NCBI GenBank assembly: GCA_964187785.1
Contig: OZ076409.1
Coordinates: 79,858,001 to 79,922,000 of the forward strand
Source: Amphiscolops sp. MND2022
Taxonomy: Eukaryota
Length of the DNA stretch: 64,000 nucleotides
Direction of reading: 5' to 3'
Shown here: piece by piece, positions 1-64,000 of the stretch
Layout of the letters: each line of letters starts with the position of its first letter
Numbering within the stretch: the first letter of the stretch is position 1
The notes under the pieces: model-generated
What the model was told of the DNA's origin: nothing
Seen by the model: the letters and a program-made list of their open reading frames with translations, nothing else
The model's database searches: none
Position numbers and translations under genes: made by a program

Positions 1-1087
1 CAAAGGCTTCCGAAGATCTTCAAATGTTCTTTGATATCAAAGACCTTTAGAAGGTCCTTGAATGATCTTTGATCTCGAATATCTTATCTTCCGAAGGTCT
101 TTATCTAAAGATTATCTAAAGACGCTCGAACTATTTTTGATCTCGAAGAGTTTTCGAAAATCTTTGAACTATCTTCTACTTCAAAAAACTTCCCAAGATC
201 CTTGAATGATCTTCGATCATGAAGAACGCCGGGAGTTCCTTGAATGACCTTTGATCTCGAAGATCTTCCGATGATCTTCGAATGAAGTTTGATCTCGAAG
301 ATTTTCCGAAGGTTCTTGATTAATATTTGATCTCGGAGATCTTCCGAAGGTTCTTGATTGATATTTGATCTCGGAGATCTTCCGAAGATCCTTGAAAGAT
401 CTAAGACACGGAAGATCTTCCGATGGTCCTTGATTGATCTTTATCCTTGTAAATCCTTGAAAAATATTTGATCTCGAACATCTTGTGAAGGTCCTTGAAT
501 GATCTTCGATCTTGAGTTTCTAAAACTCCTCGAATGTTTCTTGATCTCGGAAATCTTCCAAAAATCATTACAAGATCTTTGACTTCAAAGACTTCCGAAG
601 ATCTTCAAATGTTCTTTGATATCAAAGACCTTCAGAAGGTCCTTGAATGATCTTTGATCTCGAATATCTTATCTTCCGAAGGTCTTTATCTAAAGATTAT
701 CTAAAGATGCTAGAACTATTTTTGATCTCGAAGAGTTTTCAAAAATCTTTGAACTATCTTCTACCTCAAAAAACTTCCCAAGATCTTTGAATGATCTTCG
801 ATCATGAAGAACGTCGGGAGTTCCTTGAATGATCTTTGATCTCGAAGATCTTCCAATGATATTCGAATGAAGTTTGATCTCGAAGATTTTCCGATGATTC
901 TTGAATGATCTTTGATCTCGAAGATCTTCCGAAGGTTCTTGATTGATATTTGATCTCGGAGATCTTCCGAAGATCCTTGAAAGATCTAAGACACGGAACA
1001 TCTTCCGATGGTCCTTGATTGATCTTTATCCTTGTAAATCCATGAAAAATATTTGATCTCGAACATCTTGTAAAGGTCCTTGAATGG

Positions 1088-1577
1088 GAGTGTACGCCTT
1101 TGATCTAATTGCTTGGGTCTAATGGAATTAGATCTAACTGTTAGGTCTAACTTTCAGACCTAATTTTATCTAAAATACTTAGGTCTAACCCCTTTATGGT
1201 CTAATATGTGTTATGAAAGCGAAAATATATTGTGTGGCATATGCGATGTGTGCACGCTCGCCCTCACCGTCGCAAAGACCAGCTCCCACTACGATCGCTT
1301 CGCGATCACCGTTCCTGCTAGGTCTTTGCTCCTGTTCGACCTCGCTTAGCAAGATGGGAATATAAGCGGCCCCAAGGTGCCGCGGGGCACTAGAGGAAAT
1401 GGGGACATATCCGAGGCACGTTTTGTACTTTAGTTTTAGATCCTAATTGACTTTTTTTCTCAAATTAGATCAAATTAGAAGAGATTTTTAGACCTGATTA
1501 TTTAGATCAATTTATTTAGATCTCAGTTTTGCCCCCTCTCTTAGATCTTTTTCATTAGACCTGATTCCACGTAGCTC
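1088..1577. mobile_element. Non-autonomous TIR element (MITE family A, ttagatctaa/ttaggtctaa subterminal motifs), copy 1 in satellite
   Basis: gag...ctc ends flanked by ttgaatgg/ttgaatga; empty site seen at ~495-502; GC-rich core shared with 6822-7380 and 11672-46206. Confidence 0.8.
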
Positions 1578-2920
1578 TTGAATGATCTTCGATCTTGAGT
1601 TTCTAAAGCTCCTCGAAAGTTGTTTGATCTCGAAAAGCTTCCGAAAATCTTTGGAAAATCTTTGACTTCAAAGGCTTCCGAAGACCTTCAAATGTTCTTT
1701 GATATCAAAGACCTTCAGAAGGTCCTTGATTGATCTTTGATCTTGAATATCTTCTGAAGGTCTTTATCTAGAGATTATCTAAAGATCCTCGAACTATTTT
1801 TGATCTCGAAGAATTTTCGACAATCTTTGAACTATCTTCTACCTCAAAAAAATTCCCAGGATCCTTGAATGAGCTTCGATCATGAAGAACGTCGGGAGTT
1901 CCTTGAATGACCTTTGATCTCGAAGATCTTCCGATGATCTTCGAAGGAAATTTGATCTCGAAGATCTCCGAACATTCTTGAATGACCTTCGATCTCGCAG
2001 ATCTTCAGAAGATCCTTGAAAGTTCTTTGATATCAAAGATCTTCAGAACGTCATTGATTGATTTTCGATCTCGATTATCTAAAAATCCTCGAAAGATACT
2101 TGATCCCGAAGAGTTTTCAAAAATCTTTAAATTATCTTTGACCTAAAAAACTTTCCCAAAATCCATGAATGATCTTCGATCATGAAGAACGTCGGGAGTG
2201 AATGAACTTTGATCGCGAAGATCTTTCGATCATCTTTGAATGATATTTGATCTCGAAGATCTATCGCAGGACCTTGAATGGTCTTCGATATCGACGTTCT
2301 TCCGAAGGTCCTTGAATGCCCTTCGATATCGAAGAACTTCCGAAGACCCTTGAATAATCTTTGATCTCGACGATCTTGCAAAGATCCTTGAATGGGCTTC
2401 TTTCATCTCGAAGATCTTCCGAAGGATCTTGGGAAGTTCCTTGAAAGATCTTCAATCTCTATTATCTAAAGCTCCTCGAATGATGTTTGATCTCGAATAT
2501 CTTATCTTCCGAAGGTCTTTATCTAAAGATTATCTAAAGATGCTAGAACTATTTTTGATCTCGAAGAGTTTTCAAAAATCTTTGAACTATCTTCTACCTC
2601 AAAAAACTTCCCAAGATCTTTGAATGATCTTCGATCATGAAGAACGTCGGGAGTTCCTTGAATGATCTTTGATCTCGAAGATCTTCCAATGATATTCGAA
2701 TGAAGTTTGATCTCGAAGATTTTCCGATGATTCTTGAATGATCTTTGATCTCGAAGATCTTCCGAAGGTTCTTGATTGATATTTGATCTCGGAGATCTTC
2801 CGAAGATCCTTGAAAGATCTAAGACACGGAACATCTTCCGATGGTCCTTGATTGATCTTTATCCTTGTAAATCCATGAAAAATATTTGATCTCGAACATC
2901 TTGTAAAGGTCCTTGAATGG

Positions 2921-3411
2921 GAGTGTACGCCTTTGATCTAATTGCTTGGGTCTAATGGAATTAGATCTAACTGTTAGGTCTAACTTTCAAACCTAATTTT
3001 ATCTAAAATACTTAGGTCTAACCCCTTTATGATCTAATATGTGTTCTGAAAGCGAAAATATATTGTGTGGCATATGCGATGTGTGCACGCTCGCCCTCAC
3101 CGTCGCAAAGACCAGCTCCCACTACGATCGCTTCGCGATCTCCGTTCCTGCTAGGTCTTTGCTCCTGTTCGACCTCGCTTAGCAAGATGGGAATATAAGC
3201 GGCCCCAAGGTGCCGCGGGGCACTAGAGGAAATGGGGACATATCCGAGGCACGTTTTATACTTTAGTTTTAGATCCTAATTGACTTTTTTTTCTCAAATT
3301 AGATCAAATTAGAAGAGATTTTTAGACCTGATTATTTAGATCAATTTATTTAGATCGCAGTTTTGCCCCCTCTCTTAGATCTTTTTCATTAGACCTGATT
3401 CCACGTAGCTC
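2921..3411. mobile_element. MITE family A copy 2 (duplicated with the satellite higher-order repeat)
   Basis: Near-identical to 1088-1577 with the same flanks, 1833 bp downstream. Confidence 0.8.
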
Positions 3412-5060
3412 TTGAATGATCTTCGATCTTGAGTTTCTAAAGCTCCTCGAATGTTGTTTGATCTCGAAAAGCTTCCGAAAATCTTTGGAAAATCTTTGAC
3501 ATCAAAGGCTTCCGAAGACCTTCAAATGTTCTTTGATATCAAAGACCTTCAGAAGGTCCTTGATTGATCTTTGATCTCGAATATCTTCTGAAGGTCTTTA
3601 TCTAGAGATTATCTAAAGATCCTCGAACTATTTTTGATCTCGAAGAATTTTCGACAATCTTTGAACTATCTTCTACCTCAAAAAAATTCCCAGGATCCTT
3701 GAATGAGCTTCGATCATGAAGAACGTCGGGAGTTCCTTGAATGACCTTTGATCTCGAAGATCTTCCGATGATCTTCGAAGGAAATTTGATCTCGAAGATC
3801 TCCGAACATTCTTGAATGACCTTCGATCTCGCAGATCTTCAGAAGATCCTTGAAAGTTCTTTGATATCAAAGATCTTCAGAACGTCATTGATTGATTTTC
3901 GATCTCGATTATCTAAAAATCCTCGAAAGATACTTGATCCCGAAGAGTTTTCAAAAATCTTTAAATTATCTTTGACCTAAAAAATTTTCCCAAAATCCAT
4001 GAATGATCTTCGATCATGAAGAAGGTCGGGAGTGAATGAACTTTGATCGCGAAGATCTTTCGATCATCTTTGAATGATATTTGATCTCGAAGATCTATCG
4101 CAGGACCTTGAATGGTCTTCGATATCGACGTTCTTCCGAAGGTCCTTGAATGCCCTTCGATATCGAAGAACTTCCGAAGACCCTTGAATAGTCTTTGATC
4201 TCGACGATCTTGCAAAGATCCTTGAATGGGCTTCTTTCATCTCGAAGATCTTCCGAAGGATCTTGGGAAGTTCCTTGGAAGATCTTCAATCTCTATTATC
4301 TAAAGCTCCTCGAATGATGTTTGATCTCGAATGTCTTCCGAAAATCTTTGAAAGATCTTTGACTTCAAAAATCTTCCGAATATCTTTGTCCTTGAAAGAC
4401 CTTTGATATCGGAGATCTTCCGCAGATCCGTGACTGATCTGTGATATGGAAGATCTCCCGAAGATTCTTGAATGATCTTCGATCTTGAGTTTCTAAAACA
4501 CCTCGAATGTTGCTTGATCTCGAAAAACTCTCGAAAATCTTTGGAAGATCTTTGACTTCAAAGGCTTCCGAAGATCTTCAAATGTTCTTTGATATCAAAG
4601 ACCTTTAGAAGGTCTTTGAATGATCTTTGATCTCGAAAATCTTATCTTCCGAAGGTCTTTATCTAAAGATTATCTAAAGATGCTCGAACTAATTTTGATC
4701 TCGAAGAGTTTTCGAAAATCTTTGAACTATCTTCTACCTCAAAAAACTTCCCAAGATCCTTGAATGATCTTCGATCATGAAGAACGTCGGGAGTTCCTTG
4801 AATGACCTTTGGTCTCGAAGATCTTCCGATGATCTTCGAAGGAATTTTGATCTCGAAGATTTTCCGATGATTCTTGAATGATCTTTGATCTCGAATATCT
4901 TCCGATGGTTCTTGATTGATATTTGATCTCGAAGATCTTCCGAAGATCCTTGAAAGATCTAAGACACGGAAGATCTTCCGATGGTCCTTGATTGATCTTT
5001 ATCCTTGTAAATCCTTGAAAAATATTTGATCTCGAACATCTTGTGAAGGTCCTTGAAAAG

Positions 5061-5566
5061 GAGTGTACGCCTTTGATCTAATGTCTTGGGTCTAATGGAA
5101 TTAGATCTAACTGTTAGGTCTAACTTTCAGACCTAATTCAATCTAAAATACTTAGGTCTAACCCCTTCATGATCTAATATGTGTACTGAAAGCGAAAATA
5201 TAATGTGGGGCATATGCGATGTATGCACGCTCGCCCTCGCCGTCGCAAAGACCAGCTCCCACTACGATCGCTTCGCGATCTCCGTTTCCGCTAGGTCTTT
5301 GCTCATGTTCGACCTCGCTTAGCAAGATGGGAATATAAGCTGGCCCCAAAGGGGCCGCGGGGCACTAGAGGAAATGGGGACATATCCGAGGCACGTTTTA
5401 TACTTTATATCACTTTTTAGTTTTAGATCCTAATTGACCTTTTTTTTCTCAAATTAGATCAAATTAGAAGAGATTTTCAGACCTGATTATTTAGATCAAT
5501 TTATTTAGATCTCAGTTTTGCCTTCTCTCTTAGATCTATTTCTCTAGACCTGATTCCACGTAGCTC
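5061..5566. mobile_element. MITE family A copy 3 (more diverged)
   Basis: Same ends, core and satellite position as copies 1 and 2. Confidence 0.78.
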
Positions 5567-6025
5567 TTGCATGATCTTCGATCTTGAGATTCTAAAGCTC
5601 CTCGAATGTTGTTTGATCTCGAAAATCTTCTGAAAATCTTTGGAAAATCTTTGACTTCAAAGTCTTCCGAAGATCTTCAAATGTCCTTTGATATCAAAGA
5701 CCTTCAGAAAGTCCTTGAATGATCTTTGATCTCGAATATCTTTTGAAGGTCTTTATCTATAGATTATCTAAAGATCCTCGAACTATTTTTGATCTCGAAG
5801 AGTTTTCGAAAATCTTTGAACTATCTCTTACCTCAAAAAACTTCCCAGGATCCTTGAATGATCTTCGATCATGAAGAACGTCGGGAGTTCCTTGAATGAC
5901 CTTTGATCTCGAAGATCTTCTGATGATCTTCGAAGGAAATTTGATCTCGAAGATTTCCGAAGATTCTTGAATGACCTTCGATCTCGAAGGTCTTCAGAAG
6001 ATCCTTGAAAGTTCTTTGATATCAA

Positions 6026-6531
6026 AGATCTTCAGAAGGTCATTGATTGATCTTCGATCTCGATTATCTAAAAATCCTCGAAAGATACTTGATCTCGAAG
6101 AGTTTTCGAAAATCTTTGAAATATCTTTGACCTAAAGTTTTTTCCCAAGATCCAGAAATGATCTTCGATCATGAAGAACGTCGGGAGTGAATGAACTTTG
6201 ATCGCGAAGATCTTTCGATCATCTTTGAATGATATTTGATGTCGAAGATCTATCGCAGGACCTTGAATGGTCTTTGATATCGACGATCTTCCGAAGGTGC
6301 TTGAATGATCTTCGACATCAAATATCATTCAAAGATGATCGAAAGATCTTCGCGATCAAAGTTCATTCACTCCCGACGTTCTTCATGATCGAAGATCATT
6401 TCTGGATCTTGGGAAAAAATTTTAGGTCAAAGATATTTCAAAGATTTTCGAAAACTCTTCGAGATCAAGTATCTTTCGAGGATTTTTAGATAATCGAGAT
6501 CGAAGATCAATCAATGACCTTCTGAAGATCT
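6026..6531. repeat. Fold-back inverted duplication (225-bp arms, 56-bp spacer) terminating the satellite
   Basis: 6026-6250 is the near-perfect reverse complement of 6307-6531; ORFs 6068-6328(-) and 6229-6489(+) share the same C-terminal peptide. Confidence 0.9.
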
Positions 6532-6821
6532 CGAAGGTCTTCCGTAGGTCCTTTATCGACGATTTCACTGGTATTTCTTTAGATTCGATGTTTGCAGCCA
6601 TGTCAATCAATGAGCTTTCAAAGTCATTTGTTCTTTTTTTCTCAAAGTCAGTTTCCAAAAAGATCGAATTTGATTGGCATGCCTTTTTTCAAAAATATCT
6701 TTCAGTTGGCATACAAATTGTTACGTAATATGCTGTGATAATGTTGATCGGCTATTACGTAACAAAGCTGCCGAGACAAAGAAAGTATCTCCATTATATA
6801 TAGGATTATACCAGCCACTAT

Positions 6822-7380
6822 GGTATATGCCCTTTTTGCCGAAACTCATTTTGCCGAATCCCACTTTGCCGAAAGCATGGGACAATTTGCCGATTTCTTT
6901 TCGGCAAAGTGGGCATCGAAATTCGGCAAAGTGGGCAAGACAGTTGTCTACATCTGCAAAAACAGTCTTTAAAAGCTATAAAATGATTCAAAGTATAAAA
7001 CGTGTCTCGGATATGTCCCCATTTCCTCTAGTGCCCAGCGGCCCCTTGGGGCCGCTTATGTTCCCATCTTGCTAAGCGAGGTCGAACAGGAGCAAAGACC
7101 TAGCGGGAACGGAGATCGCGAAGCGATCGTAGTGGGAGCTGGTTTTTGCGACGGTGAGGGCGAGCGTGCATACATCGGATATGCCCCACATTGTATTTTC
7201 GCTCTCAAAAAGTCTGTTTTTGCAGATGTAGACAACTGCCTTGCCCACTTTGCCGAATTTCGATGCCCATTTTGCCGAATTCCGATGCCCACTTTGCAGA
7301 AAAAAATTCGGCAAAATGGGCAAGCTAGGGACACTTTGCCGAATTCGGCAAAATGGGTTTCGGCAAACTGTCCCATATTC
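6822..7380. mobile_element. Non-autonomous TIR element (MITE family B, ttgccgaa subterminal motifs)
   Basis: Perfect 8-bp TSD gccactat (6814-6821, 7381-7388); imperfect TIRs ggtatatgccctttttgccgaa / rc gaatatgggacagtttgccgaa; shared core at ~7006-7195. Confidence 0.88.
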
Positions 7381-7635
7381 GCCACTATCCCAGTAGACCA
7401 GTAACAAAAAAACAACAACCAACAAACTAGTCATACCAGCTAACGATCCCAGTCGACCGGTAGAAACAAATTTTCAAAGCTGCAATGATATACAGGTTTT
7501 AAAAAATAAACTATTTGTAATGAATTTCTTCGAACGCATCTCTGTCGCTCACAGTTCCAGCATTCAAGAAGTAAATGCAAATAACTAGTATAGCAACCCT
7601 CTAAACTATCTAGACACTGAAGCAAAGATTTAGAG

Positions 7636-7701
7636 ACCACAGGATTCGAACTTATTCTATCAAGTCGCGGCCTGGGGTGCTGACCATTACACTACAGCTC
7701 C
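7636..7701 (-). ncRNA. tRNA-derived sequence (Pol III A/B boxes; SINE head or pseudo-tRNA)
   Basis: Minus strand ggagctgtagtgtaatggtcagcacc...aagttcgaatcctgtggt: A-box-like tagtgtaatgg and B-box gttcgaatcc; no convincing acceptor stem. Confidence 0.55.
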
Positions 7702-7906
7702 GAAATTTGAGCAATACGTCTAGACTTATTAGCTAAATTAGTGGTTGCTATACTAGTTTACCTCACATGTAGCATTATCTTTACTTCAATTACGCGGGGT
7801 TTTTGTTCTTAATCCAACTCTTTTACTTGGATATTCGCAACAATTTTCATGTCCAATTATTAATGATAAAGTGTTGTGATAAACTTATTAAATAGTTTCA
7901 GACGCG

Positions 7907-8670
7907 ATGCCGACTACTAGAACTGGCTCTCAATCAGACGAAGAGGGGTCCACCCACCTAATCGAATGTACTGGCAAGGGTCCCGACAAGGGAAAGGGAT
8001 GCCAATCCTGGGTCCCCACATGGCTCCCGAAAAAGATCCACAAGGGTTTCATGGACCGCCCCTTCCAATGTGGCTTCTGTGCAGCAGCTGAGGTGGCCGA
8101 CTTGCAGTCCAAACTTGCCAAAATTGCAGATAAGCCTCAAATCAGCGGAGAGCTGTCCAGTCTTTTCAATGCCGATTCAACCAGCAATATGGAAGGCGGG
8201 ACAATGTCCGCATATTTGGGGTGGAGGAGGGACCAAATGAGGACGTGTATCAGGCTGTGATCGATGTGGCAGAAAAGGCGGGATGTCAGGTATCCAGAGC
8301 GGACATCAGCATCTGCCATAGGGTTCCCAGCAGAAATGTGAAGCCTGGCCAAGGGCGCCCTATCATTGCAAAATTTGTAAGGAGACAGACCAAAATCGGG
8401 CTGATGACCAACAAAAAGAAGCTCAAGGATAGTGAAAATAAAATTGATATCAACGATGATCTCACGCTACTACGAGCAAGGTTGGCTAAAGCATTGAGGC
8501 AAAGACAAGATGTAATTTCTGTTAACATGATTAACGAAAAAATTGTGGTGTATCAACAAAATGATACAAAAACTGTCTTTGATAGCCTCTTCAAATTATA
8601 TGAATGGGATCCTGATTTTGTCTACTCTGTATGCAAAAGTAGTCTACATTTTTGTTATTGGGCCCTCTAG
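7907..8670 (+). pseudogene. LINE ORF1 (PHD-like Cys motif + L1/CR1-type RRM-CTD), frameshifted at ~8180
   Basis: IECTGK..CQSWV..FQCGFC, then EEGPNEDVYQAV..DISICHRVP..RPIIAKFVRR..INDDLT. Confidence 0.72.
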
Positions 8671-8699
8671 CTTACAAATTGAAACGTAAAAAATCAAAG

Positions 8700-11597
8700 C
8701 CTGAACATAAAAACAACTTAAGAGAACAAAGTGTTGAGAACGAATGGATTTTTCATTTGAACATAAGGTCTATCGACTACAATTTTGAAGAACTAGAAAC
8801 GCATATAGATACCTTTCGTGAAAACAAACCGTTTATTGTTTGCTTGTCCGAAACATGGATGACTGAATCCTCAGACAAAAATGCCCTGCACTAGAATCCT
8901 ATGCACCTATGGAATTTGATCCTGGTTCAACAAGAAATGAAGGTGTTGCAATATATGTCCATGAATCACTGGCATTTGAACTTTTGGAGCTTAACATACA
9001 GAAAAATTCTATTCCTGATCTAAACTATACTGGAGTCAATTGTACCGCTAGGAAAAAGGAAAAATTTACCATTGTATGCTTATACAATTCGCCTTCCGTA
9101 AATAAACAGGATTTCTTGGATCAGTTTGAGCTACTTCTTGAGTCTCTTAGTCAAATTAAGAACTACTATCTAATAGGCGATATTATTATTGACCTCTTGG
9201 AATGCAACCCTGTTGCAGATAGGTATCTGAAATTGTTGGAAATTCATGGTTACGCACAAGGAATCGAAGAACCAACCCGTGTAACGCTTGACTCAGAATC
9301 GTTAATCGATCATTTAATCCATAATGACTACCAAAGACCTCTGGAATTTGGAGTTATCAAGACGTATATTACAGACCATTTTGCAACCTACGTTGATTTG
9401 AATATAAGTAAATCTAAATCCATTTGTTCTCAACATTTTATTAAGGATAGACCGTTTCTCCGGGACGGTCATGCAACAAATCTCTATCTAAATTACTTAA
9501 AACATTGCCTGGAACTTGTAGACTTAGGACAGGACATCAATGCATCTACTGAATCGTTTGCCAATGCAATATCGGAAGCAGTTAATGCTTTCACAGTTGA
9601 AAAACGATCAGAACACCAAGATGCCGTAAGACCTTGGTTCACAAAGGAAGTAGTAAAATCCTTAATTCGAAGAAATTGTAGTTTCCACAGATACAAGCGC
9701 TGTAAAACCTATCAGAACAAGCTACGCTACACAAGAGCTAGAAATAATGTGCACCAGCAGCTTCGTAAAAGCAAGCGCGAATACTACGATTAATGTCTGA
9801 ATGGGCTTATCAATAATCCTAAATTGTTTCTACAAAGAACTAAACAAAATCACTGGTAAAGCAAGAAAAAATTCCAACTTTGTTATCAAGAATGATAAAA
9901 ATGAATTGATTACGGATGATATTGATGTGGCCAAATCGTTCAATGAAAAATTTGTTTCCATCAGTAAAACCTTAGCAGCTTCAATTGATAATGTCCCGTT
10001 CACGACTCATGGTGTAAAAACTAATGAAAAATCACTATTTTTTATCCAGCTGATGGCACTGAGATTTCGAGGATTATAAAAAATCTTAAGAACCATAAAT
10101 CACCTGGTCTAGATGGACTGACTGCAGAAATACTAAACGTGAGTCACGATGTAATAGTTGAAAAATTAACTCATCTCGTGAATGAATAGCTAAAAAGTGG
10201 AACATTTCCTCAGGTTTTGAAAGCTGCGAGAGTGGTACCGATATACAAATCCGGCAAAAAATCTATACGTGAACATTACAGACCCCTATCTGTTTTATCA
10301 GTATTGAGCAAAATATTTGAACGTGTTGTGCATGAACGATTATATAATTTCATGGATAAAGGTAAGCTATTATACCCAAGACAATTTGGATTCAGGTCAA
10401 AACTGAGCCTCATCCACGCTCTTTCCGATATTACAGAAATGATTAGGGATAGTTCTAACCTCGATATTTCTTGTATTTTGCTTGATTTACAAAAAGCCTT
10501 CGATACAATAAACCATGAATTTCTCTTGTATAAACTCGAAGCATACGGTGTCAGAGGGGTTTGCTTGTATTGGTTCACATCATATCTAAGTAAACGAAGT
10601 CAATGTGTTTCAATTAACGGTAAAGTCTCTAAACCATTACTTATTGACTGCGGCGTTCCTCAAGGATCTATTCTTGGCCCACTGCTCTTTATAATTCATG
10701 TAAATGATTTCCCGAACTCGTGTAAAAACAATATTCCGCTTCGCTTTGCGGATGATGCTAATTGCGTTTACGCGAGACCCAAAAATGAGACATCTACATT
10801 ACAAGATGAAGTTGAACACATTCCTGGATAGATGGCTATGAATAAACTTAGTCAAAATATTCCCAAAACTTAATTGGTCCATTTTTTAAACTGCAAAAAC
10901 GAAAACATAGTATTGAAAAATACTGAAATAACATGTACTGAATACGTTAAACATCTGGGTATCTTACTTGATAAAAATTTAACTTATGGTTTCCACGTCA
11001 AACGAGTACTGAATAAATTAGCTAAACATGTATCCATTATTAACCGTCTAAGGCATTTCACCAGTAGTTCGGTAGTGATACGATATTTTAAAACATACAT
11101 GAAACCAATTATCCAATACGGACTCTTGATATATGGGTGCACGAGGAAGAGTGTACTGAATGATATATTTCTTGTTCAGAAAAAAATCCTCCGTATTACA
11201 TATTTTAAAAACAGACATTATCCATCGGATGAATTGTTCAAAAGAAGCGAAATTATGAATGTTTTTGATCTATACGTATTTGAACTATTAAAATTCGCCG
11301 TGCGTTCTAGTAGAGAAAGTCAACTGCATAATATCAAGAGCGTATTTATCCACAAAAATTCACTTGTTTTTACTCGGAGTGTTTCTTCCAATATGTTTTA
11401 TGTACCTGAAGCACGAACGCAAATTAGCCGACAATCACTAAAATATCGTGGAACTGTCTTACTGAATCATCTACTAAAAACAAAGCTATTACCTCGCAAT
11501 TATGAATCTATCGGTGAAAATTAGACTAAAAGATTGATATTAAAAATTAAAAACAAAACAAGTACCGAACGTCTGGCAGACATAGTTTTTTGTTGAT
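8700..11597 (+). pseudogene. LINE ORF2 (AP endonuclease + reverse transcriptase), disrupted
   Basis: APE motifs IFHLNIRS, CLSETW, GVAIYV, SLIDHL, TDHF; RT motifs YRPLSVLSVLSKIFE, QFGFR, LDLQKAFDTI, GVPQGSILGPLLF, FADD; several in-frame stops and frameshifts. Confidence 0.92.
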
Positions 11598-11876
11598 GCC
11601 CTTGTGTTTGGAGGGTCCCTCCCCCGTTTAGGAATAGTAACCTTTGGAGGGTCCCCTCTGGTGCTATATTTGGTAAGTGGTCACTTGGCTTAATGCCATT
11701 TGGCTTAAAGTCATTTGGCTTAATACAATTGGTCACTTGGCCTAATTTTTTAGGCTGAGTGTCTCGGGTATTGGTCACTTGGCTTAAAGTCATTTCACTT
11801 AAAACCACTTAGTTGAAAACACGTGGCAGATTCTGTCGAATTTATCTTTATAACGTAGTCAGCGTATTATCAAATC

Positions 11877-12226
11877 GGGTGGCTGTGAATAGGTCGAATT
11901 TTTCTGGTCGAAAGGACTGAGGTCGAACATTTTGATCAAATTACAGGGATCGAATGGAATGCGGTCGAATTTTATCGTATTTGTTGTATGGCTCGGTCGC
12001 TTCGCACCCTTCGCCAAGTTGCAACATTGATGCATGGCCATATGGCACGTCGCTCCGCTTCGCTTCGCTCCTGCATTCAGGGCACTAGGGGTATGTGAAC
12101 ATATCTGACTACGTTATAAAACTTTTGATCCGAGTTGTTTCGATCCCATTCAAAATTTTGGTATTGTCGACCTGAGGACTAACTCTGATTTTCGATCCCG
12201 TTCCTTCGACCTATTTCCGCCCACCC
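11877..12226. mobile_element. 350-bp Mutator-like MITE (family D, ggtcgaa motifs)
   Basis: gggtgg...ccaccc termini; near-identical to 45063-45412; degenerate 9-bp TSD tatcaaatc/tatcataac. Confidence 0.85.
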
Positions 12227-12374
12227 TATCATAACATGTCATATCAAGTACCCCTCGGATATGTCCCCATTTCCTCTAGTGCCCTGCGGCCCCTTGGGGC
12301 CGCTTAATTCCCATCTTGCTAAGCGAGGTCGAACAGGAGCAAAGACATAGCGGGAACGAAGATCGCGAAGCGAT

Positions 12375-13118
12375 TGTAACGCCAAGCTCTGGTACAGCAA
12401 TATCCACGGATTTTGCAACTCGACATGTTCAGAAATTTTGCCAAAAATTCGTTCAAATCTGACGTGGCACTCAAACATGCTCAAGATGAAGTACCTGCCA
12501 GAAAAGCACCCCAGAAAATCAGAAATCGCCGCCCGCGAAGAGCGAACGCAAGAAACGACCAAAAAGACGTACTTTTCGTCTAAAAAACACGGTATTGTGC
12601 CCATCCCCAAGAGATCGACACTACTATAGTACCGGAAACCCGTGTTCCAGATGTTCGCTGAGTATCCCTGCAGTGTCCTGTGTGGTGACGAGCGCTAGCG
12701 CTGGGAGCCGAGGTCATTTTCTACCAAAATGACTCAAACTGTTAATTTTGTTGTATTTCTCTTTGCTGTAGATTGATATGCTCGAGAGCTGCCCTTGAAC
12801 ATCTATGTTTACATATTTGGATATGTCGATTTTATCAGATTCTCCAATACTATGGCTCAACCTCCTCTTGTTTTCAGCCCCCTTTTTGAAGGCTAGTTGA
12901 GCAGTGGTCTTGAGTTATGCAAGATGCCTGTTACTTTTAGCAGTTACAGACTGGGACCAGGCCAGAGAGTTTCTTACAAGACGGTTCCCCCACCTTGGGA
13001 CTGGCTCCTTCGGAGGGAAAATGAGCTAGGGCCGCGGAGATCTAAGTCCCAGATTATATTCGCTGTTCTAGTTCCTCCACTCTAAGTTACGGTTGAAGCG
13101 CCGGCGCTTATCGTTACA
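12375..13118 (+). repeat. Gypsy 5' LTR (744 bp)
   Basis: Starts tgtaacg, ends cgttaca; ~99% identical by eye to 38714-39271 plus 45806-45992. Confidence 0.93.
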
Positions 13119-13133
13119 TAGAACCTCATTTTT

Positions 13134-13151
13134 TGGCGACCACAGAGGGAT
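13134..13151 (+). promoter_or_regulatory. Gypsy primer-binding site, probably tRNA-Arg
   Basis: tggcgaccacagagggat resembles the complement of a tRNA-Arg 3' end; lies 15 nt after the LTR end. Confidence 0.6.
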
Positions 13152-15629
13152 CGTCTTGGGAAGCTTTCCCGAGCGGTTTTTAAAAGATCTGGCCCCTGGT
13201 GATCAGCGCCAAGCCCGTTTCGACTCTGGAAAAGGAGAGAGAAGTAGAGTTTTGCCCTTTTTTAGTCGTGTGACAATCTACTGGAACTGGGAGAAGCGTT
13301 GAACTAGAGAAAACCCGAAAAAATCACGTTTTCAGGTGTGAAAAAGGCATTTTTAGGTGTTTTAGAAGAAAATCGCTATTTTTGTGTGATGTGTTATGTA
13401 CCCATCAGCGGGCATCTTTTTGCAGGTACAGAAGACCGTAGCACGTGGCTGCGGGTGTTTAACAGGTTTTGCGAGCTATTTTCAGCCATTTTATGCCATG
13501 CAAGAAGGTAACTGGTGGATGATTGGCCATGAGCCAGCGAGGCGAGGGAAGAGTCGATTTGTGTGTTGTCTACTTTCTACTCCCATTTCTCGGGGAGACG
13601 TCTTAGAGGTATGGTTTTTGGTGGACAGCAAGTGCAACAGCAGACGGTGCTAATGCTCCAAACCGCGTGTCTCTGTCTGGTCTGGATGTGGAGAAAAAAC
13701 GTGGAGAAGATACACCCCCTGTGACCAGACAGATGGCTCATGGTAGGCAAAAATTTTGAAAATGCGCCTTTTTCGACGGGGAATTGTTGGTGCAGGTCAG
13801 TGACGTTTTATCGCAAATGTAACGACACCCTATGAAGTGCTTTTCTGCGAAAAAGATGGCACTCGAGCGAAAAAAACCTCGTTTTTGCGTTTTGTTTGGT
13901 GTTTTTCTTGGTTTTGAGCACTCGTGCTCAGTGGAACCAGGAAAACTTTGCGAAAAGTGTTGTAAAAAGCAACTACAAGGCTCGGGAAAGCTGGTACAAG
14001 GCACGAGAGGCAGTATTCTGACCTTTGGTTGTGATAAAAGTGCCGATTTAGTACCAGAAAATTGCAAAAAAGTGGAAATTTGGCCAAAAATGCACCTAAA
14101 AGCACAGGCGTACACTTGTGTAGAAGCATAGAAAAGCAGTGTACGGTGTTTTTCAAGCGTAACTAACCCACAGGACACTAACTGCAACTTTTGTAGCGGA
14201 TTCAGGCAGCCCGGGGCTGACACGGTGTAAAAAACCTGTGATTTAAGGCGTTTTCAGGCATAGAAAGTGCATTGTCTGAAAGTCTTGGGAGCAAAGTCTA
14301 ATTGAACAGAGCGGCTCCGAACACTCTTTTTTTGTTTTTGTGATAAAAATAACGCGTGGTGGTGAAAACCGCGTGTAAAAATTCTCGTTCAGTGCTGAGA
14401 AAAGTGGAAAAACGCACTGGATTTGGTCAATTTTCCACTAAACCAGACTGTCTCCAGAATAGGGTCGGGTCACTCAATTCCGAACCCTAGCCAAAAAGTG
14501 GTTGCATTTTTGTAATCACCACAAAAATTAACGTCAGTGCCGAAAATTTGGTGAGTGTATCGGTCACCAAAGTCGAGAAAAGCTCTCTGACGTTTCGACT
14601 TCAGAGAAGCATAAAAAGACCGAAAAAATCCAAAACTGCAGGACTGTCAGTGCCTTATACCTAACGGGCACAACCAATTGAAGGTTTATCCCAGTTCTAC
14701 GGATAGTGGGGCAACACGTTGGTCCCATTTTGCCCGCCGTATCACTTCCTGAGGTGATCCTCTTGGTCAATTTGTGAAAAAAGTGGTCAAAAACAGTGTT
14801 TTTTCGTGTACAACGTACATAGTGGGTCGAAACCTCAAATAAGCGCTCGCGCTTCAATTCGACCATTTTAGTGGCATTGTAGGTGCCCACTGGCATAGAC
14901 TACCAAGTTTGGTGCCAATCTGTGTGATACTTGTTGAGAAAATAGGAAAAACGTGGCACCCAAAAAGGTGCGCAAAAAGGCAGTTTTTTCTTAGTTTTTC
15001 CAAGTAACCCGGGCACCTTAGCCGACGGGTGGGGCTATATTGCAGCCCACCATTGTAACTTGTGCTAGTTCCTACGTTGCTGCAGAGAATTTGAGCTTGC
15101 TAGCTCTTTCCAGTGGACCGCAATCTTGAAAAAGACGTGAAAAACAGTGCATCTCAGTACATAGTGGTACCGCACGTCTGTACCTAGGTGAAACTGTGTA
15201 GAAGGGGCGCAGCTCAAAACTGTGTTCATTTTCGTAAACCTACGTGTACCTAAGATCTGCTGGTGAATTTTGGGGCTTGATACAGCGTTTCCAGCGCACA
15301 CACGAGCCTCTTGAGTCTTGTTGTGCGATTTTTGGAAAATCCAAAAATTCCTTGAAATTCTTCCTGTGAGTGACCGGAGACCTTCTGCCCTAAACCAGGT
15401 TGATTTTCTGGCCCAGTGTGCTTGTGAGGAAGCGCTGTGCGAATTTGAGCAGCCTACGACCCCTAGAACGCATTTCGGAAAATTGAGGACATAGCCAACC
15501 ACAATTTTCTTAAGTCCTCACCGAAACGAATAGAGAGCTGATAGTGACTGAGCGGCCCCCGTACTCTCTGAAATCCAACCAGGGGCGGCGTCTGAGTTAC
15601 TAGTGCTCGTTTGGCCACTGATATAGTGC

Positions 15630-17960
15630 ATGATAGCCATGCGAGGTCCAGCGAAGTCCGACCTGAGCTCGCAGTCTTGGGCAACACATGAATCCTCGAT
15701 GGACGGTTCGCATTTTCCAGACGAAATGTCTGACGAAGTTACTACAGAACAACAACGCAAGGAGGAATTGGCCGCCATGGCTCCCCCCTCCGACGGTTCA
15801 GTCACTTCTGGAAGCTCCCGCCGCACTGAGCAATGGGTCGACGAGACATGCCGCGAAAGAGCCAACGAGGCAGAAGAGGAGTGGCCCAACTCAAATGTAA
15901 CTAACGAGCCTGTAGCTGAGGAAGGGTGCTCTCGAGCACCCCTGAGCGAAGAAACGAATTTGCGCTTGCAAGTCGCTGTGGACCAAGACCTCACCTATGT
16001 GGAAAACGCGAATTATTCGAGACCACAAGGGTCAGGACTCGCTCGAGGGATCACTCGAGTTTGTGCCTACGGAAAGCACAAGAGGGTGCGACCGCCCATG
16101 ATGAACGCAGGGGAACGCTACCTCGATGCACCGCGTACGAGGAGCGCGGCTGGCTCAGTGGCATCGTCCCAGCGGTCCTCGGTGTATAAGGCAGCACTAT
16201 TGGATGCCCAAGCTGAGACCCAGCGTGCCTTAGCAGGATTAGCCAGCACTCGTGCTGAGTGCAATGAGCAGCATCATGCCATCGTCGAGAACATGAGAAC
16301 GATGCAAATGACGATGCGGGAAGGGCTACAAGTCAGTGACTAACTGCGTACTGCGCAGAATGTGCAGAGTGCCCGAGTAGACACACTAGGCCATCGAATG
16401 GGCGAAATGAATGACTTGCTAATGGCCCGTGAGCTGCGCGTATAGACCCAGATCAACGACTTGAGCAACCAAATGCATACTGTGCTCAACGCTATCAACA
16501 CCATGAGGCGTGAGAGGTCCCTCCCGCGACCACCTGGTGCAGGAGAGGGTATGCCAGCTGGGAGCTCCACCAAGGCTCCGGAACAACCACACCCAAGTCG
16601 AGCGATAAAGCCGGAGTTAACCAGCGCGCTGAAACCTAGTGCCTCCAAACCAACAGTGCCTGAAACTCGGGTCAAGGATCCAGTGCTCATCATGTCTGAC
16701 ACGGATCGCAAGCCTGCACGAGTGCAGATGAGAGGGCCCCATGACTCCTACTCTACGAGTCTGTTGACCCCATCTGCAGCCAAAAGCGCCACCCGAGACC
16801 AAGGTGTGGACCCAATGTCAACTATCTATCTAGATTCCTCTACCGAAATTGATTTAGCCAGCACCAAAGTCACACTGGGATCCCAAACCGAAGGAGCCGC
16901 GTACGTGACGGCCCCTACCACGATGTCCGGACCAAATTCCCTGTACCTGACAGCCGACCTAACAGCCTATGACGGAATGCCCTCGGGCACTCCCTGTGCG
17001 AGCAGCACTCGAAAAAAGGAAGAGACGATGGATCTATCGGTGCAAGCCACGCACGGTAGTGACAATGGAACGGACGAGGTGGAACCGAAGGAAGGAGAGG
17101 CTGCAGTCATCTCCCCGAGCAGCTAAGGTTCACCGCCGCCATATCCAAAGCTATGTCTAAGGAGCTGGCGCCTTTGCTCGCAGGGCGGGATCTGGCCCAA
17201 ACCAGACCCAACGTGTATCGTGGTTCCAAGGATGGGTCTATCGATGGATGGATCCTCGTCATGCAGAGATACCTGAAACGAATCCAGACCAAGGTCTCGG
17301 CTGAAGACCGGGCCTGGAGCATCATCAGTCACCTCGAAGGTGAAGCTCGCAACTACATCATCAACAAAGCCGAGTCTGAACGTGACACTCCCGAAAAGGT
17401 ATTCGAGCTTTTATCCAATCGCATGCAGGTACGGCAAACTTTCCAAAGTCGTGTCCAACAAGAGAAGGAGGACTGGATGCAGTACCTGGACGCTCTAGAG
17501 GGTCTCAGAAGTCAGGGCGTCCCGCAGGAGAGTATCACTACCAAACGCTATGAGATCCTGCAACGCTTTATGGAAGGTGTGCGAGATCCAGTGTTGCGAC
17601 GAGAGCTCGCCATAGTGTACGCCTCAGAAACCTTCCTCACGGACCCCCTATGGTGGAGTCTTTGCGCTTCACCACTCGCCAATTACAGCGTAACCGCCCC
17701 AAACCAACACAACCCCAACAACCTTTTGATCCCCGATTAGCCATGAGGTCTCGAACTCATCCTTTTGTACCGTTGCCGCCGAACAAAACGGCAATGCCAC
17801 AAGGCGTATTGCCACCCCCGGCGCCTCCCTCAAAAGCCCCAGCAGCTCCCGCTGTTATGGTTCCCGCCCGAGTACCGGCAGGTGCTTGCTTCCACTGCGG
17901 GCAAAACGGACATTTCGCTCGCGAGTGTCCTAATCGCGAGCCAGCCCGCAAACCCCTGGC
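15630..17960 (+). pseudogene. Gypsy gag (long disordered/coiled-coil N-terminus, capsid, CCHC knuckle), disrupted
   Basis: ORFs 15630-16343 and 16461-17126 are in one frame with stops; capsid-like PNVYRGSKDGSIDGWILVMQRYL..SHLEGEARNY..RFMEGVRDP; zinc knuckle CFHCGQNGHFAREC. Confidence 0.8.
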
Positions 17961-20900
17961 CGCCTCCGAACCTGAAGGCGTGAAAGTCACTGCCGAAGAC
18001 ACAACCGATGGGATTCTCGAAGGTTATCGCGGAATCTACCAATGCACCAACTGTGGAGTCTTTGACCATGCCGGAGTGCAATGTGGCGAGCACTCCCAAA
18101 CCCAGAAGCCCAACGATGAATTTGCCTACAACCGATGGGCTGAAGTTGAATCCGCTGGCGTCGCCGCGCATACAGTGCCTTTAGAAGATGATCGCGTATT
18201 GATGCTACACCCGGCGCAGCCACCTGCATTCCACACTCCGTTGACGTTCACCTGCGGTGCTAAGCAAGTCCAAACCTGCTTGGAGCCTACAACATTCGAT
18301 CCGCAGGGACAAACGCTAATATCTATCCACTTGCTGTTAGCTGCCGAACAAGTCCGCAGACCAACATTGACCCTCGCGAAACTTTGGGTCGAAATGTCCA
18401 TCCTCTACACACGAGTCGAATTGCCCCGTCCAAAGGAGTGGTACGCTCCGGGAGAGTCCAAAACCCTGACGACGTACTCTCCAGTGCCCGTCTGCGCGAC
18501 GATCGATGGCGTAGATGTGAAGTTCGAAGCTTGCGTGGTGGTTGATGTATTCCCAACTGGCCTATGCCTGGGCCCTCAAGAACTGAAGTGCTACAACATA
18601 AATCACCAAGAACCAACTGGTGAAGCACGTATAGATGAGCGTGCGTCGCTCGTTGTCTCTTTCGTCGTGCCCCACGCGGCACCTATCCCATTGCGAGGAC
18701 TGGTGGACACTGGTTCTGGCGTGTCCATATTGACATTCTCTGCTTTCAAAAGAGTGGCAGCGCAGACCGGTACTGTCCTGAAACCATACCAGGTGGACTT
18801 GTATGCCGCCAATGGAAAGACGATAAAGACCTACGGCCTGGCAGAACGTATCCACTTCCAATTGGGAGGATACGAACTTGAAACGAACTTTGTCGTGGTG
18901 GATGACGCTATGGGTGTGGAAGACTTCCTTATAGGGCGGAATTTCCTCCGCTCCTACCAGGTCTTAGTGGACCTTACATCCATGAAAATCGTGGTGCGAG
19001 CACCAGTGAAACATGTCTGGCATCATGCACATGCACAGGTAGGTGACGCTTCAATAACTACCCCGGTTGTTCTGGACTGTGACGTAGTCCTGCAGCCTTT
19101 CGAACGTGCGGTGGCTAGAGCTAAGCTCGTCACCGATGCGCTGGAGCCAATGATCTTCCAAAGCGTAGCGCTCAACGCCTCTTTGTCTGACACTTCATTG
19201 CATAATGTCGTCTTTTTAGAGGACAAAGTGGCCACTGTCAGTGAGACAGGCACGTTGTACGTGAGTCTGATAAACCTCACCAGTAACCAACAACGCGTGC
19301 GGTGTGGTGTTCAACTGGGCACCGTAGTACCCGTGTCATTAGTGTACCAGGCAGTGCCTCAGAATCTGGTCTCTTCTACAACAACCAGTAAAGAAACTAA
19401 CGCCGACAACGGTCGAGCAATTTTTGTTTGTAAATACAGTGAAATGAATCTATCCACTGCTTCTGAGTTGACTTCTTCTTCAGAATTTGAGTTTTTATCC
19501 TCAACTGATCCTAGTGAGTCAGGACTTTCGGAGCGTGAAATTCGCAAACGTACCGATCCAGAGCTAATGGCTCTGATTCCCGGACCAGACTCTCAGCTGC
19601 AAGAAGTTAAGGATTTATGGGGCGCTAGCGCCTGCGAGTCCCTCGATAGGATCCCTAATGAGTTCGATGATTTGTTCATGAAACACAAAGCTGACATCGG
19701 CCGCTGTACTATCGCTAAACACACCGTAGAGGTGGAGCCAGGGGCTGTGCCGCATCGCCAAGGTGCTCGTAGGATGTCCCCTGAAAAAGCTGAGCGTGCC
19801 AACCAAGAGTTGCGGAACCTCTTGGCTTTGGGAATGATACGACCCTCGCTGTCCGCTAGGGCGAGTGGCATTGTGATGGTAAAAAAGAAAAACGGGGAGT
19901 TACGCTTCTGCTGCGACTTCCGCCCGTTAAACGAGGTGACCACCAAAGATGCCTACCCTTTGCCTCGCATAGATGAAAGCCTGGCCCGGCTTGGTAAGGC
20001 CAAGATCTATACCAGCATAGACCTTGCCTGGGCATTTTGGCAAATTCCTGTGCGAAAGGCGGATCGTCACAAAACCGCTTTTGCTTGCGAATTAGGGTTT
20101 TTTGAGTGGCGGCGAATGCCATTCGGCATGTGTAACGCTTCAGCCACTTTCCAGCGAGCGATAGCGCGCGCTACGGAACATTGTCAACCGCGAAGGCAGC
20201 ATGGTGATGGCCTACATCGATGACATTGTGATTGCAACCGAGACTGTGGAAGACCACATGGCACGACTACGCGAAGTCTTTGAGTGCCTCCGTGAAGCTG
20301 GTTTCAAAATGCGCGTATCCAAGTGCGATTTCATGAAGTCGGAGATCAAATATTTGGGACGTGTCGTCTCCGCGGAAGGCGTGAAACCAGACCCGAAATC
20401 CGTTGTTAAATTGCGCGACTGGGAGATTCCCCGCAACAAAACAGAAATGCAGAGCTTCCTGGGGTTCGCCAACTACTATCGCGAATTTATTCCCTGGCAC
20501 GCCAATTTAGTCGCACCCCTACACACCGTTACCGGGCTCAACGTCACGTTCACTTGGGGTCCCGAACAGCAAAAAGCATTTAACGAAATCAAGAAAGCAC
20601 TGATCGAGGCGACTGCGCTTGCGCAGCCCGATTCCGAAGGAGAGTTCGTGCTGGACACTGACGCCAGCGCTGTTGCCATCTCTGGCATCCTCCACCAATG
20701 GCAAGGTCCTCCTGGCGAAAGGCGCCTGAAACCAATTGTGTATGGCAGCAAGAAACTCATGACCACACAAGCCAAGTATGGGGCTCCCAAATTGGAAATG
20801 TTTGCAGTCTACTACTTCATTGTGAAGTACCACAGTTATCTTTGTCCACGAAAGTTCACCCTGAAGGTGGACAACCAAGCCTTATCCTGGTTGAAGACAT

Positions 20901-23790
20901 ATTCCACGGATCAAGCACTGATTGGCCGATGGATCATGACCCTGGAGAAGTATCACTTTCGCGTGGAACACCGCCCACGAACTCAGCATCGCAACGCCGA
21001 CGGCTTGAGCAAGCGAACTAATGAATATCGATGCCGGGAGAAACAACTTGCGCAGCTGCCATCCGCGGGACAGCGTTGGAATTTCGTGTCAGCTGAGGAA
21101 TTCGACAAGCTCCCTGTTGTCCCCTGGTTCGACCTCCAAGGTCGGGTGATTCCGAATCATCCTGATCTCCCCGAGCATCTGCAGAACCTGGAGCCTAAGG
21201 CTCCCAGCCCAGTATTACGTGTGCTTCGCCGCACTCAACGGGCAACCCGGCAAGAGAAACAAGCAAAAACGCTGGCAGCGCCCCTGCCGCCACCACCCCC
21301 TCTCGCACTACAACCGAACGAAGAGTCCTACCCAGACTATCCGGAAGACTGGATCGATGTCACCGCCGAGGCTCGTGAAGAATATTTGTTGCCGACGCAT
21401 GCTGTCAACGTACCTTCGCGAACTGTCTACCCAGTTGCCGGAGCGAGTGCAGCCAGCCTGCAAGGTACTCCTTCGAGTGTGCGTGACTCCATCATGGCCC
21501 TCAAAGACATCGACACCGAACTTCACGAACATACTCACACTGTGCATGGAATCAAGGATTTGGTTTTAGCCCAAAACCGTGATATGCATGTACTGGCACT
21601 AAAAAACTGGTGCTGAGCGAGTCCATTGACCACGACATCTTTCCTGAGAACGTGCGTGAGTTCGCGCGTAACTACTACCGCCAGAAGAAAGATCTCTTGT
21701 TCATCAACAAAAATGATGTTCTCTGCGTACGGTATTCCCCCAACCAACGCCCCTTGCACGAACGTCCGTGCATGATCATCATGCCTCAACTATATCAACA
21801 CGAGATCTTGTTCCGTGCGCACGACGCCATGGGACACCAGGGCATCTCCAAAGTGGTAGCCCAAATCCAAGAACGCCACACATGGCCTGGCATTCGACGC
21901 ATCGTGGGTCGTTACGTTGGCCAATGTCTCACCTGCCAACAGGTACGTGATAAGCCTGGTGACGTCCGATTCCATCTGAAGAACATCCAGAGCGGATACT
22001 TCAATGAACTGGTCCAGTACGACCATCTGAAGATCTGCCCCTCAGACAACAACAACACTGGCATCTTGGTCATCATCGATCATTTCTCCAAGTTCGCAGA
22101 AGCAGTTCCTTGCAGTCATCACGACTATGACGCTGTAACTACCTCTCGGTTGTTGCTGCAGAAATGGTTTGCCCGTCATGGCACACCCACTCGAATGCAA
22201 TCAGACAATGCTCCGAACTTGACTGCCGAAGTATCCAATGAATTCCTGAAAGCAGCCCACGTCACGAAAGTGACTTCCACTGCAGGGCATCCCAGGACCC
22301 AAGGCTTGGTAGAACGCCAAAACCGAACACTGTTAACCCTACTGCGAGTCTTTTGCTCCCGCCGCATGCGCGACTGGGACCAATGTCTAGACGAAGTCAT
22401 GGGTGCCTATAATTCAACGAGGCACGCTACCACTGGCTTCTCACCCTACATGTTAACGCGGGGCATGGAGAAAGCCATTCTTCTCACGTTTCTGTACCCC
22501 GAATTTGCCGCCAAATCCTTCAAAACGCATGAAGCGTACGTCGATCACGTGTTGGCTCGCCAACAAGAGATTCATGACTTGGTGCGACATAACACACACC
22601 AAGCTCAACTACGTCAAAAACTAAAGTACGATCGTGCAATACAAGCGCGAGCCTACCAGCCGGGAGAGCTCGTCTGGATTTTTTGCCGTTACGTGCCGCA
22701 ACAAGGCTCCTCCAAGCTAATGCGCGCTTGGCGTGGCCCTCACAAAGTTGTGCAAGTCTTCCAGGACGGTCGTGTCTACGTGCTGGACACGGGCCAAAAG
22801 GTTCATTTCGAGCGCCTCAACCCACATCACAGTGGCCCTCTTGAACTCGCTGCTGCACCCGCGGACAGCGGCGAAGTAGTGGTACTTATCGACCCCGAGC
22901 CTGAACGCTCCGTTGACGTGGTTGAAGACGACAAATCGCTTCCCTCATATAAGTCCGAACAACTGCTTTCAGAAGCGTCCGATGCGTCCTTGCCCTCACG
23001 CAAACGTCACTGGATGGACACTCGATTACGTACAAAGCTACGCGCAGGAGGCTTGCGTATGCATTACCAGCAATTTGACTATTCCACGTCGGGTACTGAT
23101 GACGAATTATCTGATGTCATGTTGCCGGTACCTCCGGATCTATTTGATGCAGGTCAAGCGGAGCCCGAGGCTCCTCCGACTGCTTCAGATCAATCGATAT
23201 CACCCGCTCGTGTTCTACCTAAACTATTCTACGACCATGAGCGCGTGCGCTCACCGTCTCCACAAATCTTTTCCTCTGATAAGGACTCATTGCCGGGGAC
23301 ATCGGCATCCTTATTAACGAACCCCTCATTGACTAATTTCCTCAGCAACTATCACATCTGGCCGACCGCTCCCCCAATTCCTCTGAAATCTGCCAGCGAT
23401 GAGAGTGACGTTCAGCCCAAAGTGCCTGACATTCCCGCAGCGTCGCCCGGAGCGGGGACCGCTCCTTCTTTTAAAAGGGGGAGGGGGAGACCGCCCAAGG
23501 CGCAGAAGAAACGGCTAGTCCGAGCAAAGGCAAAAACGAGGGAGAAAGAATCAACCACGAACGTTGAAACCAAGGCCTCAGCCGAAACAGCAACCCAGGC
23601 CGAGACCGAAAACCCAAAATCCGCAGAAGCATCTGAAGCTCCAAGATATCAACTGAGGAGTAAGCGACAGCCGCGCTACAAATGCGGAACCTGCGGGCTG
23701 CGAGACTGTGTCTGCTTGTTAGCTGTGAAAGAGAACCGGAGGGTTCCCACTGGAGCCCGGGGAGTTCCTCCGGAAGAGGGAGAAAACTAG
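17961..23790 (+). pseudogene. Gypsy pol (protease, dUTPase-like spacer, RT, RNase H, integrase), frameshifts at ~20170-20200 and ~21600
   Basis: PR LVDTGSGVS..IGRNFL; RT LRFCCDFRPLN, MPFGMCNASATFQR, AYIDD; RH DTDAS..KLEMFAV..VDNQAL..NADGLS; IN AHDAMGHQG..CLTCQ, IDHFSKF, SDNAPN, GLVERQNRTL, GPH. Confidence 0.95.
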
Positions 23791-24298
23791 TGCACCGCCT
23801 CACAGTGCGGGCCGAGAAAACCTACTCCGCCGTGGAACGATCTGGAAATCACCCCGTGGACGCTATCCTTGAGAAGCTATCATTACCTGGAGTAGAGAAA
23901 GCTCCTTGCCCCCGGTTTAAGGAGTGGACTAGTGATGAGAAGGGCCTGGAGTTTACCTTGCGCACCGTGATGTCCCCCGTGCCCAACAACATTGCGTTTG
24001 GACCATTCAATTTTGAAAGGGAACCCGTGCAAATGGCCCGGTGCATCACTGCTGACCTGTTGTGTGACAAGTACGGAGTGCAAGTGGAACCGGGTGGAGT
24101 ATACAGTCCTGCTCCTCATTGGTGGTTGCTGGTTACTGCTCCATGGGTGGAGACAATCGTGGAACCGCTGCACCTGCTGTCCTGTTTAGAGAGTCTTAGG
24201 ACCCTGACCACTACGGACTTGATACTTTGCTTCCATATCATAGACTGGTATCGGGGCAAGGTGAAATTTGCATGGTGGTTGGAACTGATCATCACCTG

Positions 24299-25225
24299 TG
24301 TAACGGCTGCTTGCCCTTATCCTGCGCTGAGGCTTGACAAGCTTTACGCCGCCCTGATCCGTTGCTTAGTGCTGTGGACCGTCACTAAACAATTCCTGGT
24401 TTTCTTGTTTAAAGGACTGTATCTTTTGGCTGGTGGGTCCGATGTGACCCGTGGAATCTCCTGCGATTCCGCTTTGCACTGAATTGGATCCGATGTGATC
24501 CTGCACACACACACTTCCCTCACTGTATCTTCACGCGCTCCGGCTCTCCAACTATGAGAGTAGCTACTTAGTCGCTCTGACTCTAGCGAAAAGTTGTGAA
24601 GATTAAGAAGTTGATTAATTAGTCTCGCGGTCCTAAGACCCAACTTGACTATAGCTATACAGTGGAGAAAATCTCTATCTAATAATGGTATAAATGTGGT
24701 TTACAATTCTACAGTAAATATAGAACAAATATCAGTTGAAATATGTGGTATAAATAAAATGACATTTAAGTGAATTATTAAAGTTATTGGCTATGTAAAC
24801 AAAGCACATGGTGGTTTTGGCATGTTGACTAGGCGGGCTTTAAAGCATGTTTACACAATGTAAATATCATGAATTCCAACAGAGTTACATTCTAATGTGG
24901 GTCATATGGTTAAATAACAAAGTTTACATTTTTGGTTCAATGACCTTGAACACTACACATGTGAGGGGTAAAGGGGGTTATAATGGGTGGATAACCTTGA
25001 AACTTGGCCAGTGTGTTTGGGTTATGTACCTGCATGCGTGTGCCAAGTTTCGTGGCTCTAGGGTTAACAGTCTTGGAGAAAACCCATTTGGGGGGGGGGT
25101 TTAAAGAATTGTGATGATTGGATTTTCTTCAAATTTTCATCTAAGTTTTTAAGAGTTTAAGTCTTGTTTCTCAACCAGCATGTTCCAAATCGACTTTCTT
25201 TGCCTGCTGATGACTGGCGCCAACA
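24299..25225 (-). repeat. BEL1 3' LTR (927 bp)
   Basis: Direct repeat of 31915-32840 with about 5 differences seen; TG...CA ends. Confidence 0.95.
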
Positions 25226-28200
25226 TTGCCGGCCCTGTTTTTCTCCTGAAAAACACTTTCGTAGAACATGGGTGCCAGTTTCACTACTGGTCTTTTGAGT
25301 TTTCCATCTTCCGTTTTCACCAGTGCTGATCTCACTCGCCCATCGCTTCCATGAAAGACTTCTAACACTTTACCCATCTTGTAGTGTGCTCTTTTTACAT
25401 TTTCATCCACAATCCAAACCAAATCATTGACTTCCAGCTGTCTAACGTCTTCTTTATTCCATTTAGATCTCTCATTCCATTGTGGTAAATATTCTCTATT
25501 CCATCTGCTCCAGATCATATCTGCGTATGCTTGTGATACTCTGAATACTCTTCTCAGATCTGTATATCGCTGAGCGTCAGGAATAAATGGGGTTGCTGGA
25601 CTTGCACGTCCTAGCCGGAAGTGATTTGGAGTCAAAGCTTCCAAATCTTCAGGATCATCACTGGCACTAGTCAGAGGTCTCGAATTCAATATCTGCTCGA
25701 CTAGACACATAGTTGTGGATAGTACATCATCTGTCAGTGTTCTGTTTCCGACTATTGCCATCATAGCTTTCTTGCAGCTTCTGACCATTCGCTCCCAAAC
25801 ACCTCCAAAATGCGGCGCACCTGGGGGGTTGAACTTCCATTTTATTTGCTTTAGAGCCAAAGACTGCTCAATATCTGATTGATTCCAAGCTTCTATCCAT
25901 TCTCGCATTTCTCTTGCTGCGCCCACGAAATTTGTTCCATTGTCACTTAGAATGACGTTGGGTTTTCCTCTTCGTGCCATGAATCTCGTAATTGCAGCAA
26001 GACATGCGTCGGCTTCCAGGCTGGGCACGACTTCAATATGCACAGCTCTTGTTGTTAAACATGTGAATAGACAACACCATCGTTTCATTGATTTCCTCAT
26101 GAATCTCACTTCGAATGGTCCAAAATAGTCTACTCCAGTATTGGCAAAAGGGAAAACTCTTTCTTCCAATCTTTCTTTAGGTAGGTCTGCCATGAAAGGT
26201 TGAACTCCTCCAACTTGTTGCTTTCTGCACTTAACACACTTCAATTTCACATTTCTGAGCGCGTTTCGGAGTCCAATTATCCAGTAATTTTGCTGCAAAA
26301 TACTGCGAACATACTCTGTTCCTTCATGATAGTTACTTTCGTGAGCATCTTCAATCAATTTCCTCACTATTGGATGCTTCGCAGATAGCAAAATTGGATG
26401 TTTCATTTCATAACTGGCATCAGCGTGACGCAGTCGTCCTCTTAATCGCATGAGGTTCTCATCGTCCATAAATGGTGATAGTTTGTTCAAGTGATCAAAT
26501 GCCGCCAGGGGTTTACCTGCGGCCAATGCTTGATAACTTTGACAGAAGCTTTCCATCTGACTTTTCCTCAGTAATAGTCGGATCACTTGCTGCATTTCTT
26601 CTGTTATTACCACCTTTCCTTTGATTTTTGATTTGAACCGAAGGCAATAGGCGAAGATCCGGGTCATTCTTCTAAATGAACCGAACTTCTCCCAATCAAT
26701 GTCTTTTTCTTCTGACACGACTTCAAAGACTTGCTCTATGTCTTCTGTTTTCTGCTGAAACAACTGTGGTGAGGTTTGTGGCCAAGCATCTTCCTTTTCT
26801 TGAAGCCATGCCGGCCCTGTGAACCACTCGCTCTTTTCTAATTCGTGGACGGATTTTCCTCTTGTTCCAATGTCGGCAGGGTTTAAGGTTCTTTCGACAT
26901 GTCTCCACTGATCAATAGTTGAACTGTCAAGGATTTCAGCGACTCTATTCGCTACAAACACCGGTTGTTTCTTGTCAGCTCCATGCAACCATTGCAAAAC
27001 GGTTGTCGAATCCGTCCAAAAGAAAGTTCGTTCAACTTGAATGTCGTGTTCGTCTACGATCAGTTGTTTTAATCGGGTTCCATACATAGCTGCTTGTAGC
27101 TCTAGTCGGGGAATTGATTGTTGCTTCATTGGCGCTACTCGGCATTTCCCTAACACATAGGCAAGCTCTCCAGTTTGTTGATCACGAAAGTAGGCAACTA
27201 TGCACATGGCTTCCAGGGATGCATCGGCGAAAATATGCAAGTCCACTACTTCAGCATTTTTCGATAGATATTTTCTTTTGATAGCCATTTCATTCATGTG
27301 ACTCAACTCCGATGCCCAATCCTTGAAAGCAATCTCGTCTTCTGGAGAAACTTGTTCGTCCCACGATTGCCCATGCTTCTTCCAAATTCCTTTGAGCAAC
27401 AATCTCATTCTCAATGTGAAGGGGGAAAACAATCCCAACGGGTCAAACACAGAGGATACGTGAGATAGAACAATTCTCTGAGTGATCTTGACAGGCACCT
27501 CTTTTCCCGTACCGCGGCAAATCTCAAGACTGTCTGACTCCACATTCCACTGGAGTCCCAAGATAGAGGGTGCCAAGGGTTCAGCTTCGAATGTTTTACT
27601 TAGCGCGTCTGATCTATCTTCAGAAGGAATTTCTTCCATTACTTTCTCTGAGTTGCAGATCCATTTCGTTAGTTGAAAGCCACGATCCGCTAAGGATTTT
27701 CGCAAGCACTTATACGCTTCCACAGTTTCTTCCCTCGAAGCTACTGACTTCACAAAATCGTCCATATAGAAGTTTCTGTTGATCAACTTTGCAACCATCC
27801 CATTGTCATCTCTGCTGTCTCGTCCGACTTGTTGCAAAGCGTAGTTGGCACATGTTGGCGAACTCTTAGCTCCAAAAATGTGTCTTCCATACTCATACAC
27901 AGAGATAGGGTCAGTGTGGTTTTCTCTCCACAAAAATCTCAGTACTCTGCAATCAGTAGGGGGTACTTTCACTTGGAGAAACATTGCTTCGACGTCTGCT
28001 GTCAGGGCGATTTCCTTTTCCCTGAATCTGAAGATAATTCCTATCAGCGATTGTAGGAGGTCTGGACCGGCCATCAAGTTATCATTCAGCGAAACACCTC
28101 CGAACTTTGAGGCAGCGTTGCACACTCGTCTCACTTTGTCCGGCTTGTTCGGGTTCAGCACAGGGAGATGCGGAACATACCACTGAAGGTCTGAATTAGT

Positions 28201-29544
28201 GTTTTCAAGCTCTGCTTCGTCCAAAACTCGCACAAAGCCCTTTTGTACGTCCACATCAATTGTCTCTTTGTAGCGTTGTTTCAAGTTCGCATCCTTTTCC
28301 AGTCGGCGCTCGAGAGACTTCAATTGACTTACTGCCGAACTGTAATTGTTTGGCAAATGCGGCTTTGCATTTTTCCAAAGTAGCCCGACCTCGTATCTCT
28401 TTCCGTCGAACTTCGTGGTTGCTTTGAGCATTTCGAGGGCTCGCTCGTCTTCCTTGGACCTTCCGGATACGCTGCAATTGGAAGCATACGATTCCATGCT
28501 CCACCAAGACTTCACTTGATCCGCTAACGGGTCCACTTCTGCTGCAACTAGACTTTCAGTTGCGAGCTTTGCTGTCTCTTGCTGAGGCAATGGTCCACTG
28601 AGCATCCATCCCAGCTTCGTTCGCACTGCCCAGGGCTTGGCGTTTCCACACTTTCTATAGTCGATTGCTCTATGCAAGTGGTAGCAATCTTGGCCCAAGA
28701 TGACTTTCACATCTTTCAGGTTGATGGTAGAATCTTTCAGCACTGACAGGTGTGGATATTCTTCCTTCAATTTCTTGAGGTTGTACGTTCGATTTCCTGC
28801 ATTTACGTCGGGATGACTATAGGCCATGATATCTTCTTTGACTTTTCCGTCCTGATCTCCAATCCTGACTCGAAGTCGTTTGCTACTAATATCTGACGTT
28901 CCATGAATCCCTGCAACGTTCAAATCCACTGGCTGTCCCGTCAGATTTAGCGCTTTCATCAGGCTCTCGTCCACAAAGGACAGGCTTGCTCCAGAGTCGC
29001 ACAAAGCGAACGTTTTCACAGTTTTGCTCCCACTCCCTATCAATACTGGAATGACTGGAAGCACTCCACTGCTTCTCATTGAGGACAGGTTGGAGACCTC
29101 ATCGACATTTTCAACATTTTTCTTTTGTTCCACGTTCTTGTATGTTCTGTGTAGCAATCTGTGATGATGTTTTCCGCAACCATTCACATCGCAGAGTCTA
29201 CCAGAGCAATTTCTCATCTGATGTGCGTCTGACAAGCATTTGAAGCACAATTTCAGCTCTTTCGCCTTTTGTCCCCTTTCTTCGACGTTCATCTTCTTGA
29301 ACTTCTCACATTTCCATATTGGATGTTTGCCATCTTTCAGCGCACACTCTCGCTGGTATTTTGAGTTGTCACTGGTTGTGTTTGTTGTTGATGTTGCAAA
29401 CGTGGAGCCTTTGGCCTTTTCCTTGTAGTTCGACTTCGCGCGATCAGCATTCGGGTTTGAAGACAAAAGCAATTCGTCTTGAACATCTGCTATATCATTG
29501 AGCCATTCACTGAACACAGCGAGTCCAGGTTGACACAGGTTCAT
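25171..29544 (-). CDS. BEL/Pao polyprotein (Cys/His gag knuckles, protease, RT, RNase H, integrase), 1457-aa open frame ending inside the 3' LTR
   Basis: CFKCLSDAH..C, ALCDSGAS, RRVCNAAS, TADVEAMFLQV, FGAKSSP, FYMDD, IFADAS, IPRLEL, WTDST, NPADIGTRG, GVDYFGP, SDNGTNF, GGVWERMV, KRPVVKLAP. Confidence 0.95.
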   Translation of the reverse strand: MNLCQPGLAVFSEWLNDIADVQDELLLSSNPNADRAKSNYKEKAKGSTFATSTTNTTSDNSKYQRECALKDGKHPIWKCEKFKKMNVEERGQKAKELKLCFKCLSDAHQMRNCSGRLCDVNGCGKHHHRLLHRTYKNVEQKKNVENVDEVSNLSSMRSSGVLPVIPVLIGSGSKTVKTFALCDSGASLSFVDESLMKALNLTGQPVDLNVAGIHGTSDISSKRLRVRIGDQDGKVKEDIMAYSHPDVNAGNRTYNLKKLKEEYPHLSVLKDSTINLKDVKVILGQDCYHLHRAIDYRKCGNAKPWAVRTKLGWMLSGPLPQQETAKLATESLVAAEVDPLADQVKSWWSMESYASNCSVSGRSKEDERALEMLKATTKFDGKRYEVGLLWKNAKPHLPNNYSSAVSQLKSLERRLEKDANLKQRYKETIDVDVQKGFVRVLDEAELENTNSDLQWYVPHLPVLNPNKPDKVRRVCNAASKFGGVSLNDNLMAGPDLLQSLIGIIFRFREKEIALTADVEAMFLQVKVPPTDCRVLRFLWRENHTDPISVYEYGRHIFGAKSSPTCANYALQQVGRDSRDDNGMVAKLINRNFYMDDFVKSVASREETVEAYKCLRKSLADRGFQLTKWICNSEKVMEEIPSEDRSDALSKTFEAEPLAPSILGLQWNVESDSLEICRGTGKEVPVKITQRIVLSHVSSVFDPLGLFSPFTLRMRLLLKGIWKKHGQSWDEQVSPEDEIAFKDWASELSHMNEMAIKRKYLSKNAEVVDLHIFADASLEAMCIVAYFRDQQTGELAYVLGKCRVAPMKQQSIPRLELQAAMYGTRLKQLIVDEHDIQVERTFFWTDSTTVLQWLHGADKKQPVFVANRVAEILDSSTIDQWRHVERTLNPADIGTRGKSVHELEKSEWFTGPAWLQEKEDAWPQTSPQLFQQKTEDIEQVFEVVSEEKDIDWEKFGSFRRMTRIFAYCLRFKSKIKGKVVITEEMQQVIRLLLRKSQMESFCQSYQALAAGKPLAAFDHLNKLSPFMDDENLMRLRGRLRHADASYEMKHPILLSAKHPIVRKLIEDAHESNYHEGTEYVRSILQQNYWIIGLRNALRNVKLKCVKCRKQQVGGVQPFMADLPKERLEERVFPFANTGVDYFGPFEVRFMRKSMKRWCCLFTCLTTRAVHIEVVPSLEADACLAAITRFMARRGKPNVILSDNGTNFVGAAREMREWIEAWNQSDIEQSLALKQIKWKFNPPGAPHFGGVWERMVRSCKKAMMAIVGNRTLTDDVLSTTMCLVEQILNSRPLTSASDDPEDLEALTPNHFRLGRASPATPFIPDAQRYTDLRRVFRVSQAYADMIWSRWNREYLPQWNERSKWNKEDVRQLEVNDLVWIVDENVKRAHYKMGKVLEVFHGSDGRVRSALVKTEDGKLKRPVVKLAPMFYESVFQEKNRAGNVGASHQQAKKVDLEHAG

Positions 29545-31533
29545 AAGTGAGCCACTTCGTTTTCATGTCCAGTGTTAACTTCCTTGTGGCACTGCCCAGA
29601 ACTCCTTCTGAGTTTAGGTCTCCCACGTAGTTGAATTGTGTCAAAACATTCACGCAACTCGACACTATTCTCGCAAACTTGATCAATGCGGCTCCATCAT
29701 AAGGTTTCATCGGTGGAAAGGAGTAAATTCTCTTTAGTTGAGCATTCACAACCATTTGAGGTTTTCCAAAGTTTCGAACTAGAACGTTCCACGCCACATT
29801 GTACATCTCCGCGGTGTACCCAAGGCCAGCAATCGCCTCTTTGGCTTTGCCCGTGACCATTGTTTTCAGGTGATTCATCTTTACACTGTCGTCCATGTTT
29901 GCTGCGTGGACGGTTGCTTGAAACAGTTGTGACCACTCTGGCCACTCCAATGGGTCACCTGAAAACTCTGCCAGCTTCAATTTTGGCAAGCTGGATCTGA
30001 TGAAATAGTCATCTCTCGCATTTGACACTATGTTATGCCCTTGACGAGGCAGATACGGCTTCTGCGTGTTCTCAAGCTGTGGCACTTGAAATGCACCACT
30101 CGGGATGCCTCCTGACGTAGGCGGTAACCCATTCTGGTCTGCCATAAGGGTCATAGACGGCTTCGTCGAGGCGAACTTCACTTCTGGTTGTGCTGTTACT
30201 CTTTGACTGCCATCACGTATGACAGTCTTTGTTCCGTCCTTTCCAATATCTCGCACAGCGGCTTCGGTGGATATAGTCGGTTTCACTGGAGGATTCAAGT
30301 CCCTCACTAGCGCGGAGCATTGTCCTTCATGCATCGATTGTACTGTTATTACTGGTGCTGAGACGGACGTTTGCTGGTATACAGATGGCACGTTAATCTG
30401 CGAGGCCACGTTTTCAGCTTCTTCTGTCTTGTCCATCCATCCTGAGACTTTCGTCAGATTGTCATCTGGAGTCCCGACTGGTGAGATACTTCGGAAGCTA
30501 GACCCATCACTACTCGACACTTGCGCCATTTGTAGTTCCTTTTCAGCAATTTTGGCTTTGCGGGCCATCTCCTCTTGCAAGCTAACCATCTCATCTTGCA
30601 AGCTAGCTATCTTAACTTCGTTTGCTTCACGTCTCAGTTTCTCTAGGCGGGTTTGAAGTTCTTCTTGCTCTTTCAAAGCTTTTATCTCTAGATCAAGAAC
30701 TCGTCTTGCACTTGATGTTTTTGAAATCACAGAGGTTTTGTTGCTTTTGGTTCTTTTACTTCGCGAATGTATGCTCAATTCTTCTATTGGCAATGATCTA
30801 GTACCTTTTTCCCGCTCTTGGGCGTCATCCGCGTTTTGACCATTGTCTTCCTTTTGCTCGTCGTCTGGTTGTGGTTCTTTTTGTGGCGAGGTACAATTTT
30901 TTCTGGATTTGTCTGCTGTCGAGTTTACACGAGCGTCTGCCAGTCTTTGTTCAGCATCTTCAAGACTTCGCAAAATGGCTCCCTCGTCTCCTGACTTCAG
31001 CAGAGCTTCAATTTTCGTTTTAATGTCAGACCTTTTCTGCAGCAATTCTTGACACGCTGCAGCATAATCTTCTTCGTTGGCGTCATTGCCATTTGCGATT
31101 GAATCCTCCCGCAACTTTTCGTTGCTAACCATTAGTTTATCAATAGCACGTTTCTTTTCGTCAAGATCCAAGTAGTTTAGTATCTGATTTTCGTCTTGCA
31201 ATGCTGACATCAGTATTTTTACCCTTCCAATGGTAGAGCTTTGCTGCTGCAACTCAGCCAATCGGCTCTGCATTTCTTTGTTCACTGTTGAGAAGTTTGA
31301 TTTTCGATTGCCTTAATGAGCCGATCCCTCCTGTTTATGGCATCTGTTCGTCTTAGCAGTAAATCTGCTATCTGCTTGTCGTCAACATTGCTAGCTAGGT
31401 TCTCATCAATTTCTTTGACAGTCTTACCATGTTCAACAGCTGCAGTCCAATAACTCAACGTTTGGGCTTTGTCAGCAGAGTTCTTCAGAAAGTTTTCGAT
31501 TTTGTTGATATCGAACCGTTTTGGTTCTGCCAT
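29507..31533 (-). pseudogene. BEL gag N-terminal region (coiled coil + DUF1759-like), frameshifted at ~31285 and ~29545
   Basis: LPKLKLAEFSGDPLEWPEWSQLF..KMNHLKTMVTGKAKEAIAG..AWNVLVRNFG; ORFs 31282-31533 and 29507-31285 overlap the next frame. Confidence 0.85.
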
Positions 31534-31568
31534 CTCTTCTCTTGTCGATTGAACTCAGTTCCTAAAAT

Positions 31569-31791
31569 CACAATAGCCCAAACTCCCAGAGACACAATAG
31601 CCCAATCTCCCAGAGACACAAAAGCCCAATCTCCCAGGGACACAATAGCCCAATCTCCCAGAGACACAATAGCCCAATCTCCCAGAGACACAATAGCCCA
31701 ATCTCCCAGAGACACAATAGCCCAATCTCCCAGAGACACAATAGCCCAATCTCCCAGAGACACAGTAGCCCAATCTCCCAGAGACACAGTA
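31569..31791. repeat. 24-bp tandem repeat (cacaatagcccaatctcccagaga x~9) in BEL1 leader
   Basis: Directly visible; gives the TIAQSPRD / SLGDWAIV repeat ORFs. Confidence 0.95.
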
Positions 31792-31894
31792 GTCAGAGAC
31801 TCCAAGAATCAGACACTTGTTCTTTCTGGGCAATTTTCTCTGTTGTACACCAACGAGTCGTCTTCTTCTAGTCCGGGTCGTCCACCAACGAGTT

Positions 31895-31912
31895 GTCCGG
31901 GTCGGCGGACCA
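31895..31912 (-). promoter_or_regulatory. BEL1 primer-binding site (tRNA-Tyr-like)
   Basis: Minus strand tggtccgccgacccggac, 2 nt from the 5' LTR; identical to the BEL2 PBS. Confidence 0.75.
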
Positions 31913-31914
31913 AA

Positions 31915-32840
31915 TGTAACGGCTGCTTGCCCTTATCCTGCGCTGAGGCTTGACAAGCTTTACGCCGCCCTGATCCGTTGCTTAGTGCTGTGGACCGTCA
32001 CTAAACAATTCCTGGTTTTCTTGTTTAAAGGACTGTATCTTTTGGCTGGTGGGTCCGATGTGACCCGTGGAATCTCCTGCGATTCCGCTTTGCACTGAAC
32101 TGGATCCGATGTGATCCTGCACACACACACTTCCCTCACTGTATCTTCACGCGCTCCGGCTCTCCAACTATGAGAGTAGCTACTTAGTCGCTCTGACTCT
32201 AGCGAAAAGTTGTGAAGATTGAGAAGTTGATTAATTAGTCTCGCGGTCCTAAGACCCAACTTGACTATAGCTATACAGTGGAGAAAATCTCTATCTAATA
32301 ATGGTATAAATGTGGTTTACAATTCTACAGTAAATATAGAACAAATATCAGTTGAAATATGTGGTATAAATAAAATGACATTTAAGTGAATTATTAAAGT
32401 TATTGGCTATGTAAACAAAGCACATGGTGGTTTTGGCATGTTGACTAGGCGGGCTTTAAAGCATGTTTACACAATGTAAATATCATGAATTTCAACAGAG
32501 TTACATTCTAATGTGGGTCATATGGTTAAATAACAAAGTTTACATTTTTGGTTCAATGACCTTGAACACTACACATGTGAGGGGTAAAGGGGGTTATAAT
32601 GGGTGGATGACCTTGAAACTTGGCCAGTGTGTTTGGGTTATGTACCTGCATGCGTGTGCCAAGTTTCGTGGCTCTAGGGTTAACAGTCTTGGAGAAAACC
32701 CATTTGGGGGGGGGTTTAAAGAATTGTGATGATTGGATTTTCTTCAAATTTTCATCTAAGTTTTTAAGAGTTTAAGTCTTGTTTCTCAACCAGCATGTTC
32801 CAAATCGACTTTCTTTGCCTGCTGATGACTGGCGCCAACA
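31915..32840 (-). repeat. BEL1 5' LTR (926 bp)
   Basis: Repeat of 24299-25225. Confidence 0.95.
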
Positions 32841-33661
32841 ACCTGCTTCACCACCTATCCCAGAATTCGACTGCTAGATGAGTGGACTCACACATTCGAG
32901 GTCCTCTGTTCCCAAAAGCCGCCCTGGGAACTCTGAATACATGGGTCAAAGCCGGCAGTGACAATCGAGCGATGCCCCGCTCGGTATGGCAAGACCTGGC
33001 TGCGATTCAAGGACGCGCGCCTCGCGTGTGCCTCCCCTCCGACAATGGACCCGGACGAGAAATTGTTTACCCGGGAGCCCTATATCCAAATTCAGCCGAA
33101 CATGTCTCGTACGACGAAACTGACTTTTTGCAAGCAGAAGGCGATATCGTGTTAGCATGCCCCGCTGACCTGAAAACTAACTCCGCCGCCTTGCAATACG
33201 TGCTGCGAGAATGTGGCATAGAAAAAGTATTCTCCTTACGGCCTAAGGTGGGCGAGATGCTCACCATCCCCCCTGATGTTAATCCAAACCCCAACCAAAG
33301 TGTTCACCTGCTGATAGTACGAGCAAACCAGCGTGCGCCGCTGCTGACCGATGACTATTTGCACTGCATGACGCACCTAGTACAGCGCTTAATGGACAAG
33401 AGATCCGCACGGGTCCATTTGCCCATTCTGGACCACGAGAGACCTACCTTCTCGTTGGTCAATCTGTACCATGCCCTAGCGAACATGTTCGAGGGTACTG
33501 GTATTCATGTGGTTTTACACAGCCGCGTGTATGTGTCAATATTGAGTATAGGGCTGGAATAGCCTTGTCACTTAAATCCAACCCCTTTCCCCCGTTACCA
33601 TTGCCTGATTGTAATTGCCTGAGTACCCACCAACAGTCATCCTTTTTAGACCTATGAATTA

Positions 33662-36600
33662 ATGGCCTACTGCCCAAGCAACTCCGTGCCTGCAACAGGG
33701 CCTAGTAGTGCAATGCCTCAAGAATCTGCGCGAGCGCAGAGGGTCAATCAGGCCCAATTTGTAGAGGACAGGTTGCGAAATGGCCTTCCGCCAGTGGCCA
33801 TCGCTGGTGTGGCAGCACTACTTACTCAGCTTGACACCATGCAAACGCTGTCAGGCGTGTCACTCTCAATTGTAACTGAGGTAGCGGGCTACCGCCGCGC
33901 CTTGACATGTACCAACGGCGCCTGGGATGGTTACGACCTTACCCATCAATTCCTAGACGAACGATCCACCGTGGTATACGGCCCCAGCCAAGGTACCAGA
34001 TTTGAGCAAGAGGCCTCCTTGCGAATGATGCCTGCCAATGTTCCCTCGTTGCCGCCAATTGTAGCACCAAATTCAGTGTCGATGACGCCAACTTATTCTG
34101 GCTCGCCTGCTTTTGGAGCACCATACGGAACTCAGCAGATTCCTCCAACTAATCAACCAGTCTCTGATCGGGAGCCCTCGGGGTCCCGGTTACCACCTGT
34201 GCCAAACCTGAATCTCATTGGGCGAAGCACTGGCGAACAGGCAGTGATAGTGGCCCTGCAAGCCGTGGCCAATTATCCCAACTCATCCCACTTCGTTCGG
34301 GCAGTAGAACAAAGGATTCCGGGGTTGGCTAACTATTTGCAAGCCGCCGCTCAGCCCTTGGGCTGCGAAACTCCCACCACTCTAGCTGAAACAGCATCCA
34401 TGGACACCGAGACCATAGCTGGACCCAGCAGTAGTACCACGGCTGCCCCAAGTGGCAGTACCGCGACTGGCCCACGTGAAGAAGCTGGACGGAAGCGAGT
34501 AACGGGAGAGAGTGCCGCCTCTGCCCCCACTGGCTCGGTGACGGAAAGTCCAACCAGTCGTCCTCTTCCGGACAAGCGTGCAGATGTGCCTCAGCAACCC
34601 CAGATGAAGAGTGTAGTAATAGTCATGCCCCCATATCGTGTTGGCCACCTTGGCCGAGGTGCGCCCCAACTGACCATGCGAGAGGCCATTGAGCAATATG
34701 GCGACGCGGAGGCCGGCCCTGAAGCGAGCTCCGTGCCCTCGGGCACGGGATCCACCGAGATGTCTTTGGATGTGCCTGAAGCAATTGAGGAAGCCAGCCC
34801 GCCAGCCTTCCTACCACCATCCGACGATGTGTCTGGCTCTGTAGCAACCAGCGACAGTAAGCGCATTTGGATGGCCGCAGAACGTCTGTATCCGAACATG
34901 TGTGCAATCAGAAGGAGAGCGCCCCCGACAGAAGCTGACCAGAACGAAGTGAACCGAATCACTATCGCTGCACAAATCACACGAGTACTGCGTCCCCGTG
35001 ATGCAGATATGTCCGAGCAAGCTTGGGAGCAGCGTGCTCGAGAGCAACTGCCCATGACGCCTAACGACTATATGGCGCCCCTGCAACACAACATTACCGA
35101 GCAATTTCCCGCGCTGTACACACTGCGAGATGGTGAAACATGGGAAGCAAAAACCCGCTATGCCCGTAACATTGTTTCCATGAAACCCCTACTGAAGGCA
35201 GCTTTGCAGCGCGCGCGCTACTGTGTGGCAGTGGACTCCACCTGCAGAAGCGACCTACCCATCGACAACCTGATGCCCGACGTACTGGTGTTGACGATGC
35301 CCTTGTCCCGTTTCGCCGAGGTTGCTGAAATGATCAGGGTAATGTACGACCCGAACCTGAGAGGGTCACTGAAAGAGCCGCCCCCACAGAGAGTGATCTT
35401 TGCCAATCTGCTGGACCACATGGCGTGCGAAGGATTGTTGCGTGACCTGGATACCATCATGGGTGACACCCGTCGACCTGGAAACGTCGCTACCTTGGTG
35501 AACATCGTTGCGGATGCGATGGAGCGTGCCGCAGGGATCCTTCGGGGTCGCCTGGGAGCGCGAGCGCTCTTCGTATCCCCGCCAGGATTCATGTACTGGC
35601 AGCAGAGTTTGCAACAGTTCGTTTATATCCTGTTGGAAGTGTGCAAGGCACGCAGGATTGACTTTGCCATCTGCGCACCAAACCTTAGGGTGGATCATGG
35701 AGACCTCCGCCCTGACGCACTGTCATATCCAGCCTTCTTCGCTGCCATATCCTGTAGAGCGTTCGGGGAATGTGCAGTTGACCATAGACGACGCCGTGCT
35801 CTTCGACCATGGAATGCATGGGAAGAATGGCCTTCGACCTGGATGGCAACCGTGTCATGCGAGAGTCCAACGTAAGTGAACGAGAAGCTGTCCGTCGCCA
35901 TAACTGGCTGGTGCGTAAAGACAAAGAAGTCCCCGTACGTGCAGAACTAGCTGAGTTAGTGAAACAAATCGAAGCATGGCCTGCTGCGCGCACGGTCGAG
36001 CGAACATTCCCTCATATTCACTTTGCTACAGGAATCGAGCCCGTCAAGCTGCCCGTGGGCATCAGGCACATCGTGGCCAACGAAGCGACCAACCTGAAGA
36101 ACGATGTAGATGCAGCTAGTATTACCTACGCCCACTGGTACCAGGCCAGATTCGTGAACAGAACCTTGGCGGAAGTGGCTCGAGAGCACGACTGCCCCCT
36201 GGAAGCCTTTTTTACCAGTCTCGGTCTGGGCTGGAACATCGATGTAATCGCCGCCGAGTTCTCGCTCACCAATGTGCAGGCCGACAAACTACTGGAAATC
36301 ATCGGCGAGGCTACCGTAGGAGAAGTGTTAGCGCTCGCGCTAACGATGGGCCCGACAAAGTTTGTGGCTGGCCCTCTGGCCATCCTGATTGACATCGTGA
36401 CATCCGGTGACCTAATCACTTTCTACAGCTATCTGGTCCTTGCACAGGGACAACTCCGCAGCCTGACCCGCTGGGGTCACCTCATGAATTCCAAGGACCA
36501 GCAAAACTATTCCGCCCAATTGGAGCGCATGCGTGCGTCGATCCAACATTGGTTATACTCCACCCTGGTATTCGCCTCTGGTTTATTCGTAGGCGTGGAC

Positions 36601-37218
36601 CAGTCGCAACCTCTACATAATGCGGAGCGCCAGATATCCTGGGAGTTGGCCGGATTTCCCATGCCACAGCAACTCGCTGAACTGACGTTAGCCGAAGTAG
36701 AGGTCTTTGTGGCCTCCATGGCTCCGGTTTTGGCCCGAATTTTCGGCGCAATTGGTGTCTGCAGGTACCCAACTAAGCCCCTCGCGAGAGCAGTGCAGGT
36801 GCATATGGTATCCTTCTGCACCTATCTTCAAGGACGCCCCTCGCTGACTTACCCACGCGTTGTACAGGCCGTACTGAGTGGAGAAATGCCGCATGGGTAC
36901 ACTACTCTGAAGTCTGAGAAACAGTTGGAGGAGAATTTGATGGGGCTACTGCGTGCTCGCACGCGAAAATTATGTCCTTTGCCGCGGGAGTACGGCCCAA
37001 TCAATTGGTACTCCGCCCCCCTCAGCCTGAATGGAGTCCCCTTCCGATTTCCATGGACCCAAGAGTTCATTCGTAAGGTGATCCGTGCCAGCACTAGTGC
37101 TGGTCCACCCATAGACCCCCTCTACAGTTTCCGGTGCATCACTTTCCCAAACCATTACTGGAAAGAACCACTGGGATGGCCCAGACCGAAGCACATTGGT
37201 CGCGCCCTGAGACCTTAA
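33662..37218 (+). pseudogene. Gypsy extra large ORF (~1180 aa reconstructed) with an SGNH-hydrolase-like core; frameshifts at ~35750 and ~35815
   Basis: ATG-started 737-aa and 469-aa frames bridged by part of ORF 35508-35879; motifs CVAVDS, LTMPLS, VIFANLLDH, ALFVSPP, GDLRPDALSY. Confidence 0.55.
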
Positions 37219-37940
37219 ACCGACAGATCCAACATATGGAACTGGCGCAAATCCCGGGTTGGATTGAAGAAGCCGCCCAAATTCGACAGCGAAATCTTCT
37301 GTGCCGCATTACTCCGTTTCCCCGAAGATCTATATGGAGGCCCCAGGGAAAGATGACGATGTCAGGAGATATGTCAATCGTGTTACACGATGAGATAAAT
37401 TCTGTCCTAGGTTCTGAAGCCCGTGCAGAATGGGAGGGACGTTGCTTGGAACTGGAGATTGCCAGCTTCCCGAAATGGAAGCGAGCTTGCGAGCTCTGGA
37501 ATCAACCTGGCTGGGTTTCCAAGCGAGTATCCTTGGCTGTGGAGAGTCGAGCCGAGACCGCCAGACAACAGGCGTTCGCGCCTACCATGCTCGCACCAAC
37601 AATGGCCATGTCGCGGAATCAACCCAGCGTACGACCCATAACCCTTGATCTACCCACTCATGTCTTGAACCCAGAGCCTATCAGTCCACCGTCGTCACAG
37701 GCCAGTCCTCAGTCATCGCAGCCCCAAACCGGAGAACACGCCGCTGAACTGACCCCCAACACTATCCTGGTGCAGCCGATCGCCGATTTAGCGCTCCCAG
37801 AAGACCTTTCAGACTCGGAAACAGTAGTTTCTGTAGTTCCTGCTCAACGTAGAGCGTCAGTCGCGTTGGAAGATGCTAGCAATCCAGGAACTTCCGATGA
37901 TGCCACCAAGAATCGAGCTCGACGCAGCTCAGCCCAATGA
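37134..37940 (+). CDS. Gypsy terminal extra ORF (268 aa) or frameshifted continuation of the large ORF; unknown function
   Basis: Open frame overlapping the end of 35809-37218; Trp-rich core and P/S-rich tail. Confidence 0.45.
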   Translation: MHHFPKPLLERTTGMAQTEAHWSRPETLNRQIQHMELAQIPGWIEEAAQIRQRNLLCRITPFPRRSIWRPQGKMTMSGDMSIVLHDEINSVLGSEARAEWEGRCLELEIASFPKWKRACELWNQPGWVSKRVSLAVESRAETARQQAFAPTMLAPTMAMSRNQPSVRPITLDLPTHVLNPEPISPPSSQASPQSSQPQTGEHAAELTPNTILVQPIADLALPEDLSDSETVVSVVPAQRRASVALEDASNPGTSDDATKNRARRSSAQ

Positions 37941-38696
37941 ACCCTGCCGCCAATGGGAGCGTTCGCGCTCCCCATAGACTCTCAACTCTGCCGAAATATT
38001 GCCTTCAAACTTATAGCTTTAACCGGTGCTACCCGTACATGGTGCAATTTTTTGTTCATAGTTATTACTTAGTTAATGTATTGTTAGTATTGCGCTGGGT
38101 GTACGGCCAATAGAGTGCGCCTGCCCCAGCTGCTTGGCCCACAAAGTTGAAAAAAGAAACTATTACCAAAAAAAACTGCTATTTTCGTTGCGCACCGTTC
38201 GCGGTGTTTTTGAGTTGCCATAGTCAAGAAAAAGTCTTAGCCTTTTAGTTACAGTTTTTGCTGTTTTTCCTTGCTTTTTGTTGTTCAAGCATCTTCTATC
38301 GACTGTCTGAGGAGTAGGCAAATCTGCGCTCTCCCAAAAGAAGTTTTACGTTGCCCGAAATTGACTGAAAACTGTAAATGTCAAGTTGCATTTAAAAAAG
38401 AGATTTCAGCTGACCTTGGTCGCAAAAGAATTTTTAGCGAAAACTGCTTGCCCAAACGAGCTTTAACCGACTGAAAACCTTAGCTCTCGAGCTGGTGCTA
38501 AAACCTCGTTCGCATTCTTGTAAACAATACTAGGCAGTAAGATTTTCTTTGAGAAAAACCGCGAAAATTGACCAAAATTGTTGCTGAAAAACAAGGACTT
38601 GTCCTTGTCTCCTGATGTGTGGATGATGGTTCCCAGCAGTCATGGTGACGCAGTTTCTAGACGAGCCCAGACGCCGCTTGCCAGGGACGACAAGCC

Positions 38697-38713
38697 AGAA
38701 GCCCGGGGAGTGA
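38697..38713 (+). promoter_or_regulatory. Gypsy polypurine tract
   Basis: agaagcccggggagtga immediately before the 3' LTR tgtaac. Confidence 0.6.
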
Positions 38714-41057
38714 TGTAACGGCAAGCTCTGGTACAGCAATATCCACCGATTTTGCAACTCGACATGTTCAGATATTTTGCCAAAAATTCGTTCAAATCTG
38801 ACGTGGCACTCAAACATGCTCAAGATGAAGTACCTGCCAGAAAAGCACCCCAGAAAATCAGAAATCGCCGCCCGCGAAGAGCGAACGCAAGAAACGACCA
38901 AAAAGACGTACTTTTCGTCTAAAAAACACGGTATTGTGCCCATCCCCAAGAGATCGACACTACTATAGTACCGGAAACCCGTGTTCCAGATGTTCGCCTG
39001 AGTATCCCTGCAGTGTCCTGTGTGGTGACGAGCGCTAGCGCTGGGAGCCGAAGTCATTTTCTACCAAAATGACTCAAACTGTTAATTTTGTTGTATTTCT
39101 CTTTGCTGTAGATTGATATGCTCGAGAGCTGCTCTTGAACATCTATGTTTACATATTTGGATATGTCGATTTTATCAGATTCTCCAATACTATGGCTCAA
39201 CCTCCTCTTGTTTTCAGCCCCCTTTTTAAAGGCTAGTTGAGCAGTGGTCTTGAGTTATGCAAGATGCCTGTTGTTGGCGCAAGTCAATTGCGAGATCAGA
39301 ATCTCAAATTTGAACGTGACTGATGAAACTTACAACTCAAAAGACTTAGAAAATTTATCATGATTTTAGTTGGAAAATTTACAAGTTTCAGCAGAAAATT
39401 GCCTGAGGGAAAAAACACCACCCCCCCCCCCCCGTCCCGACGAACCGCTCGTTCAACAACCTCGAAACTTGGCACATATATAGTGGTGGTGCTTTCCTAA
39501 CTTTTCACTCTTAACAAGCTACCCCGTATCTCCCCTGGGTTCAGAGCAATTAACACCCAAAGTGACCTAGGTCGTACCCCATGAATTACCCAATTTTGAT
39601 GTATTAATATTTATGTGATTTTCTCATTTGACCTTGAAGGAAATGTAACTCTGTTGAAATTTATGATATTTACATTGTGTAAACATACTTTCTAACCCAC
39701 CTAACCACCATGCCAAAACCACCACATTCTTTGTTTACATAGCCAATAACTTTAATAATTCACTTGAATGTCATTTAATTATACAACATATTTCAACTGA
39801 TATTTGCTTATATTTACTGTAGAATTGTAAACCACATGTGTACCATTATTAGAGAGAGATTTTAACGACTGAATAGCTGTATTCAAGTTGGGTCTTAGGA
39901 CCATTTCAATTCTCAGTTCATTTCTTCACCTCTTTTCGACTTTTCGCCAAAGACTTAGGGCGACTAAGTTAGTTACTCTCATCTTGTGGAGAGTTGGACG
40001 TGTTAAGAGACAAGGAAGAAGTGCAATTCGGGATCATTGGATCCTACTAAGTCAAGATACAGTCCTTTTAATCTAAGAAGCAAGCAGTGTTCGGTAACGA
40101 TCCGCAGTGCCGAGCACCGAATTCAGGGCGGCGTAAAGTTTGGTCAATTGAAGGGATCAAGCAGCCGTTACATTTGGTCCGCCGACCCGGACATCATCTT
40201 TTGGGCGGACATCATCACATTGGGCGGACATCAAAAGTTGGAGTGGACATCAATCAGGGTGGACACTACAAGAGGAACGTCGTCTTCATCGTGGGTGAAT
40301 TGCATTCGTGGTGGAAGACACGTGAGCAGTTAGAGTCATCAAACGGGTGACACAACATCTCTCTGTTCAAGTTACACGAAGTTTGAAAGAGCTTCCGTGC
40401 TGGTTTCTGTGGCAAACCAGAGAGCTGGGAGGACAAGCCTAATTGTAGGGACCTTCCAAAACTAGAAGTTGCAACAGGTGATCCTGTTCGCACAGCAATC
40501 GAAAAGTATTGCAAGAGTCGTTGCATTCGAACGGAATCGCGACAAGTAGCTGAGACAACTATTCACGACGAATGAGAACTGTGGACACTGGGTCTAGAGT
40601 TGGTGATTGGAACTCTGGGAAAGTGTACACTGGGGCTTCGGTATTGGACTATTGGGCGATTTGGAACTTGATTGGTTGTGTACTCTGGGAGTTGGGCTTT
40701 AGCAGGAGACAATTGTGCTTCAATTCCAGTTTGGGACGATTGGTATCCTTGGGAAACGTATTCCTAATTGAAAGCAAAGGTTTTAACTAAGACGTCGCTG
40801 CAAGCATATCCACCAAGTAAAGCAAAAGGATCGAGTCATTGGGCGAGGTCCACCGAATCAATCAAATTCGTCAACGAAGGCAAGCATAATCGACATTTTG
40901 GGTTGATTCTTCAAGAATTGGCGATTGATTACTGCGTTGAGCAGTTGAGATTTCAGATCTTACAAATTGCTGAGTTTGGGAAAAGTGACAAAGTCGACAA
41001 GAAACTATTGTGTAGTCAGAAAGTCCTCGGTTAAACAATAAACTGCAATCTGAACAA

Positions 41058-42719
41058 ATGAACGCCAGAAAGAAAGAAATGCTCGAGGTGCAACATCCTC
41101 GAATGACAAATGTATTTGATCAAAGAAACACAAATCAGAGCCAAGAACTGATGGACCTCAGATCAAGAGATTTGGAAAATGATTCCGACTGGTACGTGTG
41201 GCGCTTTTATGTGGACACTGTGGCCACCCAAGTCGGAAGACTACGGACTCTGATTAAAGACTTGGATGACAAGCTTGACGAGCAGGGCGCTAGTCTTTGC
41301 AAAGGAAAATTGAAAGATTGGGTATTCGAATATCGCGAGAATAAACAAGCATTGTTGCATAACGTAGATCTCATGTTGGACCTCACGAACGAAGCAACGC
41401 AAAGACAGCTCAATCGAAGTGTGACTGAATGGGAAGAAATCTTTGTAAAATTAGAAGACAGCTGGGGATATTGGTTCCCTGATGTAAAGACAATGTTGAA
41501 AAATCCAAAAAATAAAACAGACAAAACGAAACTTCGCCAAGTGGCAAGTGGAACCTGCACAGATGCGACTATGAGATGCACTTACACAAGGAAGCTCAAG
41601 CAAATTAGTTTCAATCCAACAAAACGCAATTGCTCAGTGGAAGTAACTAGTGAAAATAAATCACTGGCACAGTCAAACAGGGTAACGGATGAAGAACGAC
41701 GGGTTGTTGGAGCAGCCAACCCCTGTGATGTGATTAAATCAATCAGTGATGTGAAAGTGTTAATCGAACAAAGCAACAACGAGTCAGTCAAAGCAACCTC
41801 AAAGAGCAACAGAACAACAGCTAGTTCTAAGTCATTTAATGCAAAACGAATACTTCTTCTAGAATTGGAAGCAATGAAGAAACGAGATGAAATTGATGAG
41901 CAGCTAGCTGCAGCAAGACGCAAAGCCGAGATCCGAAAGAAACAATGGGAGATGGACATGAGGATACTCGCAGAAAAACTCGAAATTGCTAGGCTCGAAG
42001 AAGAAAGCGCGAGGACTAAACAAGTTGCCAACCAAGAAATTGAGTTAGCGCGAAATGAAATGCAGCTAAAACTGACACAATCACAGAAAGTGACAAAGCA
42101 GTTGCAACCATGCAAAGTTCCGCAGGAATGTTATCGGACTTTCAAGGCAATCTCGAACTCAACAAAGCCTCTTACAGGAGCGGAACTGCGTGAGCAAAGC
42201 GCTCACTCTCGGAACAACATGAATGAAGTGACGAACAAACGGTCACACCAGAGAAGCAACAAGGAACCCTGTTTTGGGCGAACTGATGCAAAGAGTATTG
42301 TTGGATCACTTTGGCGCTCGAACCATAAAAGCGTTGAAAGTAGTTCAATGATGAGAACTGTGAAGCAAACTCAACCAAGGCAAACTTCGAGCAAAGAAAG
42401 TTCAAGTGGTCGTAATGAATCGCTGAAAAGAAAAGACGACGTTTTGGGCAAGCAAGAAGAAATGGTTTTGCTCAAAACTCTTAACTGGACAACAAAAGGA
42501 AAGTGTACAGTGAAAAAATGGAAACCTGAGCAGATGAAGTGTTCAGACAAGTGTCCAAACCATGGAAAGTTGCAAGACAAAACTACCAAACGTGAAGCAC
42601 ATGAAGACTCAAATATGAGAAATGTTGAAAGCGATGCAAACAAAGGAACCTCGAAAAATCTAATCGCAGAATGGATGTGGAACTGGCCAGAAACGTTCGT
42701 TGTAGACATTGGCTGGTAA
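41058..42719 (+). CDS. Gag-like coiled-coil protein of BEL2 (553 aa)
   Basis: SKSNRTTASSKSFNAKRILLLELEAMKKRDE resembles BEL1 gag TKSNKTSVISKTSSARRVLDLEIKALKEQEE. Confidence 0.55.
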   Translation: MNARKKEMLEVQHPRMTNVFDQRNTNQSQELMDLRSRDLENDSDWYVWRFYVDTVATQVGRLRTLIKDLDDKLDEQGASLCKGKLKDWVFEYRENKQALLHNVDLMLDLTNEATQRQLNRSVTEWEEIFVKLEDSWGYWFPDVKTMLKNPKNKTDKTKLRQVASGTCTDATMRCTYTRKLKQISFNPTKRNCSVEVTSENKSLAQSNRVTDEERRVVGAANPCDVIKSISDVKVLIEQSNNESVKATSKSNRTTASSKSFNAKRILLLELEAMKKRDEIDEQLAAARRKAEIRKKQWEMDMRILAEKLEIARLEEESARTKQVANQEIELARNEMQLKLTQSQKVTKQLQPCKVPQECYRTFKAISNSTKPLTGAELREQSAHSRNNMNEVTNKRSHQRSNKEPCFGRTDAKSIVGSLWRSNHKSVESSSMMRTVKQTQPRQTSSKESSSGRNESLKRKDDVLGKQEEMVLLKTLNWTTKGKCTVKKWKPEQMKCSDKCPNHGKLQDKTTKREAHEDSNMRNVESDANKGTSKNLIAEWMWNWPETFVVDIGW

Positions 42720-45062
42720 GACTTCCGATCAGAAACCCTCCTCGTGGATACAGAGCAAATTTTGGAAGAAGAGATTCACTTGGTCATGAGTGAGCACTTG
42801 GTAGTGCAAACAGAGGAGACTTTGGATTACAGAATGACTGAAACAAGGAAAGAGCATCGAAGCTCAGCCTTCGCATCGAACAATGAAACTTCGGAAGAAA
42901 TGAGTGTGCAATTGGAACTGCTGCAAGAGATGGCAGAATTTTCCACCGTACTGCAGGACGTGCGACAGGGGAAACTATTCCAAGTGACAGTGTTTTATGA
43001 CATTACTCTACTTCTTGAAGAAAAAAAACAAATGTTATGAATTTGTCAAAAGTTATGACTTTGTGAATGAACAACGTTATACACTGCCAGGAGACTTGAA
43101 TGAAATAGTCATGTATCAAAAGCTATGCCACGTTGCATTGAAACATGATAAACCCGCGAAAGGCAATGCTAAAGTTGAAACACAAATCGTGAATGCAACC
43201 TTTGGAAAGAAGACGGATTTCGACTTCAATGAATGTCTTTTAGAAGAAACTATCCCGAGTCATAGTAATATATGGAACCCTTGGACTGGTAATGGAAACT
43301 CTGGAATGGACGCAGTGTCACAGGCTAATGGCATTAATAAAACTCAATTGAGCAAAGGCCACCGCAAGCGACCGAAGAAAAGATCTTGGAAGATTGAACA
43401 TAACTGGAACCTGATTCATGGAATGGAGGAAGGCGCTCAGTTGAAAGTGAATGGAACACCACAAGATGACACACTTTGGCTACGTGAGTTCAGAGATAAC
43501 TCATCAGTGACAAGAATAGAAATGTGTTCTTTGAAAGTACCAGCAACAAGTTGGAGCAACGGGTCTTGCAATGGGCCGGCTGCACTTTTCAAGACATTGT
43601 GGACTTGGCATGGGTCTTTTGGCAAATTGGAAGTTTCTGATGATCTATCGCAGCCGGATAGAAACCTAGATGAAAAGAAAGTAGAATTTTGTGGTGAAAG
43701 AAGCTCGGTGACGCTCTAGGAACAGAAGCGAAAGCGAAACTCCACAGCATTGCAGTTACTGGGAGAAAACTCGGATGTAGCTACGGAAAACGATGTGTCA
43801 GAAAGCAGAGTGCTAAATGTAGTGCAGCGACTGAGCTTAAAACACAACTCCCCCCCCTATTGGATGCAAAGAGAACATTGAACACGAAGGAAAAAACTGC
43901 AGTCGCAGTAATGTTGGAAATTTTCTTCATCTATTGGTGATGATGATGGATGATTCAATAATCTCTCACGAACGCCAAATTGATTGCTTGAATATGAAAC
44001 GATTAGAGAACCAATTCTGTTTGATATACGTCCCCCGCAGTTATTCAACTTTGATGAGGAAATATGCAGCAGAGCAAATCTTGGCAAACTGGCTGAAGAC
44101 ATTTTTGACCTACCTGGAAATCTACTCTTTGGATGTTGAAGTAATTATGGAAGTCGAGCTAAATGAGCTGAAGCATTTTGGCAGTGTACTTTTCGAGGGC
44201 TCACAAGAAAAGCAATTGATTGAACTCAGTGAATGTCGGACGTTGGTGATGAAGTTTGCGATAATTGGGAAAATTGAGACTTCAAATGAGAAAATAGTTT
44301 TATGGAAATATTTTGTTGTGTTTTTTGAACGTGTGGAAAACAACCTTACGGTCGGCGAAGTGGGTTATGGGCTAAAAAAACATTGCAGCAGAGAGAGAAC
44401 ACATCAAGCAACTGACAAAGATGACTATGAATCTGGAGATCTCAGAAAGACAACGACAATTGATGACGAACTGAAACGACCAGTAGTGAGACTGGCACCC
44501 CTGTTCTATGAAAGTGTTTTTCGGGAGAAAAACAGGGCCGGCAATGTTGGCGCCAGTCAATTGCGAGATCAGAATCTCAAATTTGAACGTGACTGATGAA
44601 ACTTACAACTCAAAAGACTTAGAAAATTTATCATGATTTTAGTTGGAAAATTTACAAGTTTCAGCAGAAATATGCCTGAGGGAAAAAACACCACCCCCCA
44701 CTGTCCCGACGAACCGCTCGTTCAACAACCTCGAAACTTGGCACATATATAGTGGTGGTGCTTTCCTAACTTTTCACTCCTAACAAGCTACCCCGTATCT
44801 CCCCTGGGTTCAGAGCATTTACCACCCAAAGTGACCTAGGTCGTACCCCATGAATTACCCAATTTTGATGTATTAATAATTATGTGATTTTCTCATTTGA
44901 CCTTGAAGGAAATGTAACTCTGTTGAAATTTATGATATTTACATTGTGTAAACATACTTTCTAACCCACCTAACCACCATGCCAAAACCACCACATTCTT
45001 TGTTTACATAGCCAATAACTTTAATAATTCACTTAAATGTCATTTAATTATACAACATATTT

Positions 45063-45412
45063 GGGTGGCTGTAAATAGGTCGAATTTTTCTGGTCGAAAG
45101 GACTGAGGTCGAACCTTTTGATCGAATTACAGGGATCGAATGGAATGCGGTCGAATTTTATCGTATTTGTTGTATGGCTCGGTCGCTTCGCTCCCTTCGC
45201 CAAGTAGCAACATTGAGGCATGGCCATATGGCACGTCGCTCCGCTTCGCTTCGCTCCTGCATTCAGGGCACTAGGGGTATGTGAACATATCTGACTACGT
45301 TATAAAAATTTCGATCCGAGTTGTTTCGATCCCATTCAAAAATTTGGTATTGTCGACCTGAGGACTAACTCTGATTTTCGATCCCGTTCCTTCGACCTAT
45401 TTCCGCCCACCC
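45063..45412. mobile_element. Mutator-like MITE (family D) in the BEL2 3' LTR
   Basis: Perfect 9-bp TSD aacatattt (45054-45062, 45413-45421); empty site in the 5' LTR at ~39785. Confidence 0.93.
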
Positions 45413-46439
45413 AACATATTTCAACTGATATTTGCTTATATTTACTGTAGAATTGTAAACCACATGTGTACCATTATTAGAGAGAGATTTTAACGACTGA
45501 ATAGCTGTATTCAAGTTGGGTCTTAGGACCATTTCAATTCTCAGTTCATTTCTTCACCTCTTTTCGACTTTTCGCCAAAGACTTAGGGCGACTAAGTTGG
45601 TTACTCTCATCTTGTGGAGAGTTGGACGTGTTAAGAGACAAGGAAGAAGTGCAATTCGGGATCATTGGATCCTACTAAGTCAAGATACAGTCCTTTTAAT
45701 CTAAGAAGCAAGCAGTGTTCGGTAACGATCCGCAGTGCCGAGCACCGAATTCAGGGCGGCGTAAAGTTTGGTCAATTGAAGGGATCAAGCAGCCGTTACA
45801 CCTGTTACTTTTAGCAGTTACAGACTGGGACCAGGCCAGAGAGTTTCTTACAAGACGGTTCCCCCACCTTGGGACTGGCTCCTTCGGAGGGAAAATGAGC
45901 TAGGGCCGCGGAGATCTAAGTCCCAGATTATATTCGCTGTTCTAGTTCCTCCACTCTAAGTTACGGTTCAAGCGCCGGCGCTTATCGTTACAGATCGTAG
46001 TGGGAGCTGGTCTTTGCTACGGTGAGGGCGAGCGTGCATACACCGCATATGCCCCACATTATGATATTTCCGGGAGTTGACATTTTTATTCCTTGAATTG
46101 GAATGGAGTTGGCTTAATTTTGTGGTCACTTGGCTTGAAATTTTTAAGCCAAATGACTCTACGAAAAAATTAAGCCAAATGGTATTAAGCCAAGTGACTG
46201 GTAACCCTATATTTTATTTAAACTGACTGCATTGTACTTAACTTCTGTACTGGTACTATTGTTCAATTTTTTAAACATAGCATTAGAGAAAATTTAATTC
46301 TTTCTTTCTTCTTAAGTTTAATTTTTTGAGCACATTTGATCCTCAAGTTGATCCCCCATCGAAACCTTTTCAAGCTGAAATTGTCTCATTACCGGTTTAT
46401 GTTTTTAATGTTCTAAGCTCTGCTCAATTCCAGGTGATA

Positions 46440-48314
46440 ATGCCTTCTCTCTTTGAAGACGTTGATAGTGGCTCTTCTGATGAAACTGCGCCGAATAGTA
46501 CTTTAAAAGTTAATTCAAAATTTGCCAAGCACTATGAAGCTTACCGCGAAAAAGAAGAATATGCTAAATTGAAGGCTAAGTTTGCTGATGATGAAATAGA
46601 CGATAGCAGTAGTTCCGAAGAAGAAGTTGGCCCTGATGCAATCAATGATGAAGATTTTCTCAAGGTTCTCAGTGCAATACGTCGCAAAGATCCAATGTTG
46701 TATGACAAAAATACCACATTTTTCAGTTCACAGTCGTCAGGACTTCAACCGAAGAATAAAGATAATAAAAAGAAGCGACCGCTTCTAATTGACGAATATC
46801 AGCGAAATGTCATGTTGTCACAAACTGGAGACGAGGAAGACGAAAAAGATGTGCTATCTAGAGATGCGAATAACTATGAAACTTTTTTGTGCTATAATGA
46901 AGAGCAGAAGAAGTTGAAGGAAGAACTGACTAAAATGACGTGGGACGATTCACTTGACCAAGACGACAATCTGCTCATCCCGAAGCAACCCAGTTCCCTA
47001 TCTGGTCAAAATCCAAACGAAGAAGGTGAGGACTTCCAAAACTGGTTTGATGAAAATCAGACGATGTTCACTGAAAAGGAGAAATGTTTGCTCCAATATA
47101 TAGTTGATCAAGGTCGAAGTGATCAAAAGTCCCAGGGTGCCCCAGATGAATATGGTGATGCTTATGAGGATGAAGATGAATGTGAAAGTGACACCGATTT
47201 CGTTCAGAGACAGGAAGATTATGAAAGAGTTTATAATTTTCGGTTTGAAACGCCTGGTGGTTGTGACATCAAATCTTTTCCTAGACAGGTGACAGAAACT
47301 CTCAGACAACCTGACAGTTCTTCTAGAAGCGAAAAACGGAAGGAGAGTCGAGAAAAACAAAAACTCGAAGAAGACAAACTGAGGGAGGAAATGAAACGTT
47401 TGAAGCAGTTGAAAAAGAAAGAATTAATGTCAAGACTAGACAAAATCAAATCAACTGCTGGAAAAGATGTGGATTTATTCAATGAGGATTTGGAATCAGA
47501 TTTTGATCCAGATAAACACGACGCTTTAATGGAGCAGCACTTCAATGAGCAGTATTACGAAATGGAAGACGAGGATTTAGAGGACAACGAAAAACCAGAA
47601 TTTACGGATTCTGAGGATGAACTTCTGACTGAGGAGTCTTCTAGGAACGACGTCGATGAATTACTCAAAAAGCCCGCTGGTAATGTGCCAGTATTTGACC
47701 CCTCTATTGAAACTTTTGAAAAATATTTGGAGAAGAATTACAATTTAGATCTAGATGCCATGGTGGAAGAAGAAGTTGCAAAGAAAACAGACACAATTAA
47801 ACCAAAGTATAAGTTCAAATATCGTGAAACTATTAGTGACTCTTTTGGTTTAACAGTTGAAGAGATTTTGGCAGCTCCTGATCGGGAACTCAACAGCTGG
47901 GTGAGCTTGAAGAAGGCAAGTCAGTACAGAGATCAGAAAGACGAGTTCCACGACAAAAGAAAATTTGAAAGACGTGCAAATGATCGAAAGAAAAAAGCTC
48001 ACATATTTTCATCTCTTTATAAGAGTGCAGATGAAGTTCCCAACTTCAAAGAAGCTTCGCATCGTTCATTGCTGTTGTCAGATATCAAATTTTGCGCAGA
48101 GAAGAAACGAAGAAAACAAAAGAAACAGAAAAAATCCACTGTTCCAAGCATCCCTGCTAGTGATGAAATGACCAGGAAAACTAAAATCAGGGGACCTGCT
48201 ATTTCAGGATTACAAATGTCTGATCACAGATTGAAAGCATATGGTATCAAGAATCCTACGAAATTTCGACACGTTTTACACACCAAGAACAAACAAATTT
48301 CAAAACAAAACTAA
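46440..48314 (+). CDS. KRI1: KRI1 homolog (40S ribosome biogenesis factor), single coding exon, 624 aa
   Basis: LKVNSKFAKHYEAYREKEE, YNFRFE..IKSFPR, DFDPDKHD, FKYRET..SFGLTVEEILAAPDRELNSWVSLKK; ATG at 46440 after a ttccag acceptor. Confidence 0.93.
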   Translation: MPSLFEDVDSGSSDETAPNSTLKVNSKFAKHYEAYREKEEYAKLKAKFADDEIDDSSSSEEEVGPDAINDEDFLKVLSAIRRKDPMLYDKNTTFFSSQSSGLQPKNKDNKKKRPLLIDEYQRNVMLSQTGDEEDEKDVLSRDANNYETFLCYNEEQKKLKEELTKMTWDDSLDQDDNLLIPKQPSSLSGQNPNEEGEDFQNWFDENQTMFTEKEKCLLQYIVDQGRSDQKSQGAPDEYGDAYEDEDECESDTDFVQRQEDYERVYNFRFETPGGCDIKSFPRQVTETLRQPDSSSRSEKRKESREKQKLEEDKLREEMKRLKQLKKKELMSRLDKIKSTAGKDVDLFNEDLESDFDPDKHDALMEQHFNEQYYEMEDEDLEDNEKPEFTDSEDELLTEESSRNDVDELLKKPAGNVPVFDPSIETFEKYLEKNYNLDLDAMVEEEVAKKTDTIKPKYKFKYRETISDSFGLTVEEILAAPDRELNSWVSLKKASQYRDQKDEFHDKRKFERRANDRKKKAHIFSSLYKSADEVPNFKEASHRSLLLSDIKFCAEKKRRKQKKQKKSTVPSIPASDEMTRKTKIRGPAISGLQMSDHRLKAYGIKNPTKFRHVLHTKNKQISKQN

Positions 48315-48507
48315 TGAAGTTTTTCCCGTAGTTTTAAAATGCAAATACTGCTGGCGATTTGTCGAATTTAAATCGGCCAAGATTCCCTCAAGATTGTTTT
48401 CACAAATATGAGCAGATCCCATTGTGAATTTTTCTGCTATCTTGTTGATTTCTACTAATTTCATTTTCAGACTTGATGATAAATTTTTGATCCAAACTCT
48501 AACAATC

Positions 48508-51500
48508 ATGGACAGCGAAGATGATCTACCCGATCAGAGCGAGCCTCAAGAACCAGTCCAGTCTGATGAACACGCTGACAAGGAAACGAGCTTTGCTGAT
48601 TTAGGAGTTATTTCCAGTCTTTGTAAAGTATGTGATCAAATAGGTTGGAAGAAGCCCACGAAAATTCAACGTGAATCAATCCCTCATTCTTTGCAAGGTC
48701 GTGATGTGATTGGCCTGGCCGAAACTGGGTCTGGTAAAACTGGGGCGTTTGCTCTTCCTATAATGCAAGACCTTTTGGACAAAGGAGGCAAATTGTTTGC
48801 CCTGATTTTGACTCCCACTAGGGAATTGGCTTTCCAGATATCCGAGCACTTCCAAGCTCTTGGTGCTACGTTTGGAATCAATTGTGTTGTCATTGTCGGA
48901 GGAGTTGACCTGATGACACAATCTCTTCAATTGGCCAAACGACCGCATATCGTTATTGCAACACCTGGTAAGTTGCTTGGAACCCCTGGAAAAATTGCTG
49001 CAACTCTGCATAAACAATCTGATCTCGATGCGTATGATTCCTCTTATTGATTTTTAATGATTTTGAATGGAAGTGCCGCCCATTGACAAGTCGCCTAATG
49101 AAGATTACTTGTAAATTTGTCCTATACGTATTTTTGTCTGTTGAAACTGATTGTGATTTTTAAGCAGCCTATTTTAAGCATCATTTAAGTCATGTCTTAT
49201 AAGTGAGGTGTTACATCATAAACAAGACGGGAACATCTAAAGTCGGCGCCACATCTAAGGCTCAAAAAGCGCAGATTTGAAATATGCGTAGGACGTTTTC
49301 ATGAAAAACTCCTGTTTTCGAAACTCCGCCTCCTCCTTACTAAAACGCAATATAAATATAGTTCGGATGTAACGTCAAAAGTTCGGATATAGCGCTTAAC
49401 TCCGGCTATTACGCTATTACTTCAATAAAATCGAAGGGTGGACCCTTTGAAGTCAAAAAAAATCGAAAGTCTCACAGTGCCGAAAAAATTTGAAGGACCC
49501 TTTAGTCTCGTCCGGTTTTGTATATTACGTTTATAAAGTAAAAATTGAGAGGGGACCCTTTGCAATAACTTAGATGCGTTTCCCAGGTATTCGTTTAGTT
49601 GAACAAACTGAACAAAAATTTCGTCAGTTCGAGTCTGTCTTGAAGAAAACAAGCCAGGAACGGCCAAATTGGCGCTATATCCAAGGCTCAAAATTGTAAA
49701 AGGGGGCCCTTTGGGCTTTTCGAGATCCATTGTGTTGCAAAATATCGAAACAAACGAAGGGGAGACCCTTTGGTGGAATCCAAAAAACTTCAAAAAAGTC
49801 GCATTGTGCCGAAGAAAATCCGAGTGCTTTTTTGGACGAGGTTCTGGACTTTCGAGTATGTTTTGGAGGTCCGTAGTTCAAGTTGATGATGTTGAACAAA
49901 TGAACAAAAAAGTGGACCGATCGCGTTGAACTGACGAAAAAAAACTAGCCATTGTAAGAGTCGTGCATTTTCTTCGAAAACGCCGACTAAAAAAACGAGT
50001 GACTCTAATAGTCGGGCTCTTTTATTAATACAACCGCCGACTAAAAATGGTGCCTTGTTCTGTCACCTTGCATGTGAAAGTTCACGTTAATTTTTTCTAT
50101 GTTTAGGTCGATTGGTTGATCACCTAGAAAACACGAAAGGTTTCTCTTTGAAGACTATCAAGCACTTGGTAATGGATGAAGCTGACAGGATTTTGAATTC
50201 CGACTTTGAAAAGGAGCTGGAAAAAATACTATCGGTTTGTCCGAAAGAGCGCACCACGTATCTTTTCTCCGCGACAATGACTAAAAAAGTTCAAAAACTT
50301 GAAAGAGCTTCATTGACAGATCCTGTCAAATGCGAAGTGAGCTCCAAATACCAAACTGCAGAAAAACTCCTTCAATATTACCTTTTCATCCCCTCTAAAT
50401 ACAAAGATTGCTACCTCGTCTATTTGTTGAATGAACTCCAAGGACAGTCAGCCATCATCTTTTGTGCCACTTGTGCGAATACACAGAGAATGGCCTTACT
50501 TTTAAGGGCATTGGGTTTCACCGCCATTCCTTTGCACGGGCAGATGAATCAGACCAAACGACTGGGAGCTTTGAACAAGTTTAAGGAGAAGTCGAGGTCA
50601 CTTCTGTTGGCCACAGATGTTGCTTCCCGTGGTTTGGACATCCCACACGTCGATGTTGTCATAAACTTCGACATTCCAGCTCAGTCCAAAGTAAGTGCTT
50701 GCTATTCATGAATCGTTTAAAATTCAAAATTTCCCAAATAACTAAATTCTAATATGTCAAGAAGGGTTTGCCTCTTTGAGTGCGTCTGCAACTTTTCTAG
50801 ACGTTGAGATGAAAGTCTCGGAAGAAAAGAACGCAATCAGTTTATCAAACTTCTGTCGGAGCGACGTGCCATATGGCCATGTCTCAATGTTGTTCTTGGC
50901 GAAGGGAGCGAAGCGACCGAGCCATACAACAAATATGCTAGCCTCTTCAAATAAATCAAGTTAAATAAATATTGGCTGATATAATACAGTGGAGTTCGCT
51001 TATTAGCAATTGCTCTAATAGCAAGATTCATATATTAGCAAGTAAAAAATCCTCCCGAGCGGTATACGGTGTGAGATTGTTTGCCTATTAGCAATTTTCT
51101 TAATAGCAAGATTTTTTATTAGCAAGGATTTTTCATGTCCCGGGAGTCACTTTTCTCAGAAATATTCGCTTAATAGCGAGATGGAAGGTGAAATTCTGTG
51201 ACATTTCTGAGAAATAGGCACAATGCGTTTACATGCACATGCAAAGGAGTCTTGTTATTTTATTCAATAATTGAATCTGTTGATATCTTCAGATTGGTTA
51301 ATATGTCTACCAAACGTCCACGCACGGAACTTTCATTGTGTAAGAAATATGATATTGTTAAAGAGCTGAACGGGGGCGCGAAGCAGGCCGATGTGGCCAA
51401 AAAATATGGGATCAATGAGTCAACCGTTTCTAGAATTAAAAAAGAGCGCCAATCCATTTCAAAAAAATTTGAAACGGGTGAGAAAAACCCAAAGCAAAAA

Positions 51501-53466
51501 AGAAACCGCAATATTGGCTTTGCAGATGTTGATCAGGCACTTTATAATTGGGTTGTTAGTACGGCTTCTGGATTGCCTGGGCTCAGTGGGCAAATGTTAT
51601 GTCAGTGGGCACATGGTAAAAGGGCAGAAATTTTCAGGCGGAAAACGTTCAAAAGAGCGAATTTCCGTTTTGGTTGGAGCATCTGCGGGCGGAGAAAAAC
51701 TGCCACTTCTCACCATTGGCAAGTTTCAGCAGCCACGTTGTTTCCGAAGAAGCTCCCCTCCTATCCAATATTTCGCCAACAAAAAAGCATGGATGACGGC
51801 TTCTATATTTGTTGACTACATTAAGCACCTTGAGGTCAAATTTAAACGGGAAAGACGAAGAATTGCTCTTATTTTGGACAACTGTTCTGCGCATCCCCAT
51901 GAGATTCCAAAAAGCTCGTCACGAAACAGCTAAACGCGATGGATGAAAGAACTGTCATGAACATTGACTTGCTGGAGGGACTTATTTTGCTGCAACGAAG
52001 TTGGGAAGAGGTGAAATCCGACACAGTTCGAAATTGCTTTAAGCACGTGGGATTCGTTAATGAAACGGTTACCGAAGATGTCGAGAATGCTGGCTCGGAA
52101 TGTTTTATTGTCGAGGGTCAAATTTTGCCAAATTATCCAAGTTTAAGCGAACAGGATTGGGTGGAATATATTGATGCAGATAACGATTGTGCAACGGATG
52201 GAAACGACGAAAAGATGCCCCAACTTCAAACTCCAGCTGGAGATACTGTTTTGACCATTGACAGCGATGAAGAAACAGAGGAAAATGAAGAATGCCCCGT
52301 GCGCGCTCAAGATGCATTGAATGCAGTTGGGTTAATACGGCGCTTTCTTGCCAACCAAGAAGGTAGCTGGCATCACATGAACAATCTGATGAACATTGAA
52401 GACTTTATTTCTATTCAGCGACAAGAGAATATGCATCAAACTACATTAAATGCTTATTTTTCCAATATTTAAGGGAATTTAATTCATGTTTGCATATTAG
52501 AAAGTTTTTTTATTAGCAAGATTTACGAGGACCCCCTGCGACTTGCTATTAAGCAAACTCTACTGTATCTGACGCTAATAGTCACCGAATTGATCGGGTC
52601 TCAAATTACACAAGCTTCGGGCCTCAATTTTTTGGGCCTCGATTATGCTACCCATTTTGAACGCATCCAAAAGCCTATTTCTCCTAAAATTTGAAGATTA
52701 TAAAAACTTCAGAAAATTGTACCGAAAAACCCAAAGGGTTCAAAAGGAGTTTGTCTATCTGTTCTCGTTTACTTTTTGCCAAAGTCAATTTAAAATTGTA
52801 TATACTGGTATTCGAACCCATGCACACGCACCCTTGCTTTACAGCCGAGCAATTTATAGAAATCTGTCATTTTGCTGGTCTTAAAAAAGCCACTACTAGA
52901 GTGCGTTTTCTACGAAATTGCCGCTTAAAATATGGTTCACCAAGTTCGTCGATCTCATCATTCCCAAGATTTGATCTGAGCAACAAAGGCGATTGTAGTG
53001 TGATAATGTACACCCATGTTTTGAATTTTGCTTTGCATGCCTTTTTTTATGGAGTTTTGTCAATCTCCTTTTATTTCAGGATTATATCCACCGAGTAGGA
53101 CGAACAGCTCGTGCCGGAAGGGCCGGAAAAGCTATCACTATGGTGACCCAGTACGACATTGAACTCTACCTGCGGTTGGAACACGAAGTGATTCACAAAA
53201 AGTTGGAACTCTATCCTGGCATCAGCGAAGACCAAGTCATGCAGTTCATGGAAAGAGTGAGCGAGGCTCAGGTTTTGGCCAAACGCCAAATGAAAGAACT
53301 GGATGAGAAAAAGAAAGGTGGCAGAAAACGCGGTGGCGCTGGAAGTGACGAAGATGATGCCAAAGATACCGAAGGTGTCGTCGGAGGTTACAAACAAACG
53401 AAGAAAAAGAAGTTTTCAGGTGGGAAAGGAGGTGGTGGAAAGATTTTCAAAAAGAGAACTAAATAG
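48508..53466 (+). CDS. DDX47: DEAD-box helicase DDX47/RRP3; exons 48508-48967, 50107-50690, 53080-53466 (476 aa)
   Basis: Q motif [60 protein letters not shown] introns keep the frame; DHLENTKGF is RRP3-typical. Confidence 0.93.
49221..50047 (-). mobile_element. Helentron-like non-autonomous repeat (two heads, 49221 and ~49647) in DDX47 intron 1
   Basis: aacaag..ggaac..aagtcggcgcc..taaggctcaaaa head and cgccgactaaaaa tail shared with 56057, 58332 and 63035. Confidence 0.6.
50859..50935. repeat. Isolated fragment of the MITE family D core
   Basis: Reverse complement of ~11978-12058 (gcgacgtgccatatggccatg..gcgaccgagccatacaacaaata). Confidence 0.7.
50987..52565 (+). mobile_element. Tigger/pogo DNA transposon, internally deleted, in DDX47 intron 2
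   Basis: TIR cagtggagttcgcttattagcaa / rc cagtagagtttgcttaatagcaa, [30 protein letters not shown] fragments [30 protein letters not shown]-terminal [26 protein letters not shown]. Confidence 0.93.
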
Positions 53467-56056
53467 AATGCAACTACCATTTGATTTGTTTTTGATGGAT
53501 TGACTACATGACTATTGAAGAAATTTAAAATGTTACAATGTTTTGGTTTTGTCTCGTAGTGCTTACAGGTTTTAGTTGAGCAAGGCTTTACGTTAAGTTT
53601 TTGGGAAATGAAAGATTTAGAAGAGCAGTGAATAGTAGCAATGTAAGGTTTTTTGGTAGAAGTTAAAGCTATTTTTGAAACGGCTCGCAGAAAAGCCGTC
53701 GCCCGTTTAAGGCTGGAAAATCTCCAGAAGTGAAGTTGCATTGTGGTGTTTTTCGTTTCCTGTGACGTCAAGCTTGCAGGTAAATGAGATCTCATTGGAG
53801 AAGCAATGATATCAATAACGGCTGCTGCATCAGAACATTGTGTCAATACTGCGACTTTCGGCCGAAAACATCACTGAAAAAACACGAATTTTTCAGCAAT
53901 TCCAAACGTAATTTGCCAACTAAAACTTTGTTAAACTAGGTCAAAATCTTAGAAAATCATGAGGATGCTGCTATAACTCAGAAATTTCAATTCAACAGGA
54001 AAACACAAATAATGGAAATATCACCCATAATAATTGAAAATGATGAATTTCACTTGTAGAACTTTATTTTGGGTGTCTTTGTCCTGCAAAAAGGTATCGC
54101 CATTTAAAAATGCCAGAAGTGCCTTTCTTTGTCAAATCCAGTGAGTTCTTCACACAGCGTCAATTATATTACTGTTATCGAGAAATCATCCCCTGAGCAA
54201 TTTTAGGATCGATTTTTTTCCGAAATCGGTTGAAAATTTTGAAATTTCCTCTGGTTTACATTTAAATGTTCTGAAATAATAATTGGGAAAGTTATCTGAT
54301 TTTGAGCAAAATATGGGCTTTGCCGTTTTTCCAATTATTGACTAATTTACCAACCGTTTTTTGCAAGTTTCATACTCGGTTAAATCCAAATCGTTTGAAG
54401 CCTTTGATATGTTTTGATTTCGAAAATGGTCAACTGTTTTCGAAATATCAGGCTCAAAAGCTTAAAGTTTCTAAATTGACATTAGATAGGACATTAAGTT
54501 ATCGCGGTGAAAAACTATCATTCCATTTAGAACGCTTCCGGCGGCACATAAAAGTTACCCTTGAGCTCCAGACAATCTGCGGAATCCAAAGAATAAATTT
54601 TAAGAAAAAAAATCAAAAACCTGCTCAAAACGGGAAATTATCTAAAAGTTTCTTTCTGCGCCTGAGATTTCACTTCATGCAGCAATCAAAACTGAAAGTG
54701 AGAGTAAATAAGCAATTTTAATTGGTCAAAAACGACGCTGACCGCATAGGGGGTGACAAATTTCTAGAACCAGTACTGTTTTTGCAATATTAGGCAAAAC
54801 GTTGTGACGGAAAATTACAAATTCAACCGGTTTTCTTTGAAAAGTTGGTGGTTATGAAAACTGAAAATAGCTTAGAAAGTTGAGATGTTCCTTTCAACAG
54901 TGAATTAAAATGACGGTAGAGAATGCAGATGTGAACATTTGTACCAATCGAATAGACAAAAATATTCCATTGTTTATGAATATAGATGCTACTCAGTTGT
55001 CAGATATTTTATTCAACTTCCAAGTTCCTGTTTTAAACGAATAAGAGCCATTTTTTAAAAATAAAGCACGTTGCATAAAATTTTCCGTGAAACAATGGGT
55101 TTTTACCGACTCATTTTCAGTGAATGAGGCCTCTTATAAGTGGGAGCGCCAAAGAAACGGAAGTGATGTAATGACCAAATGAGTGCCCACAGCGAAAGTT
55201 TCGGCTTAAATTGTGCTTTTCTGATTCTATGGATTTTTTAAAAGTCAAGTTTAGCTGAAAATTAGTAAGATTTCATGATTTCTTCGAAGCTGCTTCTGTG
55301 ACTTGATCGAATCATTGTAACCGTGCTAGAGACGTTTAGCAATCATTCATAATAAAATAATTAAAAAGTTGCCCTCTATCCTTCCAGTAATTTTTTTCAG
55401 AAAATATACAATAAGGCCATACATAGAATTTCAACATAGGTCTGATGGATTCCACTGTGGTGTATCCGCATAGTATTTATTATTATTTCTGCGATAGCAC
55501 TGAAATTTCAAGAATTCAACTTTTTTCAGTACAATTTTTGTGATATCGAGTACCTACTGAAAAATTCAGATAAATTGTTCGGCAGTGAGTGGTAAGCCTG
55601 AGAATTAAATTTCTCAAGCTGCCGACAATTCGTTTTTCGTGCGATGGAATGAGCGAGTAGTATATATGCTTTCGTACGCCGAGTTATTGAGATGAAGCGA
55701 ACGATGAAGATGTTAATTATTCATTCGCCGAGAGCTTCGCCTGCAGTCAAATGCGAATGCGAAACGCTCTGTAGTTATTTTTTTTACTTTAGTCCGCGAA
55801 GAATTAAAGGCGGTGTAAACTGGTAGTCGTTAATTGTGCGCTATAAATGATTAAGATATGCTTCTATTATTGAAGATGAAAGCCTAAAAGCAGAATAATA
55901 CTGTGCCCCGCAGGGCCAATTTTTTAGTGGAATCGACTGAGCGTTCTTTAGACATTGAGTATTTGGTCCGCTGAAACCTGCAGTGGAATCAGATGCATTG
56001 TTTGAGATTTGCGGACTTCACTGCACGCGATCAAAAAGGATCTAGAAAGATCAACT

Positions 56057-56581
56057 AACAAGTCGGGAACGGCCCAAGTCGGCGCCATATCTAAGGCTCA
56101 AAAAGACTCGAAAACCACTTTTTCTAAAACTGGAGACAACAAAAGCTCTCAAAAAACTAAAAATTGAGAAAAAAATCCGAATTTTTTTTTTGGAAATTTT
56201 GAAGTTTCCGGTAAGTCGCATAGTGCCGAAAAATGTAAAAGGAGGGACGCTTTGGGATTTTTTGAACATCCATTCTGTTGCAAAATATCAAAAATTGATG
56301 GGAGGAACAATAAAAAAAGTTCGGAAAAAAATCTGTCTCACAGTACCGTAAAAAGGAGGAAAGTCTCATAGTGTCGAAAAAAGTGGAACCTTCTGCTTTG
56401 GAATGGCTTTTTATCTCATGTTAGAGGCTTTGGATGCGTTGAAAATGAAGTACTAAGTACATATGGTAAAAGTTGGTAAACGTGCATTAATGCACAAAAA
56501 GTGGACGTTTCGCGTTGAACTGACGAAAAAAAACTAGCCACTGTAAGAGTCGGAATTTTCTTCGAAAACGCCGACAAAAAA
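56057..56581 (-). mobile_element. Helentron-like non-autonomous repeat
   Basis: aacaagtcgggaacggcccaagtcggcgcc head, acgccgacaaaaa tail. Confidence 0.6.
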
Positions 56582-58331
56582 TACCTAAATACGCCCGATT
56601 GGCTCTGAAAAGTTTTGTTGACTGCTCAACTGACACCAGTACTGTTGAAAGACTTCTACTGTGCTGATATTTTGTTAACGAAAAGGTCTTAATAATTCTG
56701 AAATTTCAGAAAATTTGCTCTTTTGGAAAGTTCGAGTTTGTTATCCAAAATGTTTTTTGATTCTCTAGATAGAATAGATTCCTAAGTTAATTCCATTGGA
56801 TGTCCAGAGTATTTGAGCGAAGAGTTCAGTTTTTAGTTGAAACCGTTTTCCGACCTCGAAAGGTTCCCTTTGGGTATTTTTTGATATTTGTTACTTTAAA
56901 AAGCCCTGAGCAAAGTTTATATAATTCTTTTTAACTTTGAGCTTTATGAGCCGTACGCGGGCGCCGACTTGAGACGTTTCTGTCTTATTATTTGAATCGT
57001 AGGTTCTTGCTGTTGAGATTTTACAATTGCGTCAATTCGTAGAGCATCCTATCTGAGTTTGAATGTCGCATCTGAAGAAGCATCTGAGTTGCGTATCAGT
57101 GATACAATACTTTCAAGATTTATATTGGTGAATTGCTAGCAATTATTTGAAATTTGATCAAAAGCAGAGGATAATACATGCACAAGAAAGAAACAACGGT
57201 CAAAACAGGCGTTACCTACCACTCCACACTATGTACGGTGCAACGAAGAGAAGAAATTGCCTGAAAATTGGAATAATACATTATTATGATATTCCACGAT
57301 GAAAAATCAATGCCTACATTTAATTATTTAGAGTGATGAAGATGGGCTGAAAGATGTTTTTCAACTGCCTAACTTGTCGCATCCAATGGCAAGCAAATCA
57401 GCAATAACCATTGAAAACTGCTTTATCGTGTCTTTGACGTCATAAAAACGACGGAAATTTGAAATATTTGAAAACTCGTTTCCAAATGCTTTTGCGAAGC
57501 GAAGCCTCTGTGGTTTTCTCAACCTACCAACATTTCCATATATGGCAGGCCTAATCCATGCCATAATGGTTACTGGTTTGAGGCACTGTTTCTGTTAGCA
57601 GTTTACCATTGATAGCTTCCTCAATTAACCGAGCGCTCTGAAAATGGTAGAATATTTCAGGAGCATCCTTTCTACTCAAGCAATGCAGAGAAAAAAAATG
57701 CTTACCGTCAATTTTTCTGTAAACTACATGAATGAGATGGGGAAAATTTGTATGTCTTGCAAGATAGTGCAGTTTTCAGTACTTAAAGCGGAAACAGCAT
57801 TTTATACCTGCTGTTTTGCTTATACCTTGATTGATTCTTCCAGTTAAAAAGCCATTTCTAAAAGCAGTTACATTTTGACCGTGCAAATTTCGACCCACAA
57901 TGCCCATCACAATGCTGACCCCTTGAAACTTCTATTCGTCATAACTGAAACTCGAAGGACTGATCAGTTGCATCGTTGTTGATTATACAGATTTTATTTC
58001 TGCATTTGGTTCACTTGAAACATTTGTCTCGATTCCGCTAAAAAGAGTAAAATTAGCTACTATTTTTGTCGAATCAGTGAGCAGAAGTTAATTCGAAGGG
58101 CATGCCGGATCCGGCGGAGATTCGCGCCATCAATAACTTGTCGCCAAAACGTTCATCGTCAGCACAAAATGGGAAACCTGACAAGAAAGTTCAGAATGGG
58201 AAATCTAATCCTAGGTAAGCTCCATCTTAACATTTTTTTGCTTTCTGATCAAGTTCTGTGATGTATCAGCAATGATTTTTCTGCTTTATTGGCTGCTTTT
58301 CAAGAAGCTCACAGACTTAACTTCCAATTAT

Positions 58332-58725
58332 AACAAGCTAGGAAAGGCATAAGTCGGCGCCATACCTAACTCTCAGAAAATGCACAATGACTTCAAAGTG
58401 TCAAGTATTCTCTTCTACAGTACCCAAAAAACCCAAAAGCTGGACCGAACTGGCGCGCCGGGACCCTTTTGGATTTTTAAACATCCATTCTGTTGCAAAA
58501 TAACAAAAAATTGAAGGGGACCCTTTGGAGTCTTGCCCGGTATTGTATGTTAGGCTGCAAAAAGGAACAACTTTTATAGTTCGTTCAGTTCCCTGCGCCA
58601 AATGGTCCAATTGGCACCTTAAAATTTCGTAGAACTTTGTAGAACTATTTTGATCAAATCTTGTAGATTGAAAAGAAGTCACTAGTATAGTCGCGTTTCA
58701 CTTCATGAAGCGCCGACTAAAAAAA
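58332..58725 (-). mobile_element. Helentron-like non-autonomous repeat
   Basis: aacaagctaggaaaggcataagtcggcgcc head, gcgccgactaaaaaaa tail. Confidence 0.6.
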
Positions 58726-58898
58726 GGTATATTATCTTTGTAATCACTGAAACGCTAGCTGAATGGATACAACTTTTTCTCAATTGTTATCTGTAGGTCT
58801 TGGTGTCTTTCGCTCTTTTTGTCAACCAAATTTCAAGATGCGATGAGAAGCTTTTACTGTGTTCTTTTTTCATTGATATAATTTTTTGTTTCAGCCAA

Positions 58899-61571
58899 AT
58901 GGACGTGAAAAATGGTGACGTCATTATTGCACCCGGATCTTTAGAGAATGAAGTATTGGACCCCTCTTTGGTTTTGGAGGAGCCAATCGGATGGAAAGCC
59001 AAGATGCAACTCACACTCGTATACTTTCAAATCGTGAGTAAACACAGTAGCTGAGATGCAGTGGCTCCAGATAAAATCAACCTTGCCGTGCCAAATTAGG
59101 GTTGCACTTTTTTATTTTCGTTTTATTCTAAGATAATGAAAGATTTCAAACTTAGGGGATTCTAGTTTCTTCCTTTTCCAACAGTTTCTGCCTGAAACTA
59201 CTAGATTTCTAGAATGATTTCTAGACTACTTTCCATTTGGTCTAGTTGTTACGCAGCATTGCGTCAAACGTCTTCTCAGCACTCAAATCCCGAAAGACCT
59301 CCATTTGTTATTCTGCAAAATTCCCTGGTTGAGAAGAAATGTTTTCTTTACAAGGATCTTGGAGGTATTTTTCAAAATCTTCAAGATAAGGCATTTTCCT
59401 TGAGTTCCTTGAAAGAATTCGGCAAGATCCTTGCTCAAACTGTGTTCCTTGAAAGATCTTACAAGAATTATGGGGAGAATTATGGGGAAAGATCTTTCAA
59501 GGGATGTATTAATTGCAAGGATCTTACAAGATTCCTCGCGAGGATTGCATTTTTTCTTAACCAGGGTTGTGACGATAGATATATAATTTGAATCTAATTT
59601 TGCTGAGATTACAGTTCAACTAGTATGAGACTGCTTAACCATCATAATACATCTATTTCTCTCTGTATGAAAAAGTATCATATGATCATATGCCAAGACA
59701 CTGAAACAAAAGATTGATTGAGATATAAGGTATCTAACTTGTACGAGATACGTATTCAAAGGGTTAGCTTCGAAGTTGGTTAAATTTGAGTCTCCAAAAC
59801 AACGGTTTCCAATAGGGCACTATCTGCTAGATACTTCGTGACAGCCTTGCTGCAGTTTTATGCGTTGTTTTGCGTCTGTCGAGATGCATGGCTATGGAAT
59901 GTACTAGTGCTTGTTTATCTTGCTTGTTTTTGTTGGCACAACCAAGCAAAGATTTGATCAGATTATTACAGGTTGTCATACCTTACTGTTATTTTTCTCA
60001 ATCATGATCGAGGAAAGATTTTAATACCTTTCATTCTACTTCAGTTCAAATATGCCAAATGTTGGGACTTCTTATTCCTGGCAGTTGGGCTGCTAGCTGC
60101 AATCATCAATGGTGCTGCGATGCCTGGTATGGTCGTACTGTTCGGGGACCTCATTCAGGAAATGATTGTTCCCTACTCTCCCGGGACTGGAGAGAGCAAC
60201 GATCTTGTGAATGTTACTCAGGGCGTGTCGGGTTAGCTAAACCTCGCACAATTTTGGAGAAAATAAACGCCAACGACCGTTTTTATTCATGTTTTGAATA
60301 GTTTCAAATTCATTGCAAATTTATCAATCACACCTGTGATCAGGGCTAGTGGTTATGAAAAAAAAAACGAAAGAACACCAAACACATGTTCCCGAGCTCA
60401 AGAATTCATTTTTTAAAGTTTGCTCCTGGTGTAATTACCGTTTTTATTCTAATTTCAATCATTATTTCTGTTTAGATATAAGTATGGATGGTATGTTCTT
60501 GGCCATGGAAAATCAGATTGCGGATATTTGTGCGCAGATATCTATTCTGGGAGGAGTTGTCTTTTTCTTCTCTTATTTCCAAGTTAGTAGTTTGTTTTCC
60601 GAGGATGGTTCAATCAAACCATAGCTTTCTGTTCAATACTTCAAGCGTTGTCAGTTCTGGACAGGCAATTCTGGTGTCCTTAATTCTGCAGATCTCTTCT
60701 GACCTCTAAAACTCTACTAGTGAGCTTTAGTTTATGAAATTTAGCTTTCCAGTACTCGGAGAACGAACAAAAATACCAACTCATATTTTTTCTCGAAACT
60801 TGCCAACCCGTATCGTAACTCAGAGGCATTCCATCCACAAACTCCGAGAACGGATGGCCATCGATGGAATGCCTCTGAATTTCGGCACGGGTTGGCAAGT
60901 TTCGAGAAAAAATATCTGGAAAAACTGTATGAATTTGGAAAAATTCAGCAACCATTCAATTGACAAGTTGTGAAATCCCACTTTGCAGTTTATTGCGGGT
61001 AGTGGTGTTGTTTTCGTTGCCGGATATCAACTTCAATTTAATAACGCACTAATCATTTTAAACTGTTCCATGTTTTTAAGTGTTTTGTAAATTGTTAATC
61101 GAAATCAGAAAGTTAGTAATACAGAAAACGAAAGCACCGAAAAATTGTGAGATTGGGTTTGTCTTCAAAAGCTCTGGTTAAGGATGGTCTGCAAAAACAT
61201 GCAAAGTGGAAATTTATTTTCAAGTATCATCTTTATAAATGAAATAACTTTTTATTGTTTCGTTGAAAGAACTTCTAAGCTTCAAATTTTCAGCAAAAAC
61301 TTGCCGTGACTAGCAATGTTTTTTTTTCGGGTAAGCCACAAGAAAGCTCCATTGGTTGGAATTTTACTTTAATTCATTTCACCGCGAAAAGTTATAAACT
61401 TTTGTTTTAAGTGTTCTGCTAACCATTTTTTGTATAGATAGCTTTTGTGACCCTGGCGGGGGAGAACATATTGTACCGAATCCGCAAGAGGAGCTTCAAA
61501 GCAGTATTGCGACAAGACATTGGCTGGTTCGATTACCAACAAACAGGCAAACTGGTCACACGCCTCGCTGA
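58899..61571 (+). CDS. ABCB/MDR (P-glycoprotein-like) transporter, 5' exons 58899-59033, 60045-60231, 60476-60582, 61438-61571; remainder not identified in the window
   Basis: VYFQI/FKYA..WDFLFLAVGLLAAIINGAAMPGMVVLFGDL; GENILYRIRKRSFKAVLRQDIGWFD..TGKLVTRL; GT-AG junctions in compatible phases. Confidence 0.85.
59323..59566. mobile_element. MITE with ccctgg...ccaggg TIRs and internal aagatct repeats
   Basis: ccctggttgagaagaaatg / rc ccctggttaagaaaaaatg; tt on both flanks. Confidence 0.75.
60783..60915. repeat. Palindromic/fold-back mini element in ABCB intron
   Basis: atattttttctcgaaacttgccaacccgt..cagaggcattccatc pairs with gatggaatgcctctg..acgggttggcaagtttcgagaaaaaatat. Confidence 0.85.
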
Positions 61572-61599
61572 GTGAGTTTTCAGACAATTCTAATATAAA

Positions 61600-62345
61600 T
61601 AGATGAAATCATTTTCACATAGTATATAGGATCCGTGACCGTTTCGCGCAAAAAGGTCTTCTCTTTTTATTACGCTTATGCTTACTCAGTTATTAGGTAT
61701 GGTCTCATCAACTATGGATCTACCTATAAAACGAACCTTAAGCCTATCGATAAAGCTCAGCGAAGAATTTTCGGGGCTATTTCTACCGACGACAATGGGA
61801 CACTCTACAAGACGTTTACATGAAACATAAATTTTTCAATGTCTACAAAATGTTCATCGTCGAAGTAGTGAAAGAGGTTTTCAAACAATTACGACTCGAG
61901 TCACCCAGGGTATACCTTGATACAAGTTTAGCCGGGCATGACTACAACACTAGAAGAAAACAAAAAGGTCTGCTACCTTCTACATATAACAGACTGGTCC
62001 TAAAACAGCGAAGTTTAACAAATGTACTCAGGAAAGCCTATAATTGGCTAGATTTACTCAATTTAATTCCTCCGGAACTGAGGAACTTTACTGCGGAACA
62101 AGTCAATAAAATTGTAAGAAACATAAATGAAGTTTACGTAATCGATAACCAGAAACTATTCTTTTTCTAATTCCACAAAACCTAAAAACTTATTGAGAAA
62201 TAAGAAACGACGGTTGTTGTTCACAGCAAATTGATTCTCATGGGCAAAAGCTCGACGAGCTGAAATGCTCTTCTTTTGTCCTTTTCTAAAAGATAACTAT
62301 AACGTTTAGTTTATAGTGTAACTTTTAGAATAAGTAAACTATTCT
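61600..62345 (+). mobile_element. 5'-truncated LINE (CR1/L2-group) 3' fragment
   Basis: FYYAYAYSVIRYGLINYG..IDKAQRRIF..HDYNTRR post-RT motifs. Confidence 0.75.
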
Positions 62346-63034
62346 ATTCTACATTATATGGAATTTTTGTATTTCCGTAATATAATTTTGAGCGCTTTAG
62401 GTAGTCTGGAAGATCGCTCCTCGAGATGCAGTAAGGTACCAGAATTTACGCACACCTAGTGATTTTTTAACTTCTTATTTTTAGCAACTTTTTTTCTCAT
62501 GTGTTTCGCATTTCATCCAAAATTTGCGCTTTGCTGTATTATTGCGTTCAATTCACCGTTTACGAGGTTAACAACTTGTTGCTATGTTTACTATTATGGT
62601 TGCAAATTTTAAGCAAAAGATATTCGAAACGTTCAATATTTTCCAAAGCCAAAAACATTGAGAAACATATAAAACACAGGCGCAAAGGAGCTTTGTGCAA
62701 GGCTCGCGTCCAGTATAGGCCCACATTGGCATGCACGCAGAAATTATGAAACAGATACAGCTGACGGCGGCTAGATTTTCGCATCAATTTTAGCTCAGGA
62801 AACTTTTGGTAGAATTTTTGCGAAATTTTTGAAATTAACGGCGAACGGATTTTTTTTCGAAACACGTTTTGTGTATCGTTAAAAAGAACATTCAATTACG
62901 GTAAATTTAACAGCAACAGGGATGGTCTTGGGTGAAAAGGTTTTTAGGAGAAAGGCTTTAAAGTTTACAAATGCACAAGGTATGTCACGCGAAAAAATGC
63001 GAGTTTTTTAAAATTTCATCTAGTTTATATTAGT

Positions 63035-63862
63035 GTTTTTAGTCGGCGCTTTTCGAAGAAAAACGCAGACTATAGTAGTGACTTCTTTTTTTAGTCGGCG
63101 CTTTTCCAAGAAAAACGCAGACTATAGTAGTGACTTTTTTTTAAGACCAACGAACTGACAGATTTTATAAATTTTATAAGTAAGCACTAACACTGCTGTC
63201 TGGCACTAACACTAAACCACACTGGCATAGAGGTTACGGCTTTTAGAGGTCTGCCAAGCAGAAGGACATGGGTTCGAGTCCCGCCCTTGACCAAATTTTT
63301 TTTGTGTAGATTTTTTTCGGCTTCGTGAGACTTTTTTTCGCAATTTTTTTACTGTCTCCGAAGCGTCCACCCTTCATTTTTTTCCTATGTTGCAAAAGAA
63401 TGGATGTTGAAAAACAGCCAAAGGGCCCCTTTCACATTTTTCGGTACAATGCGACTTACCAGAAACTTCAAAAAAATTCAAAAAGTTTTCGGAAATTTTT
63501 TTTGGGTACTGTAGAGGAGAGTACTTGACACTTTGAAGTCCTTTTGCTATTTTTGAGCCTTAGATATGGCGCCGACTTGGGCCGTTCCCGGCTTGTTTTT
63601 TTTAAGACCAACGAACTGACAGATTTTATAAATTTTATAAGTTGGCACTAACACTAAACCGGCACTAACACTAAACCGTGTCACACTACTTCACTGCCAC
63701 TTGGCCACTACGGCTTTTTCGAGGTCTGACAAGCAGAAGGACATGGGTTCGAGTCCCGCCATGACCAAAAATTTTTTGTGCAAATTTTTTTTCGGCTTTG
63801 GGAGACTTTTTTCTCAAATATCTCCAAATGGTCCATCCTTCATTTTTTTTCTATTTTGCAAT
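63035..63862 (+). mobile_element. Tandem Helentron-like repeats carrying a tRNA-like cassette
   Basis: ttttagtcggcg start, cgccgacttgggccgttcccggcttgtt end (~63600), partial second copy; A-box-like tggcatagagg at ~63223 and B box ggttcgagtccc at ~63271 and ~63746. Confidence 0.6.
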
Positions 63863-63886
63863 AGACATTTGACTACAATCATTTTT

Positions 63887-63997
63887 GACTACAACACTAG
63901 AAGAAAACAAAAAGGTCTGCTACCTTCTACATATAACAGACTGGTCCTAAAACAGCGAAGTTTAACAAATGTACTCAGGAAAGCCTATAATTGGCTA
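63887..63997 (+). repeat. Duplicate of LINE fragment ~61939-62050
   Basis: tgactacaacactagaagaaaacaaaaaggtctg...tataattggcta identical. Confidence 0.85.
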
Positions 63998-64000
63998 AGT

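Follow-up and report, generated by a model that had tools for sequence, protein, structure and literature searches.

A giant Ty3/Gypsy lineage with three-base target-site duplications and a predicted double macrodomain tail in Amphiscolops sp.

The window analysed here, a 64,000-nucleotide stretch of DNA from Amphiscolops sp. MND2022, contains at positions 12375–45992 a single Ty3/Gypsy copy (element A) whose lineage duplicates three bases of its target. We hold it to be probable that this is a decayed copy, that the 3-bp duplications of the target site (TSDs) arise from an integrase cutting the two strands three bases apart, and that two macrodomains predicted at the end of gag-pol serve in binding. 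Within this genome the lineage is marked by the 3-bp TSD, a long spacer between LTR and primer-binding site (PBS), and the double macro tail. Element A represents a new variant lineage within Gypsy and not a new system.

Two nested Bel/Pao elements interrupt the copy. After subtraction of both and of their 5-bp duplications its net length is 18,537 bp, in line with the first-pass annotation of a giant Gypsy element of about 18.5 kb with 744-bp LTRs. All parts of element A lie on the plus strand. The 5′ LTR (12375–13118; TG...CA ends) and the 3′ LTR, which is split into 38714–39271 and 45801–45992, show 7 substitutions and 1 indel between them. The flanking TSD, GAT, occupies 12372–12374 and 45993–45995 (no strand), in a repeat unit also present empty in the window. 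Downstream of the 5′ LTR follow a 15-nt spacer (13119–13133), an 18-nt PBS complementary to the 3′ end of the host tRNA-Arg(TCG) (13134–13151), and the expected leader of about 2.5 kb (13152–15626), which is non-coding and includes a block at 14440–14780 that is conserved among subfamilies and for which structure is predicted. The first part of ORF1 (15627–24298) extends from the N-terminal extension to macrodomain 1, in which the nested Bel/Pao element B is located (24299–32840, minus strand; 927-bp LTRs, 5-bp TSD ACCTG). ORF1 continues at 32846–33562, where macrodomain 1 ends and macrodomain 2 follows (~33107–33530), with a TARG1/DarG-class fold. An intergenic stretch (33563–33661), longer by about 170 nt in other family copies, leads to ORF2 (33650–37940; first in-frame ATG at 33662), with a putative SGNH-like domain at ~35210–35830 and then a helical domain. 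A short polypurine tract, GGGGAG, and then TGA (38700–38713) precede the 3′ LTR. The latter is interrupted by the non-autonomous Bel/Pao-type element C (39272–45800, plus strand; 5-bp TSD CCTGT), whose LTRs are related to those of B and which harbors a 350-bp MITE (45063–45412); 45801–45992 comprises the target copy duplicated by C together with the remainder of the LTR.

The reading frames of the window copy are interrupted at 10 places, and its multi-ORF look is a product of these breaks, since other copies carry two ORFs, a gag-pol of ~3,200 aa and an ORF2 of ~1,430–1,530 aa. Ten other family copies were retrieved; the eight with both ends measure 17.2–19.0 kb and are colinear with element A, without the nested elements. 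The first part of ORF1, with 7 breaks in the window, is a single gag-pol frame in the other copies. In 7/10 copies the frame stays open where the Bel/Pao element sits in the window copy, which places macro-macro in frame with pol as the C-terminus of gag-pol and not in an ORF of its own, as had been supposed. The ORF1/ORF2 junction is open in 0/11 copies. The stretch 33650–37940 is one ORF of ~1,430 aa elsewhere in the family, and its two breaks in the window are open in 8/11 and 7/11 copies. Hence the extra 3′ sense ORFs hold a tandem macrodomain fold and a putative SGNH-like fold (Z about 7), but they are not a string of separate ORFs; nor is there a separate Trp-rich ORF, as ORF2 contains 1.4–1.5% Trp and the frame at 37098 has 8 Trp in 280 aa.

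The order within ORF1 is N-terminal extension, capsid-like region, knuckle, protease (PR), spacer, reverse transcriptase (RT), RNase H (RH), spacer, integrase (IN), linker, and macrodomain 1 (from ~24000). An extended gag and extra modules in pol had been noticed; these correspond to the N-terminal extension of ~500 aa and to the PR-RT and RH-IN spacers. The capsid-like region gives only a weak PNMA match (E 0.005). The CX2CX4HX4C knuckle (~17884–17934) matches Pfam zf-CCHC, and PR lies at ~18690–18950. RT carries YIDD, RH follows directly with no tether domain, and IN has D-D35-E with a GPY/F-like WRGPH after its core. The linker after IN contains an AT-hook-like GRGRP (~23470) and a Cys cluster (~23680). 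The best PDB sequence match is Ty3 Gag-Pol (E 1.6e-101), ahead of caulimoviral (5e-46) and retroviral (2e-34) proteins, which places RT/RH nearer Ty3 than either group. The PR-RT spacer has the highest dN/dS of all regions (0.26). A dUTPase-like identity for this spacer was considered on by-eye resemblance and dropped, the searches, including the best 60 of 246 rows, giving it no support.

In a predicted model (mean pLDDT 61), gag-pol ends in two TARG1/DarG-class macrodomain folds. TARG1 provides the top Foldseek matches (E 9e-6), and in VIA-align both halves match the TARG1/DarG class (aa 30–140, Z 10.2 and 8.9; aa 216–356, Z 9.4). At the level of sequence, Pfam gave no match in the macro region, a PDB search with a single macro piece gave nothing useful, and the one lead from the ESM Atlas, to Macro, was weak (0.86). 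The position aligned with the TARG1 Lys, which we take to be catalytic, holds Arg in 61/63 rows; ILDPERP stands where TARG1 has IGCGLD, and the Gly-rich loops, presumably those for ADP-ribose, are gone. Judged by the model and these alignments, the two folds likely bind rather than cut. In the relative P0252, from another assembly, the C-terminal domain matches human TARG1 (E 9e-21), and as far as alignments tell the macro tail ranges from this TARG1-like form to the duplicated, degenerate pair of element A.

The ORF2 model (mean pLDDT 48) has its best SGNH match at Z 7.5, within the range that the tool calls common. Of the 50 VIA rows obtained with this model, the majority are SGNH/GDSL hydrolases, which align to aa ~157–325. 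No Pfam match to ORF2 was found, and no Foldseek match at E<=0.001 in PDB or BFVD; a PDB sequence search with the ORF2 profile gave nothing useful, and the ESM Atlas held no match for the SGNH-like part. When blocks are assigned by eye, D-S is present in 25–26/27 rows and N-x-x-D is kept; block II is without Gly, and block V reads D-L-R-P, with Arg in 39/40 rows. Measured against the catalytic motifs of SGNH proteins, which we assume to be Ser, Gly, Asn and His, the predicted fold is likely inactive, with Arg at the catalytic His position. Sister families of 14.8 kb are without ORF2 and have gag-pol open; since these families also spread, ORF2 is not needed in cis. An apparent fusion of ORF1 with ORF2 in L222/L225 was rejected, since a tblastn search detected no ORF2 at that place. 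Nor was there support for ORF2 being homologous to the third ORF of L127: a 24-column motif gave E 0.028, profile scores were no better than those of 200 shuffles, and a PDB sequence search with a piece of that ORF gave nothing useful. Only order and spacing agree between the two (376 vs 386 aa).

The distance from LTR to PBS is 15–17 nt across the lineage, as against 1 nt in a Gypsy family used as control. A candidate splice donor was found in 3/6 leaders, and the intergenic stretch ends, just before ORF2, in CCAAC...TTTTTAG, resembling a branch point and acceptor, which suggests that ORF2 RNA may be spliced. A search for integrated copies of a spliced junction gave 0 matches, vs 62 unspliced.

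The extra ORFs are under purifying selection, a point raised by the first-pass annotation, with dN/dS of 0.04–0.20 in all cargo regions. Compared with a ~80%-identical subfamily, the values are 0.044 for macrodomain 1, 0.077 for macrodomain 2, 0.04–0.20 for parts of ORF2 and 0.03 for RT. The cargo is not a nested insertion of unrelated origin carrying a separate TSD. The lineage comprises many subfamilies, with lengths of ~15–20 kb across families, and its RT clade is long-stemmed and supported and includes macro-tailed relatives from other assemblies (FastTree, SH-like supports, midpoint rooting; best 60–84 RT-RH sequences, with unnamed relatives only). Subfamilies, selection and clade thus uphold the proposal of an undescribed lineage with conserved cargo. 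The cargo combination does not define it, because the 14.8-kb families are without ORF2.

In this genome, the TSD is exactly 3 bp in 32/34 scorable insertions of the lineage (family A 15/16, sister family C 11/11, other families 6/7). The remaining two have mismatched flanks, and none has a TSD of at least 4 bp. The count covers insertions of this genome and omits the unscorable L021/L022, L027/L028, L043/L045, L058/L060 and L061/L062 together with unpaired single LTR loci. Four empty target sites in the window, each with a single GAT, confirm the 3-bp duplication. As controls, two unrelated Gypsy families of the same genome have 5-bp TSDs in 6/6 insertions, and both nested Bel/Pao elements of the window also have 5 bp. 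LTR ends are TG...CA at 30/30 family-A and 29/30 family-C loci, one of the latter starting with GG. A macro domain also occurs in unrelated Gypsy pol proteins, P0327 and that of L211/L213, the latter with 5-bp TSDs; therefore a macrodomain alone does not explain the 3-bp stagger.

Three bases can agree by chance, and the window copy is broken in 10 places, so that one might regard the cargo as nested junk or as host DNA free of selection, with the duplication an accident or assembly artefact. This has next to no likelihood: mismatched flank pairs agree in only 8/240 cases against the 32/34 observed, empty target sites stand within the same window, and dN/dS is far under 1 in each cargo region. 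Very improbable, too, is a Troyka element (Kuafuortervirus) that gained size and cargo, although Troyka is the sole LTR group known for 3-bp TSDs and shares with element A the single gag-pol ORF and the Gypsy domain order PR-RT-RH-IN. Troyka as described (PMC12440569, PMC11673190) has CG...CG ends, a CX2CX8-10HX4C knuckle, I/V/LADD, no GPY/F and LTRs of 100–400 bp, whereas element A has TG...CA, the canonical CX2CX4HX4C, YIDD, a GPY/F-like motif, 744-bp LTRs and Ty3 as top PDB match; length (15–20 kb), macro tail and ORF2 separate the lineage further from the Troyka of these accounts. Membership in Troyka was accordingly rejected on features.

A third alternative, in which Repbase or GyDB already contains the Gypsy family of element A, cargo and TSD included, and the annotation alone is new, is unlikely but deserves more weight. 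In its favor, relatives are present in several public assemblies. Against it, none of the freely available papers searched dealt with Gypsy elements having macro tails or 3-bp TSDs, and a 2025 study built on Repbase entries says that LTR retrotransposons other than Troyka make 4–6-bp TSDs, and treats 3 bp as Troyka-specific (PMC12440569). A different question is whether ORF2 is an env-like protein making the element infectious, with the SGNH domain at work on membranes or glycans in the manner of viral esterases. ORF2 occupies the env position behind its own acceptor-like site, is under purifying selection, and is kept or lost among families as env genes are. However, a hydropathy and motif scan of three ORF2s found no shared signal peptide or C-terminal anchor and no furin-type R-x-K/R-R site, the marks of an errantivirus-type fusion glycoprotein, and Arg occupies the likely catalytic His position, which makes this role distinctly improbable.

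On the preferred reading of a decayed Ty3/Gypsy copy with a three-base stagger, genomic RNA would yield the single ~3,200-aa gag-pol, which may assemble particles. The tRNA-Arg(TCG) would prime at the 18-nt site that it is observed to match, 15 nt in from the LTR end. With such an offset the cDNA would bear a U5 overhang of 15–17 nt, to be removed back to CA by integrase or another nuclease. Insertion then leaves the TG...CA ends and 3-bp duplications seen in the insertions. The integrase tail, consisting of the AT-hook-like motif, the Cys cluster and the two predicted degenerate TARG1-class macrodomains, stands at the chromodomain position of chromoviruses; its probable role is to tether integration to marks that are ADP-ribosylated or made of nucleic acid, or else to shield the element from ADP-ribose signalling. 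ORF2 would be an accessory protein expressed separately, probably from spliced RNA, with a likely inactive SGNH fold, under selection yet dispensable in cis, as the spread of ORF2-less families indicates. A bolder version, which we advance tentatively and rate a little short of even, envisages an unnamed deep Gypsy clade with 3-bp integration independent of Troyka, TG...CA kept, trimming of the 15–17-nt overhang, steering by a tandem pseudo-macrodomain reader of ADP-ribose or nucleic acid, and an exchangeable giant pseudo-esterase gene. Such a reader would be the macrodomain counterpart of that of chromoviruses.

Classification makes use of TSD length, and a length of 3 bp has been regarded as a mark of Troyka (PMC12440569). 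A Gypsy lineage combining 3-bp TSDs with normal TG...CA ends implies that the trait arose twice, and the lineage can be set beside 5-bp Gypsy controls from this genome as a natural comparison for the determinants of integrase stagger. Annotation tools typically default to a 4–6-bp TSD and a PBS adjoining the LTR; tools demanding both would overlook the family of element A, which has thousands of candidate LTR sites in this genome. The macro tail series provides a testable link from ADP-ribose signalling to retrotransposon targeting or counter-defence. The 3-bp TSD, macro-tailed integrase and optional giant protein together suggest an unusual insertion machinery in an otherwise ordinary group.

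Among known systems, Ty3/Gypsy Metaviridae (PMC7879559) are the closest: element A has two LTRs, the 18-nt tRNA PBS, a short polypurine tract, and gag (CA, NC) followed by PR-RT-RH-IN, with Ty3 as best PDB match. It differs in its 15–17-nt LTR-PBS spacer, double macro tail and an ORF2 in which the scan found no env features, and its 3 bp depart from the usual 4–6-bp TSD of Metaviridae, a trait outside the ICTV definition; Ty3 itself is described with 5 bp (PMC8632968). Size alone is not new, as ICTV gives internal regions of 3 to >15 kb (PMC7879559) and Burro is reported to exceed 30 kb (PMC6431247). With giant size, SGNH ORFs (PMC5408684) and retroelement macro domains (PMC4977317) already described in print, and with an ordinary Metaviridae core, the initial label of a new retroelement system was an overstatement. 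Burro of planarians is likewise giant, with a multi-domain polyprotein and high copy number, but the cargo described for it (BIR, BCL2, MATH, ankyrin, env between gag and pol; PMC6431247) was not seen in element A, and the text of that paper has 0 occurrences of the word macro. Vesta/Juno of bdelloid rotifers, according to passages of PMC5408684, share an extra 3′ GDSL/SGNH ORF gained and lost among families and an insert between PR and RT, theirs a dUTPase; their SGNH residues are intact, whereas the ORF2 of ~1,430–1,530 aa has Arg at the His position, and those passages contain no macro domain, of which element A has two. Capture of a macro domain by a retroelement is also described for fish epsilon-like ERVs (PMC4977317, citing Basta 2009), there as an extra ORF in Retroviridae and here as two degenerate TARG1-class folds fused to integrase. 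Chromoviruses, as portrayed in bioRxiv 10.1101/2021.11.30.470311 and PMC12440569, share with element A a pol that ends in a known or proposed reader domain, but theirs is a chromodomain, and element A carries the two predicted degenerate TARG1-class folds in its place.

Self-comparison resolves window 12375–45992 into three nested LTR elements: the Ty3/Gypsy copy under study (element A) and two Bel/Pao elements inserted in it (B and C). The 5′ LTR of element A occupies 12375–13118 (744 bp), its 3′ LTR is interrupted by element C, and the two LTRs are 7 substitutions and 1 indel apart. Element B (24299–32840, minus strand) has 927-bp LTRs and a target-site duplication (TSD) of ACCTG, and is assigned to Bel/Pao by Pfam Peptidase_A17, DUF1759 and DUF5641; its leader carries a 24-bp tandem array of 9.3 copies (31399–31953 and 31569–31792). 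Element C (39272–45800, TSD CCTGT) has LTRs related to those of B and a pol nearly all gone, the Bel/Pao remnant being the last ~30 aa. At 41016–44596 element C carries long stretches of ORF that are A-rich, resemble coiled coils and match nothing in Pfam. With B, C and their duplications subtracted, element A has a net size of 18,537 bp, and the giant ~18.5-kb Gypsy element with 744-bp LTRs proposed in the first-pass annotation is borne out in size and in its LTRs.

The multi-ORF layout proposed at the same time did not survive comparison with other copies. Across the 1.07 Gb of genome searched, an LTR query gave 2,804 first-look candidates, 40 of which were scored, and a 19-mer from the start of ORF2 had 62 exact copies; both figures are raw candidates or lower bounds, not copy numbers. 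All 10 family-A copies fetched are colinear with element A and none contains B or C; eight have both ends, at lengths of 17.2–19.0 kb. Each of the 10 ORF breaks in the window copy is open in 7–9 of the 9–11 copies covering it, while the junction between ORF1 (gag-pol ending in two predicted macrodomain folds) and ORF2 (an optional SGNH-like protein 3′ of it) is open in 0 of 11. The family design therefore consists of two ORFs. In one subfamily copy, a single gag-pol frame spans 2,978 aa and continues over the following stretch for another 203 aa; ORF2 of this copy has 1,427 aa. The same genome holds sister families of 19–20 kb at ~82, 52 and 41% ORF2 identity; the LTR pairs of one are identical or near-identical, which indicates recent movement.

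A decayed LINE lies at 8867–11524, and a 350-bp MITE with inverted ends is present twice (11877–12226 and 45063–45412), the second copy with a 9-bp TSD; TSDs of 9 bp are typical of Mutator-like elements. At 46287–50711 lie host genes for a KRI1 homologue and for a DEAD-box helicase, the latter intron-containing; a CENP-B-type transposase remnant follows (51192–52472).

The lineage of element A encodes zf-CCHC, protease, RT, RH and integrase domains by Pfam, in Gypsy order; the top PDB match is Ty3 Gag-Pol, and the integrase retains D-D35-E. The primer-binding site (PBS) matches host tRNA-Arg(TCG) over 18 nt; one sister family has another PBS, starting TGGCGCCC. A tandem array of tRNA-Arg(TCG) genes with ~173-bp spacing begins at ~57.54 Mb (locus L124, G000:C9); across the genome the tRNA pattern matches 254 times, and of the first 100 matches in the list 99 fall in this array, whose type of tRNA is likely the primer of element A. 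The LTR-PBS gap is 15–17 nt in the lineage and 1 nt in a control Gypsy family with a visible PBS in the same genome (4/4). A non-coding leader block at 14440–14780 is conserved across subfamilies (54% invariant columns) and is a candidate packaging or translation signal; its predicted shared structure includes 6 compensatory pairs and scores z −7.3 when compared with a crude shuffle of the columns. Element A functions as a Ty3/Gypsy element would and, by the tests run, is one, rather than the new retroelement system first suggested.

In gag-pol the integrase is followed by a linker, in which an AT-hook-like motif and a Cys cluster are found, the cluster being conserved, and then by two further domains. 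A PDB profile search with this tail returned solely TARG1/C6orf130, weakly (E ~0.9). TARG1 was also the first Foldseek match of an AlphaFold model (mean pLDDT 61), and both halves of the model matched TARG1, DarG or Poa1p in VIA-align. Of 63 aligned rows, 61 have Arg where TARG1 has its Lys, and the Gly-rich loops are absent, so that catalysis has probably been lost. The extra coding regions are under purifying selection, a check that the first-pass annotation had asked for: dN/dS is 0.04–0.08 in the macro domains and 0.04–0.20 across ORF2, rough values from one pairwise comparison (dS 0.4–1.8).

The ORF2 model is weak overall (pLDDT 48), and Foldseek returned nothing for it at E≤0.001. Residues ~157–325 of this poor model aligned mostly with SGNH/GDSL hydrolases (best Z 7.5); D-S is retained and Arg occupies the likely His position. 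No env hallmarks were seen in a hydropathy and motif scan of three ORF2s. A candidate branch-point/acceptor-like motif lies 5′ of it in several families. The macro pair occurs without ORF2 in four elements of 14.8 kb that belong to the same RT clade, three of them with clear 3-bp TSDs. In the tree, some of the four branch outside the families with ORF2 and others within them, which implies either repeated loss of ORF2 or its transfer from family to family.

Five of the 150 best representatives, all from other assemblies, have scores far higher than the remainder (43–52% identity). These, a metagenome locus (L127) and the lineage of element A form one long-stemmed clade whose SH support is 1.0. 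The C-terminal domain of one relative, P0252, matches Pfam Macro and also, at E 9e-21, human TARG1; that of P0395/P0397 has weak similarity only (pairwise E 0.0045, probability 7.7%). The L127 element (3045–20299), which exceeds 20 kb and comes from a metagenome contig, has three open ORFs: a gag of 1,667 aa, a pol of 2,197 aa and a third ORF of 1,808 aa with SGNH motifs that look complete by eye. Neither the homology of this third ORF to ORF2 nor the similarity of L127 to the macro profile was significant. A macro domain is not unique to the clade: P0327, a Gypsy pol outside it, has one, and an unrelated Gypsy family whose LTRs measure ~3.1 kb and whose TSDs are 5 bp (L211 and L213, both 4113–8942) has a TARG1-like macro domain within pol (aa 832–955, after RT-RH), which is a separate capture. 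In a control Gypsy family whose LTRs are ~2 kb long (L207–L210:7320–9578), pol is followed by a third ORF of ~750 aa.

GAT borders element A at either end; the window also contains the target repeat in four empty copies, each with a single GAT. The empty form sits in a complex satellite (13–7430) of 38-bp units in higher-order ~1.8–2.1-kb repeats, inverted near 6250–6530. The TSD is exactly 3 bp in 15 of 16 family-A insertions, 11 of 11 of sister family C (a Gypsy family distinct from element C) and 6 of 7 from the remaining families, giving 32 of the 34 insertions scored in the lineage, with none longer. Mismatched flank pairs agree by chance in 8 of 240, and in two Gypsy families that share the genome but are unrelated to this lineage the TSDs are 5 bp (6/6, one a T run). 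Among LTR retrotransposons, Troyka is described as having 3-bp TSDs and the others 4–6 bp (PMC12440569). Element A differs from Troyka in termini, knuckle, RT motif and GPY/F, and the 3-bp trait therefore looks, from sequence features, to have arisen independently. The literature listings searched contained no report of Gypsy elements with 3-bp TSDs, nor any of a macro-tailed Gypsy. Precedents appear for giant size (PMC6431247), SGNH extra ORFs (PMC5408684) and retroelement macro domains (PMC4977317); element A stands out chiefly through three features: the 3-bp TSD with TG...CA ends, the long gap between LTR and PBS, and the tail of two tandem macro domains.

What the first reader, a model, noticed from the sequence alone, without database searches (positions are those of the whole stretch)
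32846..33562. Gypsy retrotransposon carries a TARG1/OARD1-like macrodomain downstream of integrase
Seen: inside the LTR-bounded element the ORF reads VSYDETDFL-DIVLACPADL-LRECGIEKVFSLRPKVGEMLTI-SVHLLIVR-DYLHCMTHL-VHLPILD-LYHALANMFEGTGIHVVLH. Established: human TARG1/OARD1, from memory, follows [71 protein letters not shown]; this macrodomain class binds or removes ADP-ribose, including from DNA. Inference: the order and spacing match along the whole domain. The catalytic Lys (LITK) appears as Arg (LIVR) and the GCGLD loop is lost, which suggests an ADP-ribose reader or decoy rather than a hydrolase, possibly countering PARP-based defence.
Basis: partly seen in the sequence, partly recalled or inferred. 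Interest (0 to 1): 0.85.

Follow-up and report, generated by a model that had tools for sequence, protein, structure and literature searches.

The report
Dead macrodomain pair on retrotransposon integrase
A very abundant jumping-gene family ends its main protein with two copies of an ADP-ribose-removing enzyme fold whose binding pocket has been rewritten, so the pair likely serves as a docking module for the integrase, and the same family leaves an unusually short 3-base insertion footprint.

Summary

It is not a separate ORF. It is the C-terminus of a ~3190-aa Gypsy Gag-Pol and the second of two tandem macro-like repeats; a BEL insertion split the first in this dead copy. Both repeats are under strong purifying selection (dN/dS 0.04-0.05).

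The 'ADP-ribose reader/decoy' reading is doubtful. Besides K84R and loss of D125, the phosphate loop carries Glu at the G123 position, the laboratory mutation that abolishes TARG1 ADP-ribose binding. With an upstream AT-hook-like motif and cysteine cluster, the pair most likely tethers integrase to a host factor (inferred, ~0.45).

Two further results. The clade makes 3-bp target duplications (28 of 30 copies) with TG..CA ends, and is not Troyka. Other LTR lineages in this genome carry intact TARG1-like domains. Macrodomains in retroelements are known, and this scan noted another type in a Gypsy element on other DNA. My ten literature searches did not find the tandem pseudo-enzyme or a TG..CA Gypsy with 3-bp duplications.

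The parts
12372..12374 (.). 3-bp target-site duplication (left copy) of the outer Gypsy element
   Evidence: identical to 45993-45995
12375..13118 (+). 5' LTR of the outer Gypsy element, TG..CA ends
   Evidence: 98.7-99.5% identical to the split 3' LTR; ends
13134..13143 (+). primer-binding-site-like motif, about 15 nt downstream of the LTR
   Evidence: sequence; similar offset in distant sub-families; tRNA partner not identified
15507..33562 (+). Gag-Pol coding region (CCHC knuckle 17887-17928, protease motif 18700-18714, RT YIDD 20213-20224, RNase H, integrase); broken here by frameshifts and the BEL insertion; one ~3190-aa frame in unbroken copies
   Evidence: Pfam; motif places and tblastn pieces
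21784..22743 (+). integrase zinc-binding and core domains and GPY/F-like (GPH) motif
   Evidence: PF17921, PF00665; motif 22729-22743
23473..23496 (+). AT-hook-like RGRP motif in the tail after the integrase
   Evidence: weak Pfam AT_hook, E 0.31, below cut-off; GRP-type motif in 7 of 7 polyproteins compared
23683..23715 (+). cysteine cluster, possible zinc site
   Evidence: CxxCG in 7 of 7 polyproteins, the full four-Cys pattern in 6 of 7; metal binding inferred
23985..24298 (+). D1, first (shortened) macro-like repeat, N-terminal part
24299..32840 (-). nested BEL/Pao LTR retrotransposon (LTRs 24299-25225 and 31915-32840) with 5-bp duplication at 24294-24298 and 32841-32845; splits D1
32846..32891 (+). 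D1, C-terminal tail (frame differs from D2; frameshift near 32900)
33095..33532 (+). D2, the TARG1-like pseudo-macrodomain of the finding. Codons at TARG1 positions: D20=Asp 33122, S35=Pro 33161, K84=Arg 33320, G121=Asp 33431, G123=Glu 33437, D125=Pro 33443
33560..33562 (+). stop codon of Gag-Pol
33650..37940 (+). ORF2 of unknown function (~1430-1500 aa in unbroken copies; three frames here)
   Evidence: no Pfam hit above E 0.18 and no PDB hit
38714..45992 (+). 3' LTR of the Gypsy (38714-39271 and 45801-45992), split by a second, decayed BEL-like element (39272-45800, 5-bp duplication)
45993..45995 (.). 3-bp target-site duplication (right copy)

Best explanation
The stretch encodes the second of two tandem TARG1-type macrodomains that end the Gag-Pol polyprotein of a high-copy Gypsy clade; its catalytic and phosphate-binding residues are replaced, so it is predicted to neither cleave nor bind ADP-ribose and likely works as a protein-docking module that tethers the integrase to a host factor or chromatin. 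SHOWN: the fold, the fusion to Gag-Pol, homology of the two repeats, strong purifying selection, the conserved rewritten pocket, and the order integrase - GPH - linker - AT-hook-like motif - Cys cluster - D1 - D2. INFERRED: (a) an ancestral element carried an ordinary TARG1-like eraser, as other LTR lineages in this genome still do; (b) the phosphate loop was rewritten before duplication, since the G121-position Asp and the following Arg are shared by both repeats; (c) the tail stays on the integrase after protease processing, as the chromodomain of chromoviruses does; (d) the AT-hook grips AT-rich DNA while the mildly acidic pseudo-macrodomains bind a protein partner, steering or stabilising the integration complex.
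For: Fold. Pocket across the family (A4, 103 rows; n = rows with a residue in that column): K84->R 58/66 (Lys in 2); G121->D 50/55; G123->E 40/54 (Gly in 3); D125->P 40/52 (Asp in 0); S35->P 66/72; G43->A 59/70. The TARG1 pattern TKx(30,35)Px[IL]GxGxD (PMC6397177, passages) is matched by 0 of 103 rows, many of them fragments, versus 5 of 7 Pfam-Macro domains from other LTR lineages of this genome. G123E abolishes ADP-ribose binding and activity in TARG1 (PMC5928194, passages). Selection between sub-families at dS~1: D1 0.039, D2 0.051, integrase 0.022, linker 0.141 (pairwise Nei-Gojobori). Tandem homology. AT-hook-like and CxxCG motifs in 7 of 7 polyproteins. Charge: D2 median net -2, pI 6.1 (41 rows), versus +6 to +12 in 4 of 7 canonical domains, which favours a protein over a nucleic-acid partner. 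Position matches the chromovirus chromodomain (PMC12440569; 10.1101/2021.11.30.470311, passages).
Against: No partner was identified and no binding was measured. Flanks of 23 young copies show no sharp target: 0 tRNA genes in 46 flanks, GC 0.32-0.42, common dispersed repeats, and only a weak symmetric A(-6)/T(+6) preference (19/23 and 13/23; one row had an unsure end); no random-locus or chromatin control was available. The adenosine half of the pocket is kept (D20 59/71, P118 41/56; roles from PMC6397177), and the new loop is itself conserved, so a small-ligand site may survive. The G123E effect was measured in TARG1, not in this remodelled loop. Whether the tail stays attached to integrase is unknown. 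pTM is only 0.51, so the D1-D2 arrangement is uncertain.
Confidence: 0.45

Rival explanations
1. One reading: the domain still binds ADP-ribosylated targets through a remodelled pocket and either shields the element from PARP-based defence or finds PARylated chromatin, as the catalytically inactive ALC1 macrodomain does.
For: Adenine-binding D20 and P118 and ribose-side T83 (47/66) are kept. Arg at position 84 keeps a positive charge. Six other LTR-element lineages here carry Pfam Macro domains, most with the intact TARG1 pattern, which suggests ADP-ribosylation matters to these elements. ALC1 is a dead reader of this class (PMC9967889, passages).
Against: Both glycines of the diphosphate loop are replaced by acidic residues: Asp in 15 of 15 stop-free genomic copies, Glu in 13 of 15. 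G123E blocks binding in TARG1. I44 of the adenine pocket is mostly Ala (39/70) and G41/G43 are lost. D1 also lacks part of the loop-1 region.
Confidence: 0.17
2. Internal structural or anti-silencing role: the D1-D2 tail is released or exposed inside the particle and binds the element's own ORF2 protein or Gag, or a host silencing factor, with no role in choosing the target.
For: A large conserved ORF2 follows the module in every long copy examined. No sharp insertion preference was seen. A long low-complexity linker separates the integrase core from D1.
Against: The AT-hook-like motif in the same tail points to DNA contact. No cleavage site was located. No evidence of ORF2 binding was obtained; no complex prediction was run.
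Confidence: 0.2
3. Nucleic-acid or adenine-nucleotide binder, like the tandem non-ADP-ribose macrodomains of the coronavirus SUD region: it grips the element's RNA, cDNA or target DNA, perhaps through the retained adenine pocket.
Against: TARG1 binds RNA through basic surface patches, whereas both repeats here are neutral to acidic (median net -2, pI about 6).
Confidence: 0.13
4. Still an enzyme, with new chemistry on an ADP-ribose-like or other substrate.
For: SCO6735, of the same class, is active with Gln at the K84 position (PMC9967889), so K84R alone is not decisive. The replaced residues are conserved.
Against: K84, D125, S35 and the phosphate loop are all changed together; 0 of 103 rows match the TARG1 pattern.
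Confidence: 0.05

Closest known systems
Human TARG1/OARD1/C6orf130 (PDB 4J5R, 4J5S, 2L8R); ALC1-like macrodomain class with DarG, Poa1p, SCO6735
   Different: 12% identity; K84, D125, S35 and the GxG loop replaced; preceded by a second shortened repeat; fused to a retrotransposon polyprotein
Intact TARG1-like domains in other LTR elements of this genome (L065/L066, L077, L076, L071, L083, L087)
   Same: Same macrodomain class in LTR elements; hhalign 97.3%, E 2e-11; two lineages also place it at the Pol C-terminus
   Different: Single domain, catalytic pattern intact in 5 of 7; RT only 24-39% identical; 5-bp target duplications in the three read
Chromoviruses (Gypsy with a chromodomain at the integrase C-terminus)
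   Same: Extra folded domain at the Pol C-terminus after the integrase; targeting role proposed by analogy
   Different: The domain is a tandem pseudo-macrodomain, not a chromodomain; targeting not shown here
Troyka LTR retrotransposons (PMC12440569; parts 1-4 of 5 read)
   Same: 3-bp target-site duplications; single Gag-Pol frame
   Different: TG..CA not CG..CG ends; canonical CX2CX4HX4C knuckle; GPH motif present; LTR ~720-745 bp and internal part ~17 kb, against 100-400 bp and 1.6-7.7 kb; the paper's main text has no 'macro'
Teleost epsilon-like endogenous retroviruses with macro-domain ORFs (Basta et al. 2009; seen only as a passage in review PMC4977317, primary paper not held)
   Same: Macrodomain carried by an LTR retroelement
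   Different: Described as additional ORFs in retroviruses; class and pocket state not checkable here

Membership tests
Macrodomain fold, TARG1/ALC1-like class | alpha/beta/alpha macro fold closest to TARG1/DarG/Poa1p | tested here: met
TARG1-type hydrolase | catalytic Lys84 | tested here: not met
   Arg in 58/66, Lys in 2/66
TARG1-type hydrolase | catalytic Asp125 | tested here: not met
   Asp in 0/52, Pro in 40/52
TARG1-type hydrolase / ADP-ribose reader | GxG diphosphate loop (G121, G123); pattern TKx(30,35)Px[IL]GxGxD | tested here: not met
   Asp 50/55, Glu 40/54; pattern in 0 of 103 rows
TARG1-type hydrolase / ADP-ribose reader | adenosine pocket (D20, L21, I44, P118) | tested here: inconclusive
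   D20 59/71 and P118 41/56 kept, position 21 hydrophobic, I44 mostly Ala
ADP-ribose reader | measured binding to ADP-ribose or PAR | not testable with these tools
   needs ITC or thermal shift
Macrodomain fold (repeat D1) | homology and fold of the upstream repeat | tested here: inconclusive
Gypsy/Metaviridae | LTRs with TG..CA; order Gag-PR-RT-RH-IN; CX2CX4HX4C; GPY/F motif | tested here: met
   the motif reads GPH
Gypsy/Metaviridae | 4-6 bp target-site duplication (usual for LTR elements, PMC12440569) | tested here: not met
   3 bp in 28 of 30 copies with both ends found; the other 2 match at two of three bases; none 4-6 bp
Gypsy/Metaviridae | RT phylogeny among named clades | not tested
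   no reference set on hand; the in-genome tree only shows the clade is separate from the other macro-bearing lineages
Troyka | 3-bp TSD | tested here: met
Troyka | CG..CG termini; CX2CX8-10HX4C knuckle; no GPF/Y motif; LTR 100-400 bp | tested here: not met
   TG..CA ends, canonical knuckle, GPH motif, LTR 712-744 bp against PMC12440569
Chromovirus-like targeting element | biased integration caused by the C-terminal domain | tested here: inconclusive
   no sharp target in 23 insertion sites; no chromatin data or random control

The most novel reading that the evidence does not exclude
An undescribed, highly successful Gypsy clade turned a captured ADP-ribose eraser into a duplicated pseudo-enzyme that acts as a new kind of integrase tether (a macrodomain counterpart of the chromodomain), and its integrase evolved a 3-bp staggered cut independently of Troyka. 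Sister lineages in the same genome keep the active eraser, so the whole path from enzyme to adaptor can be studied in one genome.
Probability: 0.3. Interest if true: 0.82.

Novelty: new variant of a known kind. Interest (0 to 1): 0.62.

Why it matters
First, it adds a new type of accessory module at the integrase C-terminus, where the few known modules (chromodomains) decide where an element lands. Second, one genome holds at least six LTR lineages with TARG1-like domains in four different polyprotein positions, plus this clade with a pocket-dead pair. That is repeated recruitment and makes the question 'do hosts use ADP-ribosylation against retrotransposons?' testable on small soluble domains. 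Third, a 3-bp duplication with ordinary TG..CA ends departs from the 4-6 bp rule, to which Troyka is the exception described in PMC12440569. It bears on how integrases set their cut spacing, and annotation tools that demand 4-6 bp would miss hundreds of intact copies (inference).

Tried and rejected
- Single-sequence Pfam and PDB searches: nothing.
- The shallow alignment A2 gave no PDB hit, no useful Pfam or PHROGs hit and a useless model (pLDDT 35); only deeper alignments worked.
- Atlas feature search: Macro cluster at 0.89 for D2, a lead only; nothing for D1.
- D1 profile against the PDB: no hit. The first D1-D2 hhalign was discarded because the two alignments overlapped; it was redone on trimmed columns.
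- My guess that ORF2 holds an SGNH esterase was not supported: hhalign 0.15%, score inside the null; no Pfam or PDB hit.
- Troyka membership rejected (see Membership tests).
- Insertion next to tRNA genes: none in 46 flanks.
- Two young copies were dropped from the TSD count because the 5' end was missing or damaged (L154/L155 and the C10 copy). LTR ends were not resolved for three control elements (macC1, macC12b, macC3).
- No RNA holder was listed; this is no evidence on expression.
- The macro tree separates D2 from canonical domains by a long branch and cannot name a donor. P0185, which keeps Gly at the G123 position, branches first among D2 sequences under midpoint rooting only.
- No complex prediction was run, as no partner is claimed.
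- Sharifi 2013 and Basta 2009 were not held.
- Literature searches: macrodomain+LTR retrotransposon+Gypsy 0 papers; macro domain+retrotransposon+integrase 2 (30); TARG1/OARD1 with TE terms, listing only; macro domain+LTR retrotransposons+ADP-ribose 0 (63); macrodomain+retrotransposon 42, 30 listed, none on topic by title; macro domain+endogenous retrovirus 9 (69); Appr-1/A1pp terms; TARG1 K84 D125 (73); 3-bp TSD terms 11, none on topic by title; Troyka 4 (92). Repbase Reports, subscription journals and supplements (including the Troyka supplements) were not seen and may already record these elements.

Full report
1. What is at the coordinates. Self-comparison of the window and Pfam show three nested elements. 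An outer Gypsy has LTRs at 12375-13118 and 38714-45992. A BEL/Pao element lies on the minus strand at 24299-32840 with a 5-bp duplication. A second BEL-like element at 39272-45800 splits the Gypsy 3' LTR. The finding starts at the first base after the BEL duplication. In unbroken copies elsewhere in the genome the same sequence is the C-terminal end of one Gag-Pol frame of 3182-3225 aa (4 of 6 copies fetched; the other 2 are frameshifted) and of 3028-3326 aa in three distant sub-families. So it is a fused domain, not an extra ORF, and the window copy is dead (eight tblastn pieces). The family is large: 150 scored of 3691 candidates, all 89-100% identical. 30 of 30 copies picked by integrase alone carry the upstream repeat (the fetched flank did not reach D2).

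4. The pocket. The register comes; the roles from PMC6397177 (passages) and PMC9967889 (passages). Among aligned members: K84 is Arg in 58/66, D125 is Asp in 0/52, S35 is Pro in 66/72, G121 is Asp in 50/55, G123 is Glu in 40/54 and G43 is Ala in 59/70, while D20 (59/71), T83 (47/66) and P118 (41/56) are kept. These rows are related and include decayed fragments, so the counts are not independent. In 15 stop-free genomic copies from sub-families down to 41% identity, the G121 position is Asp in 15 and the G123 position Glu in 13. G123E is the substitution used to abolish ADP-ribose binding and activity in TARG1, which still binds RNA (PMC5928194, passages). The published TARG1 pattern is met by 0 of 103 rows. 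Hydrolase activity is thus very unlikely and ADP-ribose reading unlikely. The kept adenosine half and the conservation of the new loop leave a different ligand open.

5. It is functional. Pairwise dN/dS between sub-families at dS about 1 is 0.039 for D1 and 0.051 for D2, against 0.022 for integrase and RNase H and 0.141 for the linker. A second independent pair gives 0.083 and 0.063. Very close pairs are noisier (D2 0.025-0.236), and deeper pairs are saturated. No site-level test was run.

6. Context of the tail. After the integrase GPH motif come a long linker, an AT-hook-like motif and a CxxCG cysteine cluster (7 of 7 polyproteins), then D1 and D2. Both repeats are neutral to acidic (median net charge -2). 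This is where chromoviruses carry their chromodomain (PMC12440569; 10.1101/2021.11.30.470311, passages). I infer a tethering or docking role (0.45). Against it, 23 young insertion sites show no sharp target (0 tRNA genes in 46 flanks; weak A/T symmetry), and no control set was available.

7. Relatives in the same genome. A Pfam Macro search gave 59 matches among 150 scored. Six representative elements were examined. They carry the domain after the integrase (two lineages), between RNase H and integrase or just after RNase H (two), before the RT (one) and after the protease in an RT-less element (one). 5 of 7 aligned domains meet the TARG1 pattern, and one hits human TARG1 at E 7e-24. Their profile matches D2 at 97.3%. 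Their RTs are 24-39% identical to this clade, which forms its own branch. The donor cannot be named.

8. An unexpected 3-bp footprint. Among copies with both ends found, the duplication is exactly 3 bp in 18 of 20 young copies, 2 of 2 further ones, 7 of 7 from distant sub-families (one read by eye) and the window: 28 of 30. The other two match at two of three bases. Two copies with a damaged 5' end were dropped. Same-genome controls give 5 bp: both BEL elements and three macro-bearing elements of other lineages (two read by eye). PMC12440569 (parts 1-4 of 5) states that most LTR elements give 4-6 bp and that Troyka gives 3 bp with CG..CG ends. This clade has TG..CA ends, a canonical knuckle, a GPH motif and far larger LTRs, so it is not Troyka. 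Whether module and footprint are linked is unknown; all sub-families tested have both.

9. Novelty. Macrodomains in LTR retroelements are on record: teleost ERVs (one passage of review PMC4977317; primary paper not held) and an unchecked note of this scan on another genome (e1-7470572). Ten searches (listed under Tried and rejected) found no paper on TARG1-type domains in Gypsy elements, on a tandem pocket-dead pair, or on a TG..CA Gypsy with 3-bp duplications. Repbase and subscription journals were not searchable, so absence from print is not shown. Also seen: PMC4695847, PMC4245714 and PMC5408684 (passages; nothing on macrodomains in retrotransposons among the terms searched) and PMC11673190 (part 1 of 3; not relevant).

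10. Verdict. New variant of a known kind; interest 0.62.

Noticed in passing
window 12372-12374 and 45993-45995; loci L142-L200: The whole clade makes 3-bp target duplications with TG..CA ends (28 of 30 copies); same-genome control elements give 5 bp.
   Followed up: yes
L122-L133 (G000 C13, C12, C1, C3, C8): At least six other LTR-element lineages carry TARG1-like macrodomains in four polyprotein positions; most keep the catalytic pattern. One also has a dUTPase-like stretch (L124), one a downstream viral fusion-glycoprotein-like ORF (PF24664, L127:5255-7357).
   Followed up: partly
L130:2925-5459 and many copies: An RT-less LTR element encoding one 834-846-aa protein with a protease and an intact TARG1-like domain, present in dozens of copies with open frames; possibly a non-autonomous element that keeps an ADP-ribose eraser.
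   Followed up: partly
window 33650-37940: ORF2 of 1430-1500 aa, conserved across sub-families, with no Pfam or PDB match; an SGNH-esterase guess failed.
   Followed up: partly
window 13119-13143: The primer-binding-site-like motif sits about 15 nt downstream of the 5' LTR rather than next to it, also in distant sub-families.
   Followed up: no
window 24299-32840 and 39272-45800: Two related BEL/Pao-type elements (LTRs about 83% alike, opposite orientation) both landed in the same Gypsy copy; each has LTRs 97-99.7% identical.
   Followed up: partly
window 46287-53466: Host genes just downstream of the 3' LTR: a Kri1-like frame starting about 300 bp away and a DEAD-box helicase with a pogo/Tigger-like DNA transposon (CENP-B_N, DDE_1; 51192-52472) between its exons.
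   Followed up: partly
window 1-6530: 38-bp tandem repeat array with a higher-order period of about 1.8-2.1 kb and a perfect 225-bp inversion at 6026-6531.
   Followed up: no
window 31536-31840: 24-bp tandem repeat inside the 5' untranslated part of the nested BEL element.
   Followed up: no
protein P0185 (unnamed ENA contig): A distant relative (about 30% identity) that keeps Gly at the G123 position, is basic, and shows no first repeat upstream: a possible intermediate between TARG1-like erasers and D2.
   Followed up: partly
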